Shown here: positions 1 through 64,000 of the stretch, piece after piece | How positions within the stretch are numbered: the stretch's first letter is position 1 | How the letters are laid out: each line of letters starts with the position of its first letter | From: Alphaproteobacteria bacterium | GTDB taxonomy: Bacteria; Pseudomonadota; Alphaproteobacteria; SMXQ01 | Length of the DNA: 64,000 bases | Direction of reading: 5' to 3' | Assembly: GCA_035714115.1 (NCBI GenBank) | Contig: DASTMO010000020.1 | Span: 6,073-70,072 of the forward strand | Notes under the pieces: generated by a model | What the model saw: the letters and a program-made list of their open reading frames with translations, nothing else | Database searches by the model: none | Told to the model about the DNA's origin: nothing | Translations under genes and position numbers: made by a program

Positions 1-241
1 CGGCCGCCGTCGCGATGGTCTCTTTATGCTCCTCGCCCGGCTCGCGGGCATGGACGCGCATGTCGATCAGGCCGGGCGCGAGGCAGGCGCCGGCGCAATC
101 GATGGTCTCGATGCCGGCCGGCACCTTGAGATCGGCGACGACATCGGCGATCACGCCTTCGGCGACGATGATGCCGCCTTTGGCATCGAGGCCGCTGGCG
201 GGGTCGAGCAGGCGGGCGTTGACGAAGGCGATGGTGCTCAT
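1..241 (-). CDS. pyrC: dihydroorotase, N-terminal part (gene runs off the window start)
   Basis: Minus-strand translation from the ATG at 241 gives [80 protein letters not shown]. The D-x-H-V-H-x-REPG metal-binding motif is typical of dihydroorotases. ATGA start/stop overlap with pyrB. Confidence 0.8.
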
Positions 242-1203
242 TTCGGGCCTCCGTTCGTGGAGGCGGCGAGGGTGGCGACGACCGCTTCGAGGCAGGCCAT
301 GCGCGTCGCCACGCCATATTCGACCTGCTGCAGGATCAGGCTGCGGTCGATCTCGTCGGCGACCTCGGTGGAGATCTCGATGCCGCGGTTGAGCGGGCCG
401 GGATGCATCACCAGCGCGTCGGGCTTGGCGGCGGCGAGCATCTCGCGGTCCAGCCCGTAATATTCGGCATATTCGCGCATCGAGGGGACATAGGCGCCGT
501 CCATGCGCTCGAGCTGCAGGCGCAGCATCATGACGATGTCGCAGCCGGTGAGACCCTTCTTCATGTCGTGGAAGACCTCGACGCCGAAGCGGTCGATGGC
601 CGGCGGCATCAGGGTCGGCGGGCCGACGACGCGCACGCGCGCGCCCATCGTCTGCAACAGATGGATGTTCGAGCGCGCGACGCGGCTGTGGGCGACGTCG
701 CCGCAGATCGCGACGGTCAGCCCGGCGATGGTGCCTTTGCGCCGGCGGATGGTCAGCGCGTCCAAGAGCGCCTGAGTCGGATGTTCGTGCGAGCCGTCGC
801 CGGCGTTGATCACCGAGCAGCCGAGCTTCTGCGCCAAGAGGTGCGGCGCGCCGGAGTTCGGATGGCGGATGATCAGCACATCCGGGTGCATCGCCTGCAG
901 GGTGAGGGCGGTGTCGATCAGCGTCTCGCCCTTCTTCACCGAGGAGGTGGCGACCGCCATGTTGATGACGTCGGCGCCGAGGCGCTTGGCGGCCAGCTCG
1001 AAGCTGGTGCGCGTGCGGGTGGATTCCTCGAAGAAGAGGTTCATCACCGTGCGGCCGCGCAGCGTGCCGAGCTTTTCCTTGCGGGTGGAAACGTCGATAT
1101 AGCCCTCGGCGAGATCGAGCAAATAGCCGATCTCAACGGGCGACAAACCCTCGATGCCGAGGATGTGGCGATGCGGAAATCGCGAGGGTGCGGACGCGGT
1201 CAT
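238..1203 (-). CDS. pyrB: aspartate carbamoyltransferase catalytic subunit
   Basis: 321 aa ORF with the STRTR carbamoyl-phosphate motif ([11 protein letters not shown]) and HPTQ/HPLQ-like motif ([10 protein letters not shown]). Coupled to pyrC. Confidence 0.93.
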
Positions 1204-1263
1204 TAAAGCCGCAGTTTATAGGACGGGACGGCGGGGCGGGCAAGGGGGCTAAAGCAGGTCTAT

Positions 1264-1614
1264 CTATTGGAACATGAAAACTTTCGGTATTTCGCAGTTG
1301 GCCTTCTGAATTATGACCTCGGGTGCGCCCCCGGTTCTGCGAATGCCGGGCGGGTCATCCCATCTGACACCCCAATAATCGCCGCCATCTCTGAAAACGG
1401 GATGCGCTGTGGACAGCAGCGCGCTATCCAGCGAGTGCGTTCTTAAAAATGCTTCTGCAATGGTCGCAAGCTTTGGCTCATCTCGTTGGGAGCAATCGGC
1501 GCCGCGCGTTTGCTGAGCGCAAGCGGCAAGCAAAAAGCCAAGCGCAATGCCGGATAATGTTTTTCGCTTTATCGACAAAATAAGACTTCGATTTAAGACC
1601 TGAGAACTGCGCAT
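1264..1614 (-). CDS. hypothetical small lipoprotein
   Basis: 116 aa ORF in a locally lower-GC patch. It has a signal peptide with a lipobox-like LLAAC. I recognise no family. Confidence 0.45.
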   Translation of the reverse strand: MRSSQVLNRSLILSIKRKTLSGIALGFLLAACAQQTRGADCSQRDEPKLATIAEAFLRTHSLDSALLSTAHPVFRDGGDYWGVRWDDPPGIRRTGGAPEVIIQKANCEIPKVFMFQ

Positions 1615-1650
1615 GGTGGGATTGTACTCCCACCATGCGCGCTCGTCGAT

Positions 1651-2679
1651 TTACTCCCCGGTCCCCATAACCTGCTTGGCGCGTTCGATCACCTTCGGCG
1701 ACGCGCTGACGGTGTCCTGGACAATCTTCGCCACTTCGTCGCCGGTCAGCGGAATGACGGTGAGGCGCTGCTTGTCGGCGTCGGCCTTGAAGCCGTCGCT
1801 GGTCACCGTCTCGTCGAACGCCTTGCGCAGCATCGCGACGCGCTCGGGCGCCATGCCCGGCGGGGCCAAGAAGGGCCGGCCGATGTTGATTGCGCCGCCG
1901 ATCAGCGTGAGCACCGCGCGGTCTTCTTCGTTCTGCGCCAGCTCGGTCCAGAGCGGCGCGTCGGGGATCAGCGGGTCGCGCTTGGAGCCGATCTGCACCA
2001 GGAAGATCATCGTCTTGTCGGTGATCCACTCGGGGTTCTCGGTGACATAGGAGCCGAGGCTGGTCGCCTGGGCGTTGACCTCGCCGCGCTGCAGCGCGAC
2101 GCGGATCTCGTCGGTCGACTTGTAGCCCTTGATCACCTTGATCTTGGTGCCGAAGACGTTGTTGATCGCGGTCGGGTAGCGATAGCCGCTGGAGCCTTCG
2201 CCGGTCGCGCCGGCGATCACCTGCTTGGTCTTCAGCTCCTCGAAGCTTTTGACGCCGGCGGTGTTCCACACGGCGAAGGTTTGGTTGCGGTCGACCAGCG
2301 CGCCGATCCAGTTGAACTTGGCGGCGTCGTAGCGCACGCCGCGCCCGTCGAGCACCTGATGCGTCGGCACACTCTGGTTCACGGTGGCGATGGCCGTGCC
2401 GTCCTTCGGCGCGGTGTTGTACATGTAGTTGGTGGCCTGCATATGGCCGCCGCCCGGCATGTTCTGCACGATGATGTTCGGCTTGCCCGGCAGATGCGCG
2501 GCGAGATGGCGCGCCAGCGTGCGCGCGCTGAAGTCGTAGGTGCCGCCTTCGCCGGTCGAGGTGACGATGGTCAGCGTCTTGCCGGCGTAGAAATTGTCCT
2601 GCGCGGCGGCGGGCGCGGCATAGGCGAGGGACAGAGCCGCGGCGGCGGACAGAATCGGGGCGGCGCTCGAAAGGCGCAT
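1651..2679 (-). CDS. Bug/TctC-family periplasmic solute-binding protein
   Basis: 342 aa with a signal peptide ending AAAQD. The GKTLTIVTSTGEGGTYDFSAR...IVQNMPGGGH...APKDGT pattern resembles tripartite tricarboxylate receptor proteins. Paralogous to 60693-61712. Confidence 0.75.
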   Translation of the reverse strand: MRLSSAAPILSAAAALSLAYAAPAAAQDNFYAGKTLTIVTSTGEGGTYDFSARTLARHLAAHLPGKPNIIVQNMPGGGHMQATNYMYNTAPKDGTAIATVNQSVPTHQVLDGRGVRYDAAKFNWIGALVDRNQTFAVWNTAGVKSFEELKTKQVIAGATGEGSSGYRYPTAINNVFGTKIKVIKGYKSTDEIRVALQRGEVNAQATSLGSYVTENPEWITDKTMIFLVQIGSKRDPLIPDAPLWTELAQNEEDRAVLTLIGGAINIGRPFLAPPGMAPERVAMLRKAFDETVTSDGFKADADKQRLTVIPLTGDEVAKIVQDTVSASPKVIERAKQVMGTGE

Positions 2680-2748
2680 GGATATCTCCCTGTTTATGGA
2701 ATGCGGCGATATAGCCGCTTGGGAGCAATTATCCGATGTGGGGGGCGG

Positions 2749-2829
2749 TCAGATCAAGCCCTTCACCCACTTCACCATGTCGGGCATGGCGTCGCGCATG
2801 ATGGAATTGTGATCGCCGGGAATTTCCGA
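2749..2829 (-). other. in-frame continuation of the hydrolase reading frame after the TAG (26 codons, carries the GDH motif)
   Basis: The same frame directly after the TAG reads SEIPGDHNSIMRDAMPDMVKWVKGLI then TGA (2751-2749). It looks like the missing C-terminal His-containing strand and helix of an alpha/beta hydrolase. Confidence 0.6.
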
Positions 2830-3672
2830 CTAGACGCTTTTCGGATTCTCCGGCAGGCGGTCGAAGCTCTGCCGCTTGCCGCCGCCCGCCGGATCGCGCG
2901 AGCCGACGCCCCAATAGACCGGCAGCCGGCTCTGCGGCAGCGCCTTGCGCAGGCTGGGGAAGACCTCGGGATCGTGGAAGTCGGCATAGACCTCGGCGCG
3001 CATCTCGTAGCTCTCGATGACGGCCTTCTCGCCCGAGGTGTTGGAGCCTTCGAAGCGCGTCATCTCGCCGCCCTTGCCCTCGGCGACGAGCGCCTTGGCT
3101 TTGCGCAGCGACGGGATGATCGTGTTCCAGAAGGGCGAGGTCGGCGGGAAGAGGTCGAGCATGTGGCCCGGGCTGGTCAGCAGCTTGCCGACGACGTAAT
3201 CGGGCGCGTCGGCCGGATGCCAGCCGAGCGAGAAGGCGGCGCCCATGCTCTGGCCGCCGACCACGACTTTCTTCGCGCCGTTCTCGGAGGCGAGCGCGAC
3301 CAATTCGTCGAGCGCGGCCTGGGCGTCGGCGAGCGTACCGTTCCACTTGCGGCTCCACGGCATCGACGGCTCGTAGACGGTGACGCCTTCGTTGGCGAAG
3401 CTGCGCGCGAAGGTCCGCATGGCCGGCGAATCGTTCGCGCCGTTCTTGCCGTGCATGAAGACCAGCGCGATGGGCAGCAGCTTGGCCTCGCCGTCGGGCT
3501 TGTAGACGTCGTAGGCGAGCTTGTAGCCGGTCGAGACGGCGAGCGTCTCAGCGCGAACGGGGCCGGCGAAGATCAGGAAGGCGGCGAGGGCCAGGGCGAT
3601 GAGATAGAGCCCGGTCAGCATCGCGCCGAGCCAGCGGCGCGTCATCGCGCGTTCGTCGCGGATATCGTCCAT
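2830..3672 (-). CDS. membrane-anchored alpha/beta hydrolase, ended by an in-frame TAG before the catalytic His
   Basis: 280 aa ORF with an N-terminal TM/signal segment and a GQSMG nucleophile elbow (G-x-S-x-G). The ORF ends ...GSRDPAGGGKRQSFDRLPENPKSV at TAG 2832-2830. Confidence 0.8.
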   Translation of the reverse strand: MDDIRDERAMTRRWLGAMLTGLYLIALALAAFLIFAGPVRAETLAVSTGYKLAYDVYKPDGEAKLLPIALVFMHGKNGANDSPAMRTFARSFANEGVTVYEPSMPWSRKWNGTLADAQAALDELVALASENGAKKVVVGGQSMGAAFSLGWHPADAPDYVVGKLLTSPGHMLDLFPPTSPFWNTIIPSLRKAKALVAEGKGGEMTRFEGSNTSGEKAVIESYEMRAEVYADFHDPEVFPSLRKALPQSRLPVYWGVGSRDPAGGGKRQSFDRLPENPKSV

Positions 3673-3762
3673 GGACGTTTCCCCCGAAAGTCAGAACGAC
3701 GCGATTTTACGGCAAGCGGCGGCCGCTCGCCAAGGGCCGGCGCGGCGCGCTAGACTGGCGGC

Positions 3763-4827
3763 ATGATGCGACGCAGTCTCATCGCCTGGGCCTTCCTATC
3801 GCTGTCGGCATCGCCGCTGTCGGCGCAAGGCTTGGTCTCGCCCATTAGCACCGACCACGCGCCCTATGCCGGCGCGAACGCCGCCTGCAAGCCGGCGCCG
3901 ACGCCGGTGCTGAGCCTGAAGTCGCAGCCCTATTACAGCGACAGCAGCTATTCCAAGGTCGATCCCGAGGCCTTCAAGCGCGAGCAGGAGGCGGCCAAGC
4001 CGCTCGACGACTTCCTGCGCGTGGTGCAATCGGCCGCCACCGACCATCGGCGCGGCAAGCCCGGCGCGGCGGCCTGCGCGCTCAAAGCGCTCGACGACTG
4101 GGCGGCGGTCAAGGCGCTGCTCGGCGAGTTCACCCAGCAGGGCGGCTTCCAGCGCAAATGGACCGTCGGCGGCGCGGCGCTCGCCTATCTCGGCATCCGC
4201 GACGCGGAGGGATTGGACGCCGACATGAAAGCGCGCGTCGCCGCTTGGCTCGGGGAAGTCGGCCGCGCCGTGCGGCCCTATTACGACAAGCGTCCGGCAG
4301 CCAACCGCAACAACCACGATTATTGGGCGGCGCTGTCGGTCGCCGCGACCGGCCTCGCCGCCAATGATCGCGCCATGGTCGAATGGGGCGTCGCGCGCCT
4401 GAGGCTCGGCCTGTCGGACATCGCCGCCGATGGCTCTTTGCCGCGCGAGATCGCGCGCAAGCAGATGGCGCTGCATTACCAATTGTTCAGCCTGCCGCCG
4501 CTGGCGGCGGTGGCGCGCATCGCCGAGGTCAACGGCATGGGCCTGAACGAGAAAGAGCAAGCCGCGCTCGACCGCCTGGCGCGCTTCACCTTCGCCGCGA
4601 CGCAGGACCAGACGGAAATCAATCGCTTGGCGGGAATCGCGCAGGACGATCCGATGCTGCGCGGCCGCCCGGCGCTGGTGCAGGGCGTCGGCATCGAGCT
4701 GTGGCTGTTGACCAAGCCCGGCGGCGCGGCAGCTGAGCGGGAAATCGACGCGGCGCTCCAGCCGTTCCGGCCCTATCGCATGAGCTGGCTCGGCGGCGAC
4801 GTCGCGGCTTTGTGGGCCGCGCGTTAA
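3763..4827 (+). CDS. alginate lyase family protein (PL5/AlgL-like), secreted
   Basis: 354 aa with a signal peptide (LSASPLSAQG). The NNHDYWAA motif matches the conserved NNHSYW of AlgL-type poly-mannuronate lyases. Confidence 0.7.
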   Translation: MMRRSLIAWAFLSLSASPLSAQGLVSPISTDHAPYAGANAACKPAPTPVLSLKSQPYYSDSSYSKVDPEAFKREQEAAKPLDDFLRVVQSAATDHRRGKPGAAACALKALDDWAAVKALLGEFTQQGGFQRKWTVGGAALAYLGIRDAEGLDADMKARVAAWLGEVGRAVRPYYDKRPAANRNNHDYWAALSVAATGLAANDRAMVEWGVARLRLGLSDIAADGSLPREIARKQMALHYQLFSLPPLAAVARIAEVNGMGLNEKEQAALDRLARFTFAATQDQTEINRLAGIAQDDPMLRGRPALVQGVGIELWLLTKPGGAAAEREIDAALQPFRPYRMSWLGGDVAALWAAR

Positions 4828-4879
4828 ACAAAGTCGCCCCTTTGGGCAGCGCTTTGAACGGAAACGTCTGCGCCGGCCG

Positions 4880-6673
4880 TCAGAACAGTCGGGCGAGGTT
4901 TTCGGGCTCGGTCGGGCGGCCATAGAGGAAGCCTTGCACGGCGTCGCAGCCCCAGACGGTGAGCAGGTCGGCCTGGCCTTGCTGCTCGACGCCTTCGGCG
5001 ACGACATGCAGGCCGATGTCGTGCGCCATCAGCACGATGTTGCGGACCAGGGCTTGGCCTTTATGGCTGTCGAGCCGGTCGATGAAGCGCTTGTCGATTT
5101 TCAGCGAATCGAAGGGCAAGTCGAACAGGTAGCCGAGCGAGGAGTATCCCGTGCCGAAATCGTCGAGCGTGCAGGTCATGCCGCGGTCATGCAGCTCGAC
5201 GATGAAATCGCGCGTGGCGCGCGCGTCCTGCATCGCGGCGGTCTCGGTGATTTCCAGCTCGATCAGCTCGCCGGGAATGCCGGCCTCGGCCGGCGCCGCG
5301 AGCACGGTCTTGACCGCTTCGGGCGACAGGATCTGGCGCATCGAGACGTTGACCGCGACGGGGTGGGACGACAGTCCGTCGCGTCGCCATCTGGCGATCT
5401 GCGCGCAGGCGGCGCGGACGGCCCAGCCGCCCACTTCCGCGATCATGCCAGCCTCCTCGGCGATGGGGATGAACTCGCCGGGCATCACCAGGCCCAGCTT
5501 GGGGCTGTGCCAGCGCAGCAGCGCTTCGCTGCCGAGCATGCGGCGGCCGCGCGCGTCGAACTTCGGCTGATAGATCAGGCAAAACTCGTCGTGTTTGGCC
5601 GCGTCGATCAGGCCGTCCTCGATGGCCTGGCGGCGGCGCGAGCGCTCGGACAGAGAGGCGCTGTAGAAGACCGAAAGCTTGTCGCGCGGCAGGTCGGCGC
5701 CGACATGGGTCGCGGCCTCGGCGCGCAGCATCAGCGCTTCGATGTCGTCGCCGTCGACGGGATAAAGCGCGATGCCGATGCCGAAGCGCAGCACGCGGCG
5801 CTGGCCGCCGACGAGATAGGCCGGGGCGAGCGCGTCGGCGATCGCCGAAATCTGGCTCTGCAGGCTGTCGCGCTTGTCGTCCGACATGTCGCCGCCGCGG
5901 CCGTTGAGCAGCACGCCGACATAGAAGCGCTCGCCGCGCTCGCGCGCCACGATGTCGCCGGCGCGGACCGCGCCGCGCAGCCTGTCCGCCACCGCTTGCA
6001 GCACTTCGCCGCTTTCGCGATAGCTGATGGATTCGGTCAGCCGGCCCCAGTGCTGCACGGTGATGGCGATGATGGCGGCGCGCGGCGCGCTGGCCTCGGG
6101 ACCGCTGTCGTGACCGCTCTCCGCTCCGGCGATCGAATGGGCCAGCTGCTCGACGAAAGCGGTGTGGGTCAAAAGCCCGGTCGAGCGGTCGTAGTTGGAT
6201 TGCTGGAACAACTCCTGTTCGTGATGCGCGAGCAGGGTGCGGTAAAAGCGCGTCTCCAGCGTGGCGGCGACGGCTTGGGCGACGCCGGGGAGCAGATCGG
6301 CATAAGGCGCGAAGGCGGCCTCGTCGGCGACGCGCAGGATGAGCGCGCCGAACAGATGGTCGCCGCCGCGCAATGGCAGGGCGCGCAGACCGTCGGCGAC
6401 GGCGAGAGGCGCCATATCGCCGCCCGCCGGCGCGTCGAACAAGGCTTCATAGCGCGCCGCGAGCGCCTCCAGGCTGGGATCGGGCGGCAGCACCTGGCCG
6501 CGCAGGCAAAGATGGGCGGCGGCGACGCCGGGCACTTCGGCAAGCGCGCGCGCGACGGCCTCGCCCATGTCGCGTTCGTCGCCGATCCGCTGTTGCAGCC
6601 GCAGCAGCAGGCCGAGCACATCGGCCATGGCCGTGCGCGGCGCAGCCCGCCTGAACAATTGGGACACGTTCAT
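4880..6673 (-). CDS. GAF-like/degenerate GGDEF/EAL protein, predicted c-di-GMP phosphodiesterase
   Basis: EAL-domain motifs are intact (EALLRW, ELEITE, DDFGTGYSSL, KIDKRF, EGVE, QGFLYGRP). The GGDEF position reads RGERF, so it is degenerate. I prefer the start at MNVSQLF (6673); the ORF is open up to 6802. Confidence 0.85.
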   Translation of the reverse strand: MNVSQLFRRAAPRTAMADVLGLLLRLQQRIGDERDMGEAVARALAEVPGVAAAHLCLRGQVLPPDPSLEALAARYEALFDAPAGGDMAPLAVADGLRALPLRGGDHLFGALILRVADEAAFAPYADLLPGVAQAVAATLETRFYRTLLAHHEQELFQQSNYDRSTGLLTHTAFVEQLAHSIAGAESGHDSGPEASAPRAAIIAITVQHWGRLTESISYRESGEVLQAVADRLRGAVRAGDIVARERGERFYVGVLLNGRGGDMSDDKRDSLQSQISAIADALAPAYLVGGQRRVLRFGIGIALYPVDGDDIEALMLRAEAATHVGADLPRDKLSVFYSASLSERSRRRQAIEDGLIDAAKHDEFCLIYQPKFDARGRRMLGSEALLRWHSPKLGLVMPGEFIPIAEEAGMIAEVGGWAVRAACAQIARWRRDGLSSHPVAVNVSMRQILSPEAVKTVLAAPAEAGIPGELIELEITETAAMQDARATRDFIVELHDRGMTCTLDDFGTGYSSLGYLFDLPFDSLKIDKRFIDRLDSHKGQALVRNIVLMAHDIGLHVVAEGVEQQGQADLLTVWGCDAVQGFLYGRPTEPENLARLF

Positions 6674-7017
6674 GCGGATGCTTTCGCGGCGCCGCGCGCG
6701 CCCCTCACGGCAGTCCGCGCCGGCAAGGCCGGATATCCATTGTCGCCGCACATTTGCCCCTCCCGCTCCCCACGGTTTCGAGGTCCAGCGTCGTGCAGTC
6801 ACTCCGGCAGGTCTTTGGACGCGCCGCCTTATTTTACATTGCTTGAATGCTAAACACGCGGCGCAGTTGTTGGCAATACGGCTCCTTTGCTAATTACCTG
6901 ACTCATTTATATTTTTTTTCCAAGATGCAACCCGAAGTAGCAATGACTTCCTAAACACCCATAGGTTCGGAATGGCGGCGAACTTTTCCAAATGAACAAA
7001 ACTTTCTTCTACAGCGA

Positions 7018-7791
7018 TCACGCCGGCATGGCGCGCAGCGTCATCGATTCGAGGCTGAAGCTGTTGTCTGCTTCGAGCTTCAGATAATCGCGCACCTCGG
7101 CTGGCGCCTGCGACAACAAGGCCCGGATCGCGTCGGCCTGCACGGTTGGCGTCGCCATGCGCGCGAGCCAGGAGGCGAAGTCGAGACGCAAGCGGTGCAT
7201 GTGCGTCTCGCCGACTTTGAATCCAGCGCGCGTTAAAGCGCTCTGCCATTCTTCCTGCGAATAATCGCGCTGATGCGACGGATCGCGCAGCAGCTCGACG
7301 CTCTGCATCCATGTGTCGCAAAGCTTGTCGGCCGGCGCGGCGATGTCGGCGAAGACGGCGACGCCGCTTGGCTTCAGCACGCGGCGCGCTTCCTTCAAGG
7401 CGGCGTCGAAGCCGCGCCAATGATGGGCGCTGTAGCGGCTCACCACCATGTCGAAGCTGGCATCATCGAAGGGCAGGGCTTCGACCGGGCCTTGCCGGGT
7501 CTCGATGTTGGCAAAGCCTTTGCTTTGCGCGGTGGCGCCGACGGCGCGCAGCATCTCCGCCGACAGATCGTAGGCGACGACCTCGCGCGCGTGCGGCGCC
7601 AGAGCGAAGGCGACATGGCCGCCGCCGCAACCGAGATCGAGCGCGCGCGCCGGTTTATGTTCGGCGGCCCAGGCTTTGATGCGCGCGAGATCCTCGCCGC
7701 CGGCATGGACGGCGCTGGTCACATAGGCGTCGGCGCGCGGGCCGAATTGCGCGGCGACGAGTTGCTGCTGGTCTGGTGTCTGGGTGGTCAT
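7018..7791 (-). CDS. class I SAM-dependent methyltransferase
   Basis: 257 aa with the LDLGCGGGHVAF SAM-binding motif I and a Methyltransf_11-like layout. Confidence 0.85.
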   Translation of the reverse strand: MTTQTPDQQQLVAAQFGPRADAYVTSAVHAGGEDLARIKAWAAEHKPARALDLGCGGGHVAFALAPHAREVVAYDLSAEMLRAVGATAQSKGFANIETRQGPVEALPFDDASFDMVVSRYSAHHWRGFDAALKEARRVLKPSGVAVFADIAAPADKLCDTWMQSVELLRDPSHQRDYSQEEWQSALTRAGFKVGETHMHRLRLDFASWLARMATPTVQADAIRALLSQAPAEVRDYLKLEADNSFSLESMTLRAMPA

Positions 7792-7855
7792 GGCTCTCTC
7801 CTGCGATGAGGAGGGCAGCGTCGCGCAAGCAGCCGGCCGTCACAAGGTGACGGCT

Positions 7856-7867
7856 TATCCTGGTATC
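7856..7867. promoter_or_regulatory. third TTATCCTGGTAT box, upstream of the SAM-methyltransferase gene
   Basis: Exact 12-mer copy of the 10932-10943 box. It lies 65 nt upstream of the methyltransferase ATG (7791, minus strand). Confidence 0.4.
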
Positions 7868-7874
7868 GGAACTG

Positions 7875-8669
7875 CTAGAACGTGTAGGACAGCGTCAGGC
7901 CGGTGCGGATCTGGTTGGCCGAGCCTTCGCGGTCGACGATCTGGCTGTCGGCGGCGTCGCCGAGCAGGCGCGTATAGCCGAGGAAGCCGCCAAGCGCCCA
8001 GTTCTCCGTCAGCCCATAGGTCAGGCCGAGGGTGAGGCCGGCATCCTTGAAGCCGGCGTCGGCATCCTGCGCGGCATAGCCGCTGCGCGCCGCTTGCGAC
8101 GGCGTGACGCCGAAATAGCTCTGCATGTAGCTGTCGTCGGCGTAGGTGACGCCGGCGGAAACGCGCGCACCGAGGCGCGGCGTGAAACGGAAGCCGTAGC
8201 CGCCGCTCACTTCGGCGATCAAGCCGTCATGGCCGTCGGCGACGTCCTGCATGACCGACAACTCGCCCGACCAGGCGCCGACGCCGTAGCCGACGAAGCC
8301 GCCGACCTCGACGCTGGGATCCACGTCGCCGAGGCCGCGCAGCGCGGCGTTGTCGTCCTGGTCGCGGCCGAACACGTAGCGGGCGCGCGGGCCGGCCTTC
8401 CAATTGCTGCCGGGGCTGATGGCGCGCATGGCGTCGTAGCTCAGCGCCGTGTTCTTGAGCACGAGCGCGTCGCGATAGTTGATCTCGATGTCGGGGATCG
8501 GCTTGAACTCGTAATCGTCCGAGCCTTGGTAGTCTGGCGCGAGCATGGCGCCTCCGCCGACCTTCACTTTCCAGTCCCAATGGCCATCGGCATCTTGCGC
8601 GAAGGCGTTCGATGCGGCGGCGGCTGAGAAAGCGGCGGCGAGAATGGCGAGGCGCAGGCTGGTCGACAT
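7875..8669 (-). CDS. mipA: MipA/OmpV family outer-membrane protein
   Basis: 264 aa with a signal peptide ending AFAQD, the characteristic APDYQGSDDYEFKPIPDIEINYRD segment, and a C-terminal aromatic residue (TLSYTF). Confidence 0.85.
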   Translation of the reverse strand: MSTSLRLAILAAAFSAAAASNAFAQDADGHWDWKVKVGGGAMLAPDYQGSDDYEFKPIPDIEINYRDALVLKNTALSYDAMRAISPGSNWKAGPRARYVFGRDQDDNAALRGLGDVDPSVEVGGFVGYGVGAWSGELSVMQDVADGHDGLIAEVSGGYGFRFTPRLGARVSAGVTYADDSYMQSYFGVTPSQAARSGYAAQDADAGFKDAGLTLGLTYGLTENWALGGFLGYTRLLGDAADSQIVDREGSANQIRTGLTLSYTF

Positions 8670-8693
8670 GACATCTCCGTGAACTCGCTAGTG

Positions 8694-8718
8694 AACGCCG
8701 AGCAAAGGCGCGGGTTCC
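8694..8718 (-). promoter_or_regulatory. EcfG-type general stress promoter (perfect GGAAC-N16-CGTT) upstream of mipA
   Basis: Plus strand reads AACG-N16-GTTCC. The -10 element is 25 nt from the mipA ATG. Confidence 0.7.
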
Positions 8719-8810
8719 GCGCACGCGCGCGTTCGTGAGCCGTCATTAATCAGGGCCAGGATTTTGAAAAAATGCCATATTGCCGCCTTCACAGAGGAGA
8801 TGACCCCCCT

Positions 8811-9338
8811 ATGAAGAAGTCCCGTACGGTAAAATTGGCCCTTCTTGGCGGCGCCAGCCTGGCTTTGGCGGCGTGCGACGACAACAGCGGCCCGCCCAAC
8901 GACGCGCGCTACTTCGCCGACGCGAAGGAATGCGCCGCGATCTACGACGACGCGTCCTGCCGCGAATCGGCGCGCGCGAGCGAGCAGACCCATCTGGCGC
9001 AAGCGCCCAAGTTCGGCCGCAAGGAAGAGTGCGAGCAGGAATTCGGCGCCGGCAACTGCGAGACCCGCCAATCGGCCGGCGGCGGCAGCTACTTCATGCC
9101 GCTGCTCATGGGCTACATGATGGGCAACATGATGGGCGGCAACCGCTTCAACGAGCCGGTCTATCGCGACCGCCAGGGCAACGCCGTGATGAACAGCGGC
9201 GGGCGCGCCTACAACGTCGGCAGCTTCGGCGCGACGGCGGGGCGGACGGCGGCGAGCTTCCGTCCGGCGGCGCCGACGCAGATCGCGCGCGGCGGCTTCG
9301 GCGCGGGCGCGGCGAAGTTCGGCAGCATCGGCAGCTGA
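8811..9338 (+). CDS. DUF1190 family lipoprotein (YgiB/YjfM-like)
   Basis: MKKSRTVKLALLGGASLALAAC lipobox and a Gly/Met-rich C-terminal half. Sits directly upstream of a GspS-like gene, as in E. coli ygiBC/yjfMC. Confidence 0.7.
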   Translation: MKKSRTVKLALLGGASLALAACDDNSGPPNDARYFADAKECAAIYDDASCRESARASEQTHLAQAPKFGRKEECEQEFGAGNCETRQSAGGGSYFMPLLMGYMMGNMMGGNRFNEPVYRDRQGNAVMNSGGRAYNVGSFGATAGRTAASFRPAAPTQIARGGFGAGAAKFGSIGS

Positions 9339-9341
9339 GAC

Positions 9342-10472
9342 GTGCAGCGGCACAGCGTCACGCCTCGCCCCGACTGGCGCGAGCATGTCGAGCGCGACCT
9401 CGGCTTCGCCTTCCACACCATCGACGGCGCGCTCTATTGGGACGAGACGGCCTGCTACAGCTTCACGGCGGCGCAGGTCGACGAGCTCGAGGCGGCGACC
9501 AACGAGCTCGAGCAAATGTCGCTCGCCCTGGTGGGCGACGTCATCTCGAAAGGCGAAGAGGCCTTCGAACGGCTGCGCATTCCGCGCGTCGCCTGGGACG
9601 CCATCGCCGGCAGCTGGCAGGCCGGCGAGAAGAATCTCTATGGCCGCTTCGATCTCGCTTATGACGGCGTCTCGCCGCCGCGCCTGCTGGAATACAACGC
9701 CGACACGCCGACGGCGCTGTTCGAGGCCGCCGTGGTGCAATGGGACTGGCTGCAGTCGCTCTGGCCCGAGCGCGACCAGTTCAACTCGATCCACGAACGG
9801 CTGATCGAGGCCTGGCGCAACTTCGGGCTGGGCGGCGCGCATCTGCATTTCTCCGCCGTGCGCAACCATCTGGAAGACGGCGGCACCGTCGATTATCTGC
9901 GCGACACGGCGATGCAGGCGGGTCTGCTGACCGACCGCATCGCCATCGAGGACATCGGCTGGGATGGCGCGCGCTTTCGCGATCTCGACGGCAACGCCAT
10001 CGAGGCGCTGTTCAAGCTTTATCCCTGGGAATGGCTGGTCGAGGAGCCGTTCGGCGAACATCTCTTGAGCGGCGTGACCAAAGTGATCGAGCCGGCCTGG
10101 AAGATGGTGCTCTCCAACAAAGCGTCGTTGGCGCTCTTGTGGGAGATGGCGCCCAACCATCCGAACCTGCTCGCCGCTTCGCTCGACGCCGGCGGCATCG
10201 CCGGCAAGCAGGCGCGCAAGCCGATCTACAGCCGCGAGGGCGGCAACGTGCAGCTGCTCGACGGCGGCAAGGTGCTGCAGGAGACCGGCGGCATCTATGG
10301 CGCGGAAGGCTTCGTCTACCAGGCCTACGCGCAGATTCCGTCGTTCGACGGCAACCATGCCGTCATCGGCTCCTGGGTCATCGCCAGCGAGGCCGCCGGC
10401 ATCGGCATCCGCGAGGACGTCAGCGCCATCACCAGCGACACCAGCCGTTTCGTGCCGCATTATTTCGAATAG
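9342..10472 (+). CDS. glutathionylspermidine synthase-like ATP-grasp protein (YgiC/YjfC family)
   Basis: 376 aa. Motifs RFDLAYDGVSPPRLLEYNADTPT and YSREGGNV are typical of the GSP_synth pre-ATP-grasp family. GTG start. Confidence 0.85.
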   Translation: MQRHSVTPRPDWREHVERDLGFAFHTIDGALYWDETACYSFTAAQVDELEAATNELEQMSLALVGDVISKGEEAFERLRIPRVAWDAIAGSWQAGEKNLYGRFDLAYDGVSPPRLLEYNADTPTALFEAAVVQWDWLQSLWPERDQFNSIHERLIEAWRNFGLGGAHLHFSAVRNHLEDGGTVDYLRDTAMQAGLLTDRIAIEDIGWDGARFRDLDGNAIEALFKLYPWEWLVEEPFGEHLLSGVTKVIEPAWKMVLSNKASLALLWEMAPNHPNLLAASLDAGGIAGKQARKPIYSREGGNVQLLDGGKVLQETGGIYGAEGFVYQAYAQIPSFDGNHAVIGSWVIASEAAGIGIREDVSAITSDTSRFVPHYFE

Positions 10473-10480
10473 GGGACACC

Positions 10481-10891
10481 ATGACCGCCATCCTGACGTC
10501 GCTCGACACTTTGGGCAGTTTCCTGCTGTTCTTCGCAGTGGCGCTCGCCGCCGTCGCGCTGTTCGTCGCCATCTACATGGCGGTGACGACCCATCATGAG
10601 GCGTCGCTGATCCAGCAGGGCAACAGCGCGGCGGCGATCAGCTTCGGCGGAGCGCTCGTCGGCTTCTCCCTGCCGCTCGCCAGCGTCATCGTCCACAGCC
10701 TGTCGATCGTCGAGATGGCGATCTGGAGCGGCGTGGCGCTGATCGTGCAGATCGTCGTGTTCAAGGTCGTCGACCTGCTGATCCGCGAGGTCTCGCGCCA
10801 TATCGAAGAGGGCAATGTCGCCGCCGGCATCACTCTGGCGTCGGCCTCGATCGCCATCGGCCTGATCAACGCTGCCTGCATGAGCTACTAG
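10481..10891 (+). CDS. DUF350 family inner-membrane protein (YjfL-like)
   Basis: 136 aa with four hydrophobic segments. Follows the GspS-like gene after 8 nt. Confidence 0.7.
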   Translation: MTAILTSLDTLGSFLLFFAVALAAVALFVAIYMAVTTHHEASLIQQGNSAAAISFGGALVGFSLPLASVIVHSLSIVEMAIWSGVALIVQIVVFKVVDLLIREVSRHIEEGNVAAGITLASASIAIGLINAACMSY

Positions 10892-10909
10892 CCCGGCGCG
10901 CAGCCGGGA

Positions 10910-10943
10910 TTATCCAGGTATAAATCGGCATTTATCCTGGTAT
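10910..10943. promoter_or_regulatory. two TTATCCWGGTAT boxes upstream of the MmyB-like regulator gene
   Basis: TTATCCAGGTAT at 10910-10921 and TTATCCTGGTAT at 10932-10943, 10-43 nt upstream of the ATG at 10953. Confidence 0.45.
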
Positions 10944-10952
10944 GATAGGGCC

Positions 10953-11768
10953 ATGCGACGCCCCAGCTTTCAATCCGCCGAAGCCCGCCGCCAGGCGCTC
11001 GGCGATTTCCTGCGCGCCCAGCGCGAACGCCTGACGCCCGCCGAAGCCGGCCTCGGTTTAGGCGGCAGACGGCGCACGCCGGGCCTACGGCGCGAGGAAG
11101 TGGCTCAACTCGGCGGCGTCTCGGCCACCTGGTACACCTGGATCGAGCAGGGCCGCGAGGTCTCCGCCTCGGCCACTGCCCTGGCGCGCCTCGCCGAAGC
11201 GCTGCGCCTATCGCCGGCCGAGCGCGCTTATCTGTTCGAATTGGCGGGCAAGCGCGATCCGGAGGAGGCCGACGAGCCGGCCGCGCCCGAGCCGCCGGTC
11301 GATCTGCAGACCGTCGTCGATATGATCGGTTGCCCGGCCTACGCCATGGACCGTCTCGGCACCGCGCGCGCCTGGAACAAGGCGGCGGCGCATCTGTTCG
11401 TCGGCTGGCTCGACAAGAAGCCAGGCAAAGCTGAGCGCAATCTGTTGCGCTATGTCTTCCTCGAGCCGGCGGCGAAGAAGCTGATCCACGGCTTCGAGGA
11501 GCGCGCCAGCCGCGTGCTCGCCGAATTTCGCGCCGACGCCGGCGCGCATCTCACCGACGATGCGGTGAAAGCCATGATCGAGGAGCTGCGCGCCAAGAGC
11601 GCGCTCTTTGCCAAGCTATGGGACGAACAGGCGGTGCTCGGGCGCGAAGGCGGCATGCGCACCTTCGACCATCCGGTGGACGGCTTCCTGCGCTACCGCC
11701 AGATCGGCTTCTCGCTCGCCGCGCGGCCCGATCTCAAACTGGTCATGCTGGTGCCGGAAGCGGTTTAA
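10953..11768 (+). CDS. XRE-type HTH regulator with MmyB-like C-terminal domain
   Basis: LGDFLRAQRERLTPAEAGL...RRTPGLRREEVAQLGGVSATWYTWIEQGR is the signature N-terminus of MmyB-family regulators. Confidence 0.85.
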   Translation: MRRPSFQSAEARRQALGDFLRAQRERLTPAEAGLGLGGRRRTPGLRREEVAQLGGVSATWYTWIEQGREVSASATALARLAEALRLSPAERAYLFELAGKRDPEEADEPAAPEPPVDLQTVVDMIGCPAYAMDRLGTARAWNKAAAHLFVGWLDKKPGKAERNLLRYVFLEPAAKKLIHGFEERASRVLAEFRADAGAHLTDDAVKAMIEELRAKSALFAKLWDEQAVLGREGGMRTFDHPVDGFLRYRQIGFSLAARPDLKLVMLVPEAV

Positions 11769-11863
11769 CCCTTCCAGCCCGCTCGTTTCGCTCTATCAGC
11801 GTTTCGCAAACAACGGTCGCCCGCGCCGCCGCGCCCTGCTAGAACGCGCCAGCTTTCTGCGAC

Positions 11864-12940
11864 GTGCCTTTAGAAAAGACTGGGAGACGTGCCGTGCTCG
11901 GCGCCTTATTGGGACTTTTGTCCGCGGCGACTTTCGCCTTCAACAATGCCGCCGTGCGCCGCGGCGTGCTGTCCGGCTCCGTGGCGCAGGCCATGGCCAT
12001 CACCGTGCCGGTCGGCCTGCCGATCTTCCTGATCGGCGTCATTTTGATGGATGCTTTCGCGCCGCTGGGCGAATTCACGCTCGCGACATGGTTCTGGCTG
12101 TCGCTCGCCGGCGTGCAGCATTTCATCCTCGGGCGCTATTGCAACTATCGCGCGACCAAGGCGATGGGCGCGGTGCTGACCGGCCCGGTGCAGCAGAGCG
12201 GCCTGATCTTCACGCTGGCCATCGCCGTGCTGGCGCTCGGTGAACAACTCACGCCGCTGCGCATCCTCGGCATCATCCTCGTCATCGGCGGTCCGGCGCT
12301 CTCGCTGCACGACGGCCTCAGCAAGACGAAGGCCAAGCGCCCCAAGCGCGAAGTTTCCGGCGCCGGCAACGACGAGACCGTGATCAAAGTCGCGGCTAAT
12401 GCCGCCGCATCCAAACCGGCCTTCGAGCCGAACTATGTCGAGGGCTACACCCACGCGCTGATCTCGGCGCTGGCGCAGGGCACCAGCCCGATCCTGGTGC
12501 GCTTCGCCCTCGGCGACAAAGGCCTCGGCGCGAGCGTGGCCGGCGGCTTGATCTCTTATGGCGCGGCGACGCTGGTGTTCTGCCTGTTCCTGTTCTGGCC
12601 GGGCCAGTGGCGCCATGTCGTCTCGGTCAACCGCGAGGCGGCGAAATGGTTCACCATCTCGGGCCTGTTCGTCGGCGTCTCGCAGCTCTTCCGCTACATG
12701 GCGCTGGCCGTCGCGCCGGTCTCTGTGGTGACGCCGATCCAGCGCCTGTCGCTGCTGTTCCGCGTCTATTTCGCCCGCCTGATGTCGCGCGACCATGAAG
12801 TGCTCGAAGGCAAGGTGATCTTCGGCACGGTCGTCTCGCTGGTCGGTACGCTGGCGCTTTCGATTAGCACCGAAGTGGTGCTCGAATATGTGCCGCTGCC
12901 CGATTGGCTTGTCACCGTCGCGCGTTGGAGTTGGCCGTAA
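11864..12940 (+). CDS. EamA/DMT family transporter
   Basis: 358 aa with two five-TM EamA-like halves separated by a charged loop. GTG start; start uncertain. Confidence 0.75.
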   Translation: MPLEKTGRRAVLGALLGLLSAATFAFNNAAVRRGVLSGSVAQAMAITVPVGLPIFLIGVILMDAFAPLGEFTLATWFWLSLAGVQHFILGRYCNYRATKAMGAVLTGPVQQSGLIFTLAIAVLALGEQLTPLRILGIILVIGGPALSLHDGLSKTKAKRPKREVSGAGNDETVIKVAANAAASKPAFEPNYVEGYTHALISALAQGTSPILVRFALGDKGLGASVAGGLISYGAATLVFCLFLFWPGQWRHVVSVNREAAKWFTISGLFVGVSQLFRYMALAVAPVSVVTPIQRLSLLFRVYFARLMSRDHEVLEGKVIFGTVVSLVGTLALSISTEVVLEYVPLPDWLVTVARWSWP

Positions 12941-12954
12941 TCGAGGCCGCCCTG

Positions 12955-12987
12955 TAAGCTGAACGGATCCGGGGACCGTTCAGCTTA
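12955..12987. promoter_or_regulatory. perfect 12-bp inverted repeat between the EamA and CMD genes
   Basis: TAAGCTGAACGG atccgggga CCGTTCAGCTTA, abutting the AGAGGGA RBS of the CMD gene. No T-run follows. Confidence 0.4.
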
Positions 12988-13000
12988 AGAGGGAATTTCG

Positions 13001-13333
13001 ATGATCGGACAGCTTGTCGATTCGTCGCCGACGTTGCTCAAGAAACTCCAGCCGGCGCTCGGCGCGCACTACGCCGCCATGCGCGAGGCGGCCTTCAAGT
13101 CGGGGCCGCTGGAAAAGACGACCTGCCAGCTCATCATGCTCGGGGCGTTCGTCTCGGCCGGCTACGAGATGGCCTTTCGCAACCACACGAAATGGTTGAA
13201 AGAGAGCGGCATTCCGAAAGCCGCCGCGGTGCAGGCCGTACTCGTGACGCTCGGTTCGACCAGCGACGTCAATCAGGTCGGCCCGGCGCTGAGTTGGATC
13301 GAGGATGTCTACGGGCCGGATGAGAAGGCCTGA
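13001..13333 (+). CDS. carboxymuconolactone decarboxylase (AhpD-like) family protein
   Basis: 110 aa with a CMD-like helical pattern (LEKTTCQLIMLGAFVSAGYEMAFRNH). RBS AGAGGGA. Confidence 0.7.
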   Translation: MIGQLVDSSPTLLKKLQPALGAHYAAMREAAFKSGPLEKTTCQLIMLGAFVSAGYEMAFRNHTKWLKESGIPKAAAVQAVLVTLGSTSDVNQVGPALSWIEDVYGPDEKA

Positions 13334-13348
13334 CCGCCGATAAAAAGA

Positions 13349-13375
13349 CGGCGCCCGGTCGGCACCGGGCGCCGT
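13349..13375 (+). terminator. hairpin after the CMD gene
   Basis: GGCGCCCGGT cggc ACCGGGCGCC. The T tract is weak. Confidence 0.5.
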
Positions 13376-13458
13376 TGATCCTCGCGTCAGGGCAGACGGA
13401 GGGTGGGAGCTTGCCGATCGATCATCGCAAACGGCAATGACAACTTCGCGACGGGCTT

Positions 13459-14175
13459 TCAGCGGCAGATCGAAAAGCCGCCCATGTCGAGATGGAAATG
13501 ATTGGCGTGGGCGGCGTTGTAGTCCGGGCCGAGCAGGGTCGGGAAAATGCGGCAGGCGCGGGCCTTCACGTCGCGCAGGAATAGCGCCTCTGCATCAGTG
13601 TCTCCGTTGCTCTTGGGCCAATCGCGCAGGATGCTGACGGTCTTGCCGTTGTTCAGGCGGAAGCTGGCGAGGTCGATGGCGTTGGCCGTGGCATGCTGGC
13701 TGCGCCGGCCGCTTTCGCGGCCATAGACGTTGCGGCAGGCATAGGTGCCGAGATGCGTGACGCCGGCAACCGGCTGGCCGAAGGCAGCTTCGGCGGCGGG
13801 TTGCAGCGCGTGGCGCTCGAACAGCGCCAGGCCGACGGCGAGCGGGCAGGTGGCCATGAAGCTGCTGCTGTAAGCGACGCCCGATTGGTTCACGCGCACA
13901 ACATTGCGCAAGGCGCATTCGAGATCGCGGTTGCTGTCGGGCAGCGCCGTGAAGCGCAGCGGCATGCGCGCCAAGGTGGCGAGACATTGGCGCGGATCGT
14001 CAGCCAGGCGCTTGAGCTTGTATTTGGTGAGGGCATTCGGCGCGTCTTCGATATGGAGCGGTCCCCAAGGATTGAGCCGATCGGGGATGCGCAGCGCGCC
14101 CGTCGCGAGCAGCACAGCCGCCGTTACGATTAGGAAAGCGGTTACGCTGAAGATAGTTGCGGCGATTCGCATCAA
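13459..14175 (-). CDS. extensin-like C-terminal domain protein, secreted or anchored
   Basis: 238 aa with an N-terminal TM segment. The C-terminus NAAHANHFHLDMGGFSICR matches the extensin-like C-terminal family common in Rhizobiales. Confidence 0.75.
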   Translation of the reverse strand: MMRIAATIFSVTAFLIVTAAVLLATGALRIPDRLNPWGPLHIEDAPNALTKYKLKRLADDPRQCLATLARMPLRFTALPDSNRDLECALRNVVRVNQSGVAYSSSFMATCPLAVGLALFERHALQPAAEAAFGQPVAGVTHLGTYACRNVYGRESGRRSQHATANAIDLASFRLNNGKTVSILRDWPKSNGDTDAEALFLRDVKARACRIFPTLLGPDYNAAHANHFHLDMGGFSICR

Positions 14176-14205
14176 TGAACGGGGCGCTTGCTGGCAGATG
14201 ATGCA

Positions 14206-14230
14206 AAACGCACCTTATTTCGTCCTGTTC
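14206..14230 (-). promoter_or_regulatory. EcfG-type promoter (perfect GGAAC-N16-CGTT) upstream of the extensin-like gene
   Basis: Plus strand reads AACG-N16-GTTCC, 31 nt from the ATG at 14175. Confidence 0.7.
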
Positions 14231-14303
14231 CTTGATCGGCGACAATCTCGCGCCTAAGTGAACCGCCAGCTTATCTTTCTGTTCATCTCGCGAGTCTTTC
14301 CCC

Positions 14304-15353
14304 ATGCCCACTTTGTTCGATCCGCTGCGCGTCGGCGCGCTGAACCTGCCCAACCGCATCGTCATGGCGCCGCTGACGCGTCAGCGCGCCGAGGCCGTGC
14401 GCGTACCCAATAAGCTGATGGCGGAGTATTACCGCCAGCGCGCCGGCTTCGGCCTCATTCTCACCGAGGCGACGTCGGTGACGCCGATGGGTCTCGGCTA
14501 TGCCGACACGCCGGGCATCTGGTCCGACGAGCAGATCGAAGGCTGGAAGCTGACGACCAAGGCCGTGCATGAGGCGGGCGGGCGCATCGTGCTGCAGCTC
14601 TGGCATGTCGGCCGCATTTCCGATCCGATCTTCCTGGGCGGCGAATTGCCGGTCGCGCCGAGCGCCATCGCGGCAAAGGGCCATGTCAGTCTGGTGCGGC
14701 CCGAGCGCCCCTATGTGACGCCGCGCGCCCTGCGTCGCGACGAACTGGCCGGCGTGATTGCCGCCTATCGCAAGGGCGCGGAGAATGCGCAAAAGGCCGG
14801 CTTCGACGGCGTTGAGCTGCATGGCGCGAACGGCTATCTGCTCGACCAATTCCTGCAGGACGGCGTGAACAAGCGCGACGACGATTACGGTGGCTCGCTC
14901 GAGAACCGCGCGCGGCTAATGGTCGAAGCGGTCGATGCGGCCATTTCGGTGTGGGGCGCCGATCGCGTCGGCCTGCATCTCGCGCCGCGCGGCGACAGCC
15001 ATGACATGAGCGACAGCGATCCGGCGACGACGTTCAGCCATGTCGCGCGCGAGATGGGCAAGCGCAAGCTCGCCTTCATCATGGCGCGCGAATATGAAGG
15101 GCCGGACGCCATCGGCGCCAAGATCAAGGCGGCGTTCGGCGGCGTCTATATCGCCAACGAGAAGTTTGATTTCGCCAGCGCCACGGCGGCGGTGCAGCAG
15201 GGGCGGGCGGATGCGGTCGGCTTCGGCAAGCTCGCCATCGCCAATCCCGATCTGCCGGCGCGCTTCGCCAAGAACGCGGCGCTCAACGAATGGGACAGTT
15301 CGACCTTCTACGTGCCGGGCGCGAAGGGCTACACGGACTACCCGTCGCTCTGA
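14304..15353 (+). CDS. Old Yellow Enzyme family alkene reductase / N-ethylmaleimide reductase
   Basis: 349 aa. MPTLFDPLRVGALNLPNRIVMAPLTR..., HGANGYLLDQF and DDYGGSLENR are OYE signatures. Confidence 0.92.
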   Translation: MPTLFDPLRVGALNLPNRIVMAPLTRQRAEAVRVPNKLMAEYYRQRAGFGLILTEATSVTPMGLGYADTPGIWSDEQIEGWKLTTKAVHEAGGRIVLQLWHVGRISDPIFLGGELPVAPSAIAAKGHVSLVRPERPYVTPRALRRDELAGVIAAYRKGAENAQKAGFDGVELHGANGYLLDQFLQDGVNKRDDDYGGSLENRARLMVEAVDAAISVWGADRVGLHLAPRGDSHDMSDSDPATTFSHVAREMGKRKLAFIMAREYEGPDAIGAKIKAAFGGVYIANEKFDFASATAAVQQGRADAVGFGKLAIANPDLPARFAKNAALNEWDSSTFYVPGAKGYTDYPSL

Positions 15354-15376
15354 CTTCGACAGATCGCTTCAGGCAC

Positions 15377-15406
15377 AAAAAAAGCCCGGCTCGCGCCGGG
15401 CTTTTT
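15377..15406. terminator. bidirectional intrinsic terminator between the OYE reductase gene and cspA
   Basis: An A-run, then AGCCCGGC tcgc GCCGGGCT, then a T-run. Confidence 0.8.
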
Positions 15407-15442
15407 CGTTTCGTCCTAAGACGAACAATCTCAGCGCGAGGA

Positions 15443-15646
15443 TTACTCGGCGCGCAGATTGCCGGCGGCGCTCTTGCCGCGCTCGTTCACGACGTCGTAG
15501 CTGACCTGCTGGCCTTCGTTCAGGCCGCGCAGGCCGGCCTTTTCGACGGCGCTGATATGGACGAACACGTCCTTGCCGCCGTCAGACGGCTGGATGAAGC
15601 CGAAGCCCTTCGTCGCGTTGAACCACTTCACGGTACCGGTTGCCAT
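15443..15646 (-). CDS. cspA: cold-shock protein (CspA family)
   Basis: 67 aa: [20 protein letters not shown]...VFVHISAV, with RNP1 and RNP2 motifs. Confidence 0.95.
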
Positions 15647-15898
15647 TTAAGGCTCCTCTTTAGAAACGCACATATGCGTGTTTGACGGCGCTACAGCAGC
15701 GTCGCCAATCCGAGTTCAGAGCGTTGTCTTGAGCAGCGGCCCGAAGGCGATCAGCAAGGCAGGCTAGAATATCGAATCGCACATATATTTTGGGACGTCG
15801 CGGCGCAAAGCAAGCCCCCTCTTTGGGAAGAGTCCCAAAAATCCGCCTTTTCCGGGCTAAATGTCTCTAATAGGCCACTATTTTGGGCAAAACGGCCC

Positions 15899-17122
15899 TC
15901 AGCCGATGACCTTTTCGGCCCGCAGGGCGGCGATGTCGTCGTCGCGCAGGGCCAGCAATTCGCGCAAAACCTCGTCGGTATGCTGGCCCAGGGTGGGCGG
16001 CGGGCGGCGGTAGCTCGGCGGCGTTTCCGACAGTTTGAGGGGGCTGGCGACCGTTTTCAGCGGCGCCTGACCGGCCAGCGGATGGGCCATCGGCGCGACC
16101 ATCTCGCGGGCGATCACCTGCGGATCGTCGAACACCTGCTGCATGGAATTGATCGGGCCGCAGGGCACGGCGCAATCGTCCAGCCCGTCGACCCAATAGG
16201 CGGTGGGTTGCGTGCGCAGCACGTCGGCGAGCAGAGGCGTGATGATCGCGCGGTTCTTGATGCGCGCGCCCGACGTGGTGAAGCGCGGATCGGCGGAGAT
16301 GTCTTCGCGGCCGGCGAATTTGCAGAAGCGCTGAAACTGGCCGTCGTTGCCGACGGCGAGAATCAGATGGCCGTCCGCCGAGGGAAAAACGTCGTAGGGC
16401 ACGATGGTCGGATGGCTGTTGCCGAGGCGCGGCGGATTCTCGCCGGCGACCAGGAAATATTCGGCGAGGTAGCTCATCCAGGCGACCTGGGTGTCGAGCA
16501 GCGCCATGTCGACCATCTGGCCCTGGCCGGTGGCGTCGCGATGGCGCAGCGCCGAGAGGATGCCGACGGCGGCATACATGCCGCACATCAGATCGGCGAT
16601 GCCGACCGCGACCTTCAGCGGCTGGCCGTCCTTCTCGCCGGTCAGGCTCATGATGCCGCCCATGCCCTGCACGACGAAGTCGTAGCCGGCGCGCGGCGCA
16701 TAAGGCCCTGTCTGGCCGAAGCCGGTGATCGAGCAATAGATCAACTTCGGAAAAGCCGCTTTCAGGCTGGCGTAATCGAGGCCGTGCTTTTCCAGCGAGC
16801 CGACCTTGAAATTCTCCGTCACCACGTCGCATTTGGCGATCAGCTCGCGCGCCAGCGCCTCGCCTTTCGGCGTGGTGAAGTCGAGCGCCAACGAGCGCTT
16901 GTTGCGGTTCGCCGAGAGGTAATAGGCGCTCTCGGTCGTGTCGGCGCCTTGCGGATCCTTCAGGAACGGCGGTCCCCATTTGCGCGTGTCGTCGCCGACG
17001 CCGGGGCGCTCGATCTTGATCACGTCGGCGCCGAGGTCGCCGAGCATCTGGGTGCAGCTTGGCCCCGCCAGCACGCGGGTGATGTCGAAAATGCGGATGC
17101 CGTTGAGAGAGCCGGGGATCAT
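15899..17122 (-). CDS. CaiB/BaiF family III CoA-transferase
   Basis: 407 aa with GIRIFDITRVLAGPSCTQMLGDLGADVIKIE at the N-terminus, typical of family III CoA-transferases. Confidence 0.88.
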   Translation of the reverse strand: MIPGSLNGIRIFDITRVLAGPSCTQMLGDLGADVIKIERPGVGDDTRKWGPPFLKDPQGADTTESAYYLSANRNKRSLALDFTTPKGEALARELIAKCDVVTENFKVGSLEKHGLDYASLKAAFPKLIYCSITGFGQTGPYAPRAGYDFVVQGMGGIMSLTGEKDGQPLKVAVGIADLMCGMYAAVGILSALRHRDATGQGQMVDMALLDTQVAWMSYLAEYFLVAGENPPRLGNSHPTIVPYDVFPSADGHLILAVGNDGQFQRFCKFAGREDISADPRFTTSGARIKNRAIITPLLADVLRTQPTAYWVDGLDDCAVPCGPINSMQQVFDDPQVIAREMVAPMAHPLAGQAPLKTVASPLKLSETPPSYRRPPPTLGQHTDEVLRELLALRDDDIAALRAEKVIG

Positions 17123-17598
17123 GGGGCGCTGCGCTTCAAGTGGGAGAGATGGTCGAGAAAGCCTTGCAGGATGACGGCGGCGGCCATCTTGTCTACCACC
17201 TCAGCTTGACGTTTGCGCGACAGGTCGGCGTCGATCATGACGCGATGGGCGGCGACAGTGGACAGGCGTTCGTCCCAAAAGACGATATCGATGTCTTGAA
17301 CCGCCAGCAGATTCTGGGCGAACTGGCGCACCGATTGGCAGCGCGGCCCTTCGCTGCCGTCCATGTTGAGCGGCAGGCCGAGCACCAGGGCGCCGATCTC
17401 ATGCTGCTGGACCATGGCGAACAGCTTTTTGGCGTCGTCGCCGAACTTGCCGCGGCGCAGGGTCTCGGTCGGCGTGGCGATCATGCCGAGCACGTCCGAC
17501 AGGGCCAAGCCGACGGTTTTGCTGCCGATGTCGAGGCCGAGAAAACGCTGGTAGGAGCCGCTTTTTGCAGCCAGGTCCGCAGGGTTGCGAAGGGGCAT
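17119..17598 (-). CDS. ruvX: Holliday junction resolvase-like nuclease RuvX (YqgF)
   Basis: 159 aa with LGLDIGSKTVGLALSD and DERLST motifs. 4-nt overlap with the downstream CoA-transferase gene. Confidence 0.9.
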   Translation of the reverse strand: MPLRNPADLAAKSGSYQRFLGLDIGSKTVGLALSDVLGMIATPTETLRRGKFGDDAKKLFAMVQQHEIGALVLGLPLNMDGSEGPRCQSVRQFAQNLLAVQDIDIVFWDERLSTVAAHRVMIDADLSRKRQAEVVDKMAAAVILQGFLDHLSHLKRSAP

Positions 17599-17704
17599 GG
17601 TCGGGTGTTAACGTGCCGGCTCAGGCGGTTCGAGCCATGAAATTTGCTAGATTTTTCCTGGGCTTGGGTACCGCCACCCCATCCGGTCGGAGACACTAAA
17701 ACAG

Positions 17705-17992
17705 ATGTCGTTGGACAAAGCCACCGTCGCGAAAATCGCGCGCCTCGCCCGCATCCGCGTCGGCGAGGAAGAACAGGATTCGCTCGCCGGCGAGCTCAAC
17801 CAGATCATGACCTGGATCGAGCAGCTCAACGAGGTGAACACCGACGGCGTGCAGCCGATGACGGGCGTCGGCGCGACCAAGCTGCCGCTGCGCGAGGACA
17901 AGGTCACCGACGGCGGCTACCCCGAGAAGGTGCTGGCCAACGCGACCGACGCGAAAGACGGCTTCTTCAGCGTGCCGAAGGTGGTGGAGTAA
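17705..17992 (+). CDS. gatC: Asp/Glu-tRNA(Asn/Gln) amidotransferase subunit C
   Basis: 95 aa, [23 protein letters not shown]... First gene of the gatCAB order. Confidence 0.93.
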
Positions 17993-17994
17993 TC

Positions 17995-19473
17995 ATGGCC
18001 AATCTCACCACGCTGACGCTCACCGAAGCGCGCGACGGCATCAAGGCGAAGAAATTCTCCGCGACGGAACTGACCCAGGCCCATCTGAAGGCCATGGAGC
18101 AGACGCGTTCGCTTAACGCCTACATCACCGAGACGCCGGAATTGGCGCTCAAGCAGGCCGCCGCGTCGGACGCCAAGATCGCCAAGGGCGAGGCGGGCGC
18201 GCTCGAAGGCCTGCCGCTCGGCATCAAGGATCTGTTCTGCACCGAAGGCGTGCGCACCACCGCCGCTTCGAAGATCCTCGGCAACTTCGTGCCGCAGTAC
18301 GAATCGACCATCACCGCCAAGTTGCTCAAAGCCGGCGCGGTCACGGTCGGCAAGACCAACCTCGACGAATTCGCCATGGGTTCGTCGAACATGACCAGCG
18401 CGTTCGGCTCGGTGGAGAATCCCTGGCGGCGCGCGGGCGACAATCGTCCGCTGGTGCCGGGCGGCTCGTCCGGCGGCTCCGCTGCCGCAGTGGCGGCGCG
18501 CTCCTGCCTCGGCGCGACCGGCACCGATACCGGCGGTTCGATCCGCCAGCCGGCCGCCTTCTGCGGCATCGTCGGCATCAAGCCGACCTACGGCCGCTGC
18601 TCGCGCTGGGGCGTCGTCGCCTTCGCCAGCTCGCTCGATCAGGCCGGTCCCTTCGCGCGCACGGTGAAGGACTGCGCCATCCTGCTGCGCGAGATGTCGG
18701 GCCATGACCCGAAGGATTCGACCAGCGCCAATATCGCGGTGCCGGATTTCGAAGCGGCGCTGACCGGCGACATTCGCGGCCTGAAGATCGGCATTCCCAA
18801 GGAATACCGCATCGAAGGCATCAACGCCGAGATCGACGCGTTGTGGCAGAAGGGCATCGCGATGCTCAAGGACGCCGGCGCCGAAGTCGTCGACGTCAGC
18901 CTGCCGCACACGAAATACGCGCTGCCCTGCTACTACATCCTCGCCCCGGCGGAAGCGTCCTCGAACCTCGCGCGCTACGACGGCGTGCGCTACGGCCTGC
19001 GCGTGCCGGGCAACTCCATCGAGGAGCTTTACGAGAACACGCGCGCCGAGGGCTTCGGCAAGGAAGTGCGCCGCCGCATCCTGATCGGCACTTACGTGCT
19101 GTCGGCCGGCTATTACGATGCCTACTACCGCAAGGCGCAGCGCGTGCGCGCGCTGATCGCCAAGGATTTCGATCTGGCGTTTCAGAAATGCGACGCGATC
19201 CTGACGCCGACGGCGCCCTCGGCCGCCTTCGCGATGGGGGAGAAATCCGACGATCCGATCGCCATGTATCTGAATGACGTGTTCACGGTGACGACGAACC
19301 TCGCCGGCCTGCCGGGCATCTCGGTGCCGGCCGGACTCTCGGCGGACGGCCTGCCGCTTGGCCTGCAGCTGATCGGCAAGACCTTCGACGAGGCGGGCCT
19401 GTTGAAGGTCGCGCATGTGCTGGAGAAGCAGGCGGCGTTCACCGCGACGCCCGATTTGGGCGGGAGGGCTTAA
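17995..19473 (+). CDS. gatA: Asp/Glu-tRNA(Asn/Gln) amidotransferase subunit A
   Basis: Amidase signature [13 protein letters not shown] prefer the start at [13 protein letters not shown], 2 nt after the gatC stop; the longer ORF extension overlaps gatC. Confidence 0.93.
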
Positions 19474-19476
19474 GCC

Positions 19477-20946
19477 ATGACCGAAGTGAAAGAAGATCGC
19501 CTCATCGAGGGCAAGACCGGCAAGTGGGAGATCGTCATCGGTCTCGAGGTGCACGCGCAGGTCAGCTCGAACAGCAAGCTGTTCTCCGGCGCGGCGACCG
19601 CCTTCGGCGCTGAGCCGAACAGCCAGGTCTCGCTGGTCGACGCGGCCATGCCGGGCATGCTGCCGGTGATCAACAAGTTCTGCGTCGAGCAGGCGGTGCG
19701 CACGGGCCTCGGCCTGCAGGCGCAGATCAATCTCGTCTCGGTGTTCGACCGCAAGAACTACTTCTATCCCGATCTGCCGCAGGGCTATCAGATCTCGCAG
19801 TTCACGCAGCCGATCGTCGGCAAGGGCGCGCTGACCATCGATCTGGCCGACGGCACCAGCCGCGAGATCGGCATCACCCGCCTGCATCTCGAGCAGGACG
19901 CGGGCAAGAGCATCCACGACCTGCATCCGAAGATGACCTTCATCGACCTCAACCGCTCGGGTGTGGCGCTGATGGAGATTGTCTCCGAGCCGGACATGCG
20001 GTCGGCGGAAGAGGCTGGCGCGTACCTCAAGAAGCTGCGCTCGATCTTACGCTATCTCGGCACCTGCGACGGCAACATGGAAGAGGGCTCGCTGCGCGCC
20101 GACGTGAACGTGTCGGTGCGCAAGCCCGGCGCGCGTTTCGGCACGCGTTGCGAGATCAAGAACGTCAACTCGATCCGTTTCGTGCAGCAGGCCGTCGAAT
20201 ACGAGGCGCGCCGCCAGGTCGAGCTGATCGAGGAGGGCGGCGAGGTCAAGCAGCAGACCCGCCTGTTCGATCCGAACCGCGGCGAGACGCGCCCGATGCG
20301 CAGCAAGGAAGAGGCGCACGACTATCGCTACTTCCCCGATCCGGACCTGCTGCCGCTCGAGCTCGAATCGGCTTGGGTCGAGAGCATCAAGTCCGGTCTG
20401 CCGGAATTGCCCGACGCCAAGAAGGCGCGCTTCGTGAAGGACTACGGCCTGTCGCCTTATGACGCGGGCGTGCTGGCGGCGGAGATGGCCCCGGCGACCT
20501 TCTACGAAACCGTCGCCAAGGGCCGCGATCCGAAGATCGCGTCGAACTGGGTGACCGGCGAGCTCTTCGCCGTGCTGAACAAGCAGAACCTGGAGATCGA
20601 AAAGTCTCCGGTGACTGCCGAGGCGCTCGGCGGCCTCTTGGACTTGCTCGCCGACAACACGATCTCGGGCCGCATCGCCAAGGACGTCTTCGCCGAGATG
20701 GTCGAGACCGGCAAGGCGGCGAAGGACATCGTCGAGGCCAAGGGCCTCAAGCAGATCACCGACACCGGCCCGATCGAGGCGGCGGCGGATCAGATCATCG
20801 CGTCTTCGCCGGACAATGTGGCGAAGTACAAGGCCGGCAACGAGAAGCTGATCGGCTGGTTCGTCGGCCAGGTGATGAAGGCGACGGGCGGCAAGGCCAA
20901 TCCCGGCGTCGTCAACGAGATCCTCAAGAAGAAGCTGAGCGCATAA
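19477..20946 (+). CDS. gatB: Asp/Glu-tRNA(Asn/Gln) amidotransferase subunit B
   Basis: 489 aa with [13 protein letters not shown] and LHLEQDAGK motifs and a C-terminal YqeY-like tail. Confidence 0.95.
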
Positions 20947-20957
20947 TATAAACCGTC

Positions 20958-21033
20958 ATGCTCGGGCTTGACCCGAGCATCCATATCTCCGCCGGCAAAG
21001 CGTTGAAATGGACCCTCGGATCAAGCCCGAGGG
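20958..21033. repeat. inverted pair of REP-like palindromic elements (core CGGGCTTGAYCCG)
   Basis: ATGCTCGGG cttga CCCGAGCAT at 20958-20980, and CCCTCGG atcaagc CCGAGGG at 21013-21033. The second is the reverse complement of the same core. Confidence 0.7.
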
Positions 21034-21062
21034 TGACGATCTTTCAGTAAAGGGTTTATGCC

Positions 21063-21692
21063 GTGATCGATCTCTACACCTGGACCACGCCCAATGGCCG
21101 CAAGGTCCAGATCATGCTCGAAGAGCTGGGCCTGCAATACAACGTGCATTCGATCAACATCGGCAAGAACGAGCAGTTCGCGCCGGATTTCCTGAAGATC
21201 AGCCCGAACAACAAGATCCCGGCCATCGTCGATAGCCAAGGGCCGGGCGGCAAGCCCTACAGCCTGTTCGAATCGGGCGCGATCCTGATGTATCTCGCCG
21301 AGAAGACCGGCAGCGCTCTGTGGCCGCAGGAGACGGTGAAGAAGTACGAAGTGATGCAGTGGCTGATGTTCCAGATGGGCGGCTTCGGCCCGATGCTCGG
21401 CCAGGCGCACCACTTCCTGAAGTTCGCGCCGGAGAAGATTCCCTACGCTATGAAGCGCTACGGCGACGAGGCCAAGCGTCTCTATGGCGTGATCGACAAG
21501 CGCCTTGGCGAGGCCGAGTATCTGGCTGGCGATTATTCCATCGCCGACATCGCGACCTTCCCTTGGGCGCAGTCCTTCGCCATGCAGGGCATCGATTTCG
21601 CCGATTATCCCAATGTGAAGCGCTGGTTCGACGCCATCATGGCGCGCCCAGCTGTGCAGCGCGGCATTAAGGTCGGCGTCACGCCGGCCTGA
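21063..21692 (+). CDS. glutathione S-transferase, YfcG/Nu-class-like (paralogue 1)
   Basis: 209 aa: IDLYTWTTPNGRKVQIMLEELGL...ISPNNKIPAIVD...ESGAILMYLAEK. GTG start. Confidence 0.85.
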   Translation: MIDLYTWTTPNGRKVQIMLEELGLQYNVHSINIGKNEQFAPDFLKISPNNKIPAIVDSQGPGGKPYSLFESGAILMYLAEKTGSALWPQETVKKYEVMQWLMFQMGGFGPMLGQAHHFLKFAPEKIPYAMKRYGDEAKRLYGVIDKRLGEAEYLAGDYSIADIATFPWAQSFAMQGIDFADYPNVKRWFDAIMARPAVQRGIKVGVTPA

Positions 21693-21716
21693 ACATCACG
21701 CACTTTGAGTTGAAAA

Positions 21717-21741
21717 GGGGCGGCTTTTGCCGCCCTTTTTG
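21717..21741 (+). terminator. intrinsic terminator after GST paralogue 1
   Basis: GGGGCGGC tttt GCCGCCC TTTTT. Confidence 0.75.
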
Positions 21742-21863
21742 CTGCTCCGTGCTGCTCTACGCCCTGGCAGGAAAAATACTGTTACTTCGGCCAATATGGC
21801 GGCCCGGCATTCCGCCCCGTAGCATTTCGTCTATGCTGACTCCGCAGATTTGGGAGGAATCAT

Positions 21864-22556
21864 ATGCTGGACGTCTACAACTGGCCGACCTCGAACGGCC
21901 GCAAGATCTTCATCATGCTGGAGGAGACGGGGCTGCCCTATCGGGCGCATCCGGTCAGCATCCGCAAGGGCGAGCAGTTCGCCCCGGAGTTCTTGAAGTT
22001 CAGCCCGAACAACAAAATTCCCGCCGTGATCGATCAGGACGGGCCGGACGGCAAGCCGATCTCGCTCTTCGAGTCGGGCGCGATCCTGATGTATCTGGCG
22101 CAGAAGTCCGGCATGTTCCTGCCGAAAGACATGCGCGGCCAGTACGAGGTGCTGCCTTGGCTGTTCATGCAGGTCGGCCATGTCGGCCCGATGTTCGGCC
22201 AAGCCCACCATTTCCACGGCAACGCGCCCGAGGGCAGCGACTACGCCATCCAGCGCTTCGATAACGAGCAGAAGCGCATCTACAACGTGCTCGACAAGCG
22301 CCTGGGCGAATCCGAATACCTCGGCGGCGACTACTCCATCGCCGACATCGCGGTCTTTCCTTGGACGCAGGCCGACGAAGAGAAGGGCATGCTCAAGGAT
22401 TATCCCAACGTGAAACGCTGGTTCGACGCGATCATGGCGCGGCCCGGCGTGCAGAGGGGGCTGACGATCATGGCCGATGTGCGGCGCAATCAGCCGGCGA
22501 TGACGCCGGAGGTGCGCGAGATCATGTTCGGGGCCAAGCAATACGAGAAGCGCTGA
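21864..22556 (+). CDS. glutathione S-transferase, YfcG/Nu-class-like (paralogue 2)
   Basis: 230 aa with the same motif set (LDVYNWPTSNGRKIFIMLEETGL, SPNNKIPAVID, ESGAILMYLAQK). RBS GGGAGGAA. Confidence 0.85.
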   Translation: MLDVYNWPTSNGRKIFIMLEETGLPYRAHPVSIRKGEQFAPEFLKFSPNNKIPAVIDQDGPDGKPISLFESGAILMYLAQKSGMFLPKDMRGQYEVLPWLFMQVGHVGPMFGQAHHFHGNAPEGSDYAIQRFDNEQKRIYNVLDKRLGESEYLGGDYSIADIAVFPWTQADEEKGMLKDYPNVKRWFDAIMARPGVQRGLTIMADVRRNQPAMTPEVREIMFGAKQYEKR

Positions 22557-22608
22557 GGAGACCATCCCAGCGCGGGCGTGCTTGTTCATAGAAAGTCGAT
22601 ATGGGGGA

Positions 22609-23259
22609 ATGATGATCGACCTTTACACCTGGTCCACGCCGAACGGCCGCCGCGCGCCGATCATGCTGGAAGAATGCGGCCTGCCTTACGAAGCGCATTA
22701 TCTCGAACTGGCCAAGCACGAACACAAGACGCCGGCGATGAAGCTGATGAACCACGATCAGCGCATCCCGGTGATCGTCGATCCCGAGGGGCCGGAGGGC
22801 AAGCCGATCGCCGTCTCCGAGTCCTGCGCCATCCTGCTCTATCTCGCCGAGAAGACCGGCAAGTTCCTGCCCAAGAGCGGCGCGATGCGCGTCGAGGCGC
22901 AGAAGTGGCTGTTCTTCGCCGCGAGCAACGTCGGCCCCTGCGCGACCCAGCATTTCTGGCTGCCGACCAAGAGCAAGGCGAAGGGCGGCCTGCCGCCGGT
23001 CGAGCCTTTCGTCGATCTGTTCAACGATGAGCTCAAGCGCCTCTATGGCGTGATGAACGACCGCTTGGGCGAGGCCGAATATCTCGCTGGCGATTACTCC
23101 ATCGCCGACATCGCTGCCTATGTCTGGGTCTGGCGGCGCTATCAGCAGAAGATCGAGCTGGCGGCCTATCCCAATCTTAACCGCTGGTTCGAGGCGGTGA
23201 GCGCGCGTCCGGCCGTGCGCAAGGGCGAGCAGGTGCCGCCCAGAAATGACGGTCTCTGA
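22609..23259 (+). CDS. glutathione S-transferase, YfcG/Nu-class-like (paralogue 3, more divergent)
   Basis: MMIDLYTWSTPNGRRAPIMLEECGL..., ESCAILLYLAEK. Start chosen after the GGGGGA RBS; the ORF is open from 22582. Confidence 0.8.
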   Translation: MMIDLYTWSTPNGRRAPIMLEECGLPYEAHYLELAKHEHKTPAMKLMNHDQRIPVIVDPEGPEGKPIAVSESCAILLYLAEKTGKFLPKSGAMRVEAQKWLFFAASNVGPCATQHFWLPTKSKAKGGLPPVEPFVDLFNDELKRLYGVMNDRLGEAEYLAGDYSIADIAAYVWVWRRYQQKIELAAYPNLNRWFEAVSARPAVRKGEQVPPRNDGL

Positions 23260-23262
23260 CCT

Positions 23263-23889
23263 TTAGCCTTCGGCGGCGCGCAGGCGGCGTTCGAGTTTGG
23301 TTTTCTCGCGCCGCCAGCGTTCGCCTTCGGTCTCGATCTTTCGCTCGACGGCTTGCTGCTGACGGTCGAGCGCGGCCAAGGCCGCCGCGTGACGCGCCTC
23401 GGCTTTCTTGAGCGCCGCGCGCGCCTTGACGGCCGCCGCTTCGCGCGCTTTGGTTTCGCGGGCCTCGGTGGCGGCCTGCTTCGCTTCTGCCGCCGCGCGC
23501 GCTTTCTCGCGCTTGGCGCGGGTCTTCTCGAAGGCGGCGATCTGCGCCCGCGCGGCATCGCGATCGGCGACCGCCTTGGCGCCGCGTTTGGACGGCGCGG
23601 CTTTCTTGGGCGTCTTGGCGGGCTTTTTGGCTTTGACCGGCAGGCTGTCCGGCAGCGCGGGGTTCTCGATGAAAGCGCCCTTCGAGCCGACGGCGCGCTT
23701 GATGACGAGCCCAGGCTGGGCGGTGGCGGCGGCGACGATCTTGGGATCGTCGGTCTCCACGGCGAAACCTTGATGGAACAGGTTCTGCGGCACGCCCCAG
23801 GCTTCGAGCGCGGCTTTCATGGAGGGCGCGGCCACGGCCATCTCGAAGAAGCCGATGGTGGTGACGAAGGTCTTGAGCTTGCGCGCCAT
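23263..23889 (-). CDS. hypothetical protein with a globular N-domain and a Lys/Ala-rich coiled-coil tail
   Basis: 208 aa with RBS GGGAGAGAA. The C-terminal half is a low-complexity AKREKARAAAEAKQAA-type helix. No family recognised. Confidence 0.6.
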   Translation of the reverse strand: MARKLKTFVTTIGFFEMAVAAPSMKAALEAWGVPQNLFHQGFAVETDDPKIVAAATAQPGLVIKRAVGSKGAFIENPALPDSLPVKAKKPAKTPKKAAPSKRGAKAVADRDAARAQIAAFEKTRAKREKARAAAEAKQAATEARETKAREAAAVKARAALKKAEARHAAALAALDRQQQAVERKIETEGERWRREKTKLERRLRAAEG

Positions 23890-24052
23890 ATTCTCTCCCT
23901 GCCCATAAAAGAGAAACGAGGACGCCCGGGGAAGCGTCCTCGTCTCGTTTTCGGCTGGCCTGCCCGGGAGGGGTTTCCTCCGGGGAAGAGGGTGCCCGGC
24001 GGCTTGCCGAACCGGTGCTTTCTAATGGCGCCGTCCTGGCGCCGCCCGCGTC

Positions 24053-25006
24053 TTACTGCGCGGTGAAATACTTGGCGGCGGCCTGGTTGGTGCTGATCAC
24101 GTTGCCGCGCGGCGCGTCGTCGTCGGTACCCTGCACCACCCAGTCCCACTGGGCCGGGGCAGCGATCGGGCAGGCGATGGTCAGCGGCGTGGTGATCGTC
24201 TCCTGCACGCTGTCGCCGCGCGTCGGCGCGGAGAGCGGCACGCCGCCCGGCGGCAAGGCGACGGCGGTCGGCGTCGCCGGGGCGGCGACCACGACCTGCT
24301 GCATCACGCCCGGATTGATGATGGTGTAGCTGCCGTTCGGCTGGGCGACGACAGTGGCCGGTGCGGTCACCACGGTGCCCGGCGCGACCGGCACGACGCT
24401 GGCCGACTGCAGCACCATGGGCGCAGCGGTGGCGACGGTCGAAGCGCCGCGCACCTGCACCACGCGCGGATCGCGCAGGTCGCTGGCGCCGTTGGCGTCG
24501 GTCACGGTGTAGCTGAGCTGCACGTTCACCGCCTGGCCGCCGCAGGTCATCACATTATGCGACGGCGGATTGATCTGCGCCGCGACGATGGTGGCCGGCG
24601 TGTTGTTGATCGTCAGCGAGCCGATCGGCGTGTCGCTGACCATGCCGTTCTTCGTCGTCAGGCGCAGGCTGACGGGATAGACGCCGTCCTTGGCCGGCGC
24701 GCGCACGGCGACGCTGGTGCTGACCATGTCGTTCGGCGAGGCTGGGACGCCGAGCTTGCTCACGGTGCCGGCGCTCAGGCTGTTCGGCGGCAGGCCGACC
24801 AGCTCAGCGCTGGCGACGTTCGAGCTGCCGCCGGGCAGGCGATAGCTGATCACGGCGGACTGGCCAGGGTCGATGGCGCGCGGCGCGAGGGTGATGTCGG
24901 TCGGCTGCGGCATGTTGACGGAATTGCCGGCGCAGGCGGCGAGCATCAGCCCCGCGGCGCTGAGGATGATGGTCGTGCCGAGCAGGCGGGTCTTGGGGAA
25001 GGTCAT
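24053..25006 (-). CDS. hypothetical lipoprotein (Thr/Val/Ala-rich, beta-rich)
   Basis: 317 aa with lipobox LMLAAC. It lies 50 nt downstream of the DUF1328 gene on the same strand and is followed by a hairpin terminator near 23925-23965. Confidence 0.6.
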   Translation of the reverse strand: MTFPKTRLLGTTIILSAAGLMLAACAGNSVNMPQPTDITLAPRAIDPGQSAVISYRLPGGSSNVASAELVGLPPNSLSAGTVSKLGVPASPNDMVSTSVAVRAPAKDGVYPVSLRLTTKNGMVSDTPIGSLTINNTPATIVAAQINPPSHNVMTCGGQAVNVQLSYTVTDANGASDLRDPRVVQVRGASTVATAAPMVLQSASVVPVAPGTVVTAPATVVAQPNGSYTIINPGVMQQVVVAAPATPTAVALPPGGVPLSAPTRGDSVQETITTPLTIACPIAAPAQWDWVVQGTDDDAPRGNVISTNQAAAKYFTAQ

Positions 25007-25056
25007 GGTCTGTCTCCGGTTTCTTTTATCGTTGCGACGAAAGGATGCTTGGCGGC

Positions 25057-25242
25057 TTAGACGGGAGGCGGCGGCACGCCGCGGCCGCGCATCAGATGCG
25101 CGATTAGGCTGACGGCGAAGAGCACCAGGAAGATGAAGAAGAGGATGCGGGCGATCTCGACCGCGATGATGGTCACGCCGCCGAAGCCGAGCAGAGCGGC
25201 GATCAACGCGATGACGAGGAAGGTGAGGGCAAGGCGCAACAT
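25057..25242 (-). CDS. DUF1328 (UPF0391, YtjA-like) small membrane protein
   Basis: 61 aa: MLRLALTFLVIALIAALLGFGGV..., the hallmark of the DUF1328 family. Confidence 0.85.
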   Translation of the reverse strand: MLRLALTFLVIALIAALLGFGGVTIIAVEIARILFFIFLVLFAVSLIAHLMRGRGVPPPPV

Positions 25243-25310
25243 GGCGGCCTCCTGTTCGTTGCTGGACGCGCGTTCGGTTGCGTCGAGCCCCCGAACAATC
25301 TCAGTTCCTC

Positions 25311-25335
25311 AACGCGGGCAGATATGAAGCGTTCC
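25311..25335 (-). promoter_or_regulatory. EcfG-type promoter (perfect GGAAC-N16-CGTT) upstream of the DUF1328 gene
   Basis: Plus strand reads AACG-N16-GTTCC, 69 nt from the ATG at 25242. Confidence 0.7.
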
Positions 25336-25381
25336 GAGCAGCAGGCCGGGTAAAATGGGAAATTAAATCCAGCAAAGCTGC

Positions 25382-25406
25382 GGAACGGTCGGCTGCGAAT
25401 CGCGTT
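25382..25406 (+). promoter_or_regulatory. orphan EcfG-type promoter (perfect GGAAC-N16-CGTT) with no downstream CDS
   Basis: GGAAC ggtcggctgcgaatcg CGTT on the plus strand. It points toward the 3' end of the convergent ecfG gene. Confidence 0.6.
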
Positions 25407-25412
25407 CTTTGC

Positions 25413-25596
25413 GCGAACCGGTCGCCGGCGAACGCCGCGATCTCGCACGGCTACAATCCCTTTCGAGTTTGCGTCGCAGGGCGTCGATGTGCCGGTTCGC
25501 TTCACTGAGGGCGCCGCGCGATTCGTGCGGCGCCCTCAGACCATTCTGGATCCAGGGCAGGCGCGTAAAAAAAAGCCCCGCCGGGGTCGGCGGGGC
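25413..25596 (+). ncRNA. candidate EcfG-dependent small RNA (ends inferred)
   Basis: The region downstream of the orphan promoter contains a perfect 13-bp stem (25505-25517 with 25527-25539, 9-nt loop) and ends at the GC hairpin 25575-25596. It holds no ORF with a credible RBS. Confidence 0.3.
25567..25596 (-). terminator. intrinsic terminator of ecfG paralogue 1
   Basis: On the minus strand, stem GCCCCGCC/GGCGGGGC is followed by eight U residues. Confidence 0.75.
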
Positions 25597-25678
25597 TATT
25601 CGGGTACGACGGATTTAAGCGGAGGCACGCGAACCGGAAAGCCGGGCCTCTACATGAGGTCCGGCTTGTCCGGGAGAG

Positions 25679-26326
25679 TCAGGCGACGTGGCGGCGATGG
25701 TGCGCGTCGGACGAATGCGACTTGTCGCGCAGCATGGCGACGCTGCGGCGGCCGATGCTTTCGTTCTTGCGCTTGCGGGTGATGCCGGCCTGCGGCGAAA
25801 CGTCGTCCATCGTCAGGCCATCGACCATGCGCATCAGCGAATGGCGGGCGCGCGAGAGGCGCGAGCGCACGGTGCCGACCGGCACGCCGGTGACCTGCGC
25901 GGCCTCTTCGTAGCTCATGTCTTCCAGGGCGACGAGGATCAGCGTCGTACGCTGCTCTTCAGGGAGCTGCTCCATAGCGTTCTGCAGATCGCCGAGCTGC
26001 AGGCTCTCGACCTGATTGGGGCGGGTGTAGAGGCCGCTCATCATCGATTCGGCCGATTCGTCGGCGTCGCGCGCGCGCTTCACCTTGCGTACGCCGTCGA
26101 TGAAGACGTTGTGCATGATGGTGAGCAGCCAGGCGCGCAAATTCGTGCCTTGCTCGAAGCGGTCCATGTTGACGATGGCCCGCATCAGGCAGGTCTGCAC
26201 CAAATCGTCGGCGTCGGCCGCATTGCGCGTCAGGGCGCGGGCATAGCGGCGGATGTAGGGAATCTGGCCGACGAGAACCGACTCGATCTTCTTGTTGTCG
26301 GTGTTTTCGAGGGTGGTGCTGGTCAT
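25679..26326 (-). CDS. ecfG: ECF sigma factor, EcfG (RpoE2)-like, paralogue 1
   Basis: 215 aa. GQIPYIRRYARALTRNAADADDLVQ..., GTNLRAWLLTIMHNVF and region 4.2 YEEAAQVTGVPVGTVRSRLSRAR match my recollection of the EcfG/RpoE2 group. Confidence 0.8.
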   Translation of the reverse strand: MTSTTLENTDNKKIESVLVGQIPYIRRYARALTRNAADADDLVQTCLMRAIVNMDRFEQGTNLRAWLLTIMHNVFIDGVRKVKRARDADESAESMMSGLYTRPNQVESLQLGDLQNAMEQLPEEQRTTLILVALEDMSYEEAAQVTGVPVGTVRSRLSRARHSLMRMVDGLTMDDVSPQAGITRKRKNESIGRRSVAMLRDKSHSSDAHHRRHVA

Positions 26327-26534
26327 GTCGTGGGTCCTTCCGTTGCTAGCGTCTGTCCACGTCGCTGTGTGGGGCGCTGGTCGTGGGGGCGAGACGGCCC
26401 GGATGGATCGTTAAAGGCTTGAAAGCGTTAGCCATCCGAACTGCCGCCGACCGCGAGTGAGGTGCGCTCGACAAAGCAATGTTCCCAGCTTGGCGGGGGC
26501 ATTGGCGTGGCAAAGCCCCGGAAGGCTGTGTCAA

Positions 26535-26559
26535 AACTGAGGCCCGGAAGGGGCGTTCC
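26535..26559 (-). promoter_or_regulatory. near-consensus EcfG-type promoter (GGAAC-N16-AGTT), possible ecfG autoregulation
   Basis: Plus strand reads AACT-N16-GTTCC. It sits back-to-back with the nepR promoter but about 210 nt from the ecfG ATG. Confidence 0.35.
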
Positions 26560-26579
26560 ACGGAAAATATCCCTTTTCG

Positions 26580-26604
26580 GGAACGCTTTTGGACACAGGT
26601 CGTT
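26580..26604 (+). promoter_or_regulatory. EcfG-type promoter (perfect GGAAC-N16-CGTT) upstream of the nepR-like gene
   Basis: GGAAC gcttttggacacaggt CGTT, 66 nt from position 26670. Confidence 0.7.
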
Positions 26605-26669
26605 AATGAACTAGTACGGAAGGCATAGAACGGGGGGCTTTCCGGGTAGAGCGGACCCCATTTAAGGTT

Positions 26670-26915
26670 GTGAACCCCATGAACAGTGCCCTGATGATGA
26701 CCGAACGCAAAACGCCCTCTCTCAACGGTTCCGTCGGCGCCCAGAACGGCGTCGTGAATGCTCTGCGCCGCCTGTACGACCCGGTGCTCGAAGAGCCTGT
26801 GCCGGACTTTCTGCTCCGCGCCGCTTCGATGACGCGTGACGAGGCGGCGGCAGCCGTCGCCGCGCGCGATGCGGAGAGCGCGGAAGAGAGCAAGCCGGAG
26901 ACGCAGCAGCACTAA
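26670..26915 (+). CDS. nepR: NepR-like anti-sigma factor (start codon uncertain)
   Basis: 81 aa or shorter. The central LRRLYDPVLEEPVPDFLL resembles the NepR core motif (L..Y..V..EP.P..F..LL). Preceded by a perfect EcfG-type promoter and followed by a strong terminator. Confidence 0.6.
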   Translation: MNPMNSALMMTERKTPSLNGSVGAQNGVVNALRRLYDPVLEEPVPDFLLRAASMTRDEAAAAVAARDAESAEESKPETQQH

Positions 26916-26942
26916 GCGGCGCGGACAGCCAATTGAACGAAG

Positions 26943-26973
26943 CCGGCGGGGGCGAACCTCGCCGGTTTTTTTT
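26943..26973 (+). terminator. intrinsic terminator of the nepR-like gene
   Basis: CCGGCG ggggcgaacct CGCCGG followed by eight T residues. Confidence 0.75.
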
Positions 26974-26998
26974 GCGCCCAAATATGCGGCAGGCTGCG

Positions 26999-27023
26999 GG
27001 AACTTGAACGCGCCCCTCGCGTT
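26999..27023 (+). promoter_or_regulatory. EcfG-type promoter (perfect GGAAC-N16-CGTT) upstream of the Gly-zipper lipoprotein gene
   Basis: GGAAC ttgaacgcgcccctcg CGTT, 54 nt from the ATG at 27077. Confidence 0.7.
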
Positions 27024-27076
27024 CCTTGGCGATAATCCGCGCTCCGCTCATCGGAGCGCGCTTCAAGGAGAGTGAT

Positions 27077-27334
27077 ATGGCTTATTCCGCGCTTCGCTTT
27101 GCTGTCCCGGCGATCCTATTGCTCGGCCTCGCTGCTTGCGGCAGCACTCAAGAAGATCGCGTGAGCGGCGGCGCTGCCACCGGCGCCGGTACCGGCGCGG
27201 CGGTCGGTGCGCTGTTCGGCGGCGTCGGCGCGATTCCCGGCGCGCTCATCGGCGGCGCCATCGGCGGCGGCACCGGCTATGCGACTACGGAAGAGCAGGT
27301 CGATCTCGGCGAGCCGGTGTGGAAGCGCTGGTAA
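27077..27334 (+). CDS. glycine-zipper lipoprotein (17-kDa surface antigen-like)
   Basis: 85 aa with lipobox LGLAAC and Gly-zipper repeats (GAGTGAAVGALFGGVGAIPGALIGGAIGGGTG). RBS AGGAG. Start chosen inside the longer ORF. Confidence 0.8.
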   Translation: MAYSALRFAVPAILLLGLAACGSTQEDRVSGGAATGAGTGAAVGALFGGVGAIPGALIGGAIGGGTGYATTEEQVDLGEPVWKRW

Positions 27335-27356
27335 AAGCCTGAGGCTGGAATCGAAA

Positions 27357-27383
27357 AGGCCGCGCTCTCAAGCGCGGCCTTTT
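27357..27383. terminator. bidirectional terminator between the Gly-zipper gene and tRNA-Ser
   Basis: GGCCGCGC tctcaa GCGCGGCC TTTTT, with an A-run on the other side. Confidence 0.8.
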
Positions 27384-27421
27384 TCGTTAGGCGCCGGATC
27401 GAGATGCGGCGCGAAGCGGCG

Positions 27422-27514
27422 TGGCGGAACGAGAGGGATTCGAACCCTCGATACGACTTTTGATCGTATAACGGTTTAGCAAACCGCCGCCTTCAGCCAC
27501 TCGGCCATCGCTCC
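27422..27514 (-). tRNA. tRNA-Ser (anticodon GCU)
   Basis: Minus strand reads GGAGCGATGGCCGAGTGG...GGTTTGCTAAACC...GAGGGTTCGAATCCCTCTCGTTCCGCCA. It has a long variable arm, a T-arm GGTTCGAATCC, an encoded CCA, and anticodon loop TTGCTAA. Confidence 0.9.
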
Positions 27515-27695
27515 GCACGCGAAAGACCCCGCAGGGTCTGGCTGTCCGCCGGGCGGCCGAAAAAGCCAGCCGTTCCCAGGGGTTCGCCGTTGTAAAGGCA
27601 GCGTCCTGCCCTGTCAATCGACGGGGCGAGGCGGGCTGAAATTGGCTGAAAACCGCCATTCCAGCCCCCCGGCCGTCAGCGCCGACGCCGGCGCT

Positions 27696-29513
27696 TCAGC
27701 GCAGCGCGGTGCGCACCTCGACAAAGGCCGGCTGGCCGCCCCGCACCACGGCGGCCGCTTCGGCGAAGACCTTGGCCAGTTCGGCCGGATCGTCGATCGG
27801 GCCGCGCGACCACAGGCCGAAGTTCTTGGCCGTGCCGGCGATGTCGACGCCCGGATCGGCCATGCGCAGGCCGATATGGGCATTGGCCACGGGCCGCTCG
27901 CGCATATGGGCGACCTCGCGCTGATGCACTTCGTCGTTGCCCCAGGTCTGGTTGTTGGCGACGACGAGCAGAAGCGGAATTTCGTAATGGGCGGCGGTCC
28001 ATAGGCCGCCGATGCCCATCAGGTAATCGCCGTCGCCGACGATGGCGACCGGCAGTTTGCCCGTGCCCTTGAGCGCCAAGGCCGCGCCGACCGCCGCGCC
28101 GACGCCGTAGCCCACGCCGCCGCCGCCGTCGCCGCCGAGATAGCGCCCGGCTTCATGGATGGGCCAATAGGCGTCGCACCAGCTGCGATGGTTGCGCACC
28201 ACCAGCGACCAGTCGTCGTTCTTCACCGCCTCGTAAAGCTCGTGCGTCATGCGTTCGAGCAGGATCGGCTTGGCCATGGTCCATTTGGCCTGCGCCTTGT
28301 CGCGCTTGGCCTTGTCCATGGCGTCATGCTTGGCGGCGAGATCCTTCACGCGCGCAGCGACGCGCGCGGGCCGCCCTGCATCGGCCTTGGCGGCGAGCTC
28401 TTCGACTCGGGCCAACAGAAGTTTCAGCGTGGTCAGCGGATCGGCATGGATCTGCACGTCGATCTCCGGCAGCGGGCCGGCGAAATAGGTCCAGGAAGTG
28501 CCGAAGTAATCGTTCATCGAGATGTCGACCAGCATGGCGTCTTCCGACACGGTGGCGGCCTTGCCGACAGCGCTGCGGTCGCTGCTCGTCTTCATGAAGG
28601 AGACGCGATCCTGGCAGTCGAAGGCGACGATGACGTCGGCCTGGCCGCGCAGCTTCTTGTCGCCGTTCAGATTCTGCGGATGGGTGTTGGCGAGGCAGAC
28701 GATATTGCGGTCGTCCTGATAGGCCGCGCCGGTGATCTCGACCAGGCGCTTGAGCGGCGCGGTCACGGCTTTGTCTAGGCCGAAGCGGCCGCCGACGATC
28801 ATCGGCAGCTTGGCGCCGATCAACGCTTGCGCGACCTTCTCCAGCGCTTCGGCATTGGGATAGGCCGGCGGCGGTGCGACCTCGCGCGCCGGGCGCGCCT
28901 TCGGCACGGCGATGCTGGCCGCTTCGTCTTCCTGCAGGCCGGCGTCGATCGAGAGATAGACCGGGCCGCGCGGCGCGGTGACGGCCTTGCGCTGCGCGAC
29001 ATTGAGCGAATCGAACACGGCGGGCAGGGTGGCCGGCTCGTCGGTCCATTTCACGTAGGAGCGCACCAGTTCGCTCTGCGTGCCGGCGCTATGCGCCCAG
29101 TCGATCAGGCGGCGCTTGGCCGGGTCCGCCGGACCGGAGCCGCCGAGCAGCAGGATCGGCGTCTGGTCGCAATAGGCGTTGAAAACGCCCATGGAGCCGC
29201 TCATCAGGCCGACGAGATTGTGCAGGATGCAGCAGCTCAGCTCGTTGGTCGCTTTGGCATAGCCGTGGGCCATGGCGACGGCGACCATTTCGTGCGGCGC
29301 CAGCACGATCTGCGGATCGACGTTCTTGGTGTGGTTCACCAGCGAATCGTGCAGGCCGCGAAAGCTCGAGCCGGGCATGACGAAGATATGCTTGAAGCCC
29401 ATGTCGCGCAGCATGACGGCCATATGGTCGGAGCCATATTGGGCGACCGGGGCGGCAGGCAGCTCGTTCGGCGTGTCGTCGCTGCGGTTGTGCGGCTCTT
29501 GGGCTTTCGACAT
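27696..29513 (-). CDS. thiamine diphosphate-dependent enzyme (acetolactate synthase-like family), specificity unknown
   Basis: 605 aa with ThDP N-terminal pyrimidine-binding and C-terminal GDGDYLMG...NN motifs. Confidence 0.8.
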   Translation of the reverse strand: MSKAQEPHNRSDDTPNELPAAPVAQYGSDHMAVMLRDMGFKHIFVMPGSSFRGLHDSLVNHTKNVDPQIVLAPHEMVAVAMAHGYAKATNELSCCILHNLVGLMSGSMGVFNAYCDQTPILLLGGSGPADPAKRRLIDWAHSAGTQSELVRSYVKWTDEPATLPAVFDSLNVAQRKAVTAPRGPVYLSIDAGLQEDEAASIAVPKARPAREVAPPPAYPNAEALEKVAQALIGAKLPMIVGGRFGLDKAVTAPLKRLVEITGAAYQDDRNIVCLANTHPQNLNGDKKLRGQADVIVAFDCQDRVSFMKTSSDRSAVGKAATVSEDAMLVDISMNDYFGTSWTYFAGPLPEIDVQIHADPLTTLKLLLARVEELAAKADAGRPARVAARVKDLAAKHDAMDKAKRDKAQAKWTMAKPILLERMTHELYEAVKNDDWSLVVRNHRSWCDAYWPIHEAGRYLGGDGGGGVGYGVGAAVGAALALKGTGKLPVAIVGDGDYLMGIGGLWTAAHYEIPLLLVVANNQTWGNDEVHQREVAHMRERPVANAHIGLRMADPGVDIAGTAKNFGLWSRGPIDDPAELAKVFAEAAAVVRGGQPAFVEVRTALR

Positions 29514-29635
29514 CTGGTGACCATGCTCATGCGGTGAAAAACATGGCCGTTAAATTCGAGTCCGAGGGCCGCGAAGTCCAGGTGTTTCTCCCGCCATTGT
29601 TGAAGCTGCTTCAACTCTGCGCATCTGGATATGCG

Positions 29636-29670
29636 CAAATGAAAACGGCGGCGGATCGCTCCGCCGCCGT
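29636..29670 (-). terminator. intrinsic terminator of phoX
   Basis: On the minus strand, ACGGCGGCGGA gcga TCCGCCGCCGT is followed by TTTTCATTT. Confidence 0.7.
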
Positions 29671-29696
29671 CTCGGTCTCAAGTCTCTTAGAGGCGC

Positions 29697-31643
29697 TTAG
29701 GCCTTGGCCAGCTTGATGCTGGTCTGGATGGCGGTCAGGTAGCCGACGGCGGCGCCGTAGCGGTCTTTGTAGTTGGCGCGCACGATCGGATCGAGCGTCG
29801 CCTGCACCTTGGCGTGCAGCGTCTTGCTCCAGTCGCCGGCATGCTGGAAGTTCGACATGATGTAGGTCCAGCCGTTGATCTCGTCGACCGCGTGCAGGCC
29901 GGTCGATTCGCCGCCAGCCGGGATCGACATGATGCGCGAGAGCTCCTTCGTGTCGACGTTGTAGGCCCACAGGAAGTTGTTCACGTGATAGCCGCTGTCC
30001 TCGCCGATGAAGAGGGTGCGCAGCTTCTCGGAGAACTTCAGGTTGTCCGGGTTGCCGACCTTGTTCGGATTGGCGAGATTGCCGAGCGCATCGGCGGCGA
30101 TGTCCTCGCCGATCATCATCATCTTGGAGCGCACCGGCACCCACTCGCTGTTGATGGCCTTGCCGTCGATGTCCTTCTCGCCGCCAGCCAGCTTGTGCTC
30201 CATGATGCCGCCGGCATCGAGCTTCTTGTCGAGGGCGATGTTGCTCTCGGCGTTCCAGCCCTTGCCGCCCTTGACCATCGAATCGACGATGTTCTGCAGG
30301 GCCGAGTAGGCCACCTTGTCCTTGGCGTTGACGGTCGTGCCTTCCATCTTGGTGAAGCCCATGCTGCCGCCCTTGAGGTAAGCGTAGCGATGGGTCTCGA
30401 GGAAGGCGGCGGCCTTCTCCATGCCCGGCTTGACTTTGATCCAGTTCGGCGCGCCGTTGTAGAAGATCTTGGTGAAGCTCGGATCGTTCGGATCCTCCTT
30501 CTTCGCCTCCATGATGTCCGACGGCCTCAGCGTGTTCGCCAGCTTCTCGATCTCGTCGCTGGTGGCGTGACCGAGATTGATCCAGGAGACGGTGACGCCG
30601 GCGGCGGCCGGATCGAGCGAGAGGCCCGGCGAGAACTGCGCGACATAGAGCGTGCCGGAGGACAGATCGCGCGGCTTGTCGGCGATGAACATGAACAGGC
30701 CGCTGTTGGTGGCGTCATCGCCCATCAGCAGCGTGCGCTCGTCGGGCATGACCTGCGCCAGCTCGTGCGAGATGCGGCCGAGGCCGTAGTGCTTCTTCAC
30801 CGTGCCGGTGCCGTCGGCATGGACGGTGATCTCCGGCAGATGGCCGTAATGGTACGGATTGGCCTTGGTCTCGTCGCCGAAGGTGTTCTTGCTGAAGGCC
30901 TTGAAGTACTTCGTGTTCTCCAAAAACTGCGCGTCGGGCTCGTATTCTTCCGACGACAGATGCGTGCCCCACGGGGTCAGGCTGGCGCCGCAGGTGATCC
31001 ACAGGCCGTGGGCCCTGGACATGTCGACGTTGTGATACTTCACCAGGCTGAGCTTGCCGGTCTTGGGATCCTGGTCGAGCGTGAGCACGGCGATCGGCGA
31101 GGGCAGGGCGCCGTAGGTGTCGGAGCCCTTCTGATCCATCGTCGAATATTCGAACTGTACGACGGCGAAAACGGTATTGCCCTTCACGCCCGGCACTTTC
31201 GCGTTCTTCACGGTCAGCAGCGAGCTGCCGTCCGGCGCGTCGGAGAAGAAGTGGCGCTCCTTGCCCGGCACCGACATATCCATGATCGGCTTGTTGTTGA
31301 TGTCGTAATAGCCGCCGGCGAGGATCTTGCCGCCCTTGCCGTTCGGCACCATGTCGCCGGTAATGAAGAAGGGCTGATAGGCCAGGTCGTACGCCTGCTC
31401 GGACTTGTCGGCGAGCGTGACGATCAGGCGCGAATTGACTGTGGTCACCGACATCGCCTGCGGATCGGTCAGGTTCGGCGCGGCCATCGAGGTGAAGCGC
31501 GCGGAAACGAAGGCGGCGGTGGCGGCCTTGGCGCTGGTGGTGCCGAGCAGGAAAGAGGCGGCGCTGCCGGTGGCGAGCGGGAGCATCGGCACGCCGGCGA
31601 GGAGCTTGAGGGCGTCGCGGCGAGAAGCGGTCTGTTGGGTCAT
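29697..31643 (-). CDS. phoX: PhoX-family (DUF839) alkaline phosphatase, Tat-secreted
   Basis: Twin-arginine signal (SRRDALKLLAG) and a beta-propeller-like body with the NPDNLKFSEKLRTLFIGEDSG motif. A Pho-box array lies upstream. Start at 31643 or 31658. Confidence 0.8.
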   Translation of the reverse strand: MTQQTASRRDALKLLAGVPMLPLATGSAASFLLGTTSAKAATAAFVSARFTSMAAPNLTDPQAMSVTTVNSRLIVTLADKSEQAYDLAYQPFFITGDMVPNGKGGKILAGGYYDINNKPIMDMSVPGKERHFFSDAPDGSSLLTVKNAKVPGVKGNTVFAVVQFEYSTMDQKGSDTYGALPSPIAVLTLDQDPKTGKLSLVKYHNVDMSRAHGLWITCGASLTPWGTHLSSEEYEPDAQFLENTKYFKAFSKNTFGDETKANPYHYGHLPEITVHADGTGTVKKHYGLGRISHELAQVMPDERTLLMGDDATNSGLFMFIADKPRDLSSGTLYVAQFSPGLSLDPAAAGVTVSWINLGHATSDEIEKLANTLRPSDIMEAKKEDPNDPSFTKIFYNGAPNWIKVKPGMEKAAAFLETHRYAYLKGGSMGFTKMEGTTVNAKDKVAYSALQNIVDSMVKGGKGWNAESNIALDKKLDAGGIMEHKLAGGEKDIDGKAINSEWVPVRSKMMMIGEDIAADALGNLANPNKVGNPDNLKFSEKLRTLFIGEDSGYHVNNFLWAYNVDTKELSRIMSIPAGGESTGLHAVDEINGWTYIMSNFQHAGDWSKTLHAKVQATLDPIVRANYKDRYGAAVGYLTAIQTSIKLAKA

Positions 31644-31750
31644 TGTCGGGCTTTCCATAGGGTGTTCTGGAGAGCGCCGAAGCCGAGAAGCGCGAGGCCG
31701 TGCGCAGAAACGGCGGGCTCCGGTCGCGGCCGGAACCCTAGATAACCCCG

Positions 31751-31790
31751 ACGACATGTCGGCGACAGGATTATGACAATCGGATGACCG
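31751..31790 (-). promoter_or_regulatory. Pho-box array (four 7-bp repeats at 11-bp phasing) upstream of phoX
   Basis: Minus strand reads cGGTCAT ccga TTGTCAT aatc CTGTCGC cgac ATGTCGT, against the PhoB consensus CTGTCAT-N4-CTGTCAT. Confidence 0.65.
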
Positions 31791-31838
31791 CTACAATCTG
31801 TTGTGGATGAATAAGCGCTCGCCGCGCTTCGCATTCCC

Positions 31839-31863
31839 GGAACATGCACTGCCAACCTCCGTT
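31839..31863 (+). promoter_or_regulatory. EcfG-type promoter (perfect GGAAC-N16-CGTT) upstream of the Mn catalase gene
   Basis: GGAAC atgcactgccaacctc CGTT, 51 nt from the ATG at 31914. Confidence 0.7.
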
Positions 31864-31913
31864 GTTGGACGCACCGCTTCTATGCGGATCACAGCCTTCA
31901 GAGGAGAGAGTTC

Positions 31914-32813
31914 ATGTTCATGCATAACAAGACGCTCATGCACACCGTGCGCGTGGCGCAACCTGATCCCCGGCTCGCCAGCATCATGCTGGAGCAGTTC
32001 GGCGGCCCGCAGGGCGAGTTGGCGGCGGCGATGCGTTACTTCACCCAAGCGCTGGCCGAGAGCGATCCGAACCGCAAGGACATGCTGTTCGATATCGCGA
32101 CGGAGGAGCTGTGTCATCTCGAGATCATTGGCAACATCATCGTGATGCTGACCAAAGGCACGAAAGGCAAAATGGCCGAGGGTACCGAGGCGGGCGAGCT
32201 GCTCAGCGACGTGTTCCACGGCGGCGAGAGCCATACGACATCGCTGCTTTACGGCGGACCCGGCCTGATCAACTCCGGCGGCGCGCCTTGGACCGCCGCC
32301 TATATCGACACGATCGGCGAGCCAACGGCGGATTTCCGCTCGAATATCGCCGCCGAATCGCGCGCTAAGATCATCTATGAGCGCTTGATCAACACGACCG
32401 ACGATCCCGACCTGAAGCAGTCGCTCGGCTTCCTGATGACGCGCGAGATCGCGCATCAGAAGTCGTTCGAGAAAGCCCTTTACAGCATCGAAGCCAATTT
32501 CCCGCCGGGCAAGCTGCCGGGCCTGCCGGAATATGCGAATAAATACTACAAGCTCTCGTCCGGCGAAGAAGGCGAGGGGCCATGGAACAGCGGCGAGAAA
32601 TGGGAGCGGGTCGACGATCCGGCGCAGGCGATGGCGGTGGATGGCGGCGACGGCACGGCCGATGTCGGCCTCGAGAGCGAGGACCAAGCTTTGTTCGATC
32701 AGATGACTGAACGCTTGGCCTCCGATCTGGAGTCGGATCCCATGACCGGCGCGGAGCTCGGTGCAGGCGAAGAGGAAGCCGACGCGAAGCCGCGCGGCAA
32801 GAAGTCCAAATAA
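31914..32813 (+). CDS. manganese catalase family protein
   Basis: 299 aa. LEQFGGPQGELAAAMRYFTQA and EELCHLEIIG are the dimanganese ligand motifs. Confidence 0.9.
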   Translation: MFMHNKTLMHTVRVAQPDPRLASIMLEQFGGPQGELAAAMRYFTQALAESDPNRKDMLFDIATEELCHLEIIGNIIVMLTKGTKGKMAEGTEAGELLSDVFHGGESHTTSLLYGGPGLINSGGAPWTAAYIDTIGEPTADFRSNIAAESRAKIIYERLINTTDDPDLKQSLGFLMTREIAHQKSFEKALYSIEANFPPGKLPGLPEYANKYYKLSSGEEGEGPWNSGEKWERVDDPAQAMAVDGGDGTADVGLESEDQALFDQMTERLASDLESDPMTGAELGAGEEEADAKPRGKKSK

Positions 32814-32829
32814 GTTGCAGATAAGAAAA

Positions 32830-32858
32830 GGGGCGGCGCCTGCGGCGTCGCCCTTTTT
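32830..32858. terminator. bidirectional terminator between the Mn catalase gene and ecfG paralogue 2
   Basis: GGGCGGCGCC tgc GGCGTCGCCC (one mismatch), flanked by an A-run and TTTTTCTATTTT. Confidence 0.7.
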
Positions 32859-33440
32859 CTATTTTCCGATGTGGTAGTCCGCCGGTGGCGCAATGCCGTC
32901 AGGCCTTTGCTGACGGGGGCGCCGCCGCAGTTTGACATGGGGCAATCGGTCTCCTTCGCATTTCCCTTTCAGGTGAAGGGCGATCGAGGCGCGGGCGCGG
33001 GACAGGCGCGAACGGATCGTGCCGATCGGCACGTTGGTGATGCGGGCCGCTTCCTCGTAACTCATGTCTTCGAGCGTGATGAGCACGAGTGTGGTGTATT
33101 GCTCCGGCGGGAGCTGGGCCATCGCCTCTTGCAGTTCGGCGATCTCGATCGCGTGTTCCTGGTTGCTCGGCGTGTAATGGCCGCTGAGATAGGTTTGAGC
33201 GGTGTCCGAGTTTTCCCGACTGCGCTTAGCGCGGCGCATCGAATCGATGAAGAGGTTGTGCATGATCTTCAGCAACCAACCGCGCAGATTGGTGCCGGTC
33301 TCGAATTGATGCTGGTAGACGATGGCGCGCTCGAGGCAATTCTGGGCGAGATCGTCGGCATCGGCCCTGTTCTTGGTCAGGGCGCGGGCCATACGGCGCA
33401 GATAAGGCAATTGCTCGATGAGTTCGGGGCCGTGGAACAT
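32859..33440 (-). CDS. ecfG: ECF sigma factor, EcfG (RpoE2)-like, paralogue 2
   Basis: 193 aa. EQLPYLRRMARALTKNRADADDLAQ, GTNLRGWLLKIMHNLF and YEEAARITNVPIGTIRSRLSRAR align with the 25679-26326 product over most of its length. Confidence 0.8.
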   Translation of the reverse strand: MFHGPELIEQLPYLRRMARALTKNRADADDLAQNCLERAIVYQHQFETGTNLRGWLLKIMHNLFIDSMRRAKRSRENSDTAQTYLSGHYTPSNQEHAIEIAELQEAMAQLPPEQYTTLVLITLEDMSYEEAARITNVPIGTIRSRLSRARASIALHLKGKCEGDRLPHVKLRRRPRQQRPDGIAPPADYHIGK

Positions 33441-33453
33441 GGTTGTTCTCCCA

Positions 33454-33481
33454 CGCTTCTGATTGCCCCGGATCAGAAGCG
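33454..33481 (-). promoter_or_regulatory. perfect 10-bp stem-loop immediately upstream of the RBS of ecfG paralogue 2
   Basis: CGCTTCTGAT tgccccgg ATCAGAAGCG. The minus-strand RNA would read ...AUCAGAAGCGUGGGAGAACAACCAUG. Confidence 0.35.
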
Positions 33482-33604
33482 TAGGCCTTCAAGTAGGATT
33501 CGCCACTAGCTTAAGTTAACAATGCGCGAATCCTACCCGATATAGTTCCACAAGCTTTCGCTGTGCTGTTTGTCAGGCTTTTGACATAACGAAGCGCAGC
33601 ACGG

Positions 33605-34795
33605 TCATTCCGCTGCCATTGCAGAGACTTGGCGGCGCGGCGGATATGCCAGCACGTCTGACGTGACTTCGTCGATGCTGCGGCAACCGACATAGGCCAT
33701 CACTTTCTCGAACTCTTTCTGCATGATCGAGATGGCTTTCTCGCCGCCGGCCTGGCCGCCGGCGCCGATGCCGTAGAGCGTCGGCCGGCCGGCCATCACG
33801 GCGTCGGCGCCGAGCGCGAGCGCTTTGACGATGTCGCCGCCGCGGCGGATGCCACTATCGAGGAAGATCAGCGCGCGCTTGTTCACGACCGCGGCGATCT
33901 GCGGCAGCATGTCGATGGTCGGCGCGGCCGAATCGAGGGCGCGGCCGCCGTGATTGGAAACGACGATGCCGTCAGCGCCGGCCTGGATGGCGGCTTCGGC
34001 GTCTTCGGGGCGCAGGATGCCCTTGACCACCAGCGGGCCGTTCCAGAATTCGCGCAGCTTGCTGATGTCGGCCCAGGTCATCGAACGGTGGCGCATCGGA
34101 TTGCCGCTCGTCTTGGTGGTGATGCGGTGGCGGTAGCGCTCGGGATAATTCTCGTGGGTCGGCATGCCGTTGCCGAGGACGTAACGGCCGAGCACGCCGG
34201 CGAACCAGCGCGGGTGGGTCAGCATGTCGTAGGCCGAGCGCGGCGACAAAGTGAAGGGCACCGAGAAGCCGTTGCGCTTGTTGTATTCGCGGTTGTTGCC
34301 GAGCGCCCCGTCGATGGTCACCACCAGCGTCTGGCAGCCGGCGTCACGCGCGCGCCGCACCAGCGTGTAGGAATCCTCCTCCTCGCTCCACATGTAGAGC
34401 TGGAACCAGATGTTGGTTTCGGGGCAGGCGCGCATCACCGTCTCGATGGCGGTGATCGAGTTGGTGCCGAGCGTGAAGGGGATGCCCTTCGCGCCGCAGG
34501 CCTTGGCCAGCACGACCTCGCCTTGGTACCACAGCAGGCCGGTGGTGCCGGTCGGCGAGACGGCGTAGGGGAAGCTCCAGCGCTTGCCGAAGATCGTCGT
34601 GCCGAGATCCATCTTGCGCAGATCGACCATGAAATGGGTCTTCAGCTTGATGCGCTTGAAGGCTTCGAGATTGTCGACGACGGCGACCTCGTCTTCGGCG
34701 CCGCGATCGACATATTCGAACACGCCTTTCGGCAAGAAGCTTTTCGCCCGCAGACGCAGGTCGTGGATGTTGTAGCAGCGCGCGAGGCTCGGCAT
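33605..34795 (-). CDS. FMN-dependent alpha-hydroxy-acid dehydrogenase/oxidase (LldD-like)
   Basis: 396 aa with SNHGGRALD and GIRRGGDIVKALALGA motifs. Confidence 0.88.
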   Translation of the reverse strand: MPSLARCYNIHDLRLRAKSFLPKGVFEYVDRGAEDEVAVVDNLEAFKRIKLKTHFMVDLRKMDLGTTIFGKRWSFPYAVSPTGTTGLLWYQGEVVLAKACGAKGIPFTLGTNSITAIETVMRACPETNIWFQLYMWSEEEDSYTLVRRARDAGCQTLVVTIDGALGNNREYNKRNGFSVPFTLSPRSAYDMLTHPRWFAGVLGRYVLGNGMPTHENYPERYRHRITTKTSGNPMRHRSMTWADISKLREFWNGPLVVKGILRPEDAEAAIQAGADGIVVSNHGGRALDSAAPTIDMLPQIAAVVNKRALIFLDSGIRRGGDIVKALALGADAVMAGRPTLYGIGAGGQAGGEKAISIMQKEFEKVMAYVGCRSIDEVTSDVLAYPPRRQVSAMAAE

Positions 34796-34913
34796 GGCTT
34801 TTCCCCTGATTCGATGCGGCGTCTGTGCGCCGTCTCACGCATCAAGGCTAATCCCTCGGCGGGCGCTGTGCCAGCGCGGAAATCGCAACAATGGCGAGGA
34901 TTGGCGCGCCGTT

Positions 34914-36191
34914 TTATGGGGCGGGCGGGGATTGGCGGCGGCCTTCGGCGACGCGGAAAAGGACGGTCGCGCCGCCGAGCAGCACGAGGCAGCCGAGCAG
35001 GCCGCCCTGAAAGCCGAGGCCGAGATGGTCGCTGAGCAAGCCCGTCACCGACGGGCCGATCACCAGCGCCAGATCCTGCGAGGTGCGCAGCATCCCCATG
35101 GCCGGGCCGCGCTGGCCTTCGGGGGTGATGTCGGTGACGAAGGCGACCAGCGTCGGCGTGGCGATGGCGCCGCCGACGCCGAAGACCATAGAACTGATCC
35201 AGAGATAGATCGGATCGTTGCCGAAGGCGACCATGGCGCAGGCGATCAAGGTCATCAGGCTGGCGATGATGACGGTCCACATTCGCCCGAAGGTACGGTT
35301 GATGCGGGCGGTGAAGCCGAGCACGCAGACGTTGGCGACCGCGCCGACGGTGAGGATCAAGCCGATATGCGCGAGGTCGAGATTGAAGCGGTCTTGGGCG
35401 ATCAGCGGCATCAGGATCCAGTTCGCTGCCGAGCGCACGTAGAAGATGCTGAAGTACATCAGCCAGACGTTCGCGCCGGCCTTGGCCAGCGCCATCAGCT
35501 GGCTTTTAGGCGCGCGCAGCTTTGGCGCGTTTTCGGCCAGGCCTTCCTTCCACGGCATCGAGGCGAAGGCGACGATGCCGCAGACCGCCATCAGGCCGTT
35601 GGCCCAGAAGGGCGCGTCATAGCCCCATAGGCTGGCGGCCAAACCGCCGAGCGCCGGACCCATGGATGCGCCGACCATGTTGGCAACCTGATAGAGCGAC
35701 ATGTCTTCGATGCGCCGCCCCGGCGTGCCGAGATCGGCGACCGCCGCCAAGGCGGATGTCATGAAGACCGACGAGGCCAGACCTTGCAGGATGACGGCGA
35801 TGAAGAAGGACACGAGATCGTCGGTGAAGACGACCCAGAGCGAGGACAGCACGAGCACGGCGCAGCCGGTACTCATCATGCGGCGGCGGCCATATTTCTC
35901 GGAGGCGAAGCCCGCAGGGATGTTGATGATGAGCCGGGTGCCGCCGTAAAGCGAGATCATGAAGCCGACGACGGCGGCGCTGGCGCCGAGATGCTGACCG
36001 TTGAGCGCCAGCACCGACCAGACCATGCCGTTGCCGGCTTGCTTGAAGAAGACGAGCAGGAGCAGCACCAAGAGCGGCTTGGCGGGCAGGTTGGGAAAAA
36101 AGCGGCGCAGAGCGAGCAAGATGCGGGTTCGGCTGCGAAAAAATAAGCAAAACATATCGGTCAATGGGGCAGCCGCTCGATGCCGTTTCAC
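34914..36191 (-). CDS. MFS transporter
   Basis: About 12 TM segments with the MFS loop motif EKYGRRR. Start uncertain (36191 or 36155). Confidence 0.8.
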   Translation of the reverse strand: MKRHRAAAPLTDMFCLFFRSRTRILLALRRFFPNLPAKPLLVLLLLVFFKQAGNGMVWSVLALNGQHLGASAAVVGFMISLYGGTRLIINIPAGFASEKYGRRRMMSTGCAVLVLSSLWVVFTDDLVSFFIAVILQGLASSVFMTSALAAVADLGTPGRRIEDMSLYQVANMVGASMGPALGGLAASLWGYDAPFWANGLMAVCGIVAFASMPWKEGLAENAPKLRAPKSQLMALAKAGANVWLMYFSIFYVRSAANWILMPLIAQDRFNLDLAHIGLILTVGAVANVCVLGFTARINRTFGRMWTVIIASLMTLIACAMVAFGNDPIYLWISSMVFGVGGAIATPTLVAFVTDITPEGQRGPAMGMLRTSQDLALVIGPSVTGLLSDHLGLGFQGGLLGCLVLLGGATVLFRVAEGRRQSPPAP

Positions 36192-36315
36192 GACACGAGA
36201 CGAGGCGGCGGCATTGGCCTTTGATCGTCATGAGTGTAGAACCATCCTGCCCTGGGGGATACCACGACCGCGCGACTGAACGCCGCGGCGCCCATGTGGC
36301 GCTGGGAGTTACGTC

Positions 36316-37536
36316 TTGTCGGATTCGATTGTTTCGCCGCCGTCCCGCCGCACGCTTTACGCCTCTTACGCCGCGGGCCTGTTCAGCATGGGCCAAGCCG
36401 AGCTGTTGACGATGCTGGTGCCGCTCTGGGCGGTGCTGCAGGGCGTCTCGCCGACTCAGATCGGCATTCTGATCGGCGCGAAATCGATGATCACCTTTTT
36501 CCTGGCGATCCACGGCGGCGCGCTGATGGATCGGCTCGGCACTCGGCGGGTGATGCTGTTTTTCGCGGTGATTTCGGGATCGCTCGCGGCGCTTTACCCG
36601 GCGATGCCTTGGTTCCCGCTCATGGTCATGCTGCAGATGCTGATCGGTTTCGCCGGCAACATGTCGTGGATCGGCGCGCAGACCATCATCGCGCAGATCA
36701 CCAACGGCGATCCTGGGCTGATCGGCCGCTTCAGCTTCTTCGCGCGCATCGGCAATGTCATCGCGCCTTTGCTGATGGGCGCGTTGTGGGACTTCGCCGG
36801 ACCGACGATCTCGTTTCTCGGCGTCACTTTGTGGGCGGCCGCCATGCTCGCGGTCGTGGCGCAGATCGACAGCCGCCAATTCGCCGGCAGCATCACCGGC
36901 AGGGTCGGCTGGCGCGACGTCTTGCCCAGGCTCTCAGACTATATCGGTTCCTTCCGCCTGATCCTGCTGCCGTTGGTCGCCTTCACGCTGGCGATCTCCT
37001 TCATGCGCCATGCGACGAACGGTGTGGAGAATTCATTTCTCATCGTCTATCTGCGCGATGTCGGCTTCGCCGGCACCATCATCGGGGCGATGTTCTCGCT
37101 GGCGGAGGTGGTCAACAGTTTCGCGTCCTTGGCGGCCGGCCGTGTGGCGCGCTGGATGCCGATCCCCTGGCTGATGCTGCTGTTCACCACGCTGTCGATT
37201 CTCCTGCTGGCGATCACGCCGATGATGGGCGGCGCGCTCGTTTTGCTGGCGCTCGCTCACAGCCTGCGCCGCGCTTTCGAAGGGCTGGTGCAGCCGCTGA
37301 TGTTCTCGTTGCAAGCCAAGGCGGTGCCGGGCAACGTGCAAGGCTCCATCGTGGGCTTGCGCGTCACCAACAACCGTCTGTCGTCCATCATCACCCCGAT
37401 CATCATGGGACTGATCGTCGAGGCGGTCGGGATTCAGCAGGGGTTCATGGTGATGGGAGGATTCCTGCTCTGCCTCTGCGCCATCCTGGCGGTGATCGTC
37501 GCGCGCACGCGCAAGGTGTGGAGCGCGGAGCTCTAG
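36316..37536 (+). CDS. MFS transporter
   Basis: 406 aa with 12 predicted TM segments and MDRLGTRR in loop 2-3. TTG start. Divergent from the previous MFS gene. Confidence 0.8.
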   Translation: MSDSIVSPPSRRTLYASYAAGLFSMGQAELLTMLVPLWAVLQGVSPTQIGILIGAKSMITFFLAIHGGALMDRLGTRRVMLFFAVISGSLAALYPAMPWFPLMVMLQMLIGFAGNMSWIGAQTIIAQITNGDPGLIGRFSFFARIGNVIAPLLMGALWDFAGPTISFLGVTLWAAAMLAVVAQIDSRQFAGSITGRVGWRDVLPRLSDYIGSFRLILLPLVAFTLAISFMRHATNGVENSFLIVYLRDVGFAGTIIGAMFSLAEVVNSFASLAAGRVARWMPIPWLMLLFTTLSILLLAITPMMGGALVLLALAHSLRRAFEGLVQPLMFSLQAKAVPGNVQGSIVGLRVTNNRLSSIITPIIMGLIVEAVGIQQGFMVMGGFLLCLCAILAVIVARTRKVWSAEL

Positions 37537-37550
37537 GAGCTCCGCGCCTT

Positions 37551-38375
37551 TCACGCGTCGATGTCGATATGCGCGCCGTCGCCTTGGCCGCGCTGCCAAT
37601 AGCCGGCGGCTTTGATCCAGGCTTTCGGCAAGCGGAGCGTGTCCTGCGCGTAGGCGCGCAATTCGCGCACGATATTGGCCTCGCCGGCGATCCAGACGAA
37701 GCCATCGCCCGGCGGCGGCGTGAAGCCGGCGAGCTTGGCCAGCAGCAGCTCCGCGTCCCGTTCGCTCGGTTCGCCGCGCACCAGCCAGATCGGCGTCCAA
37801 TCGGCCTGCGTCTTGAACCGTTGTTCCTCGTAAGAGTGCACGATGGCCACCAGCGTCGTCACCGGCACGCCGGGACGCAGCTCTTCGACGCGTCGACCGA
37901 TGGCGGGCAGGGCGCTTTCGTCGCCGATCAGGAGATACCAGTCGAAATCGTCGGGCACGATCTGCGAGCCGCGCGGCCCGCCGATGTCGAGCTGATCGCC
38001 GACCTTGGCGTCGCGCGCCCATTCGGTCGCCGGGCCGTCGTCGTGCAAAGCGAAGTCGATGGTCAGCGTGCCGGCGGCGGTGTCGAAGGCGCGCGGCGTG
38101 AAATCGCGCATCACCGGCTTGCCGCTGTCGCTTTCGGCCGAAAAGAACACTTTCACATGATCGTCGGGCGCGGCGCTGACGAAATCCTTCAGCTCGGGCG
38201 AGACGAAATGCACGCGCATCATGCGCGGGGTCAGATGTTCGAGCCGGCTGACGGTCACCGTGCGGCGGCGCACTTCATGACGCACGCGCCGCATCTGATG
38301 CTTGGCATCGGTTTCCGTCGCGGCGTTGACGATTTCGTCAGCAAAGCGCCGACGCAGGCGGTCGATCTGGTTCAT
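37551..38375 (-). CDS. siderophore-interacting protein (FAD-binding_9/SIP family)
   Basis: 274 aa. RDFTPRAFD, LLIGDESALPAI and WIAGEA motifs are typical of ViuB/SIP ferric reductases. Confidence 0.85.
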   Translation of the reverse strand: MNQIDRLRRRFADEIVNAATETDAKHQMRRVRHEVRRRTVTVSRLEHLTPRMMRVHFVSPELKDFVSAAPDDHVKVFFSAESDSGKPVMRDFTPRAFDTAAGTLTIDFALHDDGPATEWARDAKVGDQLDIGGPRGSQIVPDDFDWYLLIGDESALPAIGRRVEELRPGVPVTTLVAIVHSYEEQRFKTQADWTPIWLVRGEPSERDAELLLAKLAGFTPPPGDGFVWIAGEANIVRELRAYAQDTLRLPKAWIKAAGYWQRGQGDGAHIDIDA

Positions 38376-38386
38376 GGAGAGCGTTC

Positions 38387-38992
38387 CTAGAGTCGTTCGA
38401 TCTTCTGCGCCGCTTCGTCGAGCAACGCGACCGCTTTCAGGACCATTTCCTTGTCCGAGCGGTCGGCGAGCTTGTCCATCAGCACGCTTTTGAGGTTGTG
38501 CATGGCGCGCCGCACCGGCGTCGCATCCGTGCGTTCGCGCAAGTCGGCGGCCTCGCCGAGGCGATTGAGGAGCGGCTTCACGGCCGCCGCATGTTCGGCG
38601 AGATAGGCTTTGCCGGCGTCGGTGATGGCGAAGGCCTTGCGTGCGCCGTCTCCCGCTTGTTCGGTCAGCTGGCTCATGTCGCTGAGCAAGGTGAGGGTGG
38701 GGTAGACCACGCCGGGGCTCGGGGCGTAGGCGCCGCCGCTCAGCTCTTCGATGGCGCGGATCAGGTCGTAGCCGTGGCGCGGCTGTTCGTTGAGGAGATG
38801 CAGCAGGATCAAGCGCAGCTCGCCGTTGTCGAACATCCGGCGACGGCCGCCGCCGCCATGATTGCTGCGGTGATCGTTGTGCGGGCCATGACGCCCGGCG
38901 CGCGGGCCGGCGAGGTTGTCGTGGTCGGACCAGTGGCCGCCGCGGCGCATGCCGTGACGTTCAAGTCTTTGATTGAGTTTGGAAAACTTCAT
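38387..38992 (-). CDS. PadR family transcriptional regulator with a Gly/His/Arg-rich N-terminal extension
   Basis: LRLILLHLLNEQPRHGYDLIRAIEELSGGAYAPSPGVVYPTLTLL is a PadR winged-helix domain. Start at MKFSK preferred; a GTG at 39022 is possible. Confidence 0.85.
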   Translation of the reverse strand: MKFSKLNQRLERHGMRRGGHWSDHDNLAGPRAGRHGPHNDHRSNHGGGGRRRMFDNGELRLILLHLLNEQPRHGYDLIRAIEELSGGAYAPSPGVVYPTLTLLSDMSQLTEQAGDGARKAFAITDAGKAYLAEHAAAVKPLLNRLGEAADLRERTDATPVRRAMHNLKSVLMDKLADRSDKEMVLKAVALLDEAAQKIERL

Positions 38993-39022
38993 AAGTGCGT
39001 CTCTTTGTTGTTTTAGACGCAC

Positions 39023-39067
39023 TCAAGATATATCTTAGAAGCATCTCCTTCAAGATATATCTTAGAA
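39023..39067. promoter_or_regulatory. duplicated 18-bp operator TCAAGATATATCTTAGAA (two copies, 27-bp spacing) upstream of padR
   Basis: Identical copies at 39023-39040 and 39050-39067. Each is centred on the perfect 12-bp palindrome AAGATATATCTT, in an AT-rich patch 31-75 nt upstream of the padR ATG. Confidence 0.6.
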
Positions 39068-39096
39068 AAAAAAGCGGCCGGGCATTACCCCGGCCG
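39066..39096 (-). terminator. intrinsic terminator of the ALS-like/aldehyde dehydrogenase operon
   Basis: On the minus strand, GCGGCCGGG gtaat GCCCGGCCGC is followed by eight T residues. Confidence 0.8.
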
Positions 39097-39118
39097 CTTC
39101 GATCGGAAAGTTTGCCGT

Positions 39119-40498
39119 TCAGCGGCGGCGCAGGACGATCATTTTCTCCTGGGTCATGTCGCGCATCGTGTAGGGGATGCCGCCCACGCCATAGCCGGAC
39201 TGCTTGCGGCCGGCGAAGGGCATCCAATCGACGCGGAAGGCCGTCGGGTCATTGACCATCACGGCGGAGGCGTCGAGCCGTTCGGCGGCGCGCAGGGCCG
39301 CGTCGATGTCCTGGGCGAAGATGCTCGCCTGGAAGGCCCAGTTCACGGCATTGGCGCGCGTGATCGCCTCATCGAGCGTCTTGAAGCTGGAGACGCAGAC
39401 GGCGGGACCGAACAACTCGTCCTGCGAGATGTCGCTATCGACCGGCGGATCGAGCACGATGGCGGGCAGCAGCGTGGTCTCGGAGAGGCGTCCGCCGCCG
39501 ATGACAGTGGCGCCTTCGGCCTTGGCCTCCTCGATCCAGCTCAGCACGCGCTCGGCCTCGCGCGGATGGATCAGCGGGCCGACGTCGGTGTCGGGCTTGG
39601 TCGGATCGCCGGTGCGCAGCTTGGCGACGCGCGCTTCGAGGCGCGCGACGAAATCCTTGCGAATGCTCTCGTGCACGAAGATGCGCTGGGTCGACACGCA
39701 GACCTGGCCGGCATGGTAATAGCCGCCCTTCACGATCGGCTCGATGATGCGATCGAGATCGGCGCTGGCATCGACGATGGCGGGGGCCGCGCCGCCGTGC
39801 TCGAGCGCCGAGCGCGCGCCCGGCGTCAGCTTGTGGTGCAGCATCCAGCCGACCTTCGGCGAGCCGATGAAGCTGAGGAAGGCGACGCGCGGATCGGTCG
39901 CCAGCTTTTCGGCGAGCGGCGTCGATTCCGGAATGAAGCTTTGCACCCAGCCTTCGGGCAGGCCGGCTTCGCGCGCGATGGCGACGAATTCGAGGCAAGA
40001 AAGCGGCGTCGGGCCGGCCGGCTTGATGATGACCGGGCAGCCGACCGCGATGGCCGGCGCGACCTGATGCACGATCAGGTTCAGCGGATGGTTGAACGCC
40101 GAGATGGCAGCGACGATGCCGATCGGCTCCTTCGTCGTGAAGGCCCAGCGCGATTCGCTGGCGGCGCTGAGACCCATCGGGATCTCCTTGCCGGTGAAGT
40201 TGCGCAGCTCGTCGGCGGCGTTGTGCACGCCGTCGATGGCGCGCGTCGTCTCGACGATGGCGTCGGGCAGGGGCTTGCCGCCCTCGCGCGCGATCTGCAT
40301 GGCGAGATGGTCACGCCGGCTCTCCATGATCGCGGCGATCTTACGCAGAATGGCGATGCGCTGGTGCGGCTTGAGCCAGCCGTCGCGGTCGGCGAGGAGC
40401 TTCTGCGCCGCCTGCAGCTTCTTTTCCAGCGCGGCGGCGTCCTCGGTCGGGATTTCCTTGATGAGCGCGCGATCGAATGCCTGGACAACCTGCAACAT
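39119..40498 (-). CDS. NAD(P)-dependent aldehyde dehydrogenase
   Basis: 459 aa with LEHGGAAP (catalytic Glu region) and GQVCVSTQR (catalytic Cys) motifs. Confidence 0.9.
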   Translation of the reverse strand: MLQVVQAFDRALIKEIPTEDAAALEKKLQAAQKLLADRDGWLKPHQRIAILRKIAAIMESRRDHLAMQIAREGGKPLPDAIVETTRAIDGVHNAADELRNFTGKEIPMGLSAASESRWAFTTKEPIGIVAAISAFNHPLNLIVHQVAPAIAVGCPVIIKPAGPTPLSCLEFVAIAREAGLPEGWVQSFIPESTPLAEKLATDPRVAFLSFIGSPKVGWMLHHKLTPGARSALEHGGAAPAIVDASADLDRIIEPIVKGGYYHAGQVCVSTQRIFVHESIRKDFVARLEARVAKLRTGDPTKPDTDVGPLIHPREAERVLSWIEEAKAEGATVIGGGRLSETTLLPAIVLDPPVDSDISQDELFGPAVCVSSFKTLDEAITRANAVNWAFQASIFAQDIDAALRAAERLDASAVMVNDPTAFRVDWMPFAGRKQSGYGVGGIPYTMRDMTQEKMIVLRRR

Positions 40499-40512
40499 GG
40501 CTTACTCCTTAC

Positions 40513-42165
40513 TTACTTCGGTTCGGTACCGAGCGATTGGCTGCGCAGCTCCTCGACGAGCACACGCATGTTCTCCGAATAGTCGATCGGCACGTCGATC
40601 AGATGCACGCCGCCGCCCTTGAAGGCCGATTCGAGGACCGGCTTCAGGTCGGCGACCGCGGTGACGCGCGTGCCTTTGGCGCCGTAGCTTTCGGCATATT
40701 TCACGAAATCGGGATTCTTGAAGGTCATGCCGAAGTCGGCGAAAGCATCGACCGCTTGCTTCCAGCGGATCATGCCGTAGGCGCTGTCGTTCAAGACGAC
40801 GACGACGAGATTGAGGCCGAGGCGCACCGCAGTCTCCATCTCCTGCGAGTTCATCATGAAGCCGCCGTCGCCGCAGACCGCCATGACGCGTTTGTCCGGA
40901 TGGAGGATGGCGGCCATCATCGCCGAGGGCAAGCCGGCGCCCATTGTGGCGAGGGCGTTGTCGAGCAGCAGCGTATTGGCCTGGTGGGTGCGGTAGTTGC
41001 GCGCGAACCAGATTTTATACATGCCGTTGTCGAGGCAGACGATGCCATCCTCGGGCATGACCGAACGGATGTCGGAGACGATGCGCTGCGGCGTGATCGG
41101 GAAGCGCGCTTCGTCGGCACGGTCGTTCAGCCGCGCGAGAATCTTCTGGCGCAGGTCGAGCAGCAGCTTGGCCTCGCCGAGCTTGCCCTCTAACCGGTCG
41201 GCCAAACCGAGCGCGCTGGCGCGGATGTCGCCGATCACTTCGGCATCGGGATGATAGACCTCCTCGACGTTGGCCGATTGATAGCCGACATGGATCACTT
41301 TCGGCCCGCCGTTATGCTTCATCAGGAAGGGCGGCTTCTCGATGGTATCGTGGCCGATGCAGATGATCAGGTCCGCCGCTTCGATGGCGTGATGGACGTA
41401 ATCGCGCTCGGACAGCGCCGCCGTGCCGACATAGAGGTTCGAGCCGCCGGTGACAGCGCCCTTGCCCATCTGGGTGTTGAAGAAGGGCAGGCGGCAGCGG
41501 CGGATGAACTCGGACAGCGCTTCGACGAGACGCGGGCGGTTGCCGGCGGCGCCGATCATCACCAGCGGGTTCTTGGCGGCGAGGATCATCTTGGCGGCAT
41601 GATCGAGCGCCTCGGCCGATGCGACCGGGCGTTCGAGCGGATGGCGCGCGATGATCGGCGCGTCGGCCTCTTCGCTGGCGACGTCCTCGGGCAGTTCGAG
41701 ATGCACCGGGCCGGGGCGCTCTTCCATCGCCACGCGGAAGGCGTCGCGCACGGTGGTCGGGATGCTGGCGGCGCTGACGATCTGGCGCGTCATCTTGGTC
41801 AGCGGCTTCATCGAAGCGACGACATCGACGATCTGGAACTGCGCCTGCTTGCGCGCGTGGATCGCCTTCTGGCCGGTGATCATGATCATCGGCATGGCGC
41901 CGAGATTGGCGTAGGCCGCACCGGTGGAGAAATTGAGCGCGCCGGGACCGAGGGTGGAGATGCAGACGCCGGGCCGCCCCGTCAGGCGGCCGTGGGTCGC
42001 GGCCATGAAGGCGGCGGCCTGCTCGTGGCGCGTCAGGATCAATTCGATCTTGGAATGGCGCAGGCTTTCGACGACATCGAGATTCTCCTCGCCGGGCACG
42101 CCGAAGATGCGTTCGACGCCCTCGTTCTCCAGGGCGGCGACGAGCAGGTCAGAACCTTTGGGCAT
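40513..42165 (-). CDS. acetolactate synthase-like ThDP enzyme (AlsS-like large subunit)
   Basis: 550 aa with GVERIFGVPGEENL and GDGGFMMNSQE ThDP motifs. 14 nt upstream of the aldehyde dehydrogenase gene. Confidence 0.85.
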   Translation of the reverse strand: MPKGSDLLVAALENEGVERIFGVPGEENLDVVESLRHSKIELILTRHEQAAAFMAATHGRLTGRPGVCISTLGPGALNFSTGAAYANLGAMPMIMITGQKAIHARKQAQFQIVDVVASMKPLTKMTRQIVSAASIPTTVRDAFRVAMEERPGPVHLELPEDVASEEADAPIIARHPLERPVASAEALDHAAKMILAAKNPLVMIGAAGNRPRLVEALSEFIRRCRLPFFNTQMGKGAVTGGSNLYVGTAALSERDYVHHAIEAADLIICIGHDTIEKPPFLMKHNGGPKVIHVGYQSANVEEVYHPDAEVIGDIRASALGLADRLEGKLGEAKLLLDLRQKILARLNDRADEARFPITPQRIVSDIRSVMPEDGIVCLDNGMYKIWFARNYRTHQANTLLLDNALATMGAGLPSAMMAAILHPDKRVMAVCGDGGFMMNSQEMETAVRLGLNLVVVVLNDSAYGMIRWKQAVDAFADFGMTFKNPDFVKYAESYGAKGTRVTAVADLKPVLESAFKGGGVHLIDVPIDYSENMRVLVEELRSQSLGTEPK

Positions 42166-42309
42166 GGTGGCATCCTGTGAGCGGCGCGGCCTTACGGGAC
42201 GGTAACCGCGGCGGGGAAAAGCGTCTGGCGATCAGATGGGGTGCGCGACGCGTCGAGACAACCGGCAATCTAACCCAGCGACTGCGATGATGAAAGGCGC
42301 GCGGGCTTT

Positions 42310-44043
42310 TTATGTTGGCGTTTTCGCGTCGCCGCGGAGCGTGGCAATAGCCTCATCGACTGAGCTCATGAATGTCGCCTCTGGCGGATGCAGGCCGTGG
42401 CCCCACAGCATCCGTTCCACGGCGGGCCGCGCGCCGGCCAGCACCAGGCGGGCCGATTGCGCGGCGGCTTTGCGGCGGAAGCCCTCGACCGCGCTTGCCG
42501 CCGTCGAATCGATGACGGTCACGGCGGAGAAATCGATGACATAGGCTTTGGGCTGCGCGCCGACGCGATCCAGCGCCGCCGCCACCGAGGCCGCCGCGCC
42601 GAAGAAGAACGCGCCGGAGATGCGATAGACGATAATATCGCGGTCGGTGACGGTGTCGGCCGCGTAGCGGTTGACATCACCGCCGTCCGCTCGGTCGGGC
42701 TCGATATGCGGCACGGCGGCCTCGACGGCGACCGATTGGCCCATCCGGTGGATGAACAGCAGCGAGGACAAAGCGAAGCCGGCGACGATGCCTTCGGTCA
42801 GGTCGCGGAAGATCGTGAGGATGAGCGTGACGATCAGCACAAAGGCCTCGCCGCGCGAGGTGCGCAGCAGTGCGACGATCTGGTGCCGCTCGACCATGTT
42901 CCAGGCGACGATGAGCAGCACGCCGGCCAGCGCGGCGAGCGGGATATAGCCGGCGAGCGGCGCGGCGATCCAGATGAACAGCAGAAGGAACAGCGAATGG
43001 AGCATGCCGGCGATCGGGCCGCGCGCACCGGAGCGCACGTTGGTCGCGGTGCGCGCGATGGTGCCGGTGACGCAGATGCCGCCGAACAGCGCCGAACCGA
43101 CATTGGCGATGCCTTGGGCGATCAGTTCACAGTTCGAGCGGTGCCGCCGCCCGGTCATGCTGTCGGCGACGACGGCTGACAGCAGGCTTTCGATGCTGCC
43201 GAGCAGGGCGAAGGCGGCGGCGTTCGGCAGCACGGCCATCAGCTTGGCCAGATCGAATGCGGGCAGGGCGGGGGCCGGCAGGCTGCTCGGCATGGCGCCG
43301 AAGCGGCTGGCGATGGTTTCGACCGGCAGATCGAGCAGCGCTGCGGCGAGCGTCGCGGCAGCGACGGCGAACAGCAGGTTCGGCCAGCGCGAATCGAGAC
43401 GTTTGATGCCGACGATCAGCGCCACTGTGAGCGCGGTGAGGCCGGCGGTTGCCGCATTGAGCGTCGGTCGCGCTTGCCACAGGGCTTCGAGCTTGGGCAT
43501 GAGGGCGGCCGGCTCGGCGCCCGGAAGCGTCAATCCGAACGCCTCCTTCAATTGGCTGGCGGCGATGATGATGGCAATGCCGGCGGTGAAGCCGACGGTG
43601 ACCGGGAAGGGGATGTATTTGACGAAGGTGCCGAGGCGCAGCGCGCCGGCCAAAGCCAGGAACAAGCCTGAGACGAAAGTGGCGAGCAACAGGCCGTCGA
43701 GCCCGTGCTGCAGCATGGTGGTGGCGACCAGCACGATGAAGGCGCCGGCCGGGCCGCCGATCTGGAAGCGGCTGCCGCTGAACAGCGAGACGAGGAAGCC
43801 GCCGACGATGGCGGTGTAGAGCCCGCGTTCGGGACCGACGCCCGAGGCGATGGCGATGGCCATGGAGAGCGGCAGGGCGACGATGGCGACGGTCAGCCCG
43901 GAGATGGCGTCGGCGCGCAAGGCGGCGAGGCCGTAGCCTTCGCGCAGCACGGTGATCAGCTTCGGCGTATAGAGCTCGGCGACGTTCGGCTCTGCGGGAT
44001 TTGCGCTCATCTCAACCCTCGACGGCTTTCCCCCGAAAGCCAT
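42310..44043 (-). CDS. SulP family anion transporter with C-terminal STAS domain
   Basis: 577 aa with the SulP TM core followed by a STAS-like tail (VIDFSAVTVIDSTAA). Confidence 0.88.
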   Translation of the reverse strand: MAFGGKPSRVEMSANPAEPNVAELYTPKLITVLREGYGLAALRADAISGLTVAIVALPLSMAIAIASGVGPERGLYTAIVGGFLVSLFSGSRFQIGGPAGAFIVLVATTMLQHGLDGLLLATFVSGLFLALAGALRLGTFVKYIPFPVTVGFTAGIAIIIAASQLKEAFGLTLPGAEPAALMPKLEALWQARPTLNAATAGLTALTVALIVGIKRLDSRWPNLLFAVAAATLAAALLDLPVETIASRFGAMPSSLPAPALPAFDLAKLMAVLPNAAAFALLGSIESLLSAVVADSMTGRRHRSNCELIAQGIANVGSALFGGICVTGTIARTATNVRSGARGPIAGMLHSLFLLLFIWIAAPLAGYIPLAALAGVLLIVAWNMVERHQIVALLRTSRGEAFVLIVTLILTIFRDLTEGIVAGFALSSLLFIHRMGQSVAVEAAVPHIEPDRADGGDVNRYAADTVTDRDIIVYRISGAFFFGAAASVAAALDRVGAQPKAYVIDFSAVTVIDSTAASAVEGFRRKAAAQSARLVLAGARPAVERMLWGHGLHPPEATFMSSVDEAIATLRGDAKTPT

Positions 44044-44185
44044 TCAAGACAGAGAAAGATTAACAGAAATTCAGCGCGAATTGCCGTGCATTCTTGCCGC
44101 CCCTGCCATGTTCAAATATGCGGACGGACTATGAGGGCGGCCGATCGTTTGGCCGCCCTCATCACCTGTGAATCGTTCAGCCGCT

Positions 44186-45622
44186 TTAAGGCAGCGCCGG
44201 CGCGGGCTTCGGCTCGGTCTGCGCTAAAGCCGCTTCCGCCGTTCTTTCCTGACGGCGTCCCAGCCACCAGGACAGCGCGATCCAGACCGCCGAGATCGGC
44301 ACCGCGACGGCGGAAATGCCGGCCATGGCGAGACCCAGTGTGCCCATGAGGGCGTAGGACCAGCTGCCGATCTGATCGCCGGCGCGATAGACCGCTGTGT
44401 CGAGGAAGCTCTTGGCCTTGTACTTGTCCTCGCGCGTGACCGTGGTGAAGAGCAATTCGCGCGCCGGGCGGGCGAAGGCGAAGTTGCTGACGCGGCGCAG
44501 CACCTGCACGCCGACCAGGACGGCGATGGTCGGCGCCAAAGCCAGGGCGGCGAAGCCGAGCAGGCTAATGACGGGGAGCGCGATCAAAGTCACGGCGACG
44601 CCGAGGCTGCGCAGCGCCCGGCTGGTGCAGAAGATCTGCAACGCCAGGGTGAGCACGTTGACGATCAGATCGACGTTGGCGAAGAAGGCCGTTCGTTCGG
44701 CGCGGCTGGAGAAGGCCGTGCTGACGATGTCGGCTTGCTGGAAGTAGAGGAATGTCGACGTAATCGCGTAGAGCAGCATGATGCCGCCGATGCCCGACAG
44801 GTATGGCGAGCGCAGCGTGTGCGTCAGCCCGGCCAGCACCGAGCCGCCGAGCGGCGTTTCCTGATCCTTGCCGCGCTCTGCCGGGGTGCGGTTGAAGCCG
44901 TCGCTGAGGCGCGACAGCCGCCGCACCGCTAGCACACCGATCTCCAAGAGCGCGATCGAGACGAACATCAGGTAGTTCTGGCCGATGGCTTCGACCAGCG
45001 TCGAGGTGATCGTCGAGCCGAGGATCGCGCCCATCGTCGCGCCGGCCGACAGGAAGCCGAACAGACGTTTGCCTTGGCCCGAATCAAAGACGTCGACGAT
45101 AAAGGCCCAGAAGATCGAGACGACGAACAGGTTGAAGACCGAGGCCCAGATGAAGAAGACGCGGCCCATCCAGACGTGATGCTCCGCCGGCGACAGTTCG
45201 AGATAGAGGGCGAAGAACAGCAAGTTCGCCATGAAGAAGCGGTAGGTGACGGTGATGAAGGTCCGTCGCGGCAGTTTCTTCACCAGGGCGGAGAACAACG
45301 GATTGACCGCCAGCATCGCCACCAGGGTGCCGGTGAACAGCCAGGCGAGGTTGTTCACGCCGCCTTGCACGCCCATTTCGTCGCGGATCGGCCGCAGCAC
45401 GTAATAGGAGCAGAGCACCGCGAAAATGAAGAGGCAGGACCAGAGCAGCGCCGCCACTTCGTTGGGGCGGACGTCGATGGTTTTGCGCAGCAGCCGGTGG
45501 ACGGCTCCGCCTTGCGGCTCTTCCGCCAAGGGGTCAGAGGCCGTCAATGAAGGCCTCCATGCGCTTGCGCATCGCCGCGTCCGGCAGGCGGCCTTGCGCC
45601 GCGCCGATGTTGTCGGTGACAT
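44186..45622 (-). CDS. MFS-like NTP/NDP-exchange (TLC/Npt1-like) transporter homologue; start uncertain
   Basis: Multi-TM protein with the N-terminal IDVRPNEVAALLWSCLFIFAVLCSYYVLRPIRDEMG pattern seen in AAA/TLC-family carriers. The annotated ATG overlaps the upstream gene by 88 nt; an in-frame TTG near 45547 is a plausible real start. Confidence 0.65.
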   Translation of the reverse strand: MSPTTSARRKAACRTRRCASAWRPSLTASDPLAEEPQGGAVHRLLRKTIDVRPNEVAALLWSCLFIFAVLCSYYVLRPIRDEMGVQGGVNNLAWLFTGTLVAMLAVNPLFSALVKKLPRRTFITVTYRFFMANLLFFALYLELSPAEHHVWMGRVFFIWASVFNLFVVSIFWAFIVDVFDSGQGKRLFGFLSAGATMGAILGSTITSTLVEAIGQNYLMFVSIALLEIGVLAVRRLSRLSDGFNRTPAERGKDQETPLGGSVLAGLTHTLRSPYLSGIGGIMLLYAITSTFLYFQQADIVSTAFSSRAERTAFFANVDLIVNVLTLALQIFCTSRALRSLGVAVTLIALPVISLLGFAALALAPTIAVLVGVQVLRRVSNFAFARPARELLFTTVTREDKYKAKSFLDTAVYRAGDQIGSWSYALMGTLGLAMAGISAVAVPISAVWIALSWWLGRRQERTAEAALAQTEPKPAPALP

Positions 45623-46451
45623 ATTCGGCGCGGGCCATGCCGGGCACGGCGCAGGTCACGGCCTCGTGCGAGACGAGATATTTGAGGAAGAACTGCGCCC
45701 AGCTCTTGCAGTCGAATTCGGCGGCCCAGTCGGGCAGAGGCTTGCCTTGCACGGCGCCGAATAGGCGGCTGCGGCCGAAGGGCAGGTTGATCATCACTGC
45801 CATGCCGCGATCCTTGGCGAGCGGGATCACGCGCTCGGCCGCGTTGCGGTTGTCGAGCGCGTAGTCGACCTGGATGAAGTCGAGCGTCTCGCGCTTCATC
45901 ATGGCTTCGAAATCGCCGTATTGGTTGTCGAACGAGGTGGTGCAGCCGACATAGCGGATGCGGCCGGCCTGCTTGAGCGCGCGCAACGTCGCGAGATGGA
46001 TCTCCGTGTCGCGCAGATTGTGCACAGCGATCAGATCGATCTTATCGGTGCGCAAACGCTTGAAAGATTGCTCGATCTGCGCGACGCCGGCCTCGCGGCC
46101 GCTGATGCTGACCTTGGTCGCGAGGAACAGTCCGGTGCGGCTCTTCTGCTCGTCGAGAATGCGGCCGACGACCTCTTCGGCGGTGCCGTAGGTCGGCGAG
46201 CTGTCGATCACCGTCGCGCCGACCTCCTTGAACTTGGCAAGCGTCTCGCGCAGCGGCGGCAGATCGGCGTCTGACTTGACCTCTTCGTAGCGCCGCGCGG
46301 TGCCGACGCCGACGACCGGGATCATTTCCCCGCTCGACGGAATGGCTTTGCGAATCAGGTTCGCACTCTGCGCGCTCAGGCGAACGGGCGCCAGGGCGGC
46401 CATGCCGATGGCGGCCGTGCCGAGCAGCAGGCCGCGACGTGTCATCTCCAT
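45534..46451 (-). CDS. aldo/keto reductase with a Tat-type signal peptide
   Basis: 305 aa. TRRGLLLGTAAIG is a twin-arginine leader; the body is an AKR fold (IDSSPTYG, IDLIAVHN). Confidence 0.8.
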   Translation of the reverse strand: MEMTRRGLLLGTAAIGMAALAPVRLSAQSANLIRKAIPSSGEMIPVVGVGTARRYEEVKSDADLPPLRETLAKFKEVGATVIDSSPTYGTAEEVVGRILDEQKSRTGLFLATKVSISGREAGVAQIEQSFKRLRTDKIDLIAVHNLRDTEIHLATLRALKQAGRIRYVGCTTSFDNQYGDFEAMMKRETLDFIQVDYALDNRNAAERVIPLAKDRGMAVMINLPFGRSRLFGAVQGKPLPDWAAEFDCKSWAQFFLKYLVSHEAVTCAVPGMARAEYVTDNIGAAQGRLPDAAMRKRMEAFIDGL

Positions 46452-46597
46452 CTCAATCCCCCATCAAGGCTTTTTATGAAAGGTAGGTGACAACGGGGCC
46501 GAGGCATTGGCAATGGACTTTGCAGGCGCGCCGGGCCTTTTCACGCGAGCGTGACGGCTCCTCTGCAAGACCAAGCCGAACGGGCGCTGCGAGATAG

Positions 46598-46626
46598 AAA
46601 AAGGGCGGTGGATCGCTCCACCGCCC
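46598..46626 (-). terminator. intrinsic terminator of pckG
   Basis: On the minus strand, GGGCGGTGGA gcga TCCACCGCCC is followed by TTTTTC. Confidence 0.75.
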
Positions 46627-46668
46627 TTCACGATTCGTTATGGCAGAAAGCTCTGTGCTTATCGAGCT

Positions 46669-48510
46669 TCAGCCCACGGCCTTGCGCTTCTCGCCCGACT
46701 CGAGACGCTGCACCAGCGCCTCATATTCTTTCCACAGCTCAGGCGGCAGCTTGTCGCCGAAGATCTTGTAGCCTTCGGGGATCAGCGCCGCTTCTTCCTT
46801 CCACACCTCGGTGTCGACGGTGAGCAGGAGATCGAGCTGCTCGTCGGTCAGGTCGAGGCCCGACACGTCGAGCGCCTCCTTGGTCGGCAGGCGGCCGATC
46901 GGGGTCTCCTGCGCGGCGGCGGTGCCGTCGAGACGCTCGCAGATCCACTTCAGAACGCGGCTGTTGTCGCCGAAGCCCGGCCACACGAACTTGCCCGCCT
47001 TATCCTTGCGGAACCAGTTCACGAAGTAGATGCGCGGCAGCTTGTCGGCGGCGGTCTTCTTGCCGGTCTTGAGCCAATGGCCGAAATAGTCGGCCATGTT
47101 GTAGCCGCAGAACGGCAGCATGGCGAACGGGTCGCGGCGGATCTCGCCGACCTTGTTCTCGGCCGCCGCCGTGCCTTCCGAGGCGACGTTGGAGGCGAGG
47201 AACACGCCGTGTTGCCAATCGAAGGCTTCGGTGACGAGCGGCACCGCGGTGGCGCGGCGGCCGCCGAACAGGATGGCCGAGATCGGCACGCCCTTCGGGT
47301 CGTTCCACTCCGGCGCGATGTTCGGGCACTGGCTGGCCGGCACGGTGAAGCGCGCGTTCGGATGGGCGGCGGCGGTGCCTTTTTCCGGCGACCAAGGATT
47401 GCCCTTCCAATCGGTCAGGCCGGCCGGCGGCTCCTTCGTCAGGCCTTCCCACCAGACGTCGTTGTCCGGCGTGAGGGCGACATTGGTGTAGACCGTGTTG
47501 GCATAGAGCGCGTCGATGGCGTTTTTGTTGGTCTTCGGGCTGGTGCCCGGCGCGACGCCGAACAGGCCGAATTCCGGATTGATCGCGTAGAGACGGCCAT
47601 CTTGGCCGTAACGCATCCAGCAGATGTCGTCGCCGATCATCTCGGCCTTCCAGCCGGGGATCGTCGGCTGCAGCATGGCGAGGTTGGTCTTGCCGCAAGC
47701 GCTCGGGAAGGCGGCGGCGATGTAGCGCACGACGCCCTTGGGCGAGGTGAGCTTCAAGATCAACATGTGCTCGGCGAACCAGCCTTCGTCGCGCGCCATC
47801 ACCGAGGCGATGCGCAGCGCGTAGCACTTCTTGCCGAGGAGGGCGTTGCCGCCGTAGCCCGAGCCGTAGGACCAGATCTCGCGCGTCTCGGGATAGTGCA
47901 CGATGTACTTGGTCTCGTTGCACGGCCAGGCGACGTCCTTCTCGCCGGGCTTCAGCGGCGCGCCGAGCGTGTGCACGGCCGGCACGAAGAAGCCGTCGGT
48001 GCCGAGCTGGTCGAGCGCGGCCTTGCCCATGCGCGTCATGATGCGCATCGAGGCGGCGACATAGGCGCTGTCGGTGATCTCGACGCCGAGCGCGCTGATC
48101 TTCGAGCCGATCGGGCCCATGCAGAAGGGCACGACGTACATCGTGCGGCCCTTCATGCAGCCGTCGAACAGCGGGGCCAGCGTCTTGCGCATCTCGGCCG
48201 GCGCCATCCAGTTGTTGGTCGGGCCGGCGTCTTCCTGCTTCTCGGAGCAGATGTAGGTGCGGCTCTCGACGCGGGCGACGTCGCGCGGGTCGGAGGCGGC
48301 GTAATAGGAATTGGGACGCTTGTCCGCGTTCAGCTCGCGCAGCGTGCCGGTGGCGAGCAGACGATCGACCAGGAGGTTGTACTCGGCATCCGAGCCGTCG
48401 CACCAATGCACGCTGTGGGGCTTGGTGATGGCGGCGATCTCGGCCACCCAGTCCACCAGCTTCTTATGATTGGTCGGCGCGGGGCTGAGGCCCGGAACGG
48501 AGGTCGTCAT
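46669..48510 (-). CDS. pckG: phosphoenolpyruvate carboxykinase (GTP)
   Basis: 613 aa with FPSACGKTN (kinase-1a) and [16 protein letters not shown] motifs, diagnostic of the GTP-dependent class. Confidence 0.93.
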
Positions 48511-49038
48511 TAACGCAGGTCTCCTAGACTGAAAAGCAATGGCCGGACGGCGCTTTGTCGCCTCGCCCCGTCCGGTCCGGGGCTAAAAAGCACGGCGCTG
48601 CCGCTGGCGTCAACGGACAGCAACGCAGACCTGACATAACCGAAAATGGCGGCTGACGGCTGCCTCTCGGTCCGATTCGGTTCTCTCTGGCAGTCGTCGC
48701 GCAAGTCCATGACATACGGGCAGCAAACACCAGATTCAAGAACCATTCGCAATGGTCATTTTAGAAGCAAAAACTGGGCGTTAGGCCGGTCTCTGCAAAG
48801 AGCGCAACGCCGTCCGGGCGAGCAAGGTCCGCGCTCGCCGAGGTTTTCCACAGTCATGGCCAATCGTGGCCGAAAATGGGATGGCGTTTCATCCACAGGA
48901 AAAATTTTTTGCTGCATTGCAGCATGGGGGCCGGGCCGGCGGGTTCGACAAAGGCGAATGAGTGAGTTTCGCAGTCCTTCGTTCCTGCGCCCCGTCTTCG
49001 CATGCTAAGGGCAATCAACGAACAATCAGAAGAAGCGC

Positions 49039-50478
49039 ATGTCTCAGCCTGGCTCTTCCCCCGCCGACGCGACTCCCGCCACTTATGCGGACCTCTTTCG
49101 CGGCGGCCGGGCGATCTACACGGTGATGATCATTCTCGGCGTGATCGTCCACGCCCTGCAGATTCTCGTCATGGCCATCATCATGCCGACGGTGGTGGCC
49201 GATATCGGCGGCGCGTCCTTCTACACCTGGGCGTCGATGCTCTATGCCGTCGGCGCGATTCTCGGCGCGGCGGCCATGGGGCCGGTCTGGCGCAAGTTCG
49301 GCCGCCGCAACGGCATGGCGCTGGCGGGGCTTGGCTTCATCGTCACTGCCATCGCCTGCGCCCTGGCGCCCGACATGGGCTCGCTGGTTGCCGCGCGCGG
49401 CCTGCAGGGCTTCTGCGGCGGGCTCGTGGTCGGCGGCAGCATGGATCTGGTGAGCGCGTTCTTCGCCGGCACCCAGCGCGCGCGCATCCTGTCGATCTAT
49501 CAGAGCACCTGGATGGTGGCGCAGCTGCTCGGGCCGGTGGTCGGCGGCGGCTTCGCCGACTTCGGCTGGTGGCGCGGCTCGTTTTGGACGATGCTGATCT
49601 TCCTCATTCCATTCAACCTGATGGTCTGGCTGCGGGTGCCGAAACACAGCCCGCTGACCGGCAAGGCGGCGACGGCCAGCTTCCCGGCCATGCGTTTCAT
49701 GCTGCTCAGCCTCGGCGTGCTCGCCATCGCCGGCGCGGGACCGGCCGACTCCAATCTGTTGCGCGCCGCTTTCATCCTCGTCGGCGTCGCGCTGGTCTGG
49801 CAGGCTTTCCGGCTCGATTCGCGCTCGGACAACCGGCTTTATCCGGCGGGGCTGCTGTCGCTGCGCTCGCCGGTCGGCCTGGCGCTCTGGATTATGTTCG
49901 TCGCCGGTCTGACGCAGACCGGCATTACCCTGTTCCTGCCGCTGCTCTTGCAGGTCGCTTATGGCGTGACGCCGCTGCTGATCAGCTATTTGACGATCCT
50001 GATCTCCGCCGGCTGGACCGTCGGCACTTTTTTCGTCGCTGGACTTACGGGGCGGCCCGAGGCAATCACGCTGCAGAGCGGACCGTTGATGATGCTGGGC
50101 GGCGCGTCGGCGCTGGTCGTCGGCACTTGGCTGATGTCGCTGCCGCTGCTCACGGCGGCCGCCTGCATTTACGGCCTCGGCATCGGCATTCATCACGTCA
50201 ATCTCTCCTCGCGCACCATGGCCTTCGCGCTGCCCGGCGAGGAAAGCATCACCGCATCGGCGCTGCCGTCGATCCGCTCGCTCGGCACCGCCTTCGGCGC
50301 CGCGACGTCAGGCCTTGTCGCCAACATGGCCGGCCTCGGCGCTTCGCGCGACGCCGAAACGGTGAGCCACGCTGCGGCGATGGTCTTCGCCGTGGGATTG
50401 GTGCCGTTGATCTGCGCAGCGCTGTTCATGGCGCGTTTTATCGCCAAGGGCGCTCCGCCGGCGACGGCGAAGGCTTAA
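49039..50478 (+). CDS. MFS transporter (DHA2/EmrB-like, about 14 TM)
   Basis: 479 aa with many TM segments and an MFS signature region (ARGLQGFCGG). Confidence 0.8.
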   Translation: MSQPGSSPADATPATYADLFRGGRAIYTVMIILGVIVHALQILVMAIIMPTVVADIGGASFYTWASMLYAVGAILGAAAMGPVWRKFGRRNGMALAGLGFIVTAIACALAPDMGSLVAARGLQGFCGGLVVGGSMDLVSAFFAGTQRARILSIYQSTWMVAQLLGPVVGGGFADFGWWRGSFWTMLIFLIPFNLMVWLRVPKHSPLTGKAATASFPAMRFMLLSLGVLAIAGAGPADSNLLRAAFILVGVALVWQAFRLDSRSDNRLYPAGLLSLRSPVGLALWIMFVAGLTQTGITLFLPLLLQVAYGVTPLLISYLTILISAGWTVGTFFVAGLTGRPEAITLQSGPLMMLGGASALVVGTWLMSLPLLTAAACIYGLGIGIHHVNLSSRTMAFALPGEESITASALPSIRSLGTAFGAATSGLVANMAGLGASRDAETVSHAAAMVFAVGLVPLICAALFMARFIAKGAPPATAKA

Positions 50479-50518
50479 GCCTCGTCGCTCGACTTGCGCG
50501 CGGTCGGAAGACTAGACT

Positions 50519-51874
50519 GTGAATATGAGCAGCCCAGCGTACAAACCGCAGCTTCGCCCTTATCTCGCCGCCACGGAAGCCTTCGTTCTCGGCAAGGACA
50601 GTCCGCGCGCCTTTCTCGAACGCTGCCTGGAGGTGATGGCGGCGATCGAGCCGGAGGTGCAGGCTTTCGAGGCGACGAACCTCGAGGCCGCGCGGGCCGC
50701 CGCAGATGCGGCGAGCGGGCGCTGGGCCGAAGGCCATCCGATCTCGCCGATCGACGGCATGCCGGTGGGCGTGAAGGACATCATCGAGACGGCGGATATG
50801 CCGACCGGCATGGGCTCGCCACTGTTCGCCGATTACCAGCCGCGCCACGATTCGGCATCGGTGCGCGCCTTGCGCGAGGCCGGAGCGGTCATCGTCGGCA
50901 AGACGGTGACGACCGAGTTCGCCGCCACCGAACCGGGCAAGACGCGCAATCCCTTCGACATCACCCGCACGCCGGGCGGCTCGAGCAGCGGCTCGGCCGC
51001 GGCGGTGGGGGCAGGGGTGCTCAGCGCGGCGCTCGGCACGCAAGTGGTCGGCTCCATCATCCGCCCGTCGAGCTATTGCGGCGCTTTCGGCTTCAAGCCC
51101 AGCCTCGGCGCGATCAATCGCGGCGGCAGCCTCGATTTCTTGAGCCAGAGCGTGCAGGGCGTCATCGGCGCCAGCCTGGAAGACACCTGGGCAGTCGCCT
51201 ATGGCGTGGCGGCGCGCGCGGGCGGCGATCCCGGATATGACGGTTTGATCGGTCCGGCCTCGCTGCCCAGCCTGCGCGCGCCCAAGCGCCTCGCGCTCTT
51301 GGAAACGCCGGGCTGGGAATTGGCGGAGGACGCCGCCAAGGCCGCTTTGATGAATGCCGTCGACATGATCGCGGCGACAGGCGTCGAGATCGTCACGCGC
51401 AAGCAGGATTCCGAGCTCGATTATATGGAGCGCGCATTGCGCGAGGCGTTCGAGCTGACGCGCCGCATCAACGCTTTCGAATCGCGCTGGCCGCTGAACG
51501 TCTTTTTCCAGCAGGACCAATACAAGCTGAGCAAGGCGATGCGCGACCGCCTCGTGCAGGCCTTGACGATCAAGCCCGAGCAGCATCGCGACGCGCTGAA
51601 ACGCCGCGCCACCATCCGCGCGCAATATGCGGCACTGATGGAGCGTTTCGACGGCTGCATCACACTGTCGGCCACTGGCCCGGCGCCGCGCGGCACATTG
51701 ACCGGCGATCCGATCTTCGCCGTGCCGGGCTCCATGCTTGGCGCGCCGGCCCTGTCGCTGCCGCTGTTCGCGGTCGACGGCCTGCCGCTCGGACTGCAAT
51801 TGCTCGGCGTGGCCGGTGGCGACGCGGCGGTTTTTTCAATCGCCGGATGCCTGCTGGGCATCTTGCAGCCTTAG
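50519..51874 (+). CDS. amidase-signature family amidase
   Basis: 451 aa with the GGSSSGSAAAV signature and a conserved GVKD lysine region. GTG start. Confidence 0.85.
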   Translation: MNMSSPAYKPQLRPYLAATEAFVLGKDSPRAFLERCLEVMAAIEPEVQAFEATNLEAARAAADAASGRWAEGHPISPIDGMPVGVKDIIETADMPTGMGSPLFADYQPRHDSASVRALREAGAVIVGKTVTTEFAATEPGKTRNPFDITRTPGGSSSGSAAAVGAGVLSAALGTQVVGSIIRPSSYCGAFGFKPSLGAINRGGSLDFLSQSVQGVIGASLEDTWAVAYGVAARAGGDPGYDGLIGPASLPSLRAPKRLALLETPGWELAEDAAKAALMNAVDMIAATGVEIVTRKQDSELDYMERALREAFELTRRINAFESRWPLNVFFQQDQYKLSKAMRDRLVQALTIKPEQHRDALKRRATIRAQYAALMERFDGCITLSATGPAPRGTLTGDPIFAVPGSMLGAPALSLPLFAVDGLPLGLQLLGVAGGDAAVFSIAGCLLGILQP

Positions 51875-51927
51875 CCTTTTCCTGGCCTATTGCAGCCTAC
51901 ACCCATCGCTGACGGAGCTTCCGCGAT

Positions 51928-52851
51928 ATGAAACTCGCCGTGCCCGATCTCATCTCGAATTCCTATTTCCCGGCTGTCGCCGCCGTCGAACTCGGCTTCT
52001 TCGCCAAAGAGGGGCTCGATGTCGAATTCGAGATGATCTTTCCGGTCGATCGGGCCTATCGCGAGCTGCGTGACGGCAACATCCACTTCGTCGGCGGCTC
52101 CTCGCATTCGGCGCTCGCCGCCTTTCCCGAATGGCAAGGCGTCAAACTGCTCTGCGCCCAAGCGCAAGGGATGTACTGGTTCCTCGTCATGCGCGCCGAT
52201 CTGAAGGCTGCGCGCGGCGATCTGTCGGTGGTGAAGGGCAAGAGTATCGGCGCCGCGCCCTGGGTCGAGATGGGCCTGCGCGGCCTGTTGAAGGCCGGCG
52301 GCATCGATATCGCGCGCGACAAGGTCACCATCGCTCCGGTGCCGGGCGCGGTCGGCGCGGGCGTGAACTTCGGCGTCACGGCGGCCAAGGCGCTGGCCGA
52401 GGGCAAGATCGACGGCTTCTGGGCCAATGGCATGGGCACGGAGGTGGCGGTCAAAAGCGGCGCCGGCACGGTGGTGCTCGACGTGCGGCGCGGCGACGGC
52501 CCGAAGGAGTGCTTCGACTACACCATGGCCTCGCTTGCCACGACGGAAGCGTTGATCCAGGCCAATCCCAAGCTGGCCGGCGCGGCGGTGCGCGCGATCA
52601 AGCAGACCCACGCGGCCCTCAAAGCCGATCCGTCGCTCGCCACCAAGGTCGGGCAGAAACATTTCCCGGCCTCCGAAGCGGAGTTGATCGCTGAACTGAT
52701 CCGCCGCGATCTGCCCTATTACGATCCGGTGATTTCCGAGAGCTTCGTCGCCGGCATGAACGCCTTCTCGCGCGACATCGGCATCCTCAAGGGCTCGCCG
52801 AGCTACGACGATGTCGTGTCGAAAGACGCGCGCGCCCACTGGGGCGCATAA
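51928..52851 (+). CDS. NMT1/THI5-like (NitT/TauT-type) binding-protein homologue with no signal peptide
   Basis: 307 aa. It starts MKLAVPDLISNSYFPAVAA with no hydrophobic leader. The last 12 codons lie in the first unit of a tandem repeat. Confidence 0.7.
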   Translation: MKLAVPDLISNSYFPAVAAVELGFFAKEGLDVEFEMIFPVDRAYRELRDGNIHFVGGSSHSALAAFPEWQGVKLLCAQAQGMYWFLVMRADLKAARGDLSVVKGKSIGAAPWVEMGLRGLLKAGGIDIARDKVTIAPVPGAVGAGVNFGVTAAKALAEGKIDGFWANGMGTEVAVKSGAGTVVLDVRRGDGPKECFDYTMASLATTEALIQANPKLAGAAVRAIKQTHAALKADPSLATKVGQKHFPASEAELIAELIRRDLPYYDPVISESFVAGMNAFSRDIGILKGSPSYDDVVSKDARAHWGA

Positions 52852-52930
52852 AAGCTGTCGAAAGACGCGCGCGCCCACTGGGGCGCATAACAAACTGTCG
52901 AAAGACGCGCGGGCCCACTGGGGCGACTGA
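52817..52930. repeat. tandem triplication of a 35-nt hairpin-containing unit (period 39-40 bp)
   Basis: TGTCGAAAGACGCGCGCGCCCACTGGGGCGCATAA at 52817-52851 and 52856-52890 are identical. The third copy at 52896-52930 has 3 changes. Each unit carries the hairpin GCGCCC actg GGGCGC and a stop codon. Confidence 0.9.
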
Positions 52931-53030
52931 GCCACGACGGGCAAGCTCATCCTGGTCCCCTAGGCTTCGCCAAGGCATGGCCTTATAGTCTGGCCGGGCA
53001 GGATCGCCCGCGTCAGCCTCAGGTGCCGTC

Positions 53031-54863
53031 TTGGATTCGCTGCTTATTCCCATCGTCGTTCTTTTGGTCGCGGCCATCATCGCCGTGCCCTTCGCCAAGC
53101 GCCTCGGCATCGGCAGCATCATCGGCTATCTGATCGCCGGCATCGTCATCGGCCCGGCCGGCTTCGGCCTGATTCGCGACACCGAAAGCGCCAGCCACGT
53201 TTCCGAGCTGGGCGTGGTCATGCTGCTGTTTCTCATCGGCCTGGAGCTGAAACCGGCGCGCCTGTGGGTCATGCGGCGGGTGGTTTTCATGTTCGGCGGC
53301 GCGCAAGTGGCGCTGACAACGGCGCTCTTCGCCGGTCTCGCCTATTGGCTCGGCTTCGCTTTGCCGGTCGCGCTGGTCATCGCTCTCGGTCTCGCCATGT
53401 CCTCGACCGCCCTGGTGCTGCCGATGCTGGCGGAGCGCGAACTGCTGGCCCAGCCGCCGGGGCGCGATGGCCTCGGCATCCTGCTGTTCCAGGACCTCGC
53501 CTTCATTCCCATCGTCGCCCTGCTGCCGTTCCTGGCGTCGGGCGAGGGGGCGGTGACGCCGGATTGGCAGAGCGTCGTCATCGGCTTTGCCTGCGTCGCC
53601 GGCATCTTCCTCGGCGGCCGCTATCTGGTCCGCCCGCTGTTCTACCTCGCCGATATGGTCAAGACGCGCGAGCTTTACACCGCCATCGCGCTCTTGATGG
53701 TGACCGGCACCGCGCTGCTCGCCGATGTGGCGGGTCTCTCCATGTCGCTCGGCGCCTTTCTCGCCGGCGTCATGCTGTCGGATTCGGAGTATCGCCATGA
53801 GATCCAGGCGGACATCGAGCCATTCGAAGGGCTGCTGCTCGGCCTGTTCTTCGCGTCGATGGGGATGTCGCTGGAAACGCAGCTGCTGATCAGCGCGCCG
53901 TTGACCGTTCTCGGCGGCGTCGCCGTGCTGATCGCCGGCAAGGCGGCATTGGTTTTCGGCCTCGCCAAGCTGGCCGGGCAGGACAATCTGTCGGCCAACC
54001 GCACCGCCTTGGCTCTGGCGCAGGGTGGCGAATTCGCGCTGGTTCTGTTCGGCTTCGCGGTGGGCGAGGGCATCCTGCCGACAGCGCTCTCCTCGCAGCT
54101 TTCCATGATCGTCATTCTGTCGATGATCCTGACACCGCCGCTGTTCGCGCTGCATGAATCCTGGGTAATGCCGCGTTTCAAGCGCACGGAGGCGCCCGAT
54201 TACGACAGCATCGAGGACGATCATCCGGAGGTCATCATCTGCGGCTTCGGCCGCGTCGGCCAGATCGTCGGCCGCGTCTTGCGCATGCGCGGTGTGTCCT
54301 TCACGGCGCTCGATAACTCCGCCGAGCAGGTCGACGTGATTCGCCGCTTCGGCGGCAAGGTCTATTTCGGCGATGCCGGCCGCGTCGATCTCCTGCGCTC
54401 AGCGGGCGCTGATGCGGCCAAAGTCGTCGTCGTCGCCATTTCCAATCAGAACGCCTCGATCCGCGTCGTCGACACCTTGCAGCGCCACTATCCGCATCTG
54501 CGGATTTATGCTCGTGCGCGTAACCGCCGCCATGCCCATTTGCTGATGGACCGCGACATCGCCGGCCATGTGCGTGAGACGCTCTATTCCAGCCTGTTTC
54601 TGTCGGAACAGTTGCTCATCGAATTGGGCATCAACCGCGAGGACGCGCGAGTTAGCTTGCGCCGCTTCCTGGCCCACGACGAAAAGACGCTGATCGAGCA
54701 GCATGCCGTCTATCAGGACGAGGTGCAGATGATCCAGACCTCGCGCCAAGCGGTGGAGGAATTGGAAAGCTTGCTGCGGTCCGACACCGAAGATCAGCAG
54801 GATGTGCGCGGCGAAGGACCGGAAGCGCCTCTCGCGCTCGGCGAGTCCGTCCGCAAATCTTAG
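53031..54863 (+). CDS. CPA2 family K+/H+ antiporter (KefB/KefC-like) with RCK/TrkA-N domain
   Basis: 610 aa with a 12-13 TM Na_H_exchanger core followed by VIICGFGRVGQIVGR (Rossmann/RCK). TTG start. Confidence 0.88.
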   Translation: MDSLLIPIVVLLVAAIIAVPFAKRLGIGSIIGYLIAGIVIGPAGFGLIRDTESASHVSELGVVMLLFLIGLELKPARLWVMRRVVFMFGGAQVALTTALFAGLAYWLGFALPVALVIALGLAMSSTALVLPMLAERELLAQPPGRDGLGILLFQDLAFIPIVALLPFLASGEGAVTPDWQSVVIGFACVAGIFLGGRYLVRPLFYLADMVKTRELYTAIALLMVTGTALLADVAGLSMSLGAFLAGVMLSDSEYRHEIQADIEPFEGLLLGLFFASMGMSLETQLLISAPLTVLGGVAVLIAGKAALVFGLAKLAGQDNLSANRTALALAQGGEFALVLFGFAVGEGILPTALSSQLSMIVILSMILTPPLFALHESWVMPRFKRTEAPDYDSIEDDHPEVIICGFGRVGQIVGRVLRMRGVSFTALDNSAEQVDVIRRFGGKVYFGDAGRVDLLRSAGADAAKVVVVAISNQNASIRVVDTLQRHYPHLRIYARARNRRHAHLLMDRDIAGHVRETLYSSLFLSEQLLIELGINREDARVSLRRFLAHDEKTLIEQHAVYQDEVQMIQTSRQAVEELESLLRSDTEDQQDVRGEGPEAPLALGESVRKS

Positions 54864-55040
54864 CTACGCCTGGGGCGGCACGTTCTGAGGCGGCGGCTCG
54901 ATCGGCGGCGCTTCATTGGGCGGCTGCGGCGCTGGAACTTCGTTCGGCGGCGCTTCGGCCGGTTGCGGCGGATTGAGCGGCGGCGCGCGCTCGGGCGGCG
55001 GCACGTTCGGTTCCTGCACTGGCTGAATTTCGTCAGGCAT
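54864..55040 (-). CDS. proline-rich microprotein (58 aa), hypothetical
   Basis: AGGAG sits 6 nt upstream of the ATG at 55040. The product MPDEIQPVQEPNVPPPERAPPLNPPQPAEAPPNEVPAPQPPNEAPPIEPPPQNVPPQA is very Pro-rich with PPNE(V/A)P repeats. It fills an otherwise empty 259-nt gap. Confidence 0.45.
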   Translation of the reverse strand: MPDEIQPVQEPNVPPPERAPPLNPPQPAEAPPNEVPAPQPPNEAPPIEPPPQNVPPQA

Positions 55041-55066
55041 GATCATCTCCTGCTGTTGCTGATATA

Positions 55067-55093
55067 GGAACGATCTGCTTAGCGATCTGTTCT
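55067..55093. promoter_or_regulatory. overlapping divergent EcfG-like promoters (plus GGAAC-N16-TGTT toward the SDR; minus AGAAC-N16-CGTT toward the Pro-rich ORF)
   Basis: The sequence GGAACGATCTGCTTAGCGATCTGTTCT reads as a near-consensus motif on both strands. Confidence 0.45.
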
Positions 55094-55122
55094 TCCTTTT
55101 TATTTTGCGAAGGAGAGCAGCA

Positions 55123-55974
55123 ATGGCCGAGCAGCAGCGGGAACCGCAGCATCAGGATCATCAGCCCGGCGAGCGCGATGAAATGTCGCCGCCGCCGAAC
55201 GACAATGCTTCGTCCTACAAGGGCAGCGGCAAGCTGACGGGCAAGGCTGCCATCATCACCGGCGGGGACAGCGGCATCGGCCGTTCGACGGCGATTTCCT
55301 TCGCCAAGGAAGGCGCCGATGTCTGCATCGTCTATCTTGAAGAGGACAAGGACGCCGAGGAAACCGAGCGGTTGGTGCGTAAAGCCGGCGGTCAAGCGCT
55401 GTTGATGCGCGGCGACATCTGCGACCGCGACTTTTGCATTAAGGCGGTCGAGGCTGCGGCCGAGGAGTTCGGCGGCTTGGACATCGTCGTTAACAACGCG
55501 GCCGTGCAATATCCCGAAGAAGATTTCCTTGCCATCAAGCCGGAAAATCTCGAACGCACATACCAAACGAACATTCTGGCGATGTTCCATGTGACGCAGG
55601 CGGCCTTGCCGCATTTGCGCGAGAAGGGCTGCGTCATCAACACGGCCTCCATCACGGCCTTTCAGGGTAATCCCAAGCTGATCGATTATTCATCGACCAA
55701 GGGGGCCATCGTCTCTTTCACCCGAGCGCTTGCCAAATCGCTGGTGAAGAAAGGCATTCGCGTGAACGCCGTCGCGCCGGGGCCGGTCTGGACGCCGCTC
55801 ATTCCATCGTCCTTCGATGCTGACGATGTCGCCAAATTCGGCAGCGACAATCCCATGGGCCGCGCCGCCAAAGCCGACGAAATCTCCCCGGCCTTCGTGT
55901 TTCTCGCCTCGGCTGACGCGAATTTCATCACGGGACAGATCATCCACATCAATGGCGGGGAATTCTTAGGTTAG
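55123..55974 (+). CDS. SDR family oxidoreductase, YghA/YdaD (general stress protein 39)-like
   Basis: The charged N-terminal extension followed by GKAAIITGGDSGIGRS and YSSTKGA is the typical architecture of the YghA/YdaD subgroup. RBS AGGAG. Confidence 0.88.
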   Translation: MAEQQREPQHQDHQPGERDEMSPPPNDNASSYKGSGKLTGKAAIITGGDSGIGRSTAISFAKEGADVCIVYLEEDKDAEETERLVRKAGGQALLMRGDICDRDFCIKAVEAAAEEFGGLDIVVNNAAVQYPEEDFLAIKPENLERTYQTNILAMFHVTQAALPHLREKGCVINTASITAFQGNPKLIDYSSTKGAIVSFTRALAKSLVKKGIRVNAVAPGPVWTPLIPSSFDADDVAKFGSDNPMGRAAKADEISPAFVFLASADANFITGQIIHINGGEFLG

Positions 55975-55983
55975 CCGACCGCA

Positions 55984-56009
55984 GGAACCGCGCAGCGACG
56001 CTTTGCGTT
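55984..56009 (+). promoter_or_regulatory. EcfG-type promoter (GGAAC-N17-CGTT) upstream of ligD
   Basis: GGAAC cgcgcagcgacgctttg CGTT, 32 nt from the ATG at 56041. Confidence 0.6.
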
Positions 56010-56040
56010 ATCCTAGGTTCGAGCAACGAGGATCGGCGCT

Positions 56041-58503
56041 ATGGCCCTCAGGACGTATCGCAAGAAGCGCGATTTCAAACAGACCCAGGAGCCGGCCGGC
56101 GGCAAGCCGGCGCGTCGGCGCGCCGGTTTGCATTTCGTCGTGCATAAGCATGATGCCAGCCATCTGCATTTCGATCTGCGTCTGGAGATGGACGGCGTCC
56201 TGAAATCCTGGGCGGTGCCGAAGGGGCCGAGCCTCGACCCCAAGGAGAAGCGTCTAGCGGTCGAGGTCGAGGATCATCCCTACGAATACGGCGCATTCGA
56301 AGGCACCATTCCGGCAGGGCAATATGGCGGCGGCACGGTGCAGTTGTGGGACCGCGGCAGCCTGGAATACGAAGGCGATCGAACGCCGCAGGAGGCGCTG
56401 AAGAAGGGCGACCTGAAGTTCACCGTTAGCGGCGCTCACATGAAGGGCAGCTGGGCGCTGGTTCGCATGCGCCGTCGCGGCAAGGAAAAGCGCGACAACT
56501 GGCTTTTGATCAAACATCGCGACGCTTATGCGAAGTCGGGCAAAGCGGCGGATATCGCGGCCATCGATGAATCCGTCGCCAGCGGGCGCAGCATGGCCGA
56601 AATCGCCGGCGGCGTAAAAGTCTGGAGCAAGCCGACGAAGCGGCCGGCCAACAAGCAGACCGCTGCCAAGACGCCGACGAAGAAAGCCAAGAAGGTTTCG
56701 GCCAAGGCAGCTTTCATCCCGCCGCAGCTGGCGACGCTGTCGGCCCATCCGCCGGGCGACGGCGAATGGATTCATGAAGTGAAGTTCGACGGCTATCGTA
56801 CGCAAGTCCATGTGCGCGGCGGCGAGGCGACCTGCTATTCGCGCAAAGGTCTCGACTGGACCCATCGTTTCCCGGAAATAGCCGAGGATTGCGCCGGCCT
56901 GCCCGATTGCATTCTGGACGGCGAAGTGGTGGCGCTGAATGCCAAGGGCGAGACGGATTTTTCCGCGTTGCAGTCGGCGCTCAGCGATGAGAAGACCGGC
57001 AAGCTGATTTATTACGTCTTCGATCTGTTGGCCGTCGATGGCGAGGATTTGCGAGATGAGCCTCAGCTCAAGCGCAAGGCGCGGCTTGATGAATTGTTGG
57101 CGGATGCGCCGGACCGCATCCGCTATGTCGCGCATTTCGACAAGGCGGGCGAGGCGGTGTTGAAATCTGCCTGCCGCATGGCTTTCGAGGGCGTCGTCTC
57201 AAAGAAGGCGGATGCGACATACTCATCCGGGCGCAACGCCAGCTGGCTCAAAACCAAATGCCGCGGCCGCGAGGAGTTCGTCATCGGCGGTTATTGGCCG
57301 GGCAGCAGCGGCAAAGCCGTCGGCGCGCTGCTGGTCGGTCTGCCGAATGGCAAATCCTTCGCCTATAAGGGGCGGGTCGGTTCCGGCTACAACCAGGCGG
57401 TGACGGCGCAGCTGCTGGAGAAATTCAAACCGCTCAAGATCAAAGATACGCCATTCGAAGGCAAGCAGCCGGCCAGCCTGAAAGGCCTCATCTGGCTCAA
57501 GCCGCAGCTCGTCGCCGAGGTCGAATATGCCGGCTGGACGGCCGAGGGCATCCTGCGTCAGGCTTCCTTCAAAGGCCTGCGCGACGACAAGAGCGCGCGC
57601 GAGGTCGGCCAGGATCGTGGGGCGCAAGTGCAGGCCAAGACCACTTCGTCAATCAAGCTGACCAATCCGGACAAGAAGCTGTGGCCGGAGGATGATGTCA
57701 CCAAGGCCGATCTTGCCGCCTATTTCGCGGCGGTGTCCGACGACATGCTGCGCTTTATCGGCGGGCGGCCGGTCTCTATCCTGCGGATTCCCGATGGCAT
57801 CCATCAGCAGCAGATCTTTCAGCGCCACCGCATGAAGGGCATGTCGGCGCTGATTGAGGACGTCAATCTCTCAAACGAGAAGAAAGAGCGTCAGCCCTAT
57901 CTCATGGTCAACAGCGCCGAGGGATTGCAGGCGCTGGCGCAACTCGGCACGGCGGAGATCCACGGCTGGGGCGCGACGGCGGACGATATCGAGCGGCCGG
58001 ATAATATCGTCATCGATCTCGATCCTGATCCGGACGTGGCCTTTGCCGATCTCAAGCGCGCCACGCTCGAGGTGCGCGAGCATTTCGAGAATCTCGGCTT
58101 CGTTGCCTATCTCAAACTGACTGGCGGCAAGGGATTGCATGTGGTGGTGCCGCTCAAGCCCGCCGCCGATTGGGAGGCGGTTAAGAGCTTCGCCAAGCAG
58201 TTCGTCGACGCCATCGCCGCCGCCGATCCGGACCGCTTTGTTACGGTGGCCACCAAGGCCAAGCGCAAAGGAAAGATCTTCCTCGATTATCTGCGCAACG
58301 GACGAGGGGCGACGGCGATCATGCCCTGGTCGCCGCGCGCGCGGCCCGGCGCGACCATCGCTTTGCCGGTCGCCTGGAGCTTGTTGGAGAAAGCGCGCAA
58401 GATGCCGGCCTTCGGCATTAAAAGCCTAGCGGCAGCGCGCAAAGCCAGCGATCCTTGGCGCGATTTCGACAAGGACCGCAAACCGCTCAAATTCAAAAAA
58501 TGA
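56041..58503 (+). CDS. ligD: multidomain ATP-dependent DNA ligase LigD (phosphoesterase-ligase-polymerase)
   Basis: 820 aa: an N-terminal PE domain (FVVHKHDASHLHFDLRLE), a central ligase (EVKFDGYR adenylation lysine) and a C-terminal primase-polymerase domain. Confidence 0.93.
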   Translation: MALRTYRKKRDFKQTQEPAGGKPARRRAGLHFVVHKHDASHLHFDLRLEMDGVLKSWAVPKGPSLDPKEKRLAVEVEDHPYEYGAFEGTIPAGQYGGGTVQLWDRGSLEYEGDRTPQEALKKGDLKFTVSGAHMKGSWALVRMRRRGKEKRDNWLLIKHRDAYAKSGKAADIAAIDESVASGRSMAEIAGGVKVWSKPTKRPANKQTAAKTPTKKAKKVSAKAAFIPPQLATLSAHPPGDGEWIHEVKFDGYRTQVHVRGGEATCYSRKGLDWTHRFPEIAEDCAGLPDCILDGEVVALNAKGETDFSALQSALSDEKTGKLIYYVFDLLAVDGEDLRDEPQLKRKARLDELLADAPDRIRYVAHFDKAGEAVLKSACRMAFEGVVSKKADATYSSGRNASWLKTKCRGREEFVIGGYWPGSSGKAVGALLVGLPNGKSFAYKGRVGSGYNQAVTAQLLEKFKPLKIKDTPFEGKQPASLKGLIWLKPQLVAEVEYAGWTAEGILRQASFKGLRDDKSAREVGQDRGAQVQAKTTSSIKLTNPDKKLWPEDDVTKADLAAYFAAVSDDMLRFIGGRPVSILRIPDGIHQQQIFQRHRMKGMSALIEDVNLSNEKKERQPYLMVNSAEGLQALAQLGTAEIHGWGATADDIERPDNIVIDLDPDPDVAFADLKRATLEVREHFENLGFVAYLKLTGGKGLHVVVPLKPAADWEAVKSFAKQFVDAIAAADPDRFVTVATKAKRKGKIFLDYLRNGRGATAIMPWSPRARPGATIALPVAWSLLEKARKMPAFGIKSLAAARKASDPWRDFDKDRKPLKFKK

Positions 58504-58504
58504 T

Positions 58505-59401
58505 TTAGGCGCTCTTGCGTTTGGCGGCGGCCTTGCGTTTGGGCGCGGCCTTTTTGGCCTTTTTGGCCGGCGCTTTCTTCTTCTCCTGCGCTGCCATGAA
58601 ACGCGCCGCGCGCTTTTGCGGCTCGCCCTTGCCCGAAAGGCTCTTGCGCAAGGCTTCCATGAGGTCGACGACTTTCTCCTCGTCGTCTTCGTCCGGCGCG
58701 GCGGCGACGATCTTCTGGCCCTTGCTCTTGCGCTTGATCAGTTCGCGCAGAGCGTCTTCGTAGCGATCCTTGAACTTGTCGGGATCGAATGCGCCGGCTT
58801 GCTGATCGATGATCTTTTCCGCGATGTCGAGCATCTTGGCATCGACGCGCTTGGCCTTGATGTCGCCGAAGAACTGCTTCTCGGCGACCACCTCGTCATG
58901 GCTGCGCAGAGTGGTGAGCAGCAGGCCGTTGCCGCGCGGCTCCATGGCGACGATGCGCTCGCGCTGATGCATCACCAGCCGGCCGAGGGCGATCTTCTTG
59001 CTCTTCTCCATCGCCTGGCGGATCACGGCATAAGCGTCCTGGCCGGTCTTGCCGCTCGGCACGAGATAATAGGGATGGTCCCAATAGAGCCGGTCGATAT
59101 CGGCAGCATCGACGAATTCCTCGATGTCGATAGTCTTGGTTGCGGGGAGCCGCGCGTCCTCGATCTCTTTCGGCGAGACCACGACATAATGGTCTTTGGT
59201 CAGTTCGAAGCCGCGCACCAAATCCTTGCGCTCGACCTCGCCGAGCTCGGGATCGTGCGGCAGCATGCGGATGCGGTTGTTGGTCTTCTTGTGAAGCCAA
59301 TGGAAGGAGATGTCATTGCTGCTGGTCGTCGCGTTGAACAAGGCGACGGGGCAGGACACCAGCGAAAGCTGCAGATGGCCTTCCCAGATCGGGCGCGGCA
59401 T
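58505..59401 (-). CDS. ku: Ku DNA end-binding protein with a Lys-rich tail
   Basis: MPRPIWEGHLQLSLVSCPVALFNAT... is the canonical bacterial Ku N-terminus. RBS AGGAG. Only the last 298 codons of the 652-aa ORF are taken. Convergent with ligD with a 1-nt gap. Confidence 0.92.
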   Translation of the reverse strand: MPRPIWEGHLQLSLVSCPVALFNATTSSNDISFHWLHKKTNNRIRMLPHDPELGEVERKDLVRGFELTKDHYVVVSPKEIEDARLPATKTIDIEEFVDAADIDRLYWDHPYYLVPSGKTGQDAYAVIRQAMEKSKKIALGRLVMHQRERIVAMEPRGNGLLLTTLRSHDEVVAEKQFFGDIKAKRVDAKMLDIAEKIIDQQAGAFDPDKFKDRYEDALRELIKRKSKGQKIVAAAPDEDDEEKVVDLMEALRKSLSGKGEPQKRAARFMAAQEKKKAPAKKAKKAAPKRKAAAKRKSA

Positions 59402-59434
59402 GGTTAGTCTCCTCAAGGATGGTTGCCGGTGGAT

Positions 59435-59459
59435 AACGCCGGCAAAAGCCGACAATTCC
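59435..59459 (-). promoter_or_regulatory. near-consensus EcfG-type promoter (GGAAT-N16-CGTT) upstream of ku
   Basis: Plus strand reads AACG-N16-ATTCC, 34 nt from the ku ATG at 59401. Confidence 0.5.
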
Positions 59460-59512
59460 CAGGCGTACGGCCGGATGCTATTCTTGCCATATAAGAATTT
59501 GGGAGATGTCCA

Positions 59513-60559
59513 TTGGCCGAACTGGGAACCCTTGAGAGCCTGCCCGCCGACTATCGCGAGGCCATGACCAAGGCCAATGTCGCGCCGCTTTGGCCGATGA
59601 TGCGCAATGTGCTGCCGCACGACGCTCCGCGCCCGGTGACCAAGCCCTGCCTCTGGGCGATCGACCGCATCCGCCCCTTGCTGTTGCGCGCCGGCGAACT
59701 GACGCCGATCGAGAAGGCCGAGCGCCGCGTGCTGGTGTTGTCCGATCCGGGCCGCGGCGTCGGCGCCATGCAGGCGACCCCGGTGATTTACTGCGGTCTG
59801 CAGTTGCTGCTGCCGGGCGAAACCGCGCCGTCGCACAAGCATACACCGAGCGCGGCGCGCATCATCGTCGAGGGCGAGGGGGCTTACACCATCGTCGAAG
59901 GCGAGAAATGCCCGATGTCGCGCGGCGATCTGATCCTGACGCCGGGCGGCCAGCGCCACGATCACGGCCATGACGGCAAGGAGCCGGTGATCTGGCTCGA
60001 TGCCCTCGATCTGCCGCTCTTCGTCTATCTCGAAGGGTCTTATGCGGTCGAAGGCAAGTTGCAGGCGCCGCGCAATCGGCCGGACGCCTCCCAGGTCGAA
60101 TATAGCGAAGCCGGATTGCTGCCGCCGCGCGCCCATGGCGCGCCGCGTCCGCCCTATCCGCTGATGCGCTATCCTTGGGCGCGCACGCGCGCCGCGCTCG
60201 ACCGGTTGGCGGCGCAGGCCGCGCCCGGCGAGGCGGTGGAGCTGGCCTACGTGAATCCCGAAACTGGCGAGCCCTGCTTGCCGACCCTCGGTTTCACGGC
60301 CATGCTGCTGCGTCCCGGCGAGACGGCTCAGCCGATGCTGCGCTCGGCGAGCGCGGTATTCCATTGCGTCGAAGGCGAGGGCGTCTCGACGGTCAATGGC
60401 GAAAGCTTCGCTTGGAGGGCCGGCGACACCTTCTCGACGCCGGTTTTCGCCCAACTGACCCATGAAGCGGGCGGTTCGGTGCCGGCCCGGATGATCCGCA
60501 TTGACGATGCGCCTTTGCAGAAGAAATTGGCGTTTTACGAGGAACGGCCGCGCGCCTAG
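59513..60559 (+). CDS. gentisate 1,2-dioxygenase (bicupin)
   Basis: 348 aa. LLLPGETAPSHKHTPSAARIIVEGEG contains the cupin His ligands. TTG start. Confidence 0.85.
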   Translation: MAELGTLESLPADYREAMTKANVAPLWPMMRNVLPHDAPRPVTKPCLWAIDRIRPLLLRAGELTPIEKAERRVLVLSDPGRGVGAMQATPVIYCGLQLLLPGETAPSHKHTPSAARIIVEGEGAYTIVEGEKCPMSRGDLILTPGGQRHDHGHDGKEPVIWLDALDLPLFVYLEGSYAVEGKLQAPRNRPDASQVEYSEAGLLPPRAHGAPRPPYPLMRYPWARTRAALDRLAAQAAPGEAVELAYVNPETGEPCLPTLGFTAMLLRPGETAQPMLRSASAVFHCVEGEGVSTVNGESFAWRAGDTFSTPVFAQLTHEAGGSVPARMIRIDDAPLQKKLAFYEERPRA

Positions 60560-60692
60560 CGCCTTGTTCGGGCAGGGATTGTCAACTTTCGCGACAAACT
60601 GTTCCGTGAGCGGCGCTTGTCTTTTGTCCGCCGAACGGCATCAATAGCCGCCAATAACAAGTTTACGCCAAACAAGCCTACGGGAGACTTTC

Positions 60693-61712
60693 ATGGTCCG
60701 GACTTCGCAGGCGGCAATCGCCGCTGCTGCCCTTTTGCTGTCGGCTTCGCCGCTCGCCGCCCAATCGGCTGAGGAATTCTTCAAGACCAAGACGATCACC
60801 ATCCTGATCGCCGGCACGCCGGGCGGCGGCTTCGACACCTCCGCCCGCACCATGGCCGAGTTCTACGGCAAGTTCGTGCCGGGCAATCCCAAGATCGTCT
60901 CGCAGAACATGCCGGGCGGCGGCGGCCTCGTCGCCGGCAACTATCTTTATAACGTCGCGCCGAAGGACGGCACGATGATGGGCTATGTCGGTCCCATCGC
61001 CGTCGATCCTCTGCTCAATCCGGGCGGCAACGCCAAGTTCGAAGCGACGAAATTCAGCTGGATCGGCAGCCTGGGCAACACCCATTCCGTGCTCGCCATG
61101 TGGCATGCGGCGCCGACCAAGACGGTTGACGATCTGTTCGTGAAGGAAACCGTCGTCGCCGGCACCGGCGCGGCGGCGACGACGGACATCTATCCGAAGG
61201 TGCTCAATGCCGTGATGGGCACCAAGTTCAAGCTCATCACCGGCTATCAGGGCAGCCGCGAGACCTTCCTCGCCATCGAGCGCGGCGAGGCGCACGGTCG
61301 CTTCGCTTCTGTCGATTCGATGCAGACGGCGGTGCCGCAACTGCTGGCCGACAAGAAGCTGATCATCCTGCTGCAGGCCTCGCTCAAGCGGCATCCTGAA
61401 TATCCGTCCGTGCCGACGGCCTATGAGATCGCCAAGACCGAAGAGCAGAAGCAGGCGATGACCTTCATCTTCGCGCCGTCCGAAGCGGGGCGTCCGATCG
61501 CCGCGCCGCCGAACTTGCCCGCCGATCGCCTCAAGGCGCTGCGCGAGGCTTTCGTGAAGATGACGGCGGATGCCGAATACAAAGCCGAAGCCAACAAACG
61601 CGGCCTCGATCCGCAAGGGCCGATGAGCGGTGAGGAAGTCACCGCGCTCTATGCTCAGGTGTACGAGACGCCGAAGCCGGTCATCGATAAAGTTTCTGCA
61701 GCGATGAAGTAA
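60693..61712 (+). CDS. Bug/TctC-family periplasmic solute-binding protein
   Basis: 339 aa with a signal peptide. KTITILIAGTPGGGFDTSAR...IVSQNMPGGGG...APKDGT is paralogous to 1651-2679. Confidence 0.75.
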   Translation: MVRTSQAAIAAAALLLSASPLAAQSAEEFFKTKTITILIAGTPGGGFDTSARTMAEFYGKFVPGNPKIVSQNMPGGGGLVAGNYLYNVAPKDGTMMGYVGPIAVDPLLNPGGNAKFEATKFSWIGSLGNTHSVLAMWHAAPTKTVDDLFVKETVVAGTGAAATTDIYPKVLNAVMGTKFKLITGYQGSRETFLAIERGEAHGRFASVDSMQTAVPQLLADKKLIILLQASLKRHPEYPSVPTAYEIAKTEEQKQAMTFIFAPSEAGRPIAAPPNLPADRLKALREAFVKMTADAEYKAEANKRGLDPQGPMSGEEVTALYAQVYETPKPVIDKVSAAMK

Positions 61713-61735
61713 GCGTCGCCTCGTGACGCGCGAAA

Positions 61736-61767
61736 AGCCCGCCTCGCAGGAGGCGGGCTTTTTATTT
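61736..61767 (+). terminator. intrinsic terminator after the TctC-like gene
   Basis: AGCCCGCCT cgcagg AGGCGGGCT TTTTATTT. Confidence 0.8.
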
Positions 61768-61933
61768 CGCATTGGAATATCTGACATTCCCGCGCCGCTA
61801 AAGCCCGGATATCCCTGATTTTCTTTGCGGCCTGTAGACCCTTGTGTAAAGTGACGGCCATATATCGCCGCTAATGGCGGCTGAGTAATCGGTACAGACA
61901 TCGCATAAGCGATGCGGACCTCGGGGAGGGGGA

Positions 61934-62668
61934 ATGCCGGTCGATTTGGAGGCGCGCGAGCAAGTCGCGCAGGCTTGTCGTGTGCTCGGCGGGCTGGATT
62001 TGACCAAGGCGGCGACCGGCCACGTCAGTTGCCTGGCCGACGATGGCGAGCGGATTTTCATTCGCGGGCGCGGACGCGCCGAGGTCGGGGTGCGCTTCAC
62101 CACGCCCGAGCAGGTCATCACCGTCGACATGTCCGGCAAGAAGATCGCCGGCGCCGACGGAATCGCCGTTCCTCAGGAAGTCTTCATTCACACGCGCATC
62201 TACAAAGCGCGCTCGGACGTGCGCAGCGTCGTGCATATGCATCCGCCGACGGTCGTGCTCTTCACGATCTGCGGCAAGGACATCCAGCCGCTTCATGGCG
62301 CTTACGACCCGAGCAGCCTCGATCTGATCCTCGATGGCATTCCGACCTACGACCGCAGTCTTTTGATCGATGACGACCGGCTGGGCGACGACCTCGCGTC
62401 GGCGCTGGGCTCGAAGCGCGTCTGCCTGATGCGCGGCCATGGCACGACCAGCGTCGGGGCTACGGTGCAGGAAGCCGCTTTGCGCACGATCCAGTTGAAC
62501 GACGCGGCGGACCTCAATTACCGGGCGCATATGCTCGGGGGGCCGCGGCCGATTCCCGATGAAGATCTGAAGATCTTTCTCGCCAAGAAGAAAGAGAAGG
62601 ACGGCAAGGGCGGCTCGCCGCATCGCGATGCCGCCTGGCGCTACTACGTGGAGTTATCGAAAGCCTGA
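61934..62668 (+). CDS. class II aldolase/adducin-domain protein
   Basis: 244 aa with GHVSC...FIRGRG and VVHMHPP...MRGHG motifs of the class II aldolase fold. Confidence 0.8.
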   Translation: MPVDLEAREQVAQACRVLGGLDLTKAATGHVSCLADDGERIFIRGRGRAEVGVRFTTPEQVITVDMSGKKIAGADGIAVPQEVFIHTRIYKARSDVRSVVHMHPPTVVLFTICGKDIQPLHGAYDPSSLDLILDGIPTYDRSLLIDDDRLGDDLASALGSKRVCLMRGHGTTSVGATVQEAALRTIQLNDAADLNYRAHMLGGPRPIPDEDLKIFLAKKKEKDGKGGSPHRDAAWRYYVELSKA

Positions 62669-62720
62669 ACAATTTGACGGACTCGACGCAGAGCGAGCCG
62701 TCCTCAAGAGGGAGAACGTC

Positions 62721-63812
62721 ATGGGTGATCGGATCGCGCGCTCTTGCGCGGCAATGCTGTTGGCCGGCGTCTTTTGGGCGGGCGGCGCGCAAGCGCAGGA
62801 TGCCAAGTTCGATGCGGCGAAATATTTCGCCGGCAAGACGATCAGGATGCAGGTCGGCTTCGGGCCGGGCGGCGGCACCGACTTGCAGGCGCGCCACTTT
62901 GCAGCCAATTGGGGCAAGTACATGCCCGGCCATCCGCGCTTCCAGGTGACGAACATCACGCCGAACACCGCGTCGGCGAACCGGCTCTATAAGAGCCCGC
63001 CCGACGGCTTGACGATCGAACTCACCGGCAGTCCGAACGTCACCAACCAGTTCACGGTGCCGCAGGCGGAATACAAAGTTGAAGAGAACCGGATGATCGG
63101 CACGCATGTGGCGTCGGCCAGCATCCTCTTCGCCTACAAGACCTTCCCTTACAAGACGCTGCGCGAAGCTGTGAACGGCAAGGAAGTCATCCGCATGGGC
63201 TGGCGTACGCCGTCGCAATCGAGCGCCATGCGCATGGCGGCTCTGTCGGAATGGCTCAACATTCCGATGAAGTTCATTCCCGGCGCGGCCGGCACGGCCG
63301 ACAGTCTGCTCGAGCTTGAGCGCGGCGACACCAACGTCTGGATGCCGGGCGGCGCGGGCACCGCCTGGTTCGGTCTGCCGGTCATGCGTCCCGGCTGGCT
63401 CAAGGACGGCACGGTGCGCCCCTTCGCTATCATCGAGGCGCCGGATGTCGAAGTGCGGCCGAACAAGGAAATCTCCATGCCGGCGGATGTGCCTTACGTC
63501 GCCGATCTCATCCAGGATCCCGAGCATCGCCGCCAATTCATCGCGCTGAGCAATCTGATCGACCGCTACAGCAAGATCTTCATGGCGCCGCCCAAGACGC
63601 CCGAGCCGATCATCCAGGCCTATCGCACGTCTTACGAGGCGCTGCTGAAGGACAAGGAGTTCGCCGACAAGCTCGAAGTGCTGCAGGGCGACCCGGTGCA
63701 ATTCACCCCCGGCGACGTCGTCGAGCGCGACATCAAGCAGATGGTCAAGGACTACGTCGAGTTCCAGGACCAGTTCAAGATTTGGGAAGAGTGGGCCCGG
63801 AAGCGGTTTTAA
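62721..63812 (+). CDS. TctC-like periplasmic solute-binding protein (divergent)
   Basis: Signal peptide ending AQAQD. GKTIRMQVGFGPGGGTDLQAR... resembles TctC. RBS GGAGAA. Directly upstream of a TctA-like gene. Confidence 0.65.
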   Translation: MGDRIARSCAAMLLAGVFWAGGAQAQDAKFDAAKYFAGKTIRMQVGFGPGGGTDLQARHFAANWGKYMPGHPRFQVTNITPNTASANRLYKSPPDGLTIELTGSPNVTNQFTVPQAEYKVEENRMIGTHVASASILFAYKTFPYKTLREAVNGKEVIRMGWRTPSQSSAMRMAALSEWLNIPMKFIPGAAGTADSLLELERGDTNVWMPGGAGTAWFGLPVMRPGWLKDGTVRPFAIIEAPDVEVRPNKEISMPADVPYVADLIQDPEHRRQFIALSNLIDRYSKIFMAPPKTPEPIIQAYRTSYEALLKDKEFADKLEVLQGDPVQFTPGDVVERDIKQMVKDYVEFQDQFKIWEEWARKRF

Positions 63813-63878
63813 GCGTCATGCCGGCGCCCCCCGCAAGGTTGGCGCCGGCGCATCGCGCGTTGAGGAGCGGGGGTAGTC

Positions 63879-64000
63879 ATGCTTGATACGATCCTGGCCG
63901 GCTTGGGCCATCTGGCGACGTTCAGCTATTGGGGCGCGTTGCTGACCGGCGTATTCGTCGCGGCCTTGATCGGCCTGCTCCCCGGCGTCGGCACGCCGAT
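63879..64000 (+). CDS. TctA-family tripartite tricarboxylate transporter permease, N-terminal fragment (continues beyond window)
   Basis: MLDTILAGLGHLATFSYWGALLTGVFVAALIGLLPGVGTP matches the usual TctA N-terminus (LPG-GP motif). Confidence 0.7.
   Translation, partial: MLDTILAGLGHLATFSYWGALLTGVFVAALIGLLPGVGTP

Follow-up and report, generated by a model that had tools for sequence, protein, structure and literature searches.

Genes and promoters of the locus

The stretch of DNA analysed here, which we call the window, is 64 kb long and contains two genes for EcfG-type sigma factors (ecfG1 and ecfG2), a gene for a NepR-like anti-sigma factor, and a set of genes preceded by motifs of the form GGAAC-N16/17-CGTT (Table 1). 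Among the products, an initial annotation had named DUF1328, Gly-zipper lipoprotein, Mn catalase, SDR, MipA, Ku and LigD, and Pfam agrees with these names. The 317-aa lipoprotein has no match in Pfam or NCBIfam, and its gene is probably served by the promoter of the DUF1328 gene. The initial annotation was silent on the regulator genes, all three of which lie within the window.

Table 1. Promoter sites, genes and RNA features in the window. Perfect, GGAAC and CGTT intact; L numbers mark relatives.
Feature	Position	Strand	Details
mipA/ompV-family outer-membrane protein gene	7875-8669	-	Pfam MipA, 4e-51
mipA promoter	8694-8718	-	perfect N16; 24 nt before ATG; perfect in L029, L030
Extensin-like_C domain protein gene	13459-14175	-	PF06904, 4e-57; probable ATG 14172
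Extensin-like_C gene promoter	14207-14231	-	perfect N16; perfect N17 in L029, perfect N16 in L030
317-aa lipoprotein gene	24053-25006	-	50-nt gap after DUF1328 gene; synteny conserved
DUF1328 membrane protein gene	25057-25242	-	Pfam DUF1328
DUF1328 promoter	25311-25335	-	perfect N16; perfect in L001-L004
Orphan EcfG-type promoter	25382-25406	+	perfect N16; no ORF downstream
Candidate EcfG-dependent sRNA, ~190 nt	25413-25600	+	predicted ends
GC-rich hairpin	25574-25597		common to ecfG1 and convergent sRNA; T-run on minus strand
ecfG1, EcfG-type sigma factor gene	25679-26326	-	Pfam Sigma70_r2, Sigma70_r4_2, PhyR_sigma2
ecfG1 promoter	26535-26559	-	GGAAC-N16-AGTT; followed by conserved 208-nt leader, then ecfG1
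nepR promoter	26580-26604	+	perfect N16; perfect in L001-L004, spacer nearly invariant
nepR-like anti-sigma factor gene	26670-26915	+	monocistronic; divergent from ecfG1
nepR terminator	26951-26973		own terminator of nepR
Gly-zipper lipoprotein promoter	26999-27023	+	perfect N16; perfect in L001-L004
Gly-zipper lipoprotein gene	27077-27334	+	Pfam
Mn catalase promoter	31839-31863	+	perfect N16; perfect before orthologues in L027, L028
Mn catalase gene	31914-32813	+	Pfam
ecfG2, second EcfG-type sigma factor gene	32859-33440	-	56% identical to EcfG1
Pro-rich ORF, 58-60 aa	54864-55046	-	conserved
Overlapping divergent promoter pair	55067-55093		GGAAC-N16-TGTT to SDR; AGAAC-N16-CGTT to Pro-rich ORF
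YdaD/YghA-like SDR gene	55123-55974	+	Pfam
ligD promoter	55984-56009	+	perfect N17; present also in L024, L031
ligD	56041-58503	+	Pfam
ku	58505-59401	-	Pfam
ku promoter	59435-59459	-	GGAAT-N16-CGTT

The two ecfG genes are the only sigma factor genes in the window. Against Pfam PhyR_sigma2, EcfG1 scores 68 bits and EcfG2 65 bits (cut-off 27), as expected of EcfG (ECF15-type) factors, in which sigma-2 is akin to PhyR's sigma-like domain, and the best solved-structure match of EcfG1 is 5uxx_A (8e-29), which we take to be the Bartonella EcfG-NepR complex. The NepR-like protein lies just below the Pfam NepR cut-off (23.4 bits against 25.7) and well below that of NCBIfam (18 bits against 100); its motif LRRLYDPVLEEPVPDFLL aligns with Caulobacter NepR (3t0y_B) at E = 0.2, over LRxxYDxVxxEPVPD. 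The nepR and ecfG1 promoters stand back to back with 20 bp between their -35 elements; the sigma factor gene and the NepR-like gene are each preceded by an EcfG-type motif. No EcfG motif was found upstream of ecfG2. The layout differs from the canonical nepR-ecfG operon with phyR nearby: nepR is adjacent yet divergent, and neither the window nor any of 12 related loci showed a phyR-like ORF, so a full partner switch is assumed in what follows.

Motif frequency and placement

Scanning both strands of the window, coding DNA included, gave seven matches to GGAAC-N16-CGTT, one to GGAAC-N17-CGTT and no perfect match to GGAAC-N15-CGTT. The initial annotation had arrived at the same seven and one; its positions stand for the N17 site and six of the N16 sites, while 14206 should read 14207. 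Its estimate of about 0.5 chance matches per spacer length is likewise close to the N16 expectation of 0.45 obtained from 100 dinucleotide-preserving shuffles. The maximum among these shuffles was 3, none reached 7, and the Poisson probability of seven N16 matches is 5e-7.

All eight perfect sites are intergenic and none is coding (P ~4e-8), with intergenic DNA making up 11.9% of the window on our own gene map. The intergenic placement claimed earlier therefore persists when coding DNA of the window is scanned too. Matches to the N16 motif with one mismatch comprise 11 genic, 8 intergenic and 2 on gene edges, whereas the genic rate predicts about 1.5 intergenic ones. They include all four near-matches reported earlier (26535-, 55067+, 55069- and 59435-), each with a single mismatch.

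The eight perfect and these four one-mismatch sites make up the set of 12 considered below, in which -35 GGAAC and -10 CGTT are 16-17 bp apart. At ten of them the end of the -10 element lies 22-68 nt before a start codon in the sense orientation, inside the ~100 bp allowed for an EcfG-dependent promoter. The earlier statement that all but one site fall 25-70 nt before a start has two exceptions instead of one, namely 25382+, which has no ORF downstream, and 26535-, with ecfG1 208 nt further downstream. The AAC triplet of the -35 element is retained in the AGTT, TGTT and AGAAC variant sites and lost in the GGAAT of ku.

Conservation across relatives

We compared the window with related metagenome-assembled genomes at about 75-89% protein identity. 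Because orthologous sites were located by motif scanning, their 100% core identity is partly circular, and the valid test of conservation is the presence of a site at each orthologous position. A site was present in every orthologous upstream region fetched, except for ligD in three relatives and the sRNA promoter in L003, while the spacers between the conserved core bases are only ~50% identical. In the three relatives lacking the ligD site (L020, L022 and L026), ligD directly adjoins the SDR gene in an operon and has no promoter to itself.

The four near-matches each keep their own variant base: GGAAT before ku, TGTT before the SDR gene, AGAAC before the Pro-rich ORF and AGTT before ecfG1. 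In L020, L022, L024 and L026 the variants of the divergent pair are invariant together with their flanks, GGAACG and TGTTCT, and GGAATTGTC...CGTT of the ku promoter is invariant in four relatives. At the ecfG1 promoter L001-L004 all share the AGTT, and three of these four relatives retain GGAAC (four of five sequences including the window).

This recurrence at orthologous positions, together with the shuffle, Poisson and placement results, leaves a negligible likelihood that the matches arose by chance in GC-rich intergenic DNA, even though one perfect match in a relative does look like chance (L027 8322-, in a tRNA-Ser leader). Several further candidates in the window were rejected. The near-matches PEPCK 48806-, 60541+ and OYE 14259+ are not conserved and were taken as chance, and the N15 candidate upstream of ecfG2 (33588-) is not conserved either. 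Those at 25384- and 27001- arise because the motif is partly self-complementary (GGAACG...CGTTCC), and they too lack conservation.

Which factor reads the motif

GGAAC-N16/17-CGTT is the published EcfG consensus (PMC7083833, PMC5869019). Taken with the sigma and anti-sigma genes that stand behind such motifs, the conservation of the sites and a regulon-like cargo, it supports the earlier reading of the motifs as EcfG-type promoters, as far as sequence can tell. Published EcfG regulons include ku-ligD, catalases, OmpV and the -10 variants TGTT and AGTT (PMC7083833, PMC6599016, PMC6379672), and in S. melonis EcfG controls an OmpV gene (PMC6599016). The claim that the downstream genes are typical of the general stress response (GSR) thus matches experimentally defined EcfG regulons.

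The motif might instead be read by another ECF sigma factor of similar specificity, -35 AAC and -10 CGT being common among ECF sigma factors (PMC7083833), or by a dimeric transcription factor on the partly palindromic GGAACG...CGTTCC, four sites having CGTTC and so forming an inverted repeat. We regard both as very improbable. Only EcfG-type sigma genes occur in the window, nepR and ecfG1 themselves carry the motif, and the sites all point the same way and stand as far from the start codon as promoters would. The palindrome finds no echo in a matrix derived from 40 orthologous sites, in which the bases after CGTT and after GGAAC are nearly uninformative, nor in conservation of the reverse-strand matches 25384- and 27001-. 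Beyond GGAAC and CGTT the matrix contains almost no information except for a weak G preceding CGTT, and scanning with it therefore offers no gain over matching the consensus.

A candidate small RNA beside ecfG1

The orphan promoter is perfect in L001, L002 and L004 and degenerate in L003. The stretch that follows it is conserved in three to four relatives and is predicted to fold into a long 5' stem, a 16-bp central hairpin and a terminator hairpin, with a fold z-score of -5.4. Of the 49 pairs in its consensus structure, 6 show compensatory changes. The apical loop varies and is rich in pyrimidines, and there is no clear C-rich exposed 5' loop. Searches against Rfam at gathering and at permissive thresholds found no family, only tRNA and terminator look-alikes. 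Duplex prediction between the RNA and leaders in the window gave only meaningless full-length duplexes, and 12 metagenome-contig matches to the conserved 5' end were rejected as chance, all of them lying in GC-rich coding DNA. One 151-nt metatranscriptome contig of a relative spans 25404-25546 at a low depth equal to that of the surrounding DNA; such contigs cover the whole locus thinly and evenly and are uninformative on transcript ends.

Genes for sRNAs that carry EcfG sites and neighbour a GSR locus have been described before (PMC5869019), and with its consensus EcfG site at such a position the stretch is a candidate GsrN-like sRNA. Our fuller proposal is speculative: the orphan promoter may drive an undescribed family of ~190-nt structured RNAs, unrelated in sequence to GsrN, which converges on ecfG1 and shares its terminator, and which could regulate stress mRNAs in trans and, where transcription reads through, restrain the sigma factor in cis as an antisense RNA, within a GSR locus having divergent back-to-back nepR and ecfG and an unlinked phyR.

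The stretch could also be no trans-acting sRNA at all, acting instead as an antisense or convergent device that damps ecfG1, or holding a gene for a small protein; we think this rather unlikely. It is convergent with ecfG1, and the T-run of the common hairpin is good only on the ecfG1 strand, which makes read-through antisense to ecfG1 plausible. There are two ORFs, of 69 and 97 aa, but the GC3 of the 69-aa ORF is 0.68, against ~0.85 in the real genes of the window. The apical insertions of varied length in relatives and the hairpins with compensatory changes favour RNA structure over coding.

Density and linkage of the sites

About 12 units with EcfG-type sites in 64 kb is some 4-10x the density of published regulons, all from other species. 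The S. granuli regulon has 79 units, and ~5% of S. melonis genes are EcfG-regulated; against these published regulons the probability of 12 units in 64 kb is between 2e-9 and 3e-4, and that of 12 among 57 genes is 2e-5. The unusual density claimed by the initial annotation holds in this comparison, with the qualification that five of the 12 sites belong to the predicted autoregulated ecfG-nepR core, within 1.7 kb around ecfG1 and nepR, where such motifs are to be expected.

There is a nearly even chance that the promoters are real while the local regulon has no functional meaning, consisting of an autoregulated core and members that lie nearby through inherited synteny. Besides the clustering of five sites in the core, a large regulon (~3.5 units per 64 kb) would give P ~0.07 for the seven non-core sites. 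In GCA_046297835.1 the same gene order extends over ~98 kb of a single contig, the genes being separated by insertions, an integrative element among them. The segment at 27.4-33.6 kb, with the Mn catalase gene and ecfG2, is missing from L002, and in L028 the Mn catalase gene lies in a different neighbourhood, where its site is the sole perfect one in 21 kb. Against this stand the improbability of 12 units under the published regulons and, in the ~98% identical strain (related assembly GCA_044226095.1), two further perfect sites ~6 kb past the window end. As for the outer sites, their linkage has the look of synteny passed down by descent and not of a tight island.

A model for the locus

The window very probably holds part of a GSR core (ecfG1, divergent nepR and the paralog ecfG2) amid about 12 units with predicted EcfG promoters. 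On the established PhyR-NepR-EcfG partner switch, NepR would hold EcfG in unstressed cells. Under stress, phosphorylated PhyR, encoded elsewhere, would capture NepR, and the freed EcfG would direct RNA polymerase to GGAAC (-35) and CGTT (-10), 16-17 bp apart. The predicted outputs at the envelope are MipA, the Extensin-like_C protein, the Gly-zipper lipoprotein, and DUF1328 with the lipoprotein that follows it. Further predicted outputs are the Mn catalase, the YdaD/YghA-like SDR and the small Pro-rich protein, and DNA repair would be served by end joining via Ku and LigD. Expression of nepR from its perfect site would provide negative feedback and that of ecfG1 from its conserved, weaker AGTT variant positive feedback, while the ~190-nt structured RNA convergent with ecfG1 may form a GsrN-like post-transcriptional arm. 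The start sites of transcription expected from these promoters, like the role of the RNA, are part of this model.

The EcfG cluster is a well-supported case of a regulatory system already known, and an ordinary one, and the current understanding of the GSR is unchanged by it. It gives a partial GSR regulon, confidently predicted by comparative genomics, for an uncultured lineage of alphaproteobacteria from soil and freshwater. The single-base promoter variants GGAAT, TGTT, AGTT and AGAAC stay the same from species to species, suggesting that promoter strength is tuned. The candidate sRNA and the non-canonical layout of the locus are testable leads.

Comparison with known systems

With the PhyR-NepR-EcfG systems of Sphingopyxis granuli TFA, Sphingomonas melonis Fr1 and Caulobacter (sigma-T), the locus has in common the consensus with a flexible -10 element, including TGTT and AGTT, the apparent autoregulation of nepR and ecfG, and a cargo of ku-ligD, catalases, OmpV/MipA and envelope proteins (PMC7083833, PMC6599016). 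As in S. granuli TFA there are two EcfG paralogs, one of them, like TFA ecfG2, without an EcfG promoter. It differs in that nepR and ecfG1 are divergent and back to back instead of forming a nepR-ecfG operon, in the lack of phyR from the window and the related loci, in the conserved 208-nt ecfG1 leader, in having a Mn catalase as its catalase, and in the higher density of sites relative to the average of published regulons.

The candidate sRNA resembles GsrN, a Caulobacter sRNA that depends on sigma-T/EcfG, and the putative GsrN-like RNAs of Tien et al. 2018 (PMC5869019) in being intergenic and structured, with a consensus EcfG site, directly beside ecfG. It differs in that Rfam searches show no relationship to GsrN, in being longer (~190 nt), and in being convergent with ecfG1, with which it has a terminator hairpin in common. 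Finally, ku and ligD lie behind general-stress sigma promoters here as in the RpoE2-controlled non-homologous end joining (NHEJ) of Sinorhizobium meliloti (PMC6379672); in the window the two genes are convergent with a site each, while three relatives would read ligD from the SDR promoter.

Putative EcfG-type promoters in the window

A full scan of the window, on both strands and with coding DNA included, found exactly seven matches to GGAAC-N16-CGTT, the published EcfG consensus, against a mean of 0.45 and a maximum of 3 in dinucleotide-preserving shuffles. An N17 spacer gave a single match, at 55984, and an N15 spacer none. These are the perfect motifs listed in the initial annotation, with one coordinate corrected (14206 should read 14207), and the four near-matches listed there (26535-, 55067+, 55069- and 59435-) are also present. 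The motif observation is confirmed.

A gene map based on third-position GC content and annotated with Pfam leaves 11.9% of the window as intergenic DNA, and the eight perfect matches all fall in this fraction (P ~4e-8), as had been claimed. One-mismatch N16 matches in the window likewise favour intergenic DNA (8 there versus ~1.5 expected from the genic rate). Ten of the 12 sites precede a start codon by 22-68 nt in sense orientation; the single exception originally allowed for becomes two, namely 25382+, which has no ORF behind it, and 26535-, which is 208 nt from its gene. Statistics, genomic context and phylogenetic footprinting all support the reading of these sites as putative EcfG promoters.

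Regulators encoded in the window

The sigma and anti-sigma genes, absent from the initial annotation, are themselves inside the window (see table). A PhyR_sigma2-like sigma-2 region is the hallmark of EcfG, and the best solved-structure relative of the ecfG1 product is 5uxx_A. The NepR-like ORF scores slightly under curated cut-offs. No conserved EcfG motif is found upstream of ecfG2, and neither the window nor the 12 related loci retrieved encode a PhyR-like protein.

General stress response (GSR) regulator genes in the window
Feature	Position	Strand	Basis
ecfG1, ECF sigma factor	25679-26326	minus	sigma-2 region 68 bits on Pfam PhyR_sigma2
NepR-like ORF	26670-26915	plus	motif LRRLYDPVLEEPVPDFLL, alignment to Caulobacter NepR
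ecfG2, second EcfG-type sigma factor	32859-33440	minus	56% identical to EcfG1

Since the regulators are encoded here, five of the 12 sites, within 25311-27023, belong to the core locus: the promoters of DUF1328, a putative orphan transcript, ecfG1 (an AGTT variant), nepR and the Gly-zipper lipoprotein gene.

In the ecfG1-nepR intergenic region (26327-26669) conservation is unusually high: mean column identity over five genomes is 77%, the nepR promoter spacer hardly varies, and both leaders contain long invariant blocks, e.g. ACGCTAGCAACGGAAGGACCCACG before the ecfG1 start. This conservation suggests that additional regulation may operate there. The DUF1328 leader (25243-25310, minus strand) opens with a conserved GGAACTGAG immediately after the -10 element, and its hairpin (GTTCGG...CCGAAC) shows compensatory stem changes among relatives. 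Neither Pfam nor NCBIfam has a family for two conserved proteins encoded at 23263-25006 (minus strand), a 317-aa lipoprotein 3' of DUF1328 and a protein of 208 aa.

Conservation in relatives

The source lineage is uncultured and its closest records are metagenome-assembled genomes of Alphaproteobacteria, with farther protein matches in Ferrovibrio, Reyranella and Dongiaceae. We compared the ecfG1 locus with four relatives (L001-L004, EcfG identity ~80%), and the ku/ligD/SDR, Mn catalase and MipA/Extensin-like loci with two to four relatives each. For each perfect site, a perfect site recurs at the orthologous position, while spacer identity between orthologous sites is only 50% (226/449 positions). 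Because these sites were located by motif scanning, the identity of their cores is in part circular; what is informative is the presence of a site at essentially every orthologous position and the absence of the control matches.

The control matches, none conserved in relatives and all rejected, are one-mismatch matches 5' of PEPCK and a TctC gene, and one with two mismatches at the Old Yellow Enzyme (OYE) gene. A perfect match in the tRNA-Ser leader of one relative lacks a counterpart in the window. Between the Extensin-like gene and the divergent OYE gene, an invariant block, GTTCACTTAGGCGCGAG, is found in three genomes (14232-14303). The block is distinct from an EcfG site and may serve another regulator as operator.

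The near-match sites each keep their own specific deviation. The ku promoter reads GGAATTGTC...CGTT and the SDR promoter GGAACG...TCTGTTCT in all four relatives; the opposite strand of the latter reads AGAAC-N16-CGTT and faces a conserved Pro-rich ORF of 58-60 aa. The ecfG1 promoter reads GGAAC-N16-AGTT in three of the relatives; the fourth has AAAAC-N16-AGTT. The N17 site of ligD is kept only where ligD and the SDR gene are apart (the window, L024 and L031); in three other relatives ligD abuts the SDR gene, with which it is presumably co-transcribed. The Pro-rich protein (PPPERAPPLNPP...PQNVPPQA; 54864-55046, minus strand) is conserved in four relatives and has no Pfam or NCBIfam family; its ORF abuts the 3' end of a kefB-like gene and follows the SDR promoter's reverse half.

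An orphan promoter and a candidate sRNA

No coding sequence lies downstream of the site at 25382-25406. Conservation of the ~190 nt that follow it extends to L001, L002 and L004 and, in part, to L003; this stretch folds far better than shuffled sequence (z-score -5.4). The consensus structure comprises a long 5' stem whose apical part varies in length, a central hairpin of 16 bp in which five pairs are compensatory, and a GC hairpin that doubles as the ecfG1 intrinsic terminator on the opposite strand. Tien et al. (PMC5869019) reported that gsrN homologues, and also GsrN-like RNAs, are typically found next to the GSR locus and downstream of an EcfG site, and by position and promoter this stretch is a candidate GsrN-like RNA. 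In sequence it showed no relationship to the RNAs with which it could be compared, and an Rfam search matched no family. The RNA-type runs with similar sequence are all low-depth metatranscriptomes, in which coverage is even across the locus.

A short motif similar to AUCCAAUUCG is repeated in single-stranded regions of the candidate: the apical loop and the linker that follows the central hairpin (25530-25560 and aligned relatives, with two copies in L001). It could be a seed sequence.

Density and linkage

The S. granuli EcfG regulon has 79 transcription units, thus ~1.1 units per 64 kb for a genome of ~4.7 Mb, and ~5% of S. melonis genes are EcfG-regulated. With these other species' regulons as the yardstick, the 12 units of the window, or 12-13 of its 57 genes, are in 4-10-fold excess (P between 2e-9 and 3e-4). 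A 98% identical strain has two further perfect sites ~6 kb past the window end, in front of genes for a YegS-like lipid kinase and a 55-aa lipoprotein. They form a second back-to-back pair of perfect sites, seen at L031 (19311-19362) and at ~4680-4770 in L020, L022 and L024; the spacing in these four loci is 1-22 bp and the pair serves YegS/DAGK-like lipid kinase and 53-55-aa lipoprotein genes.

This excess could be taken for a discrete functional island around ecfG, but that reading is weakened by the core locus itself accounting for five sites. In addition, the same genes in GCA_046297835.1 keep their order but occupy ~98 kb of a single contig, interrupted by insertions; the Mn catalase of L028 has a different gene neighbourhood; and L002 lacks the 27.4-33.6 kb segment by tRNA-Ser that carries Mn catalase and ecfG2. 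In our reading the cluster is thus a real enrichment surrounding the regulator, inherited largely by synteny, rather than a discrete island.

The segment missing from the syntenic place in L002 (27400-33600) adjoins tRNA-Ser(GCT) (27422-27514, minus strand) and also holds TPP enzyme and PhoX-like genes. In L027, the Mn catalase locus of GCA_046297835.1, the Mn catalase-ecfG2 pair is beside tRNA-Ser, and the region contains an inserted integrative element (serine recombinase, DNA methylase and SNF2 helicase). The segment looks like a variable, tRNA-associated region. At 21063-23259 (plus strand), three tandem glutathione S-transferase paralogs (43-63% mutual identity) are kept in L001 and L002, and two of them in L004.

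Comparison with published EcfG systems

Sites of S. granuli TFA have a nearly invariant AAC triplet and a flexible -10 element, for which TGTT is among the commonest alternatives and has been validated in vitro (PMC7083833); EcfG-regulated genes of S. melonis include one with an AGTT site and an OmpV gene (PMC6599016). The regulons of S. granuli, S. melonis (Ku) and S. meliloti include ku-ligD and catalases (PMC7083833, PMC6379672). Of the two paralogs in S. granuli TFA, one ecfG is autoregulated and the other has no EcfG promoter; ecfG2 likewise lacks a conserved motif upstream. What we describe is an instance, in a new lineage, of a well-known system. This instance differs in having nepR and ecfG1 arranged divergently with phyR unlinked, in its fixed promoter variants and in its candidate sRNA.

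Follow-up and report, generated by a model that had tools for sequence, protein, structure and literature searches.

The gap between a DUF1328 gene and the sigma factor gene ecfG, in the 64-kb stretch of alphaproteobacterial DNA that was analysed as a whole (the window), probably harbours the gene of a trans-acting small RNA (sRNA) of the general stress response, which would depend on EcfG, be specific to one clade and constitute a family of its own, analogous to GsrN. A preliminary description of this DNA had proposed an EcfG-dependent structured non-coding RNA here, and the proposal was supported by a promoter present in 13 loci, by the onset of conservation past it, by covariation and strand bias in the predicted structure, and by the lack of an ORF. 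The features of the locus, in window coordinates, are the following.

25057..25242, minus strand: gene of a DUF1328 small membrane protein (Pfam), divergent from the RNA, in conserved synteny
25243-25678: gap between DUF1328 and ecfG, 436 nt, containing the RNA promoter and the predicted RNA
25311..25335, minus strand: divergent EcfG-type promoter of the DUF1328 gene, its motif kept in all 13 loci
25382..25406, plus strand: EcfG-type promoter GGAAC-N16-CGTT of the candidate RNA, exact motif GGAACGGTCGGCTGCGAATCGCGTT, kept in the corresponding position at 13 orthologous loci
25411..25605, plus strand: predicted RNA of ~190 nt, with a probable start at ~25411-25417 and a probable end at the shared terminator (~25600)
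25411..25500, plus strand: H1, the long composite hairpin of the 5' end, with the 5' box CGCGAACCGGUCG and CGAUGUGCCGGUUCG paired at its base and with a hypervariable interior
25505..25539, plus strand: H2, a GC-rich stem-loop of 13-16 bp with the arms CTGAGGGCGCCGC (25505-25517) and GCGGCGCCCTCAG (25527-25539)
25540..25573, plus strand: linker between H2 and the terminator, with a CCAUUC motif (25541-25546) and then an A8 tract (25566-25573)
25574..25597, both strands: GC-rich terminator hairpin common to the convergent ecfG mRNA (U8 tail) and the candidate RNA
25598..25678, minus strand: conserved ecfG 3' UTR (model R3), a small AUGUA-loop hairpin followed by single-stranded GUGCCUCCG and AAAUCCGUCG
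25679..26326, minus strand: ecfG, encoding an ECF sigma factor with a PhyR_sigma2-type region 2 (Pfam), convergent with the RNA

Promoter and orthologous loci

The exact GGAAC-N16-CGTT motif that the preliminary description had placed on the plus strand, between the minus-strand genes DUF1328 and ecfG, was found at 25382-25406, in a gap that measures 436 nt. Eight perfect GGAAC-N16/17-CGTT sites are present in the window against 0.95 expected from dinucleotide shuffles, an 8-fold enrichment; none of the 100 shuffles reached eight. The remaining seven sites had been described as lying upstream of genes, and they are indeed located 24-68 nt upstream of plausible general-stress genes. Perfect sites precede the following ones.

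7875-8669, minus strand: MipA
13459-14175, minus strand: extensin-like protein
25057-25242, minus strand: DUF1328
26670-26915, plus strand: NepR, its gene being adjacent to ecfG
31914-32813, plus strand: Mn catalase
56041-58503, plus strand: LigD
Gly-zipper protein gene

A second ecfG paralogue (32859-33440) is also encoded in the window, and no phyR was found within its 64 kb.

Orthologous loci were searched for in a protein-guided manner over genome contigs, metagenome contigs and a large assembly index. Thirteen distinct loci were obtained, including the window, with EcfG proteins that are 80-99% identical; all of them belong to metagenome-assembled genomes labelled Alphaproteobacteria or, doubtfully, 'Rhizobium sp.'. 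The order Gly-zipper, nepR, ecfG, gap, DUF1328 is kept across these loci. The plus-strand RNA promoter was kept in 13 of 13 loci, being perfect in 11 and one base off in two (GCTT in L003 and CGTC in L052 instead of CGTT). Together with the enrichment in the window, this agrees with the earlier opinion that the orphan motif is unlikely to be a chance hit; loss of the motif in relatives, named at the time as an argument against the proposal, was seen in none of the 13 loci. The -35 elements of the RNA promoter and of the DUF1328 promoter are 46 bp apart, with a conserved block, AAATNAAA, between them. Judged by its sequence, the plus-strand promoter is of the kind transcribed by sigma-T/EcfG and would drive the RNA gene.

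The candidate RNA occurs in two forms. Long forms, of 195-261 nt, were found in nine loci (the window, L131, L132, L133, L134, L001, L002, L004 and L265) and short forms, of 60-120 nt, in four (L003, L052, L267 and L051); three of the short ones are ~118 nt long and mutually conserved, and that of L051 is only 60 nt. Every form keeps the 5' box, a short closing helix, in which a 5' GCGC is paired with the GCGC directly before the A tract, and the terminator hairpin. The interior of H1 carries insertions of 13 to ~70 nt even where the EcfG proteins are 95-99% identical. From the comparison of these loci, the RNA body is apparently modular and fast-evolving within one clade. Its poor conservation, and its absence for the most part from four loci, point to dispensability or to a functional role of the 5' end alone.

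The conserved block CGCGAAYCGGUCGA starts 4-5 nt past the -10 element in the 11 loci measured, and 5 nt past it in L265 and L267. The transcription start was placed at ~25411-25417 on account of the position of the motif and this onset of conservation.

The absence of a credible plus-strand ORF past the motif, already remarked upon in the preliminary description, was borne out. Two ORFs are present there, one of 69 aa from TTG and one of 97 aa from GTG, and neither has a Shine-Dalgarno sequence. No ORF past the promoter was conserved among the orthologous loci compared, since start, frame and length all vary, and a ribosome-binding site was absent from every plus-strand ORF downstream of the promoter. 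Indels between loci come in lengths that are not divisible by three, and an insertion of 13 nt separates close relatives.

Fold, covariation and distribution of the predicted RNA

A 194-nt stretch of the window was predicted to fold with -106.4 kcal/mol (z = -4.9 against shuffles). RNAalifold, applied to eight long forms, gave 56 pairs, which make up the closing helix, a three-part H1, H2 and the terminator, and 94.2% of the cells on this consensus structure are paired. Both-side (compensatory) changes were counted in 11 of the 56 pairs, compared with 5.6 ± 1.7 in column shuffles (0/500 reached 11) and with at most 4 in controls in which the partners were slid by 1-3 columns; the pairs were counted on the same alignment from which the structure had been predicted, and the shuffle statistics overstate independence because the long forms are few, come from a narrow clade and include three near-identical sequences. 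The covariation is thus supportive of an RNA structure, not conclusive.

For H1, the alifold output and the pair counts show compensatory changes in helices 2-4, along with many G·U pairs. The GC-rich stem noted earlier as a perfect 13-bp one at 25505-25539 was found in place, and it extends to ~16 pairs in the predicted fold. Conservation of this stem with compensatory changes, which had been suggested as a check, holds for the long forms, where all H2 cells are paired in the eight aligned sequences and both sides have changed in 5 of 15 pairs, and fails for the short forms, since H2 is missing from all four of those loci. The frequency of the H2 stem in the window was at chance level when it was considered as a repeated (REP-like) element.

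The strand of the promoter is favoured by several measures. On this strand, G·U cells number 46 and A·C cells 6 in the eight long forms, and the de novo consensus fold reaches -82.2 kcal/mol, compared with -68.0 kcal/mol on the opposite strand; in single-sequence folds the promoter strand was favoured in six of the eight, the minus strand being more stable in the other two. Compensatory changes on the presumed transcribed strand, as expected of a structured non-coding RNA gene, are found here, in a sample that is small and narrow.

A covariance model of the candidate RNA (R1) was built on the long forms with L265 left out. Its scores were 206 bits for the window, 137-201 bits for the other long forms and 26-37 bits for the short ones. 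L265 received 161.7 bits with both H1 and H2 intact, and this locus serves as an independent check. Nothing credible was detected by R1 at the loci of ecfG paralogues, at 78 metagenomic ECF sigma loci, or beside 80 EcfG-like genes from further Alphaproteobacteria, for the most part named ones such as Microvirga, Methylobacterium, Aureimonas, Phyllobacterium and Stellaceae. An EcfG motif convergent with the sigma gene and downstream of it was found at two of these 80 EcfG-like loci, and in both cases it precedes an ORF. Proteins with 65-77% identity to EcfG were rejected as orthologues, as they are paralogues at another locus (with SRAP, ecfG2 and a DM9 giant gene) and have no R1 match. A scan of metagenomes with an EcfG alignment yielded two further orthologues, the remainder being distant ECF sigma factors without an R1 match, and a degenerate pattern of the 5' box retrieved from genome contigs four known relatives along with chance matches in GC-rich genomes. 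Across the sequences searched, the RNA and the convergent layout appear as specific to one uncultured alphaproteobacterial clade.

Relation to GsrN and other known systems

GsrN of Caulobacter crescentus is a sigma-T/EcfG-dependent sRNA (Tien et al. 2018, PMC5869019), which undergoes endonucleolytic processing to a stable 5' isoform and depends on Hfq (PMC5869019). In other Alphaproteobacteria, EcfG-regulated sRNAs are typically situated beside ecfG/nepR/phyR, and they have been predicted in several orders and are expected to be widespread in the class (Tien et al. 2018, PMC5869019); the GsrN homologues in other Caulobacteraceae also adjoin ecfG/nepR/phyR (PMC5869019). The GsrN-like RNAs of Rhizobiaceae, Brucella, Bradyrhizobium and Rhodopseudomonas were predicted from position and promoter alone (PMC5869019), and they share with the candidate RNA a common operational definition, namely an intergenic EcfG promoter near a stress locus without an ORF. 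With a near-consensus EcfG site in an intergenic region, with ecfG and nepR adjoining and with no ORF, the locus belongs to this functional class in the sense of PMC5869019.

In sequence and structure, the candidate RNA is not homologous to GsrN. The C. crescentus gsrN sequence, taken from Supplementary file 1 of Tien et al. 2018, gave no similarity in the gap region by BLASTN and nhmmer. The preliminary description had left room for an RNA distinct from GsrN and had suggested a search of this region with a covariance model of the GsrN family. Such a model (R2), of 23 GsrN homologues from Caulobacter, Brevundimonas, Phenylobacterium and other Caulobacterales, scored at most 13.5 bits on the window with filters off, which corresponds to an unspecific match of stems over H2 and the terminator, compared with 79.6 bits on two held-out, truncated GsrN loci; a distinct RNA is thus borne out. 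The Rfam family RF01529 (CC3552 sRNA, which is GsrN) gave 103 bits on a Caulobacter locus, and had no match in the whole window at the gathering threshold, nor in the region at E ≤ 10. Other Rfam families returned nothing on the plus-strand RNA, only weak terminator-driven matches, mostly on the minus strand, such as ncS54 with 31.7 bits against a gathering score of 43. Membership of the candidate RNA in the GsrN family was therefore ruled out by BLASTN, nhmmer, R2 and RF01529. The invariant C-rich loop of GsrN (ACGCCCCCCGAC) also has no counterpart, the apex of H1 being hypervariable and devoid of a conserved C tract. In GsrN this loop is exposed in the 5' hairpin and pairs with G tracts such as that of the katG leader.

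The likeness to GsrN concerns a consensus EcfG promoter, a non-coding product, a 5' end locked in a long stem, a 3' terminator hairpin and the position beside ecfG/nepR/phyR, as in GsrN homologues of other Caulobacteraceae. The candidate RNA differs, however, in being twice as long (~190 nt against ~106 nt), in having the extra hairpin of 13-16 bp, and in converging on ecfG, whose terminator hairpin it shares. Another sRNA considered in this context, SuhB/MmgR, was rejected as an EcfG-linked one, since a Sphingopyxis preprint describes it as not EcfG-dependent.

A similar logic is known in enterobacteria, where the sRNAs RybB, MicA and MicL are transcribed directly by the ECF sigma factor sigma-E and form the post-transcriptional arm of its regulon. 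In RybB and MicA the extreme 5' end, with an unpaired seed, is the most conserved part. The candidate RNA resembles these sRNAs in its predicted control by an ECF sigma factor and in the highest conservation of the 5' end, whereas the sigma factor, the phylum and the sequence are unrelated, and its 5' segment is paired in the long forms.

Possible function and alternative readings

Once freed from NepR, sigma-EcfG would direct the polymerase to start on the plus strand at the position indicated by the motif and the onset of conservation. The product would be a non-coding RNA in which H1 locks the 5' end, followed by the very stable H2, the unpaired linker and the terminator hairpin; this structure is supported by covariation, and the ends are predicted. 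By analogy to GsrN in Caulobacter, trans-acting post-transcriptional regulation of stress genes would be the most likely role, with the conserved 5' box and a repeated unpaired CCA(A)UUY motif as candidate contact surfaces. Of all segments of the RNA, the 5' box alone is conserved throughout the 13 loci, and it is paired in the long forms and partnerless in the short ones, which hints at a sequence-specific role. That the most conserved segment is base-paired in the long forms is unusual for a seed. For target prediction, duplexes were folded with the translation starts of ecfG, nepR, DUF1328, the Gly-zipper gene, ecfG2 and the Mn catalase gene; the results were no different from those of shuffled controls, with a method too crude to be informative, and no conserved complementarity to the neighbouring mRNAs was found.

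The 3' end of the RNA requires separate consideration. Convergent genes may share a bidirectional intrinsic terminator, and the GC hairpin between the two units, with an A tract on one side and a T tract on the other, resembles one, with the difference that in the window a good T tract is present on the ecfG side only. For this reason, the termination of the RNA in the window is uncertain. The T8 run is on the minus strand alone, the plus-strand tail being weak (only TATTCGGG / UAUUCGGG), and a terminator scan of the window region made a call on the minus strand only. The hairpin at 25574-25597 was accordingly assigned to ecfG, in agreement with the earlier claim that it ends this convergent gene. 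A strong 10-bp GC stem, it is present in all orthologous loci. The RNA and ecfG overlap only by the 24 nt of the shared hairpin unless the RNA reads through, which it may do; a read-through RNA would be antisense to the ecfG 3' UTR.

The last point leads to a reading in which the RNA acts in cis: EcfG-driven transcription would run through the hairpin, antisense to the 3' UTR and the coding region of ecfG, and duplex formation or collision of polymerases would exert feedback on sigma-EcfG, the folded 5' part merely stabilising the antisense transcript. This is unlikely, although several features of the locus are in its favour. The convergent layout with a single shared hairpin is kept in all orthologous loci, the window, L131, L132, L002 and L004 have a weak U tail on the plus strand, and directly beyond the hairpin lies the ecfG 3' UTR block, which is better conserved than any other non-coding part of the locus; CGCGAACCGG at the 5' end of the RNA is complementary also to the ecfG 3' UTR, in the clade of the window only. 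However, the hairpin is strong, and the U-rich tails on the RNA strand in L001, L003, L051, L052 and L267, among them all four short forms, suggest that termination is the norm. The mechanism also needs no selection on the structure of H1 and H2, and the conservation of the 3' UTR is equally explained by a function on the ecfG strand, because the U-run terminator and the hairpin lie there. The 3' UTR is kept in all orthologous loci aligned, with compensatory pairs in its hairpin, and a part of this element recurs behind an ecfG paralogue (31 bits with R3).

It is rather improbable that two convergent stress RNAs are formed on the one hairpin, with read-through providing RNA-level feedback on sigma-EcfG. 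The minus-strand RNA would here be the ~80-nt ecfG 3' UTR element, which has an unpaired CCUCC motif resembling an anti-Shine-Dalgarno sequence and which may be released as a 3'-UTR-derived sRNA; plus-strand read-through would pair with this element, and neutralise or destabilise it and the ecfG mRNA. We know of no RNA-level feedback loop on sigma-EcfG described for the general stress response of Alphaproteobacteria.

There is a small chance that the RNA binds a protein or serves as a sponge, in which case the repeated unpaired CCA(A)UUY would titrate a protein that binds RNA, or a second RNA, without seed pairing to an mRNA. The motif occurs in 16 copies in the eight long forms analysed, against 1.8 ± 1.3 in shuffles, a count inflated by the kinship of the sequences. 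Most copies are in predicted loops and in the linker after H2; three to four are found in L133, L001 and L004, with a tandem triplication in L133. In the window, however, the RNA contains just one copy, and the motif is missing from the short forms; GGA, the motif of CsrA, shows no enrichment, and to our knowledge CCA(A)UUY matches no known binding motif, which also counts against a sponge.

An equally small chance may be given to a decaying or incidental element, in which the promoter would be kept for another reason, for example as part of a divergent pair that aids DUF1328, and the hairpins would be by-products of a GC-rich spacer. The hypervariable interior, with its large indels even between genomes whose EcfG proteins are 95-99% identical, could be understood in this way, as could the four loci without most of the body, two of which have a degraded -10 element. 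Against such decay, the pairing of H1 and H2 is preserved by both-side changes, the excess of G·U over A·C cells is not expected of neutral DNA, long and short forms alike retain the 5' box and the closing GCGC helix, and the three short forms of ~118 nt are mutually conserved.

A small membrane protein gene beside a divergent small RNA is the arrangement of the type I pairs tisB/istR-1 and zorO/orzO, in which near-perfect complementarity of 18-20 nt is typical. A small protein gene, or a type I antitoxin RNA paired with the hydrophobic DUF1328 protein, is nevertheless very improbable here, and both were rejected, since the 69- and 97-codon ORFs are unconserved, the best match to the DUF1328 region is 17/23 with scattered mismatches, far below that typical of such pairs, and DUF1328 is preceded by an EcfG promoter of its own, as would be usual for a member of the regulon.

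The trans-acting, EcfG-dependent sRNA thus remains the preferred reading. Stress-sigma-dependent sRNAs by the ecfG locus are already known in related bacteria, and the candidate RNA would be a new example of them and no new principle. To a class that outside Caulobacteraceae otherwise rests on position and promoter, the locus adds independent evidence from comparison, in the form of covariation, an asymmetry between the strands and the lack of an ORF. The lineage that hosts the RNA is deep and uncultured, its nearest named EcfG sequences, those of Stellaceae, being ~50% identical. The lack of homology to GsrN supports the view that the combination of the sigma factor with a neighbouring sRNA has arisen repeatedly, rather than by inheritance, and the long and short forms found inside one clade illustrate how fast such an RNA may be remodelled.

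Conserved element in the ecfG 3' UTR

The top-ranking non-coding block for conservation at the locus is the 3' UTR of the ecfG gene convergent with the candidate RNA, which carries the following feature:

25598-25678, minus strand: ecfG 3' UTR element (hairpin, unpaired motifs and terminator)

On the minus strand, a small hairpin, whose stem covaries and whose AUGUA loop is invariant, is followed by two unpaired motifs, GUGCCUCCG, which contains an anti-Shine-Dalgarno-like CCUCC, and AAAUCCGUCG, and then by a U8 terminator. This element could be a 3'-UTR-derived sRNA. ncS54 of Rfam gave a sub-threshold match to it (31.7 bits, the gathering score being 43).

At its 5' end, the candidate RNA is complementary to the ecfG 3' UTR, because CGCGAACCGG occurs as a perfect 10-nt direct repeat at 25412-25421 and 25628-25637 (plus strand). 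The repeat is confined to the window and the orthologous loci L131 and L132, and the other relatives lack it.

Variation around the candidate RNA

Two conserved blocks were found in the region of the divergent promoters of the candidate RNA and the DUF1328 gene. The first, at 25294-25311, reads CTCAGTTCCNTCAACGCG on the plus strand and CGCGTTGAGGAACTGAG on the minus strand, is invariant in all 11 aligned loci, and places a second GGAAC immediately past the DUF1328 promoter's -10 element; it could be the start of a 5' UTR or a tandem site. The second, an A/T-rich block at 25355-25372 (plus strand; AAATTAAA in the window, AAATAAA in relatives), lies halfway between the -35 elements of the divergent promoters, whose separation is 46 bp.

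In the orthologous locus L133 (3230-3451, minus strand), GGGGCAUCCAAUUU is triplicated in tandem in the linker 3' of the GC-rich stem-loop, and the CCAAUU motif is thereby multiplied. In another orthologous locus, L265, the gene prediction supplied with the source has an 87-aa ORF in the gap (2296-2559, plus strand), which runs in the opposite direction to the RNA and overlaps the same stem-loop. This ORF has no Pfam match and is probably spurious, since indels in the relatives break it.

ecfG paralogues and the stress regulon

At the ecfG paralogue locus, part of the 3' UTR element (GCCUCCGA, CCCGUCG and the terminator) is retained in the paralogue's own 3' UTR in L139 (3119-3225, plus strand) and L138 (3078-3191, plus strand), where the model of the element, R3, scores 31 and 18.7 bits, respectively. 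A gap, here about 440 nt long, is likewise present at this locus (L135, L136, L138 and L139; about 3140-3590, plus strand), and the gene beyond it, which encodes about 1,555 aa, has a Pfam match to DM9 (PF11901). The covariance model of the candidate RNA, R1, had no match in this gap, and no convergent EcfG motif was found in the scan, which covered one of these loci, L139/L185.

The window itself encodes a second paralogue, convergent with a Mn-catalase gene, their stop codons being about 45 nt apart:

32859-33440, minus strand: second ecfG paralogue, a protein of 193 aa with 56% identity
31839-32813, plus strand: Mn-catalase gene with its own perfect EcfG promoter (motif match)

No phyR was detected within the window. 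A tRNA gene (27425-27514, minus strand), the sole Rfam match at the gathering threshold in the window, lies just past the stress locus's Gly-zipper gene.

There is also a perfect N17 motif of the EcfG type 31 nt upstream of the LigD gene (region 55984-58503, plus strand), whose product is full-length, with phosphoesterase, ligase and primase-polymerase domains. This arrangement suggests that non-homologous end joining is part of the stress regulon in this genome.
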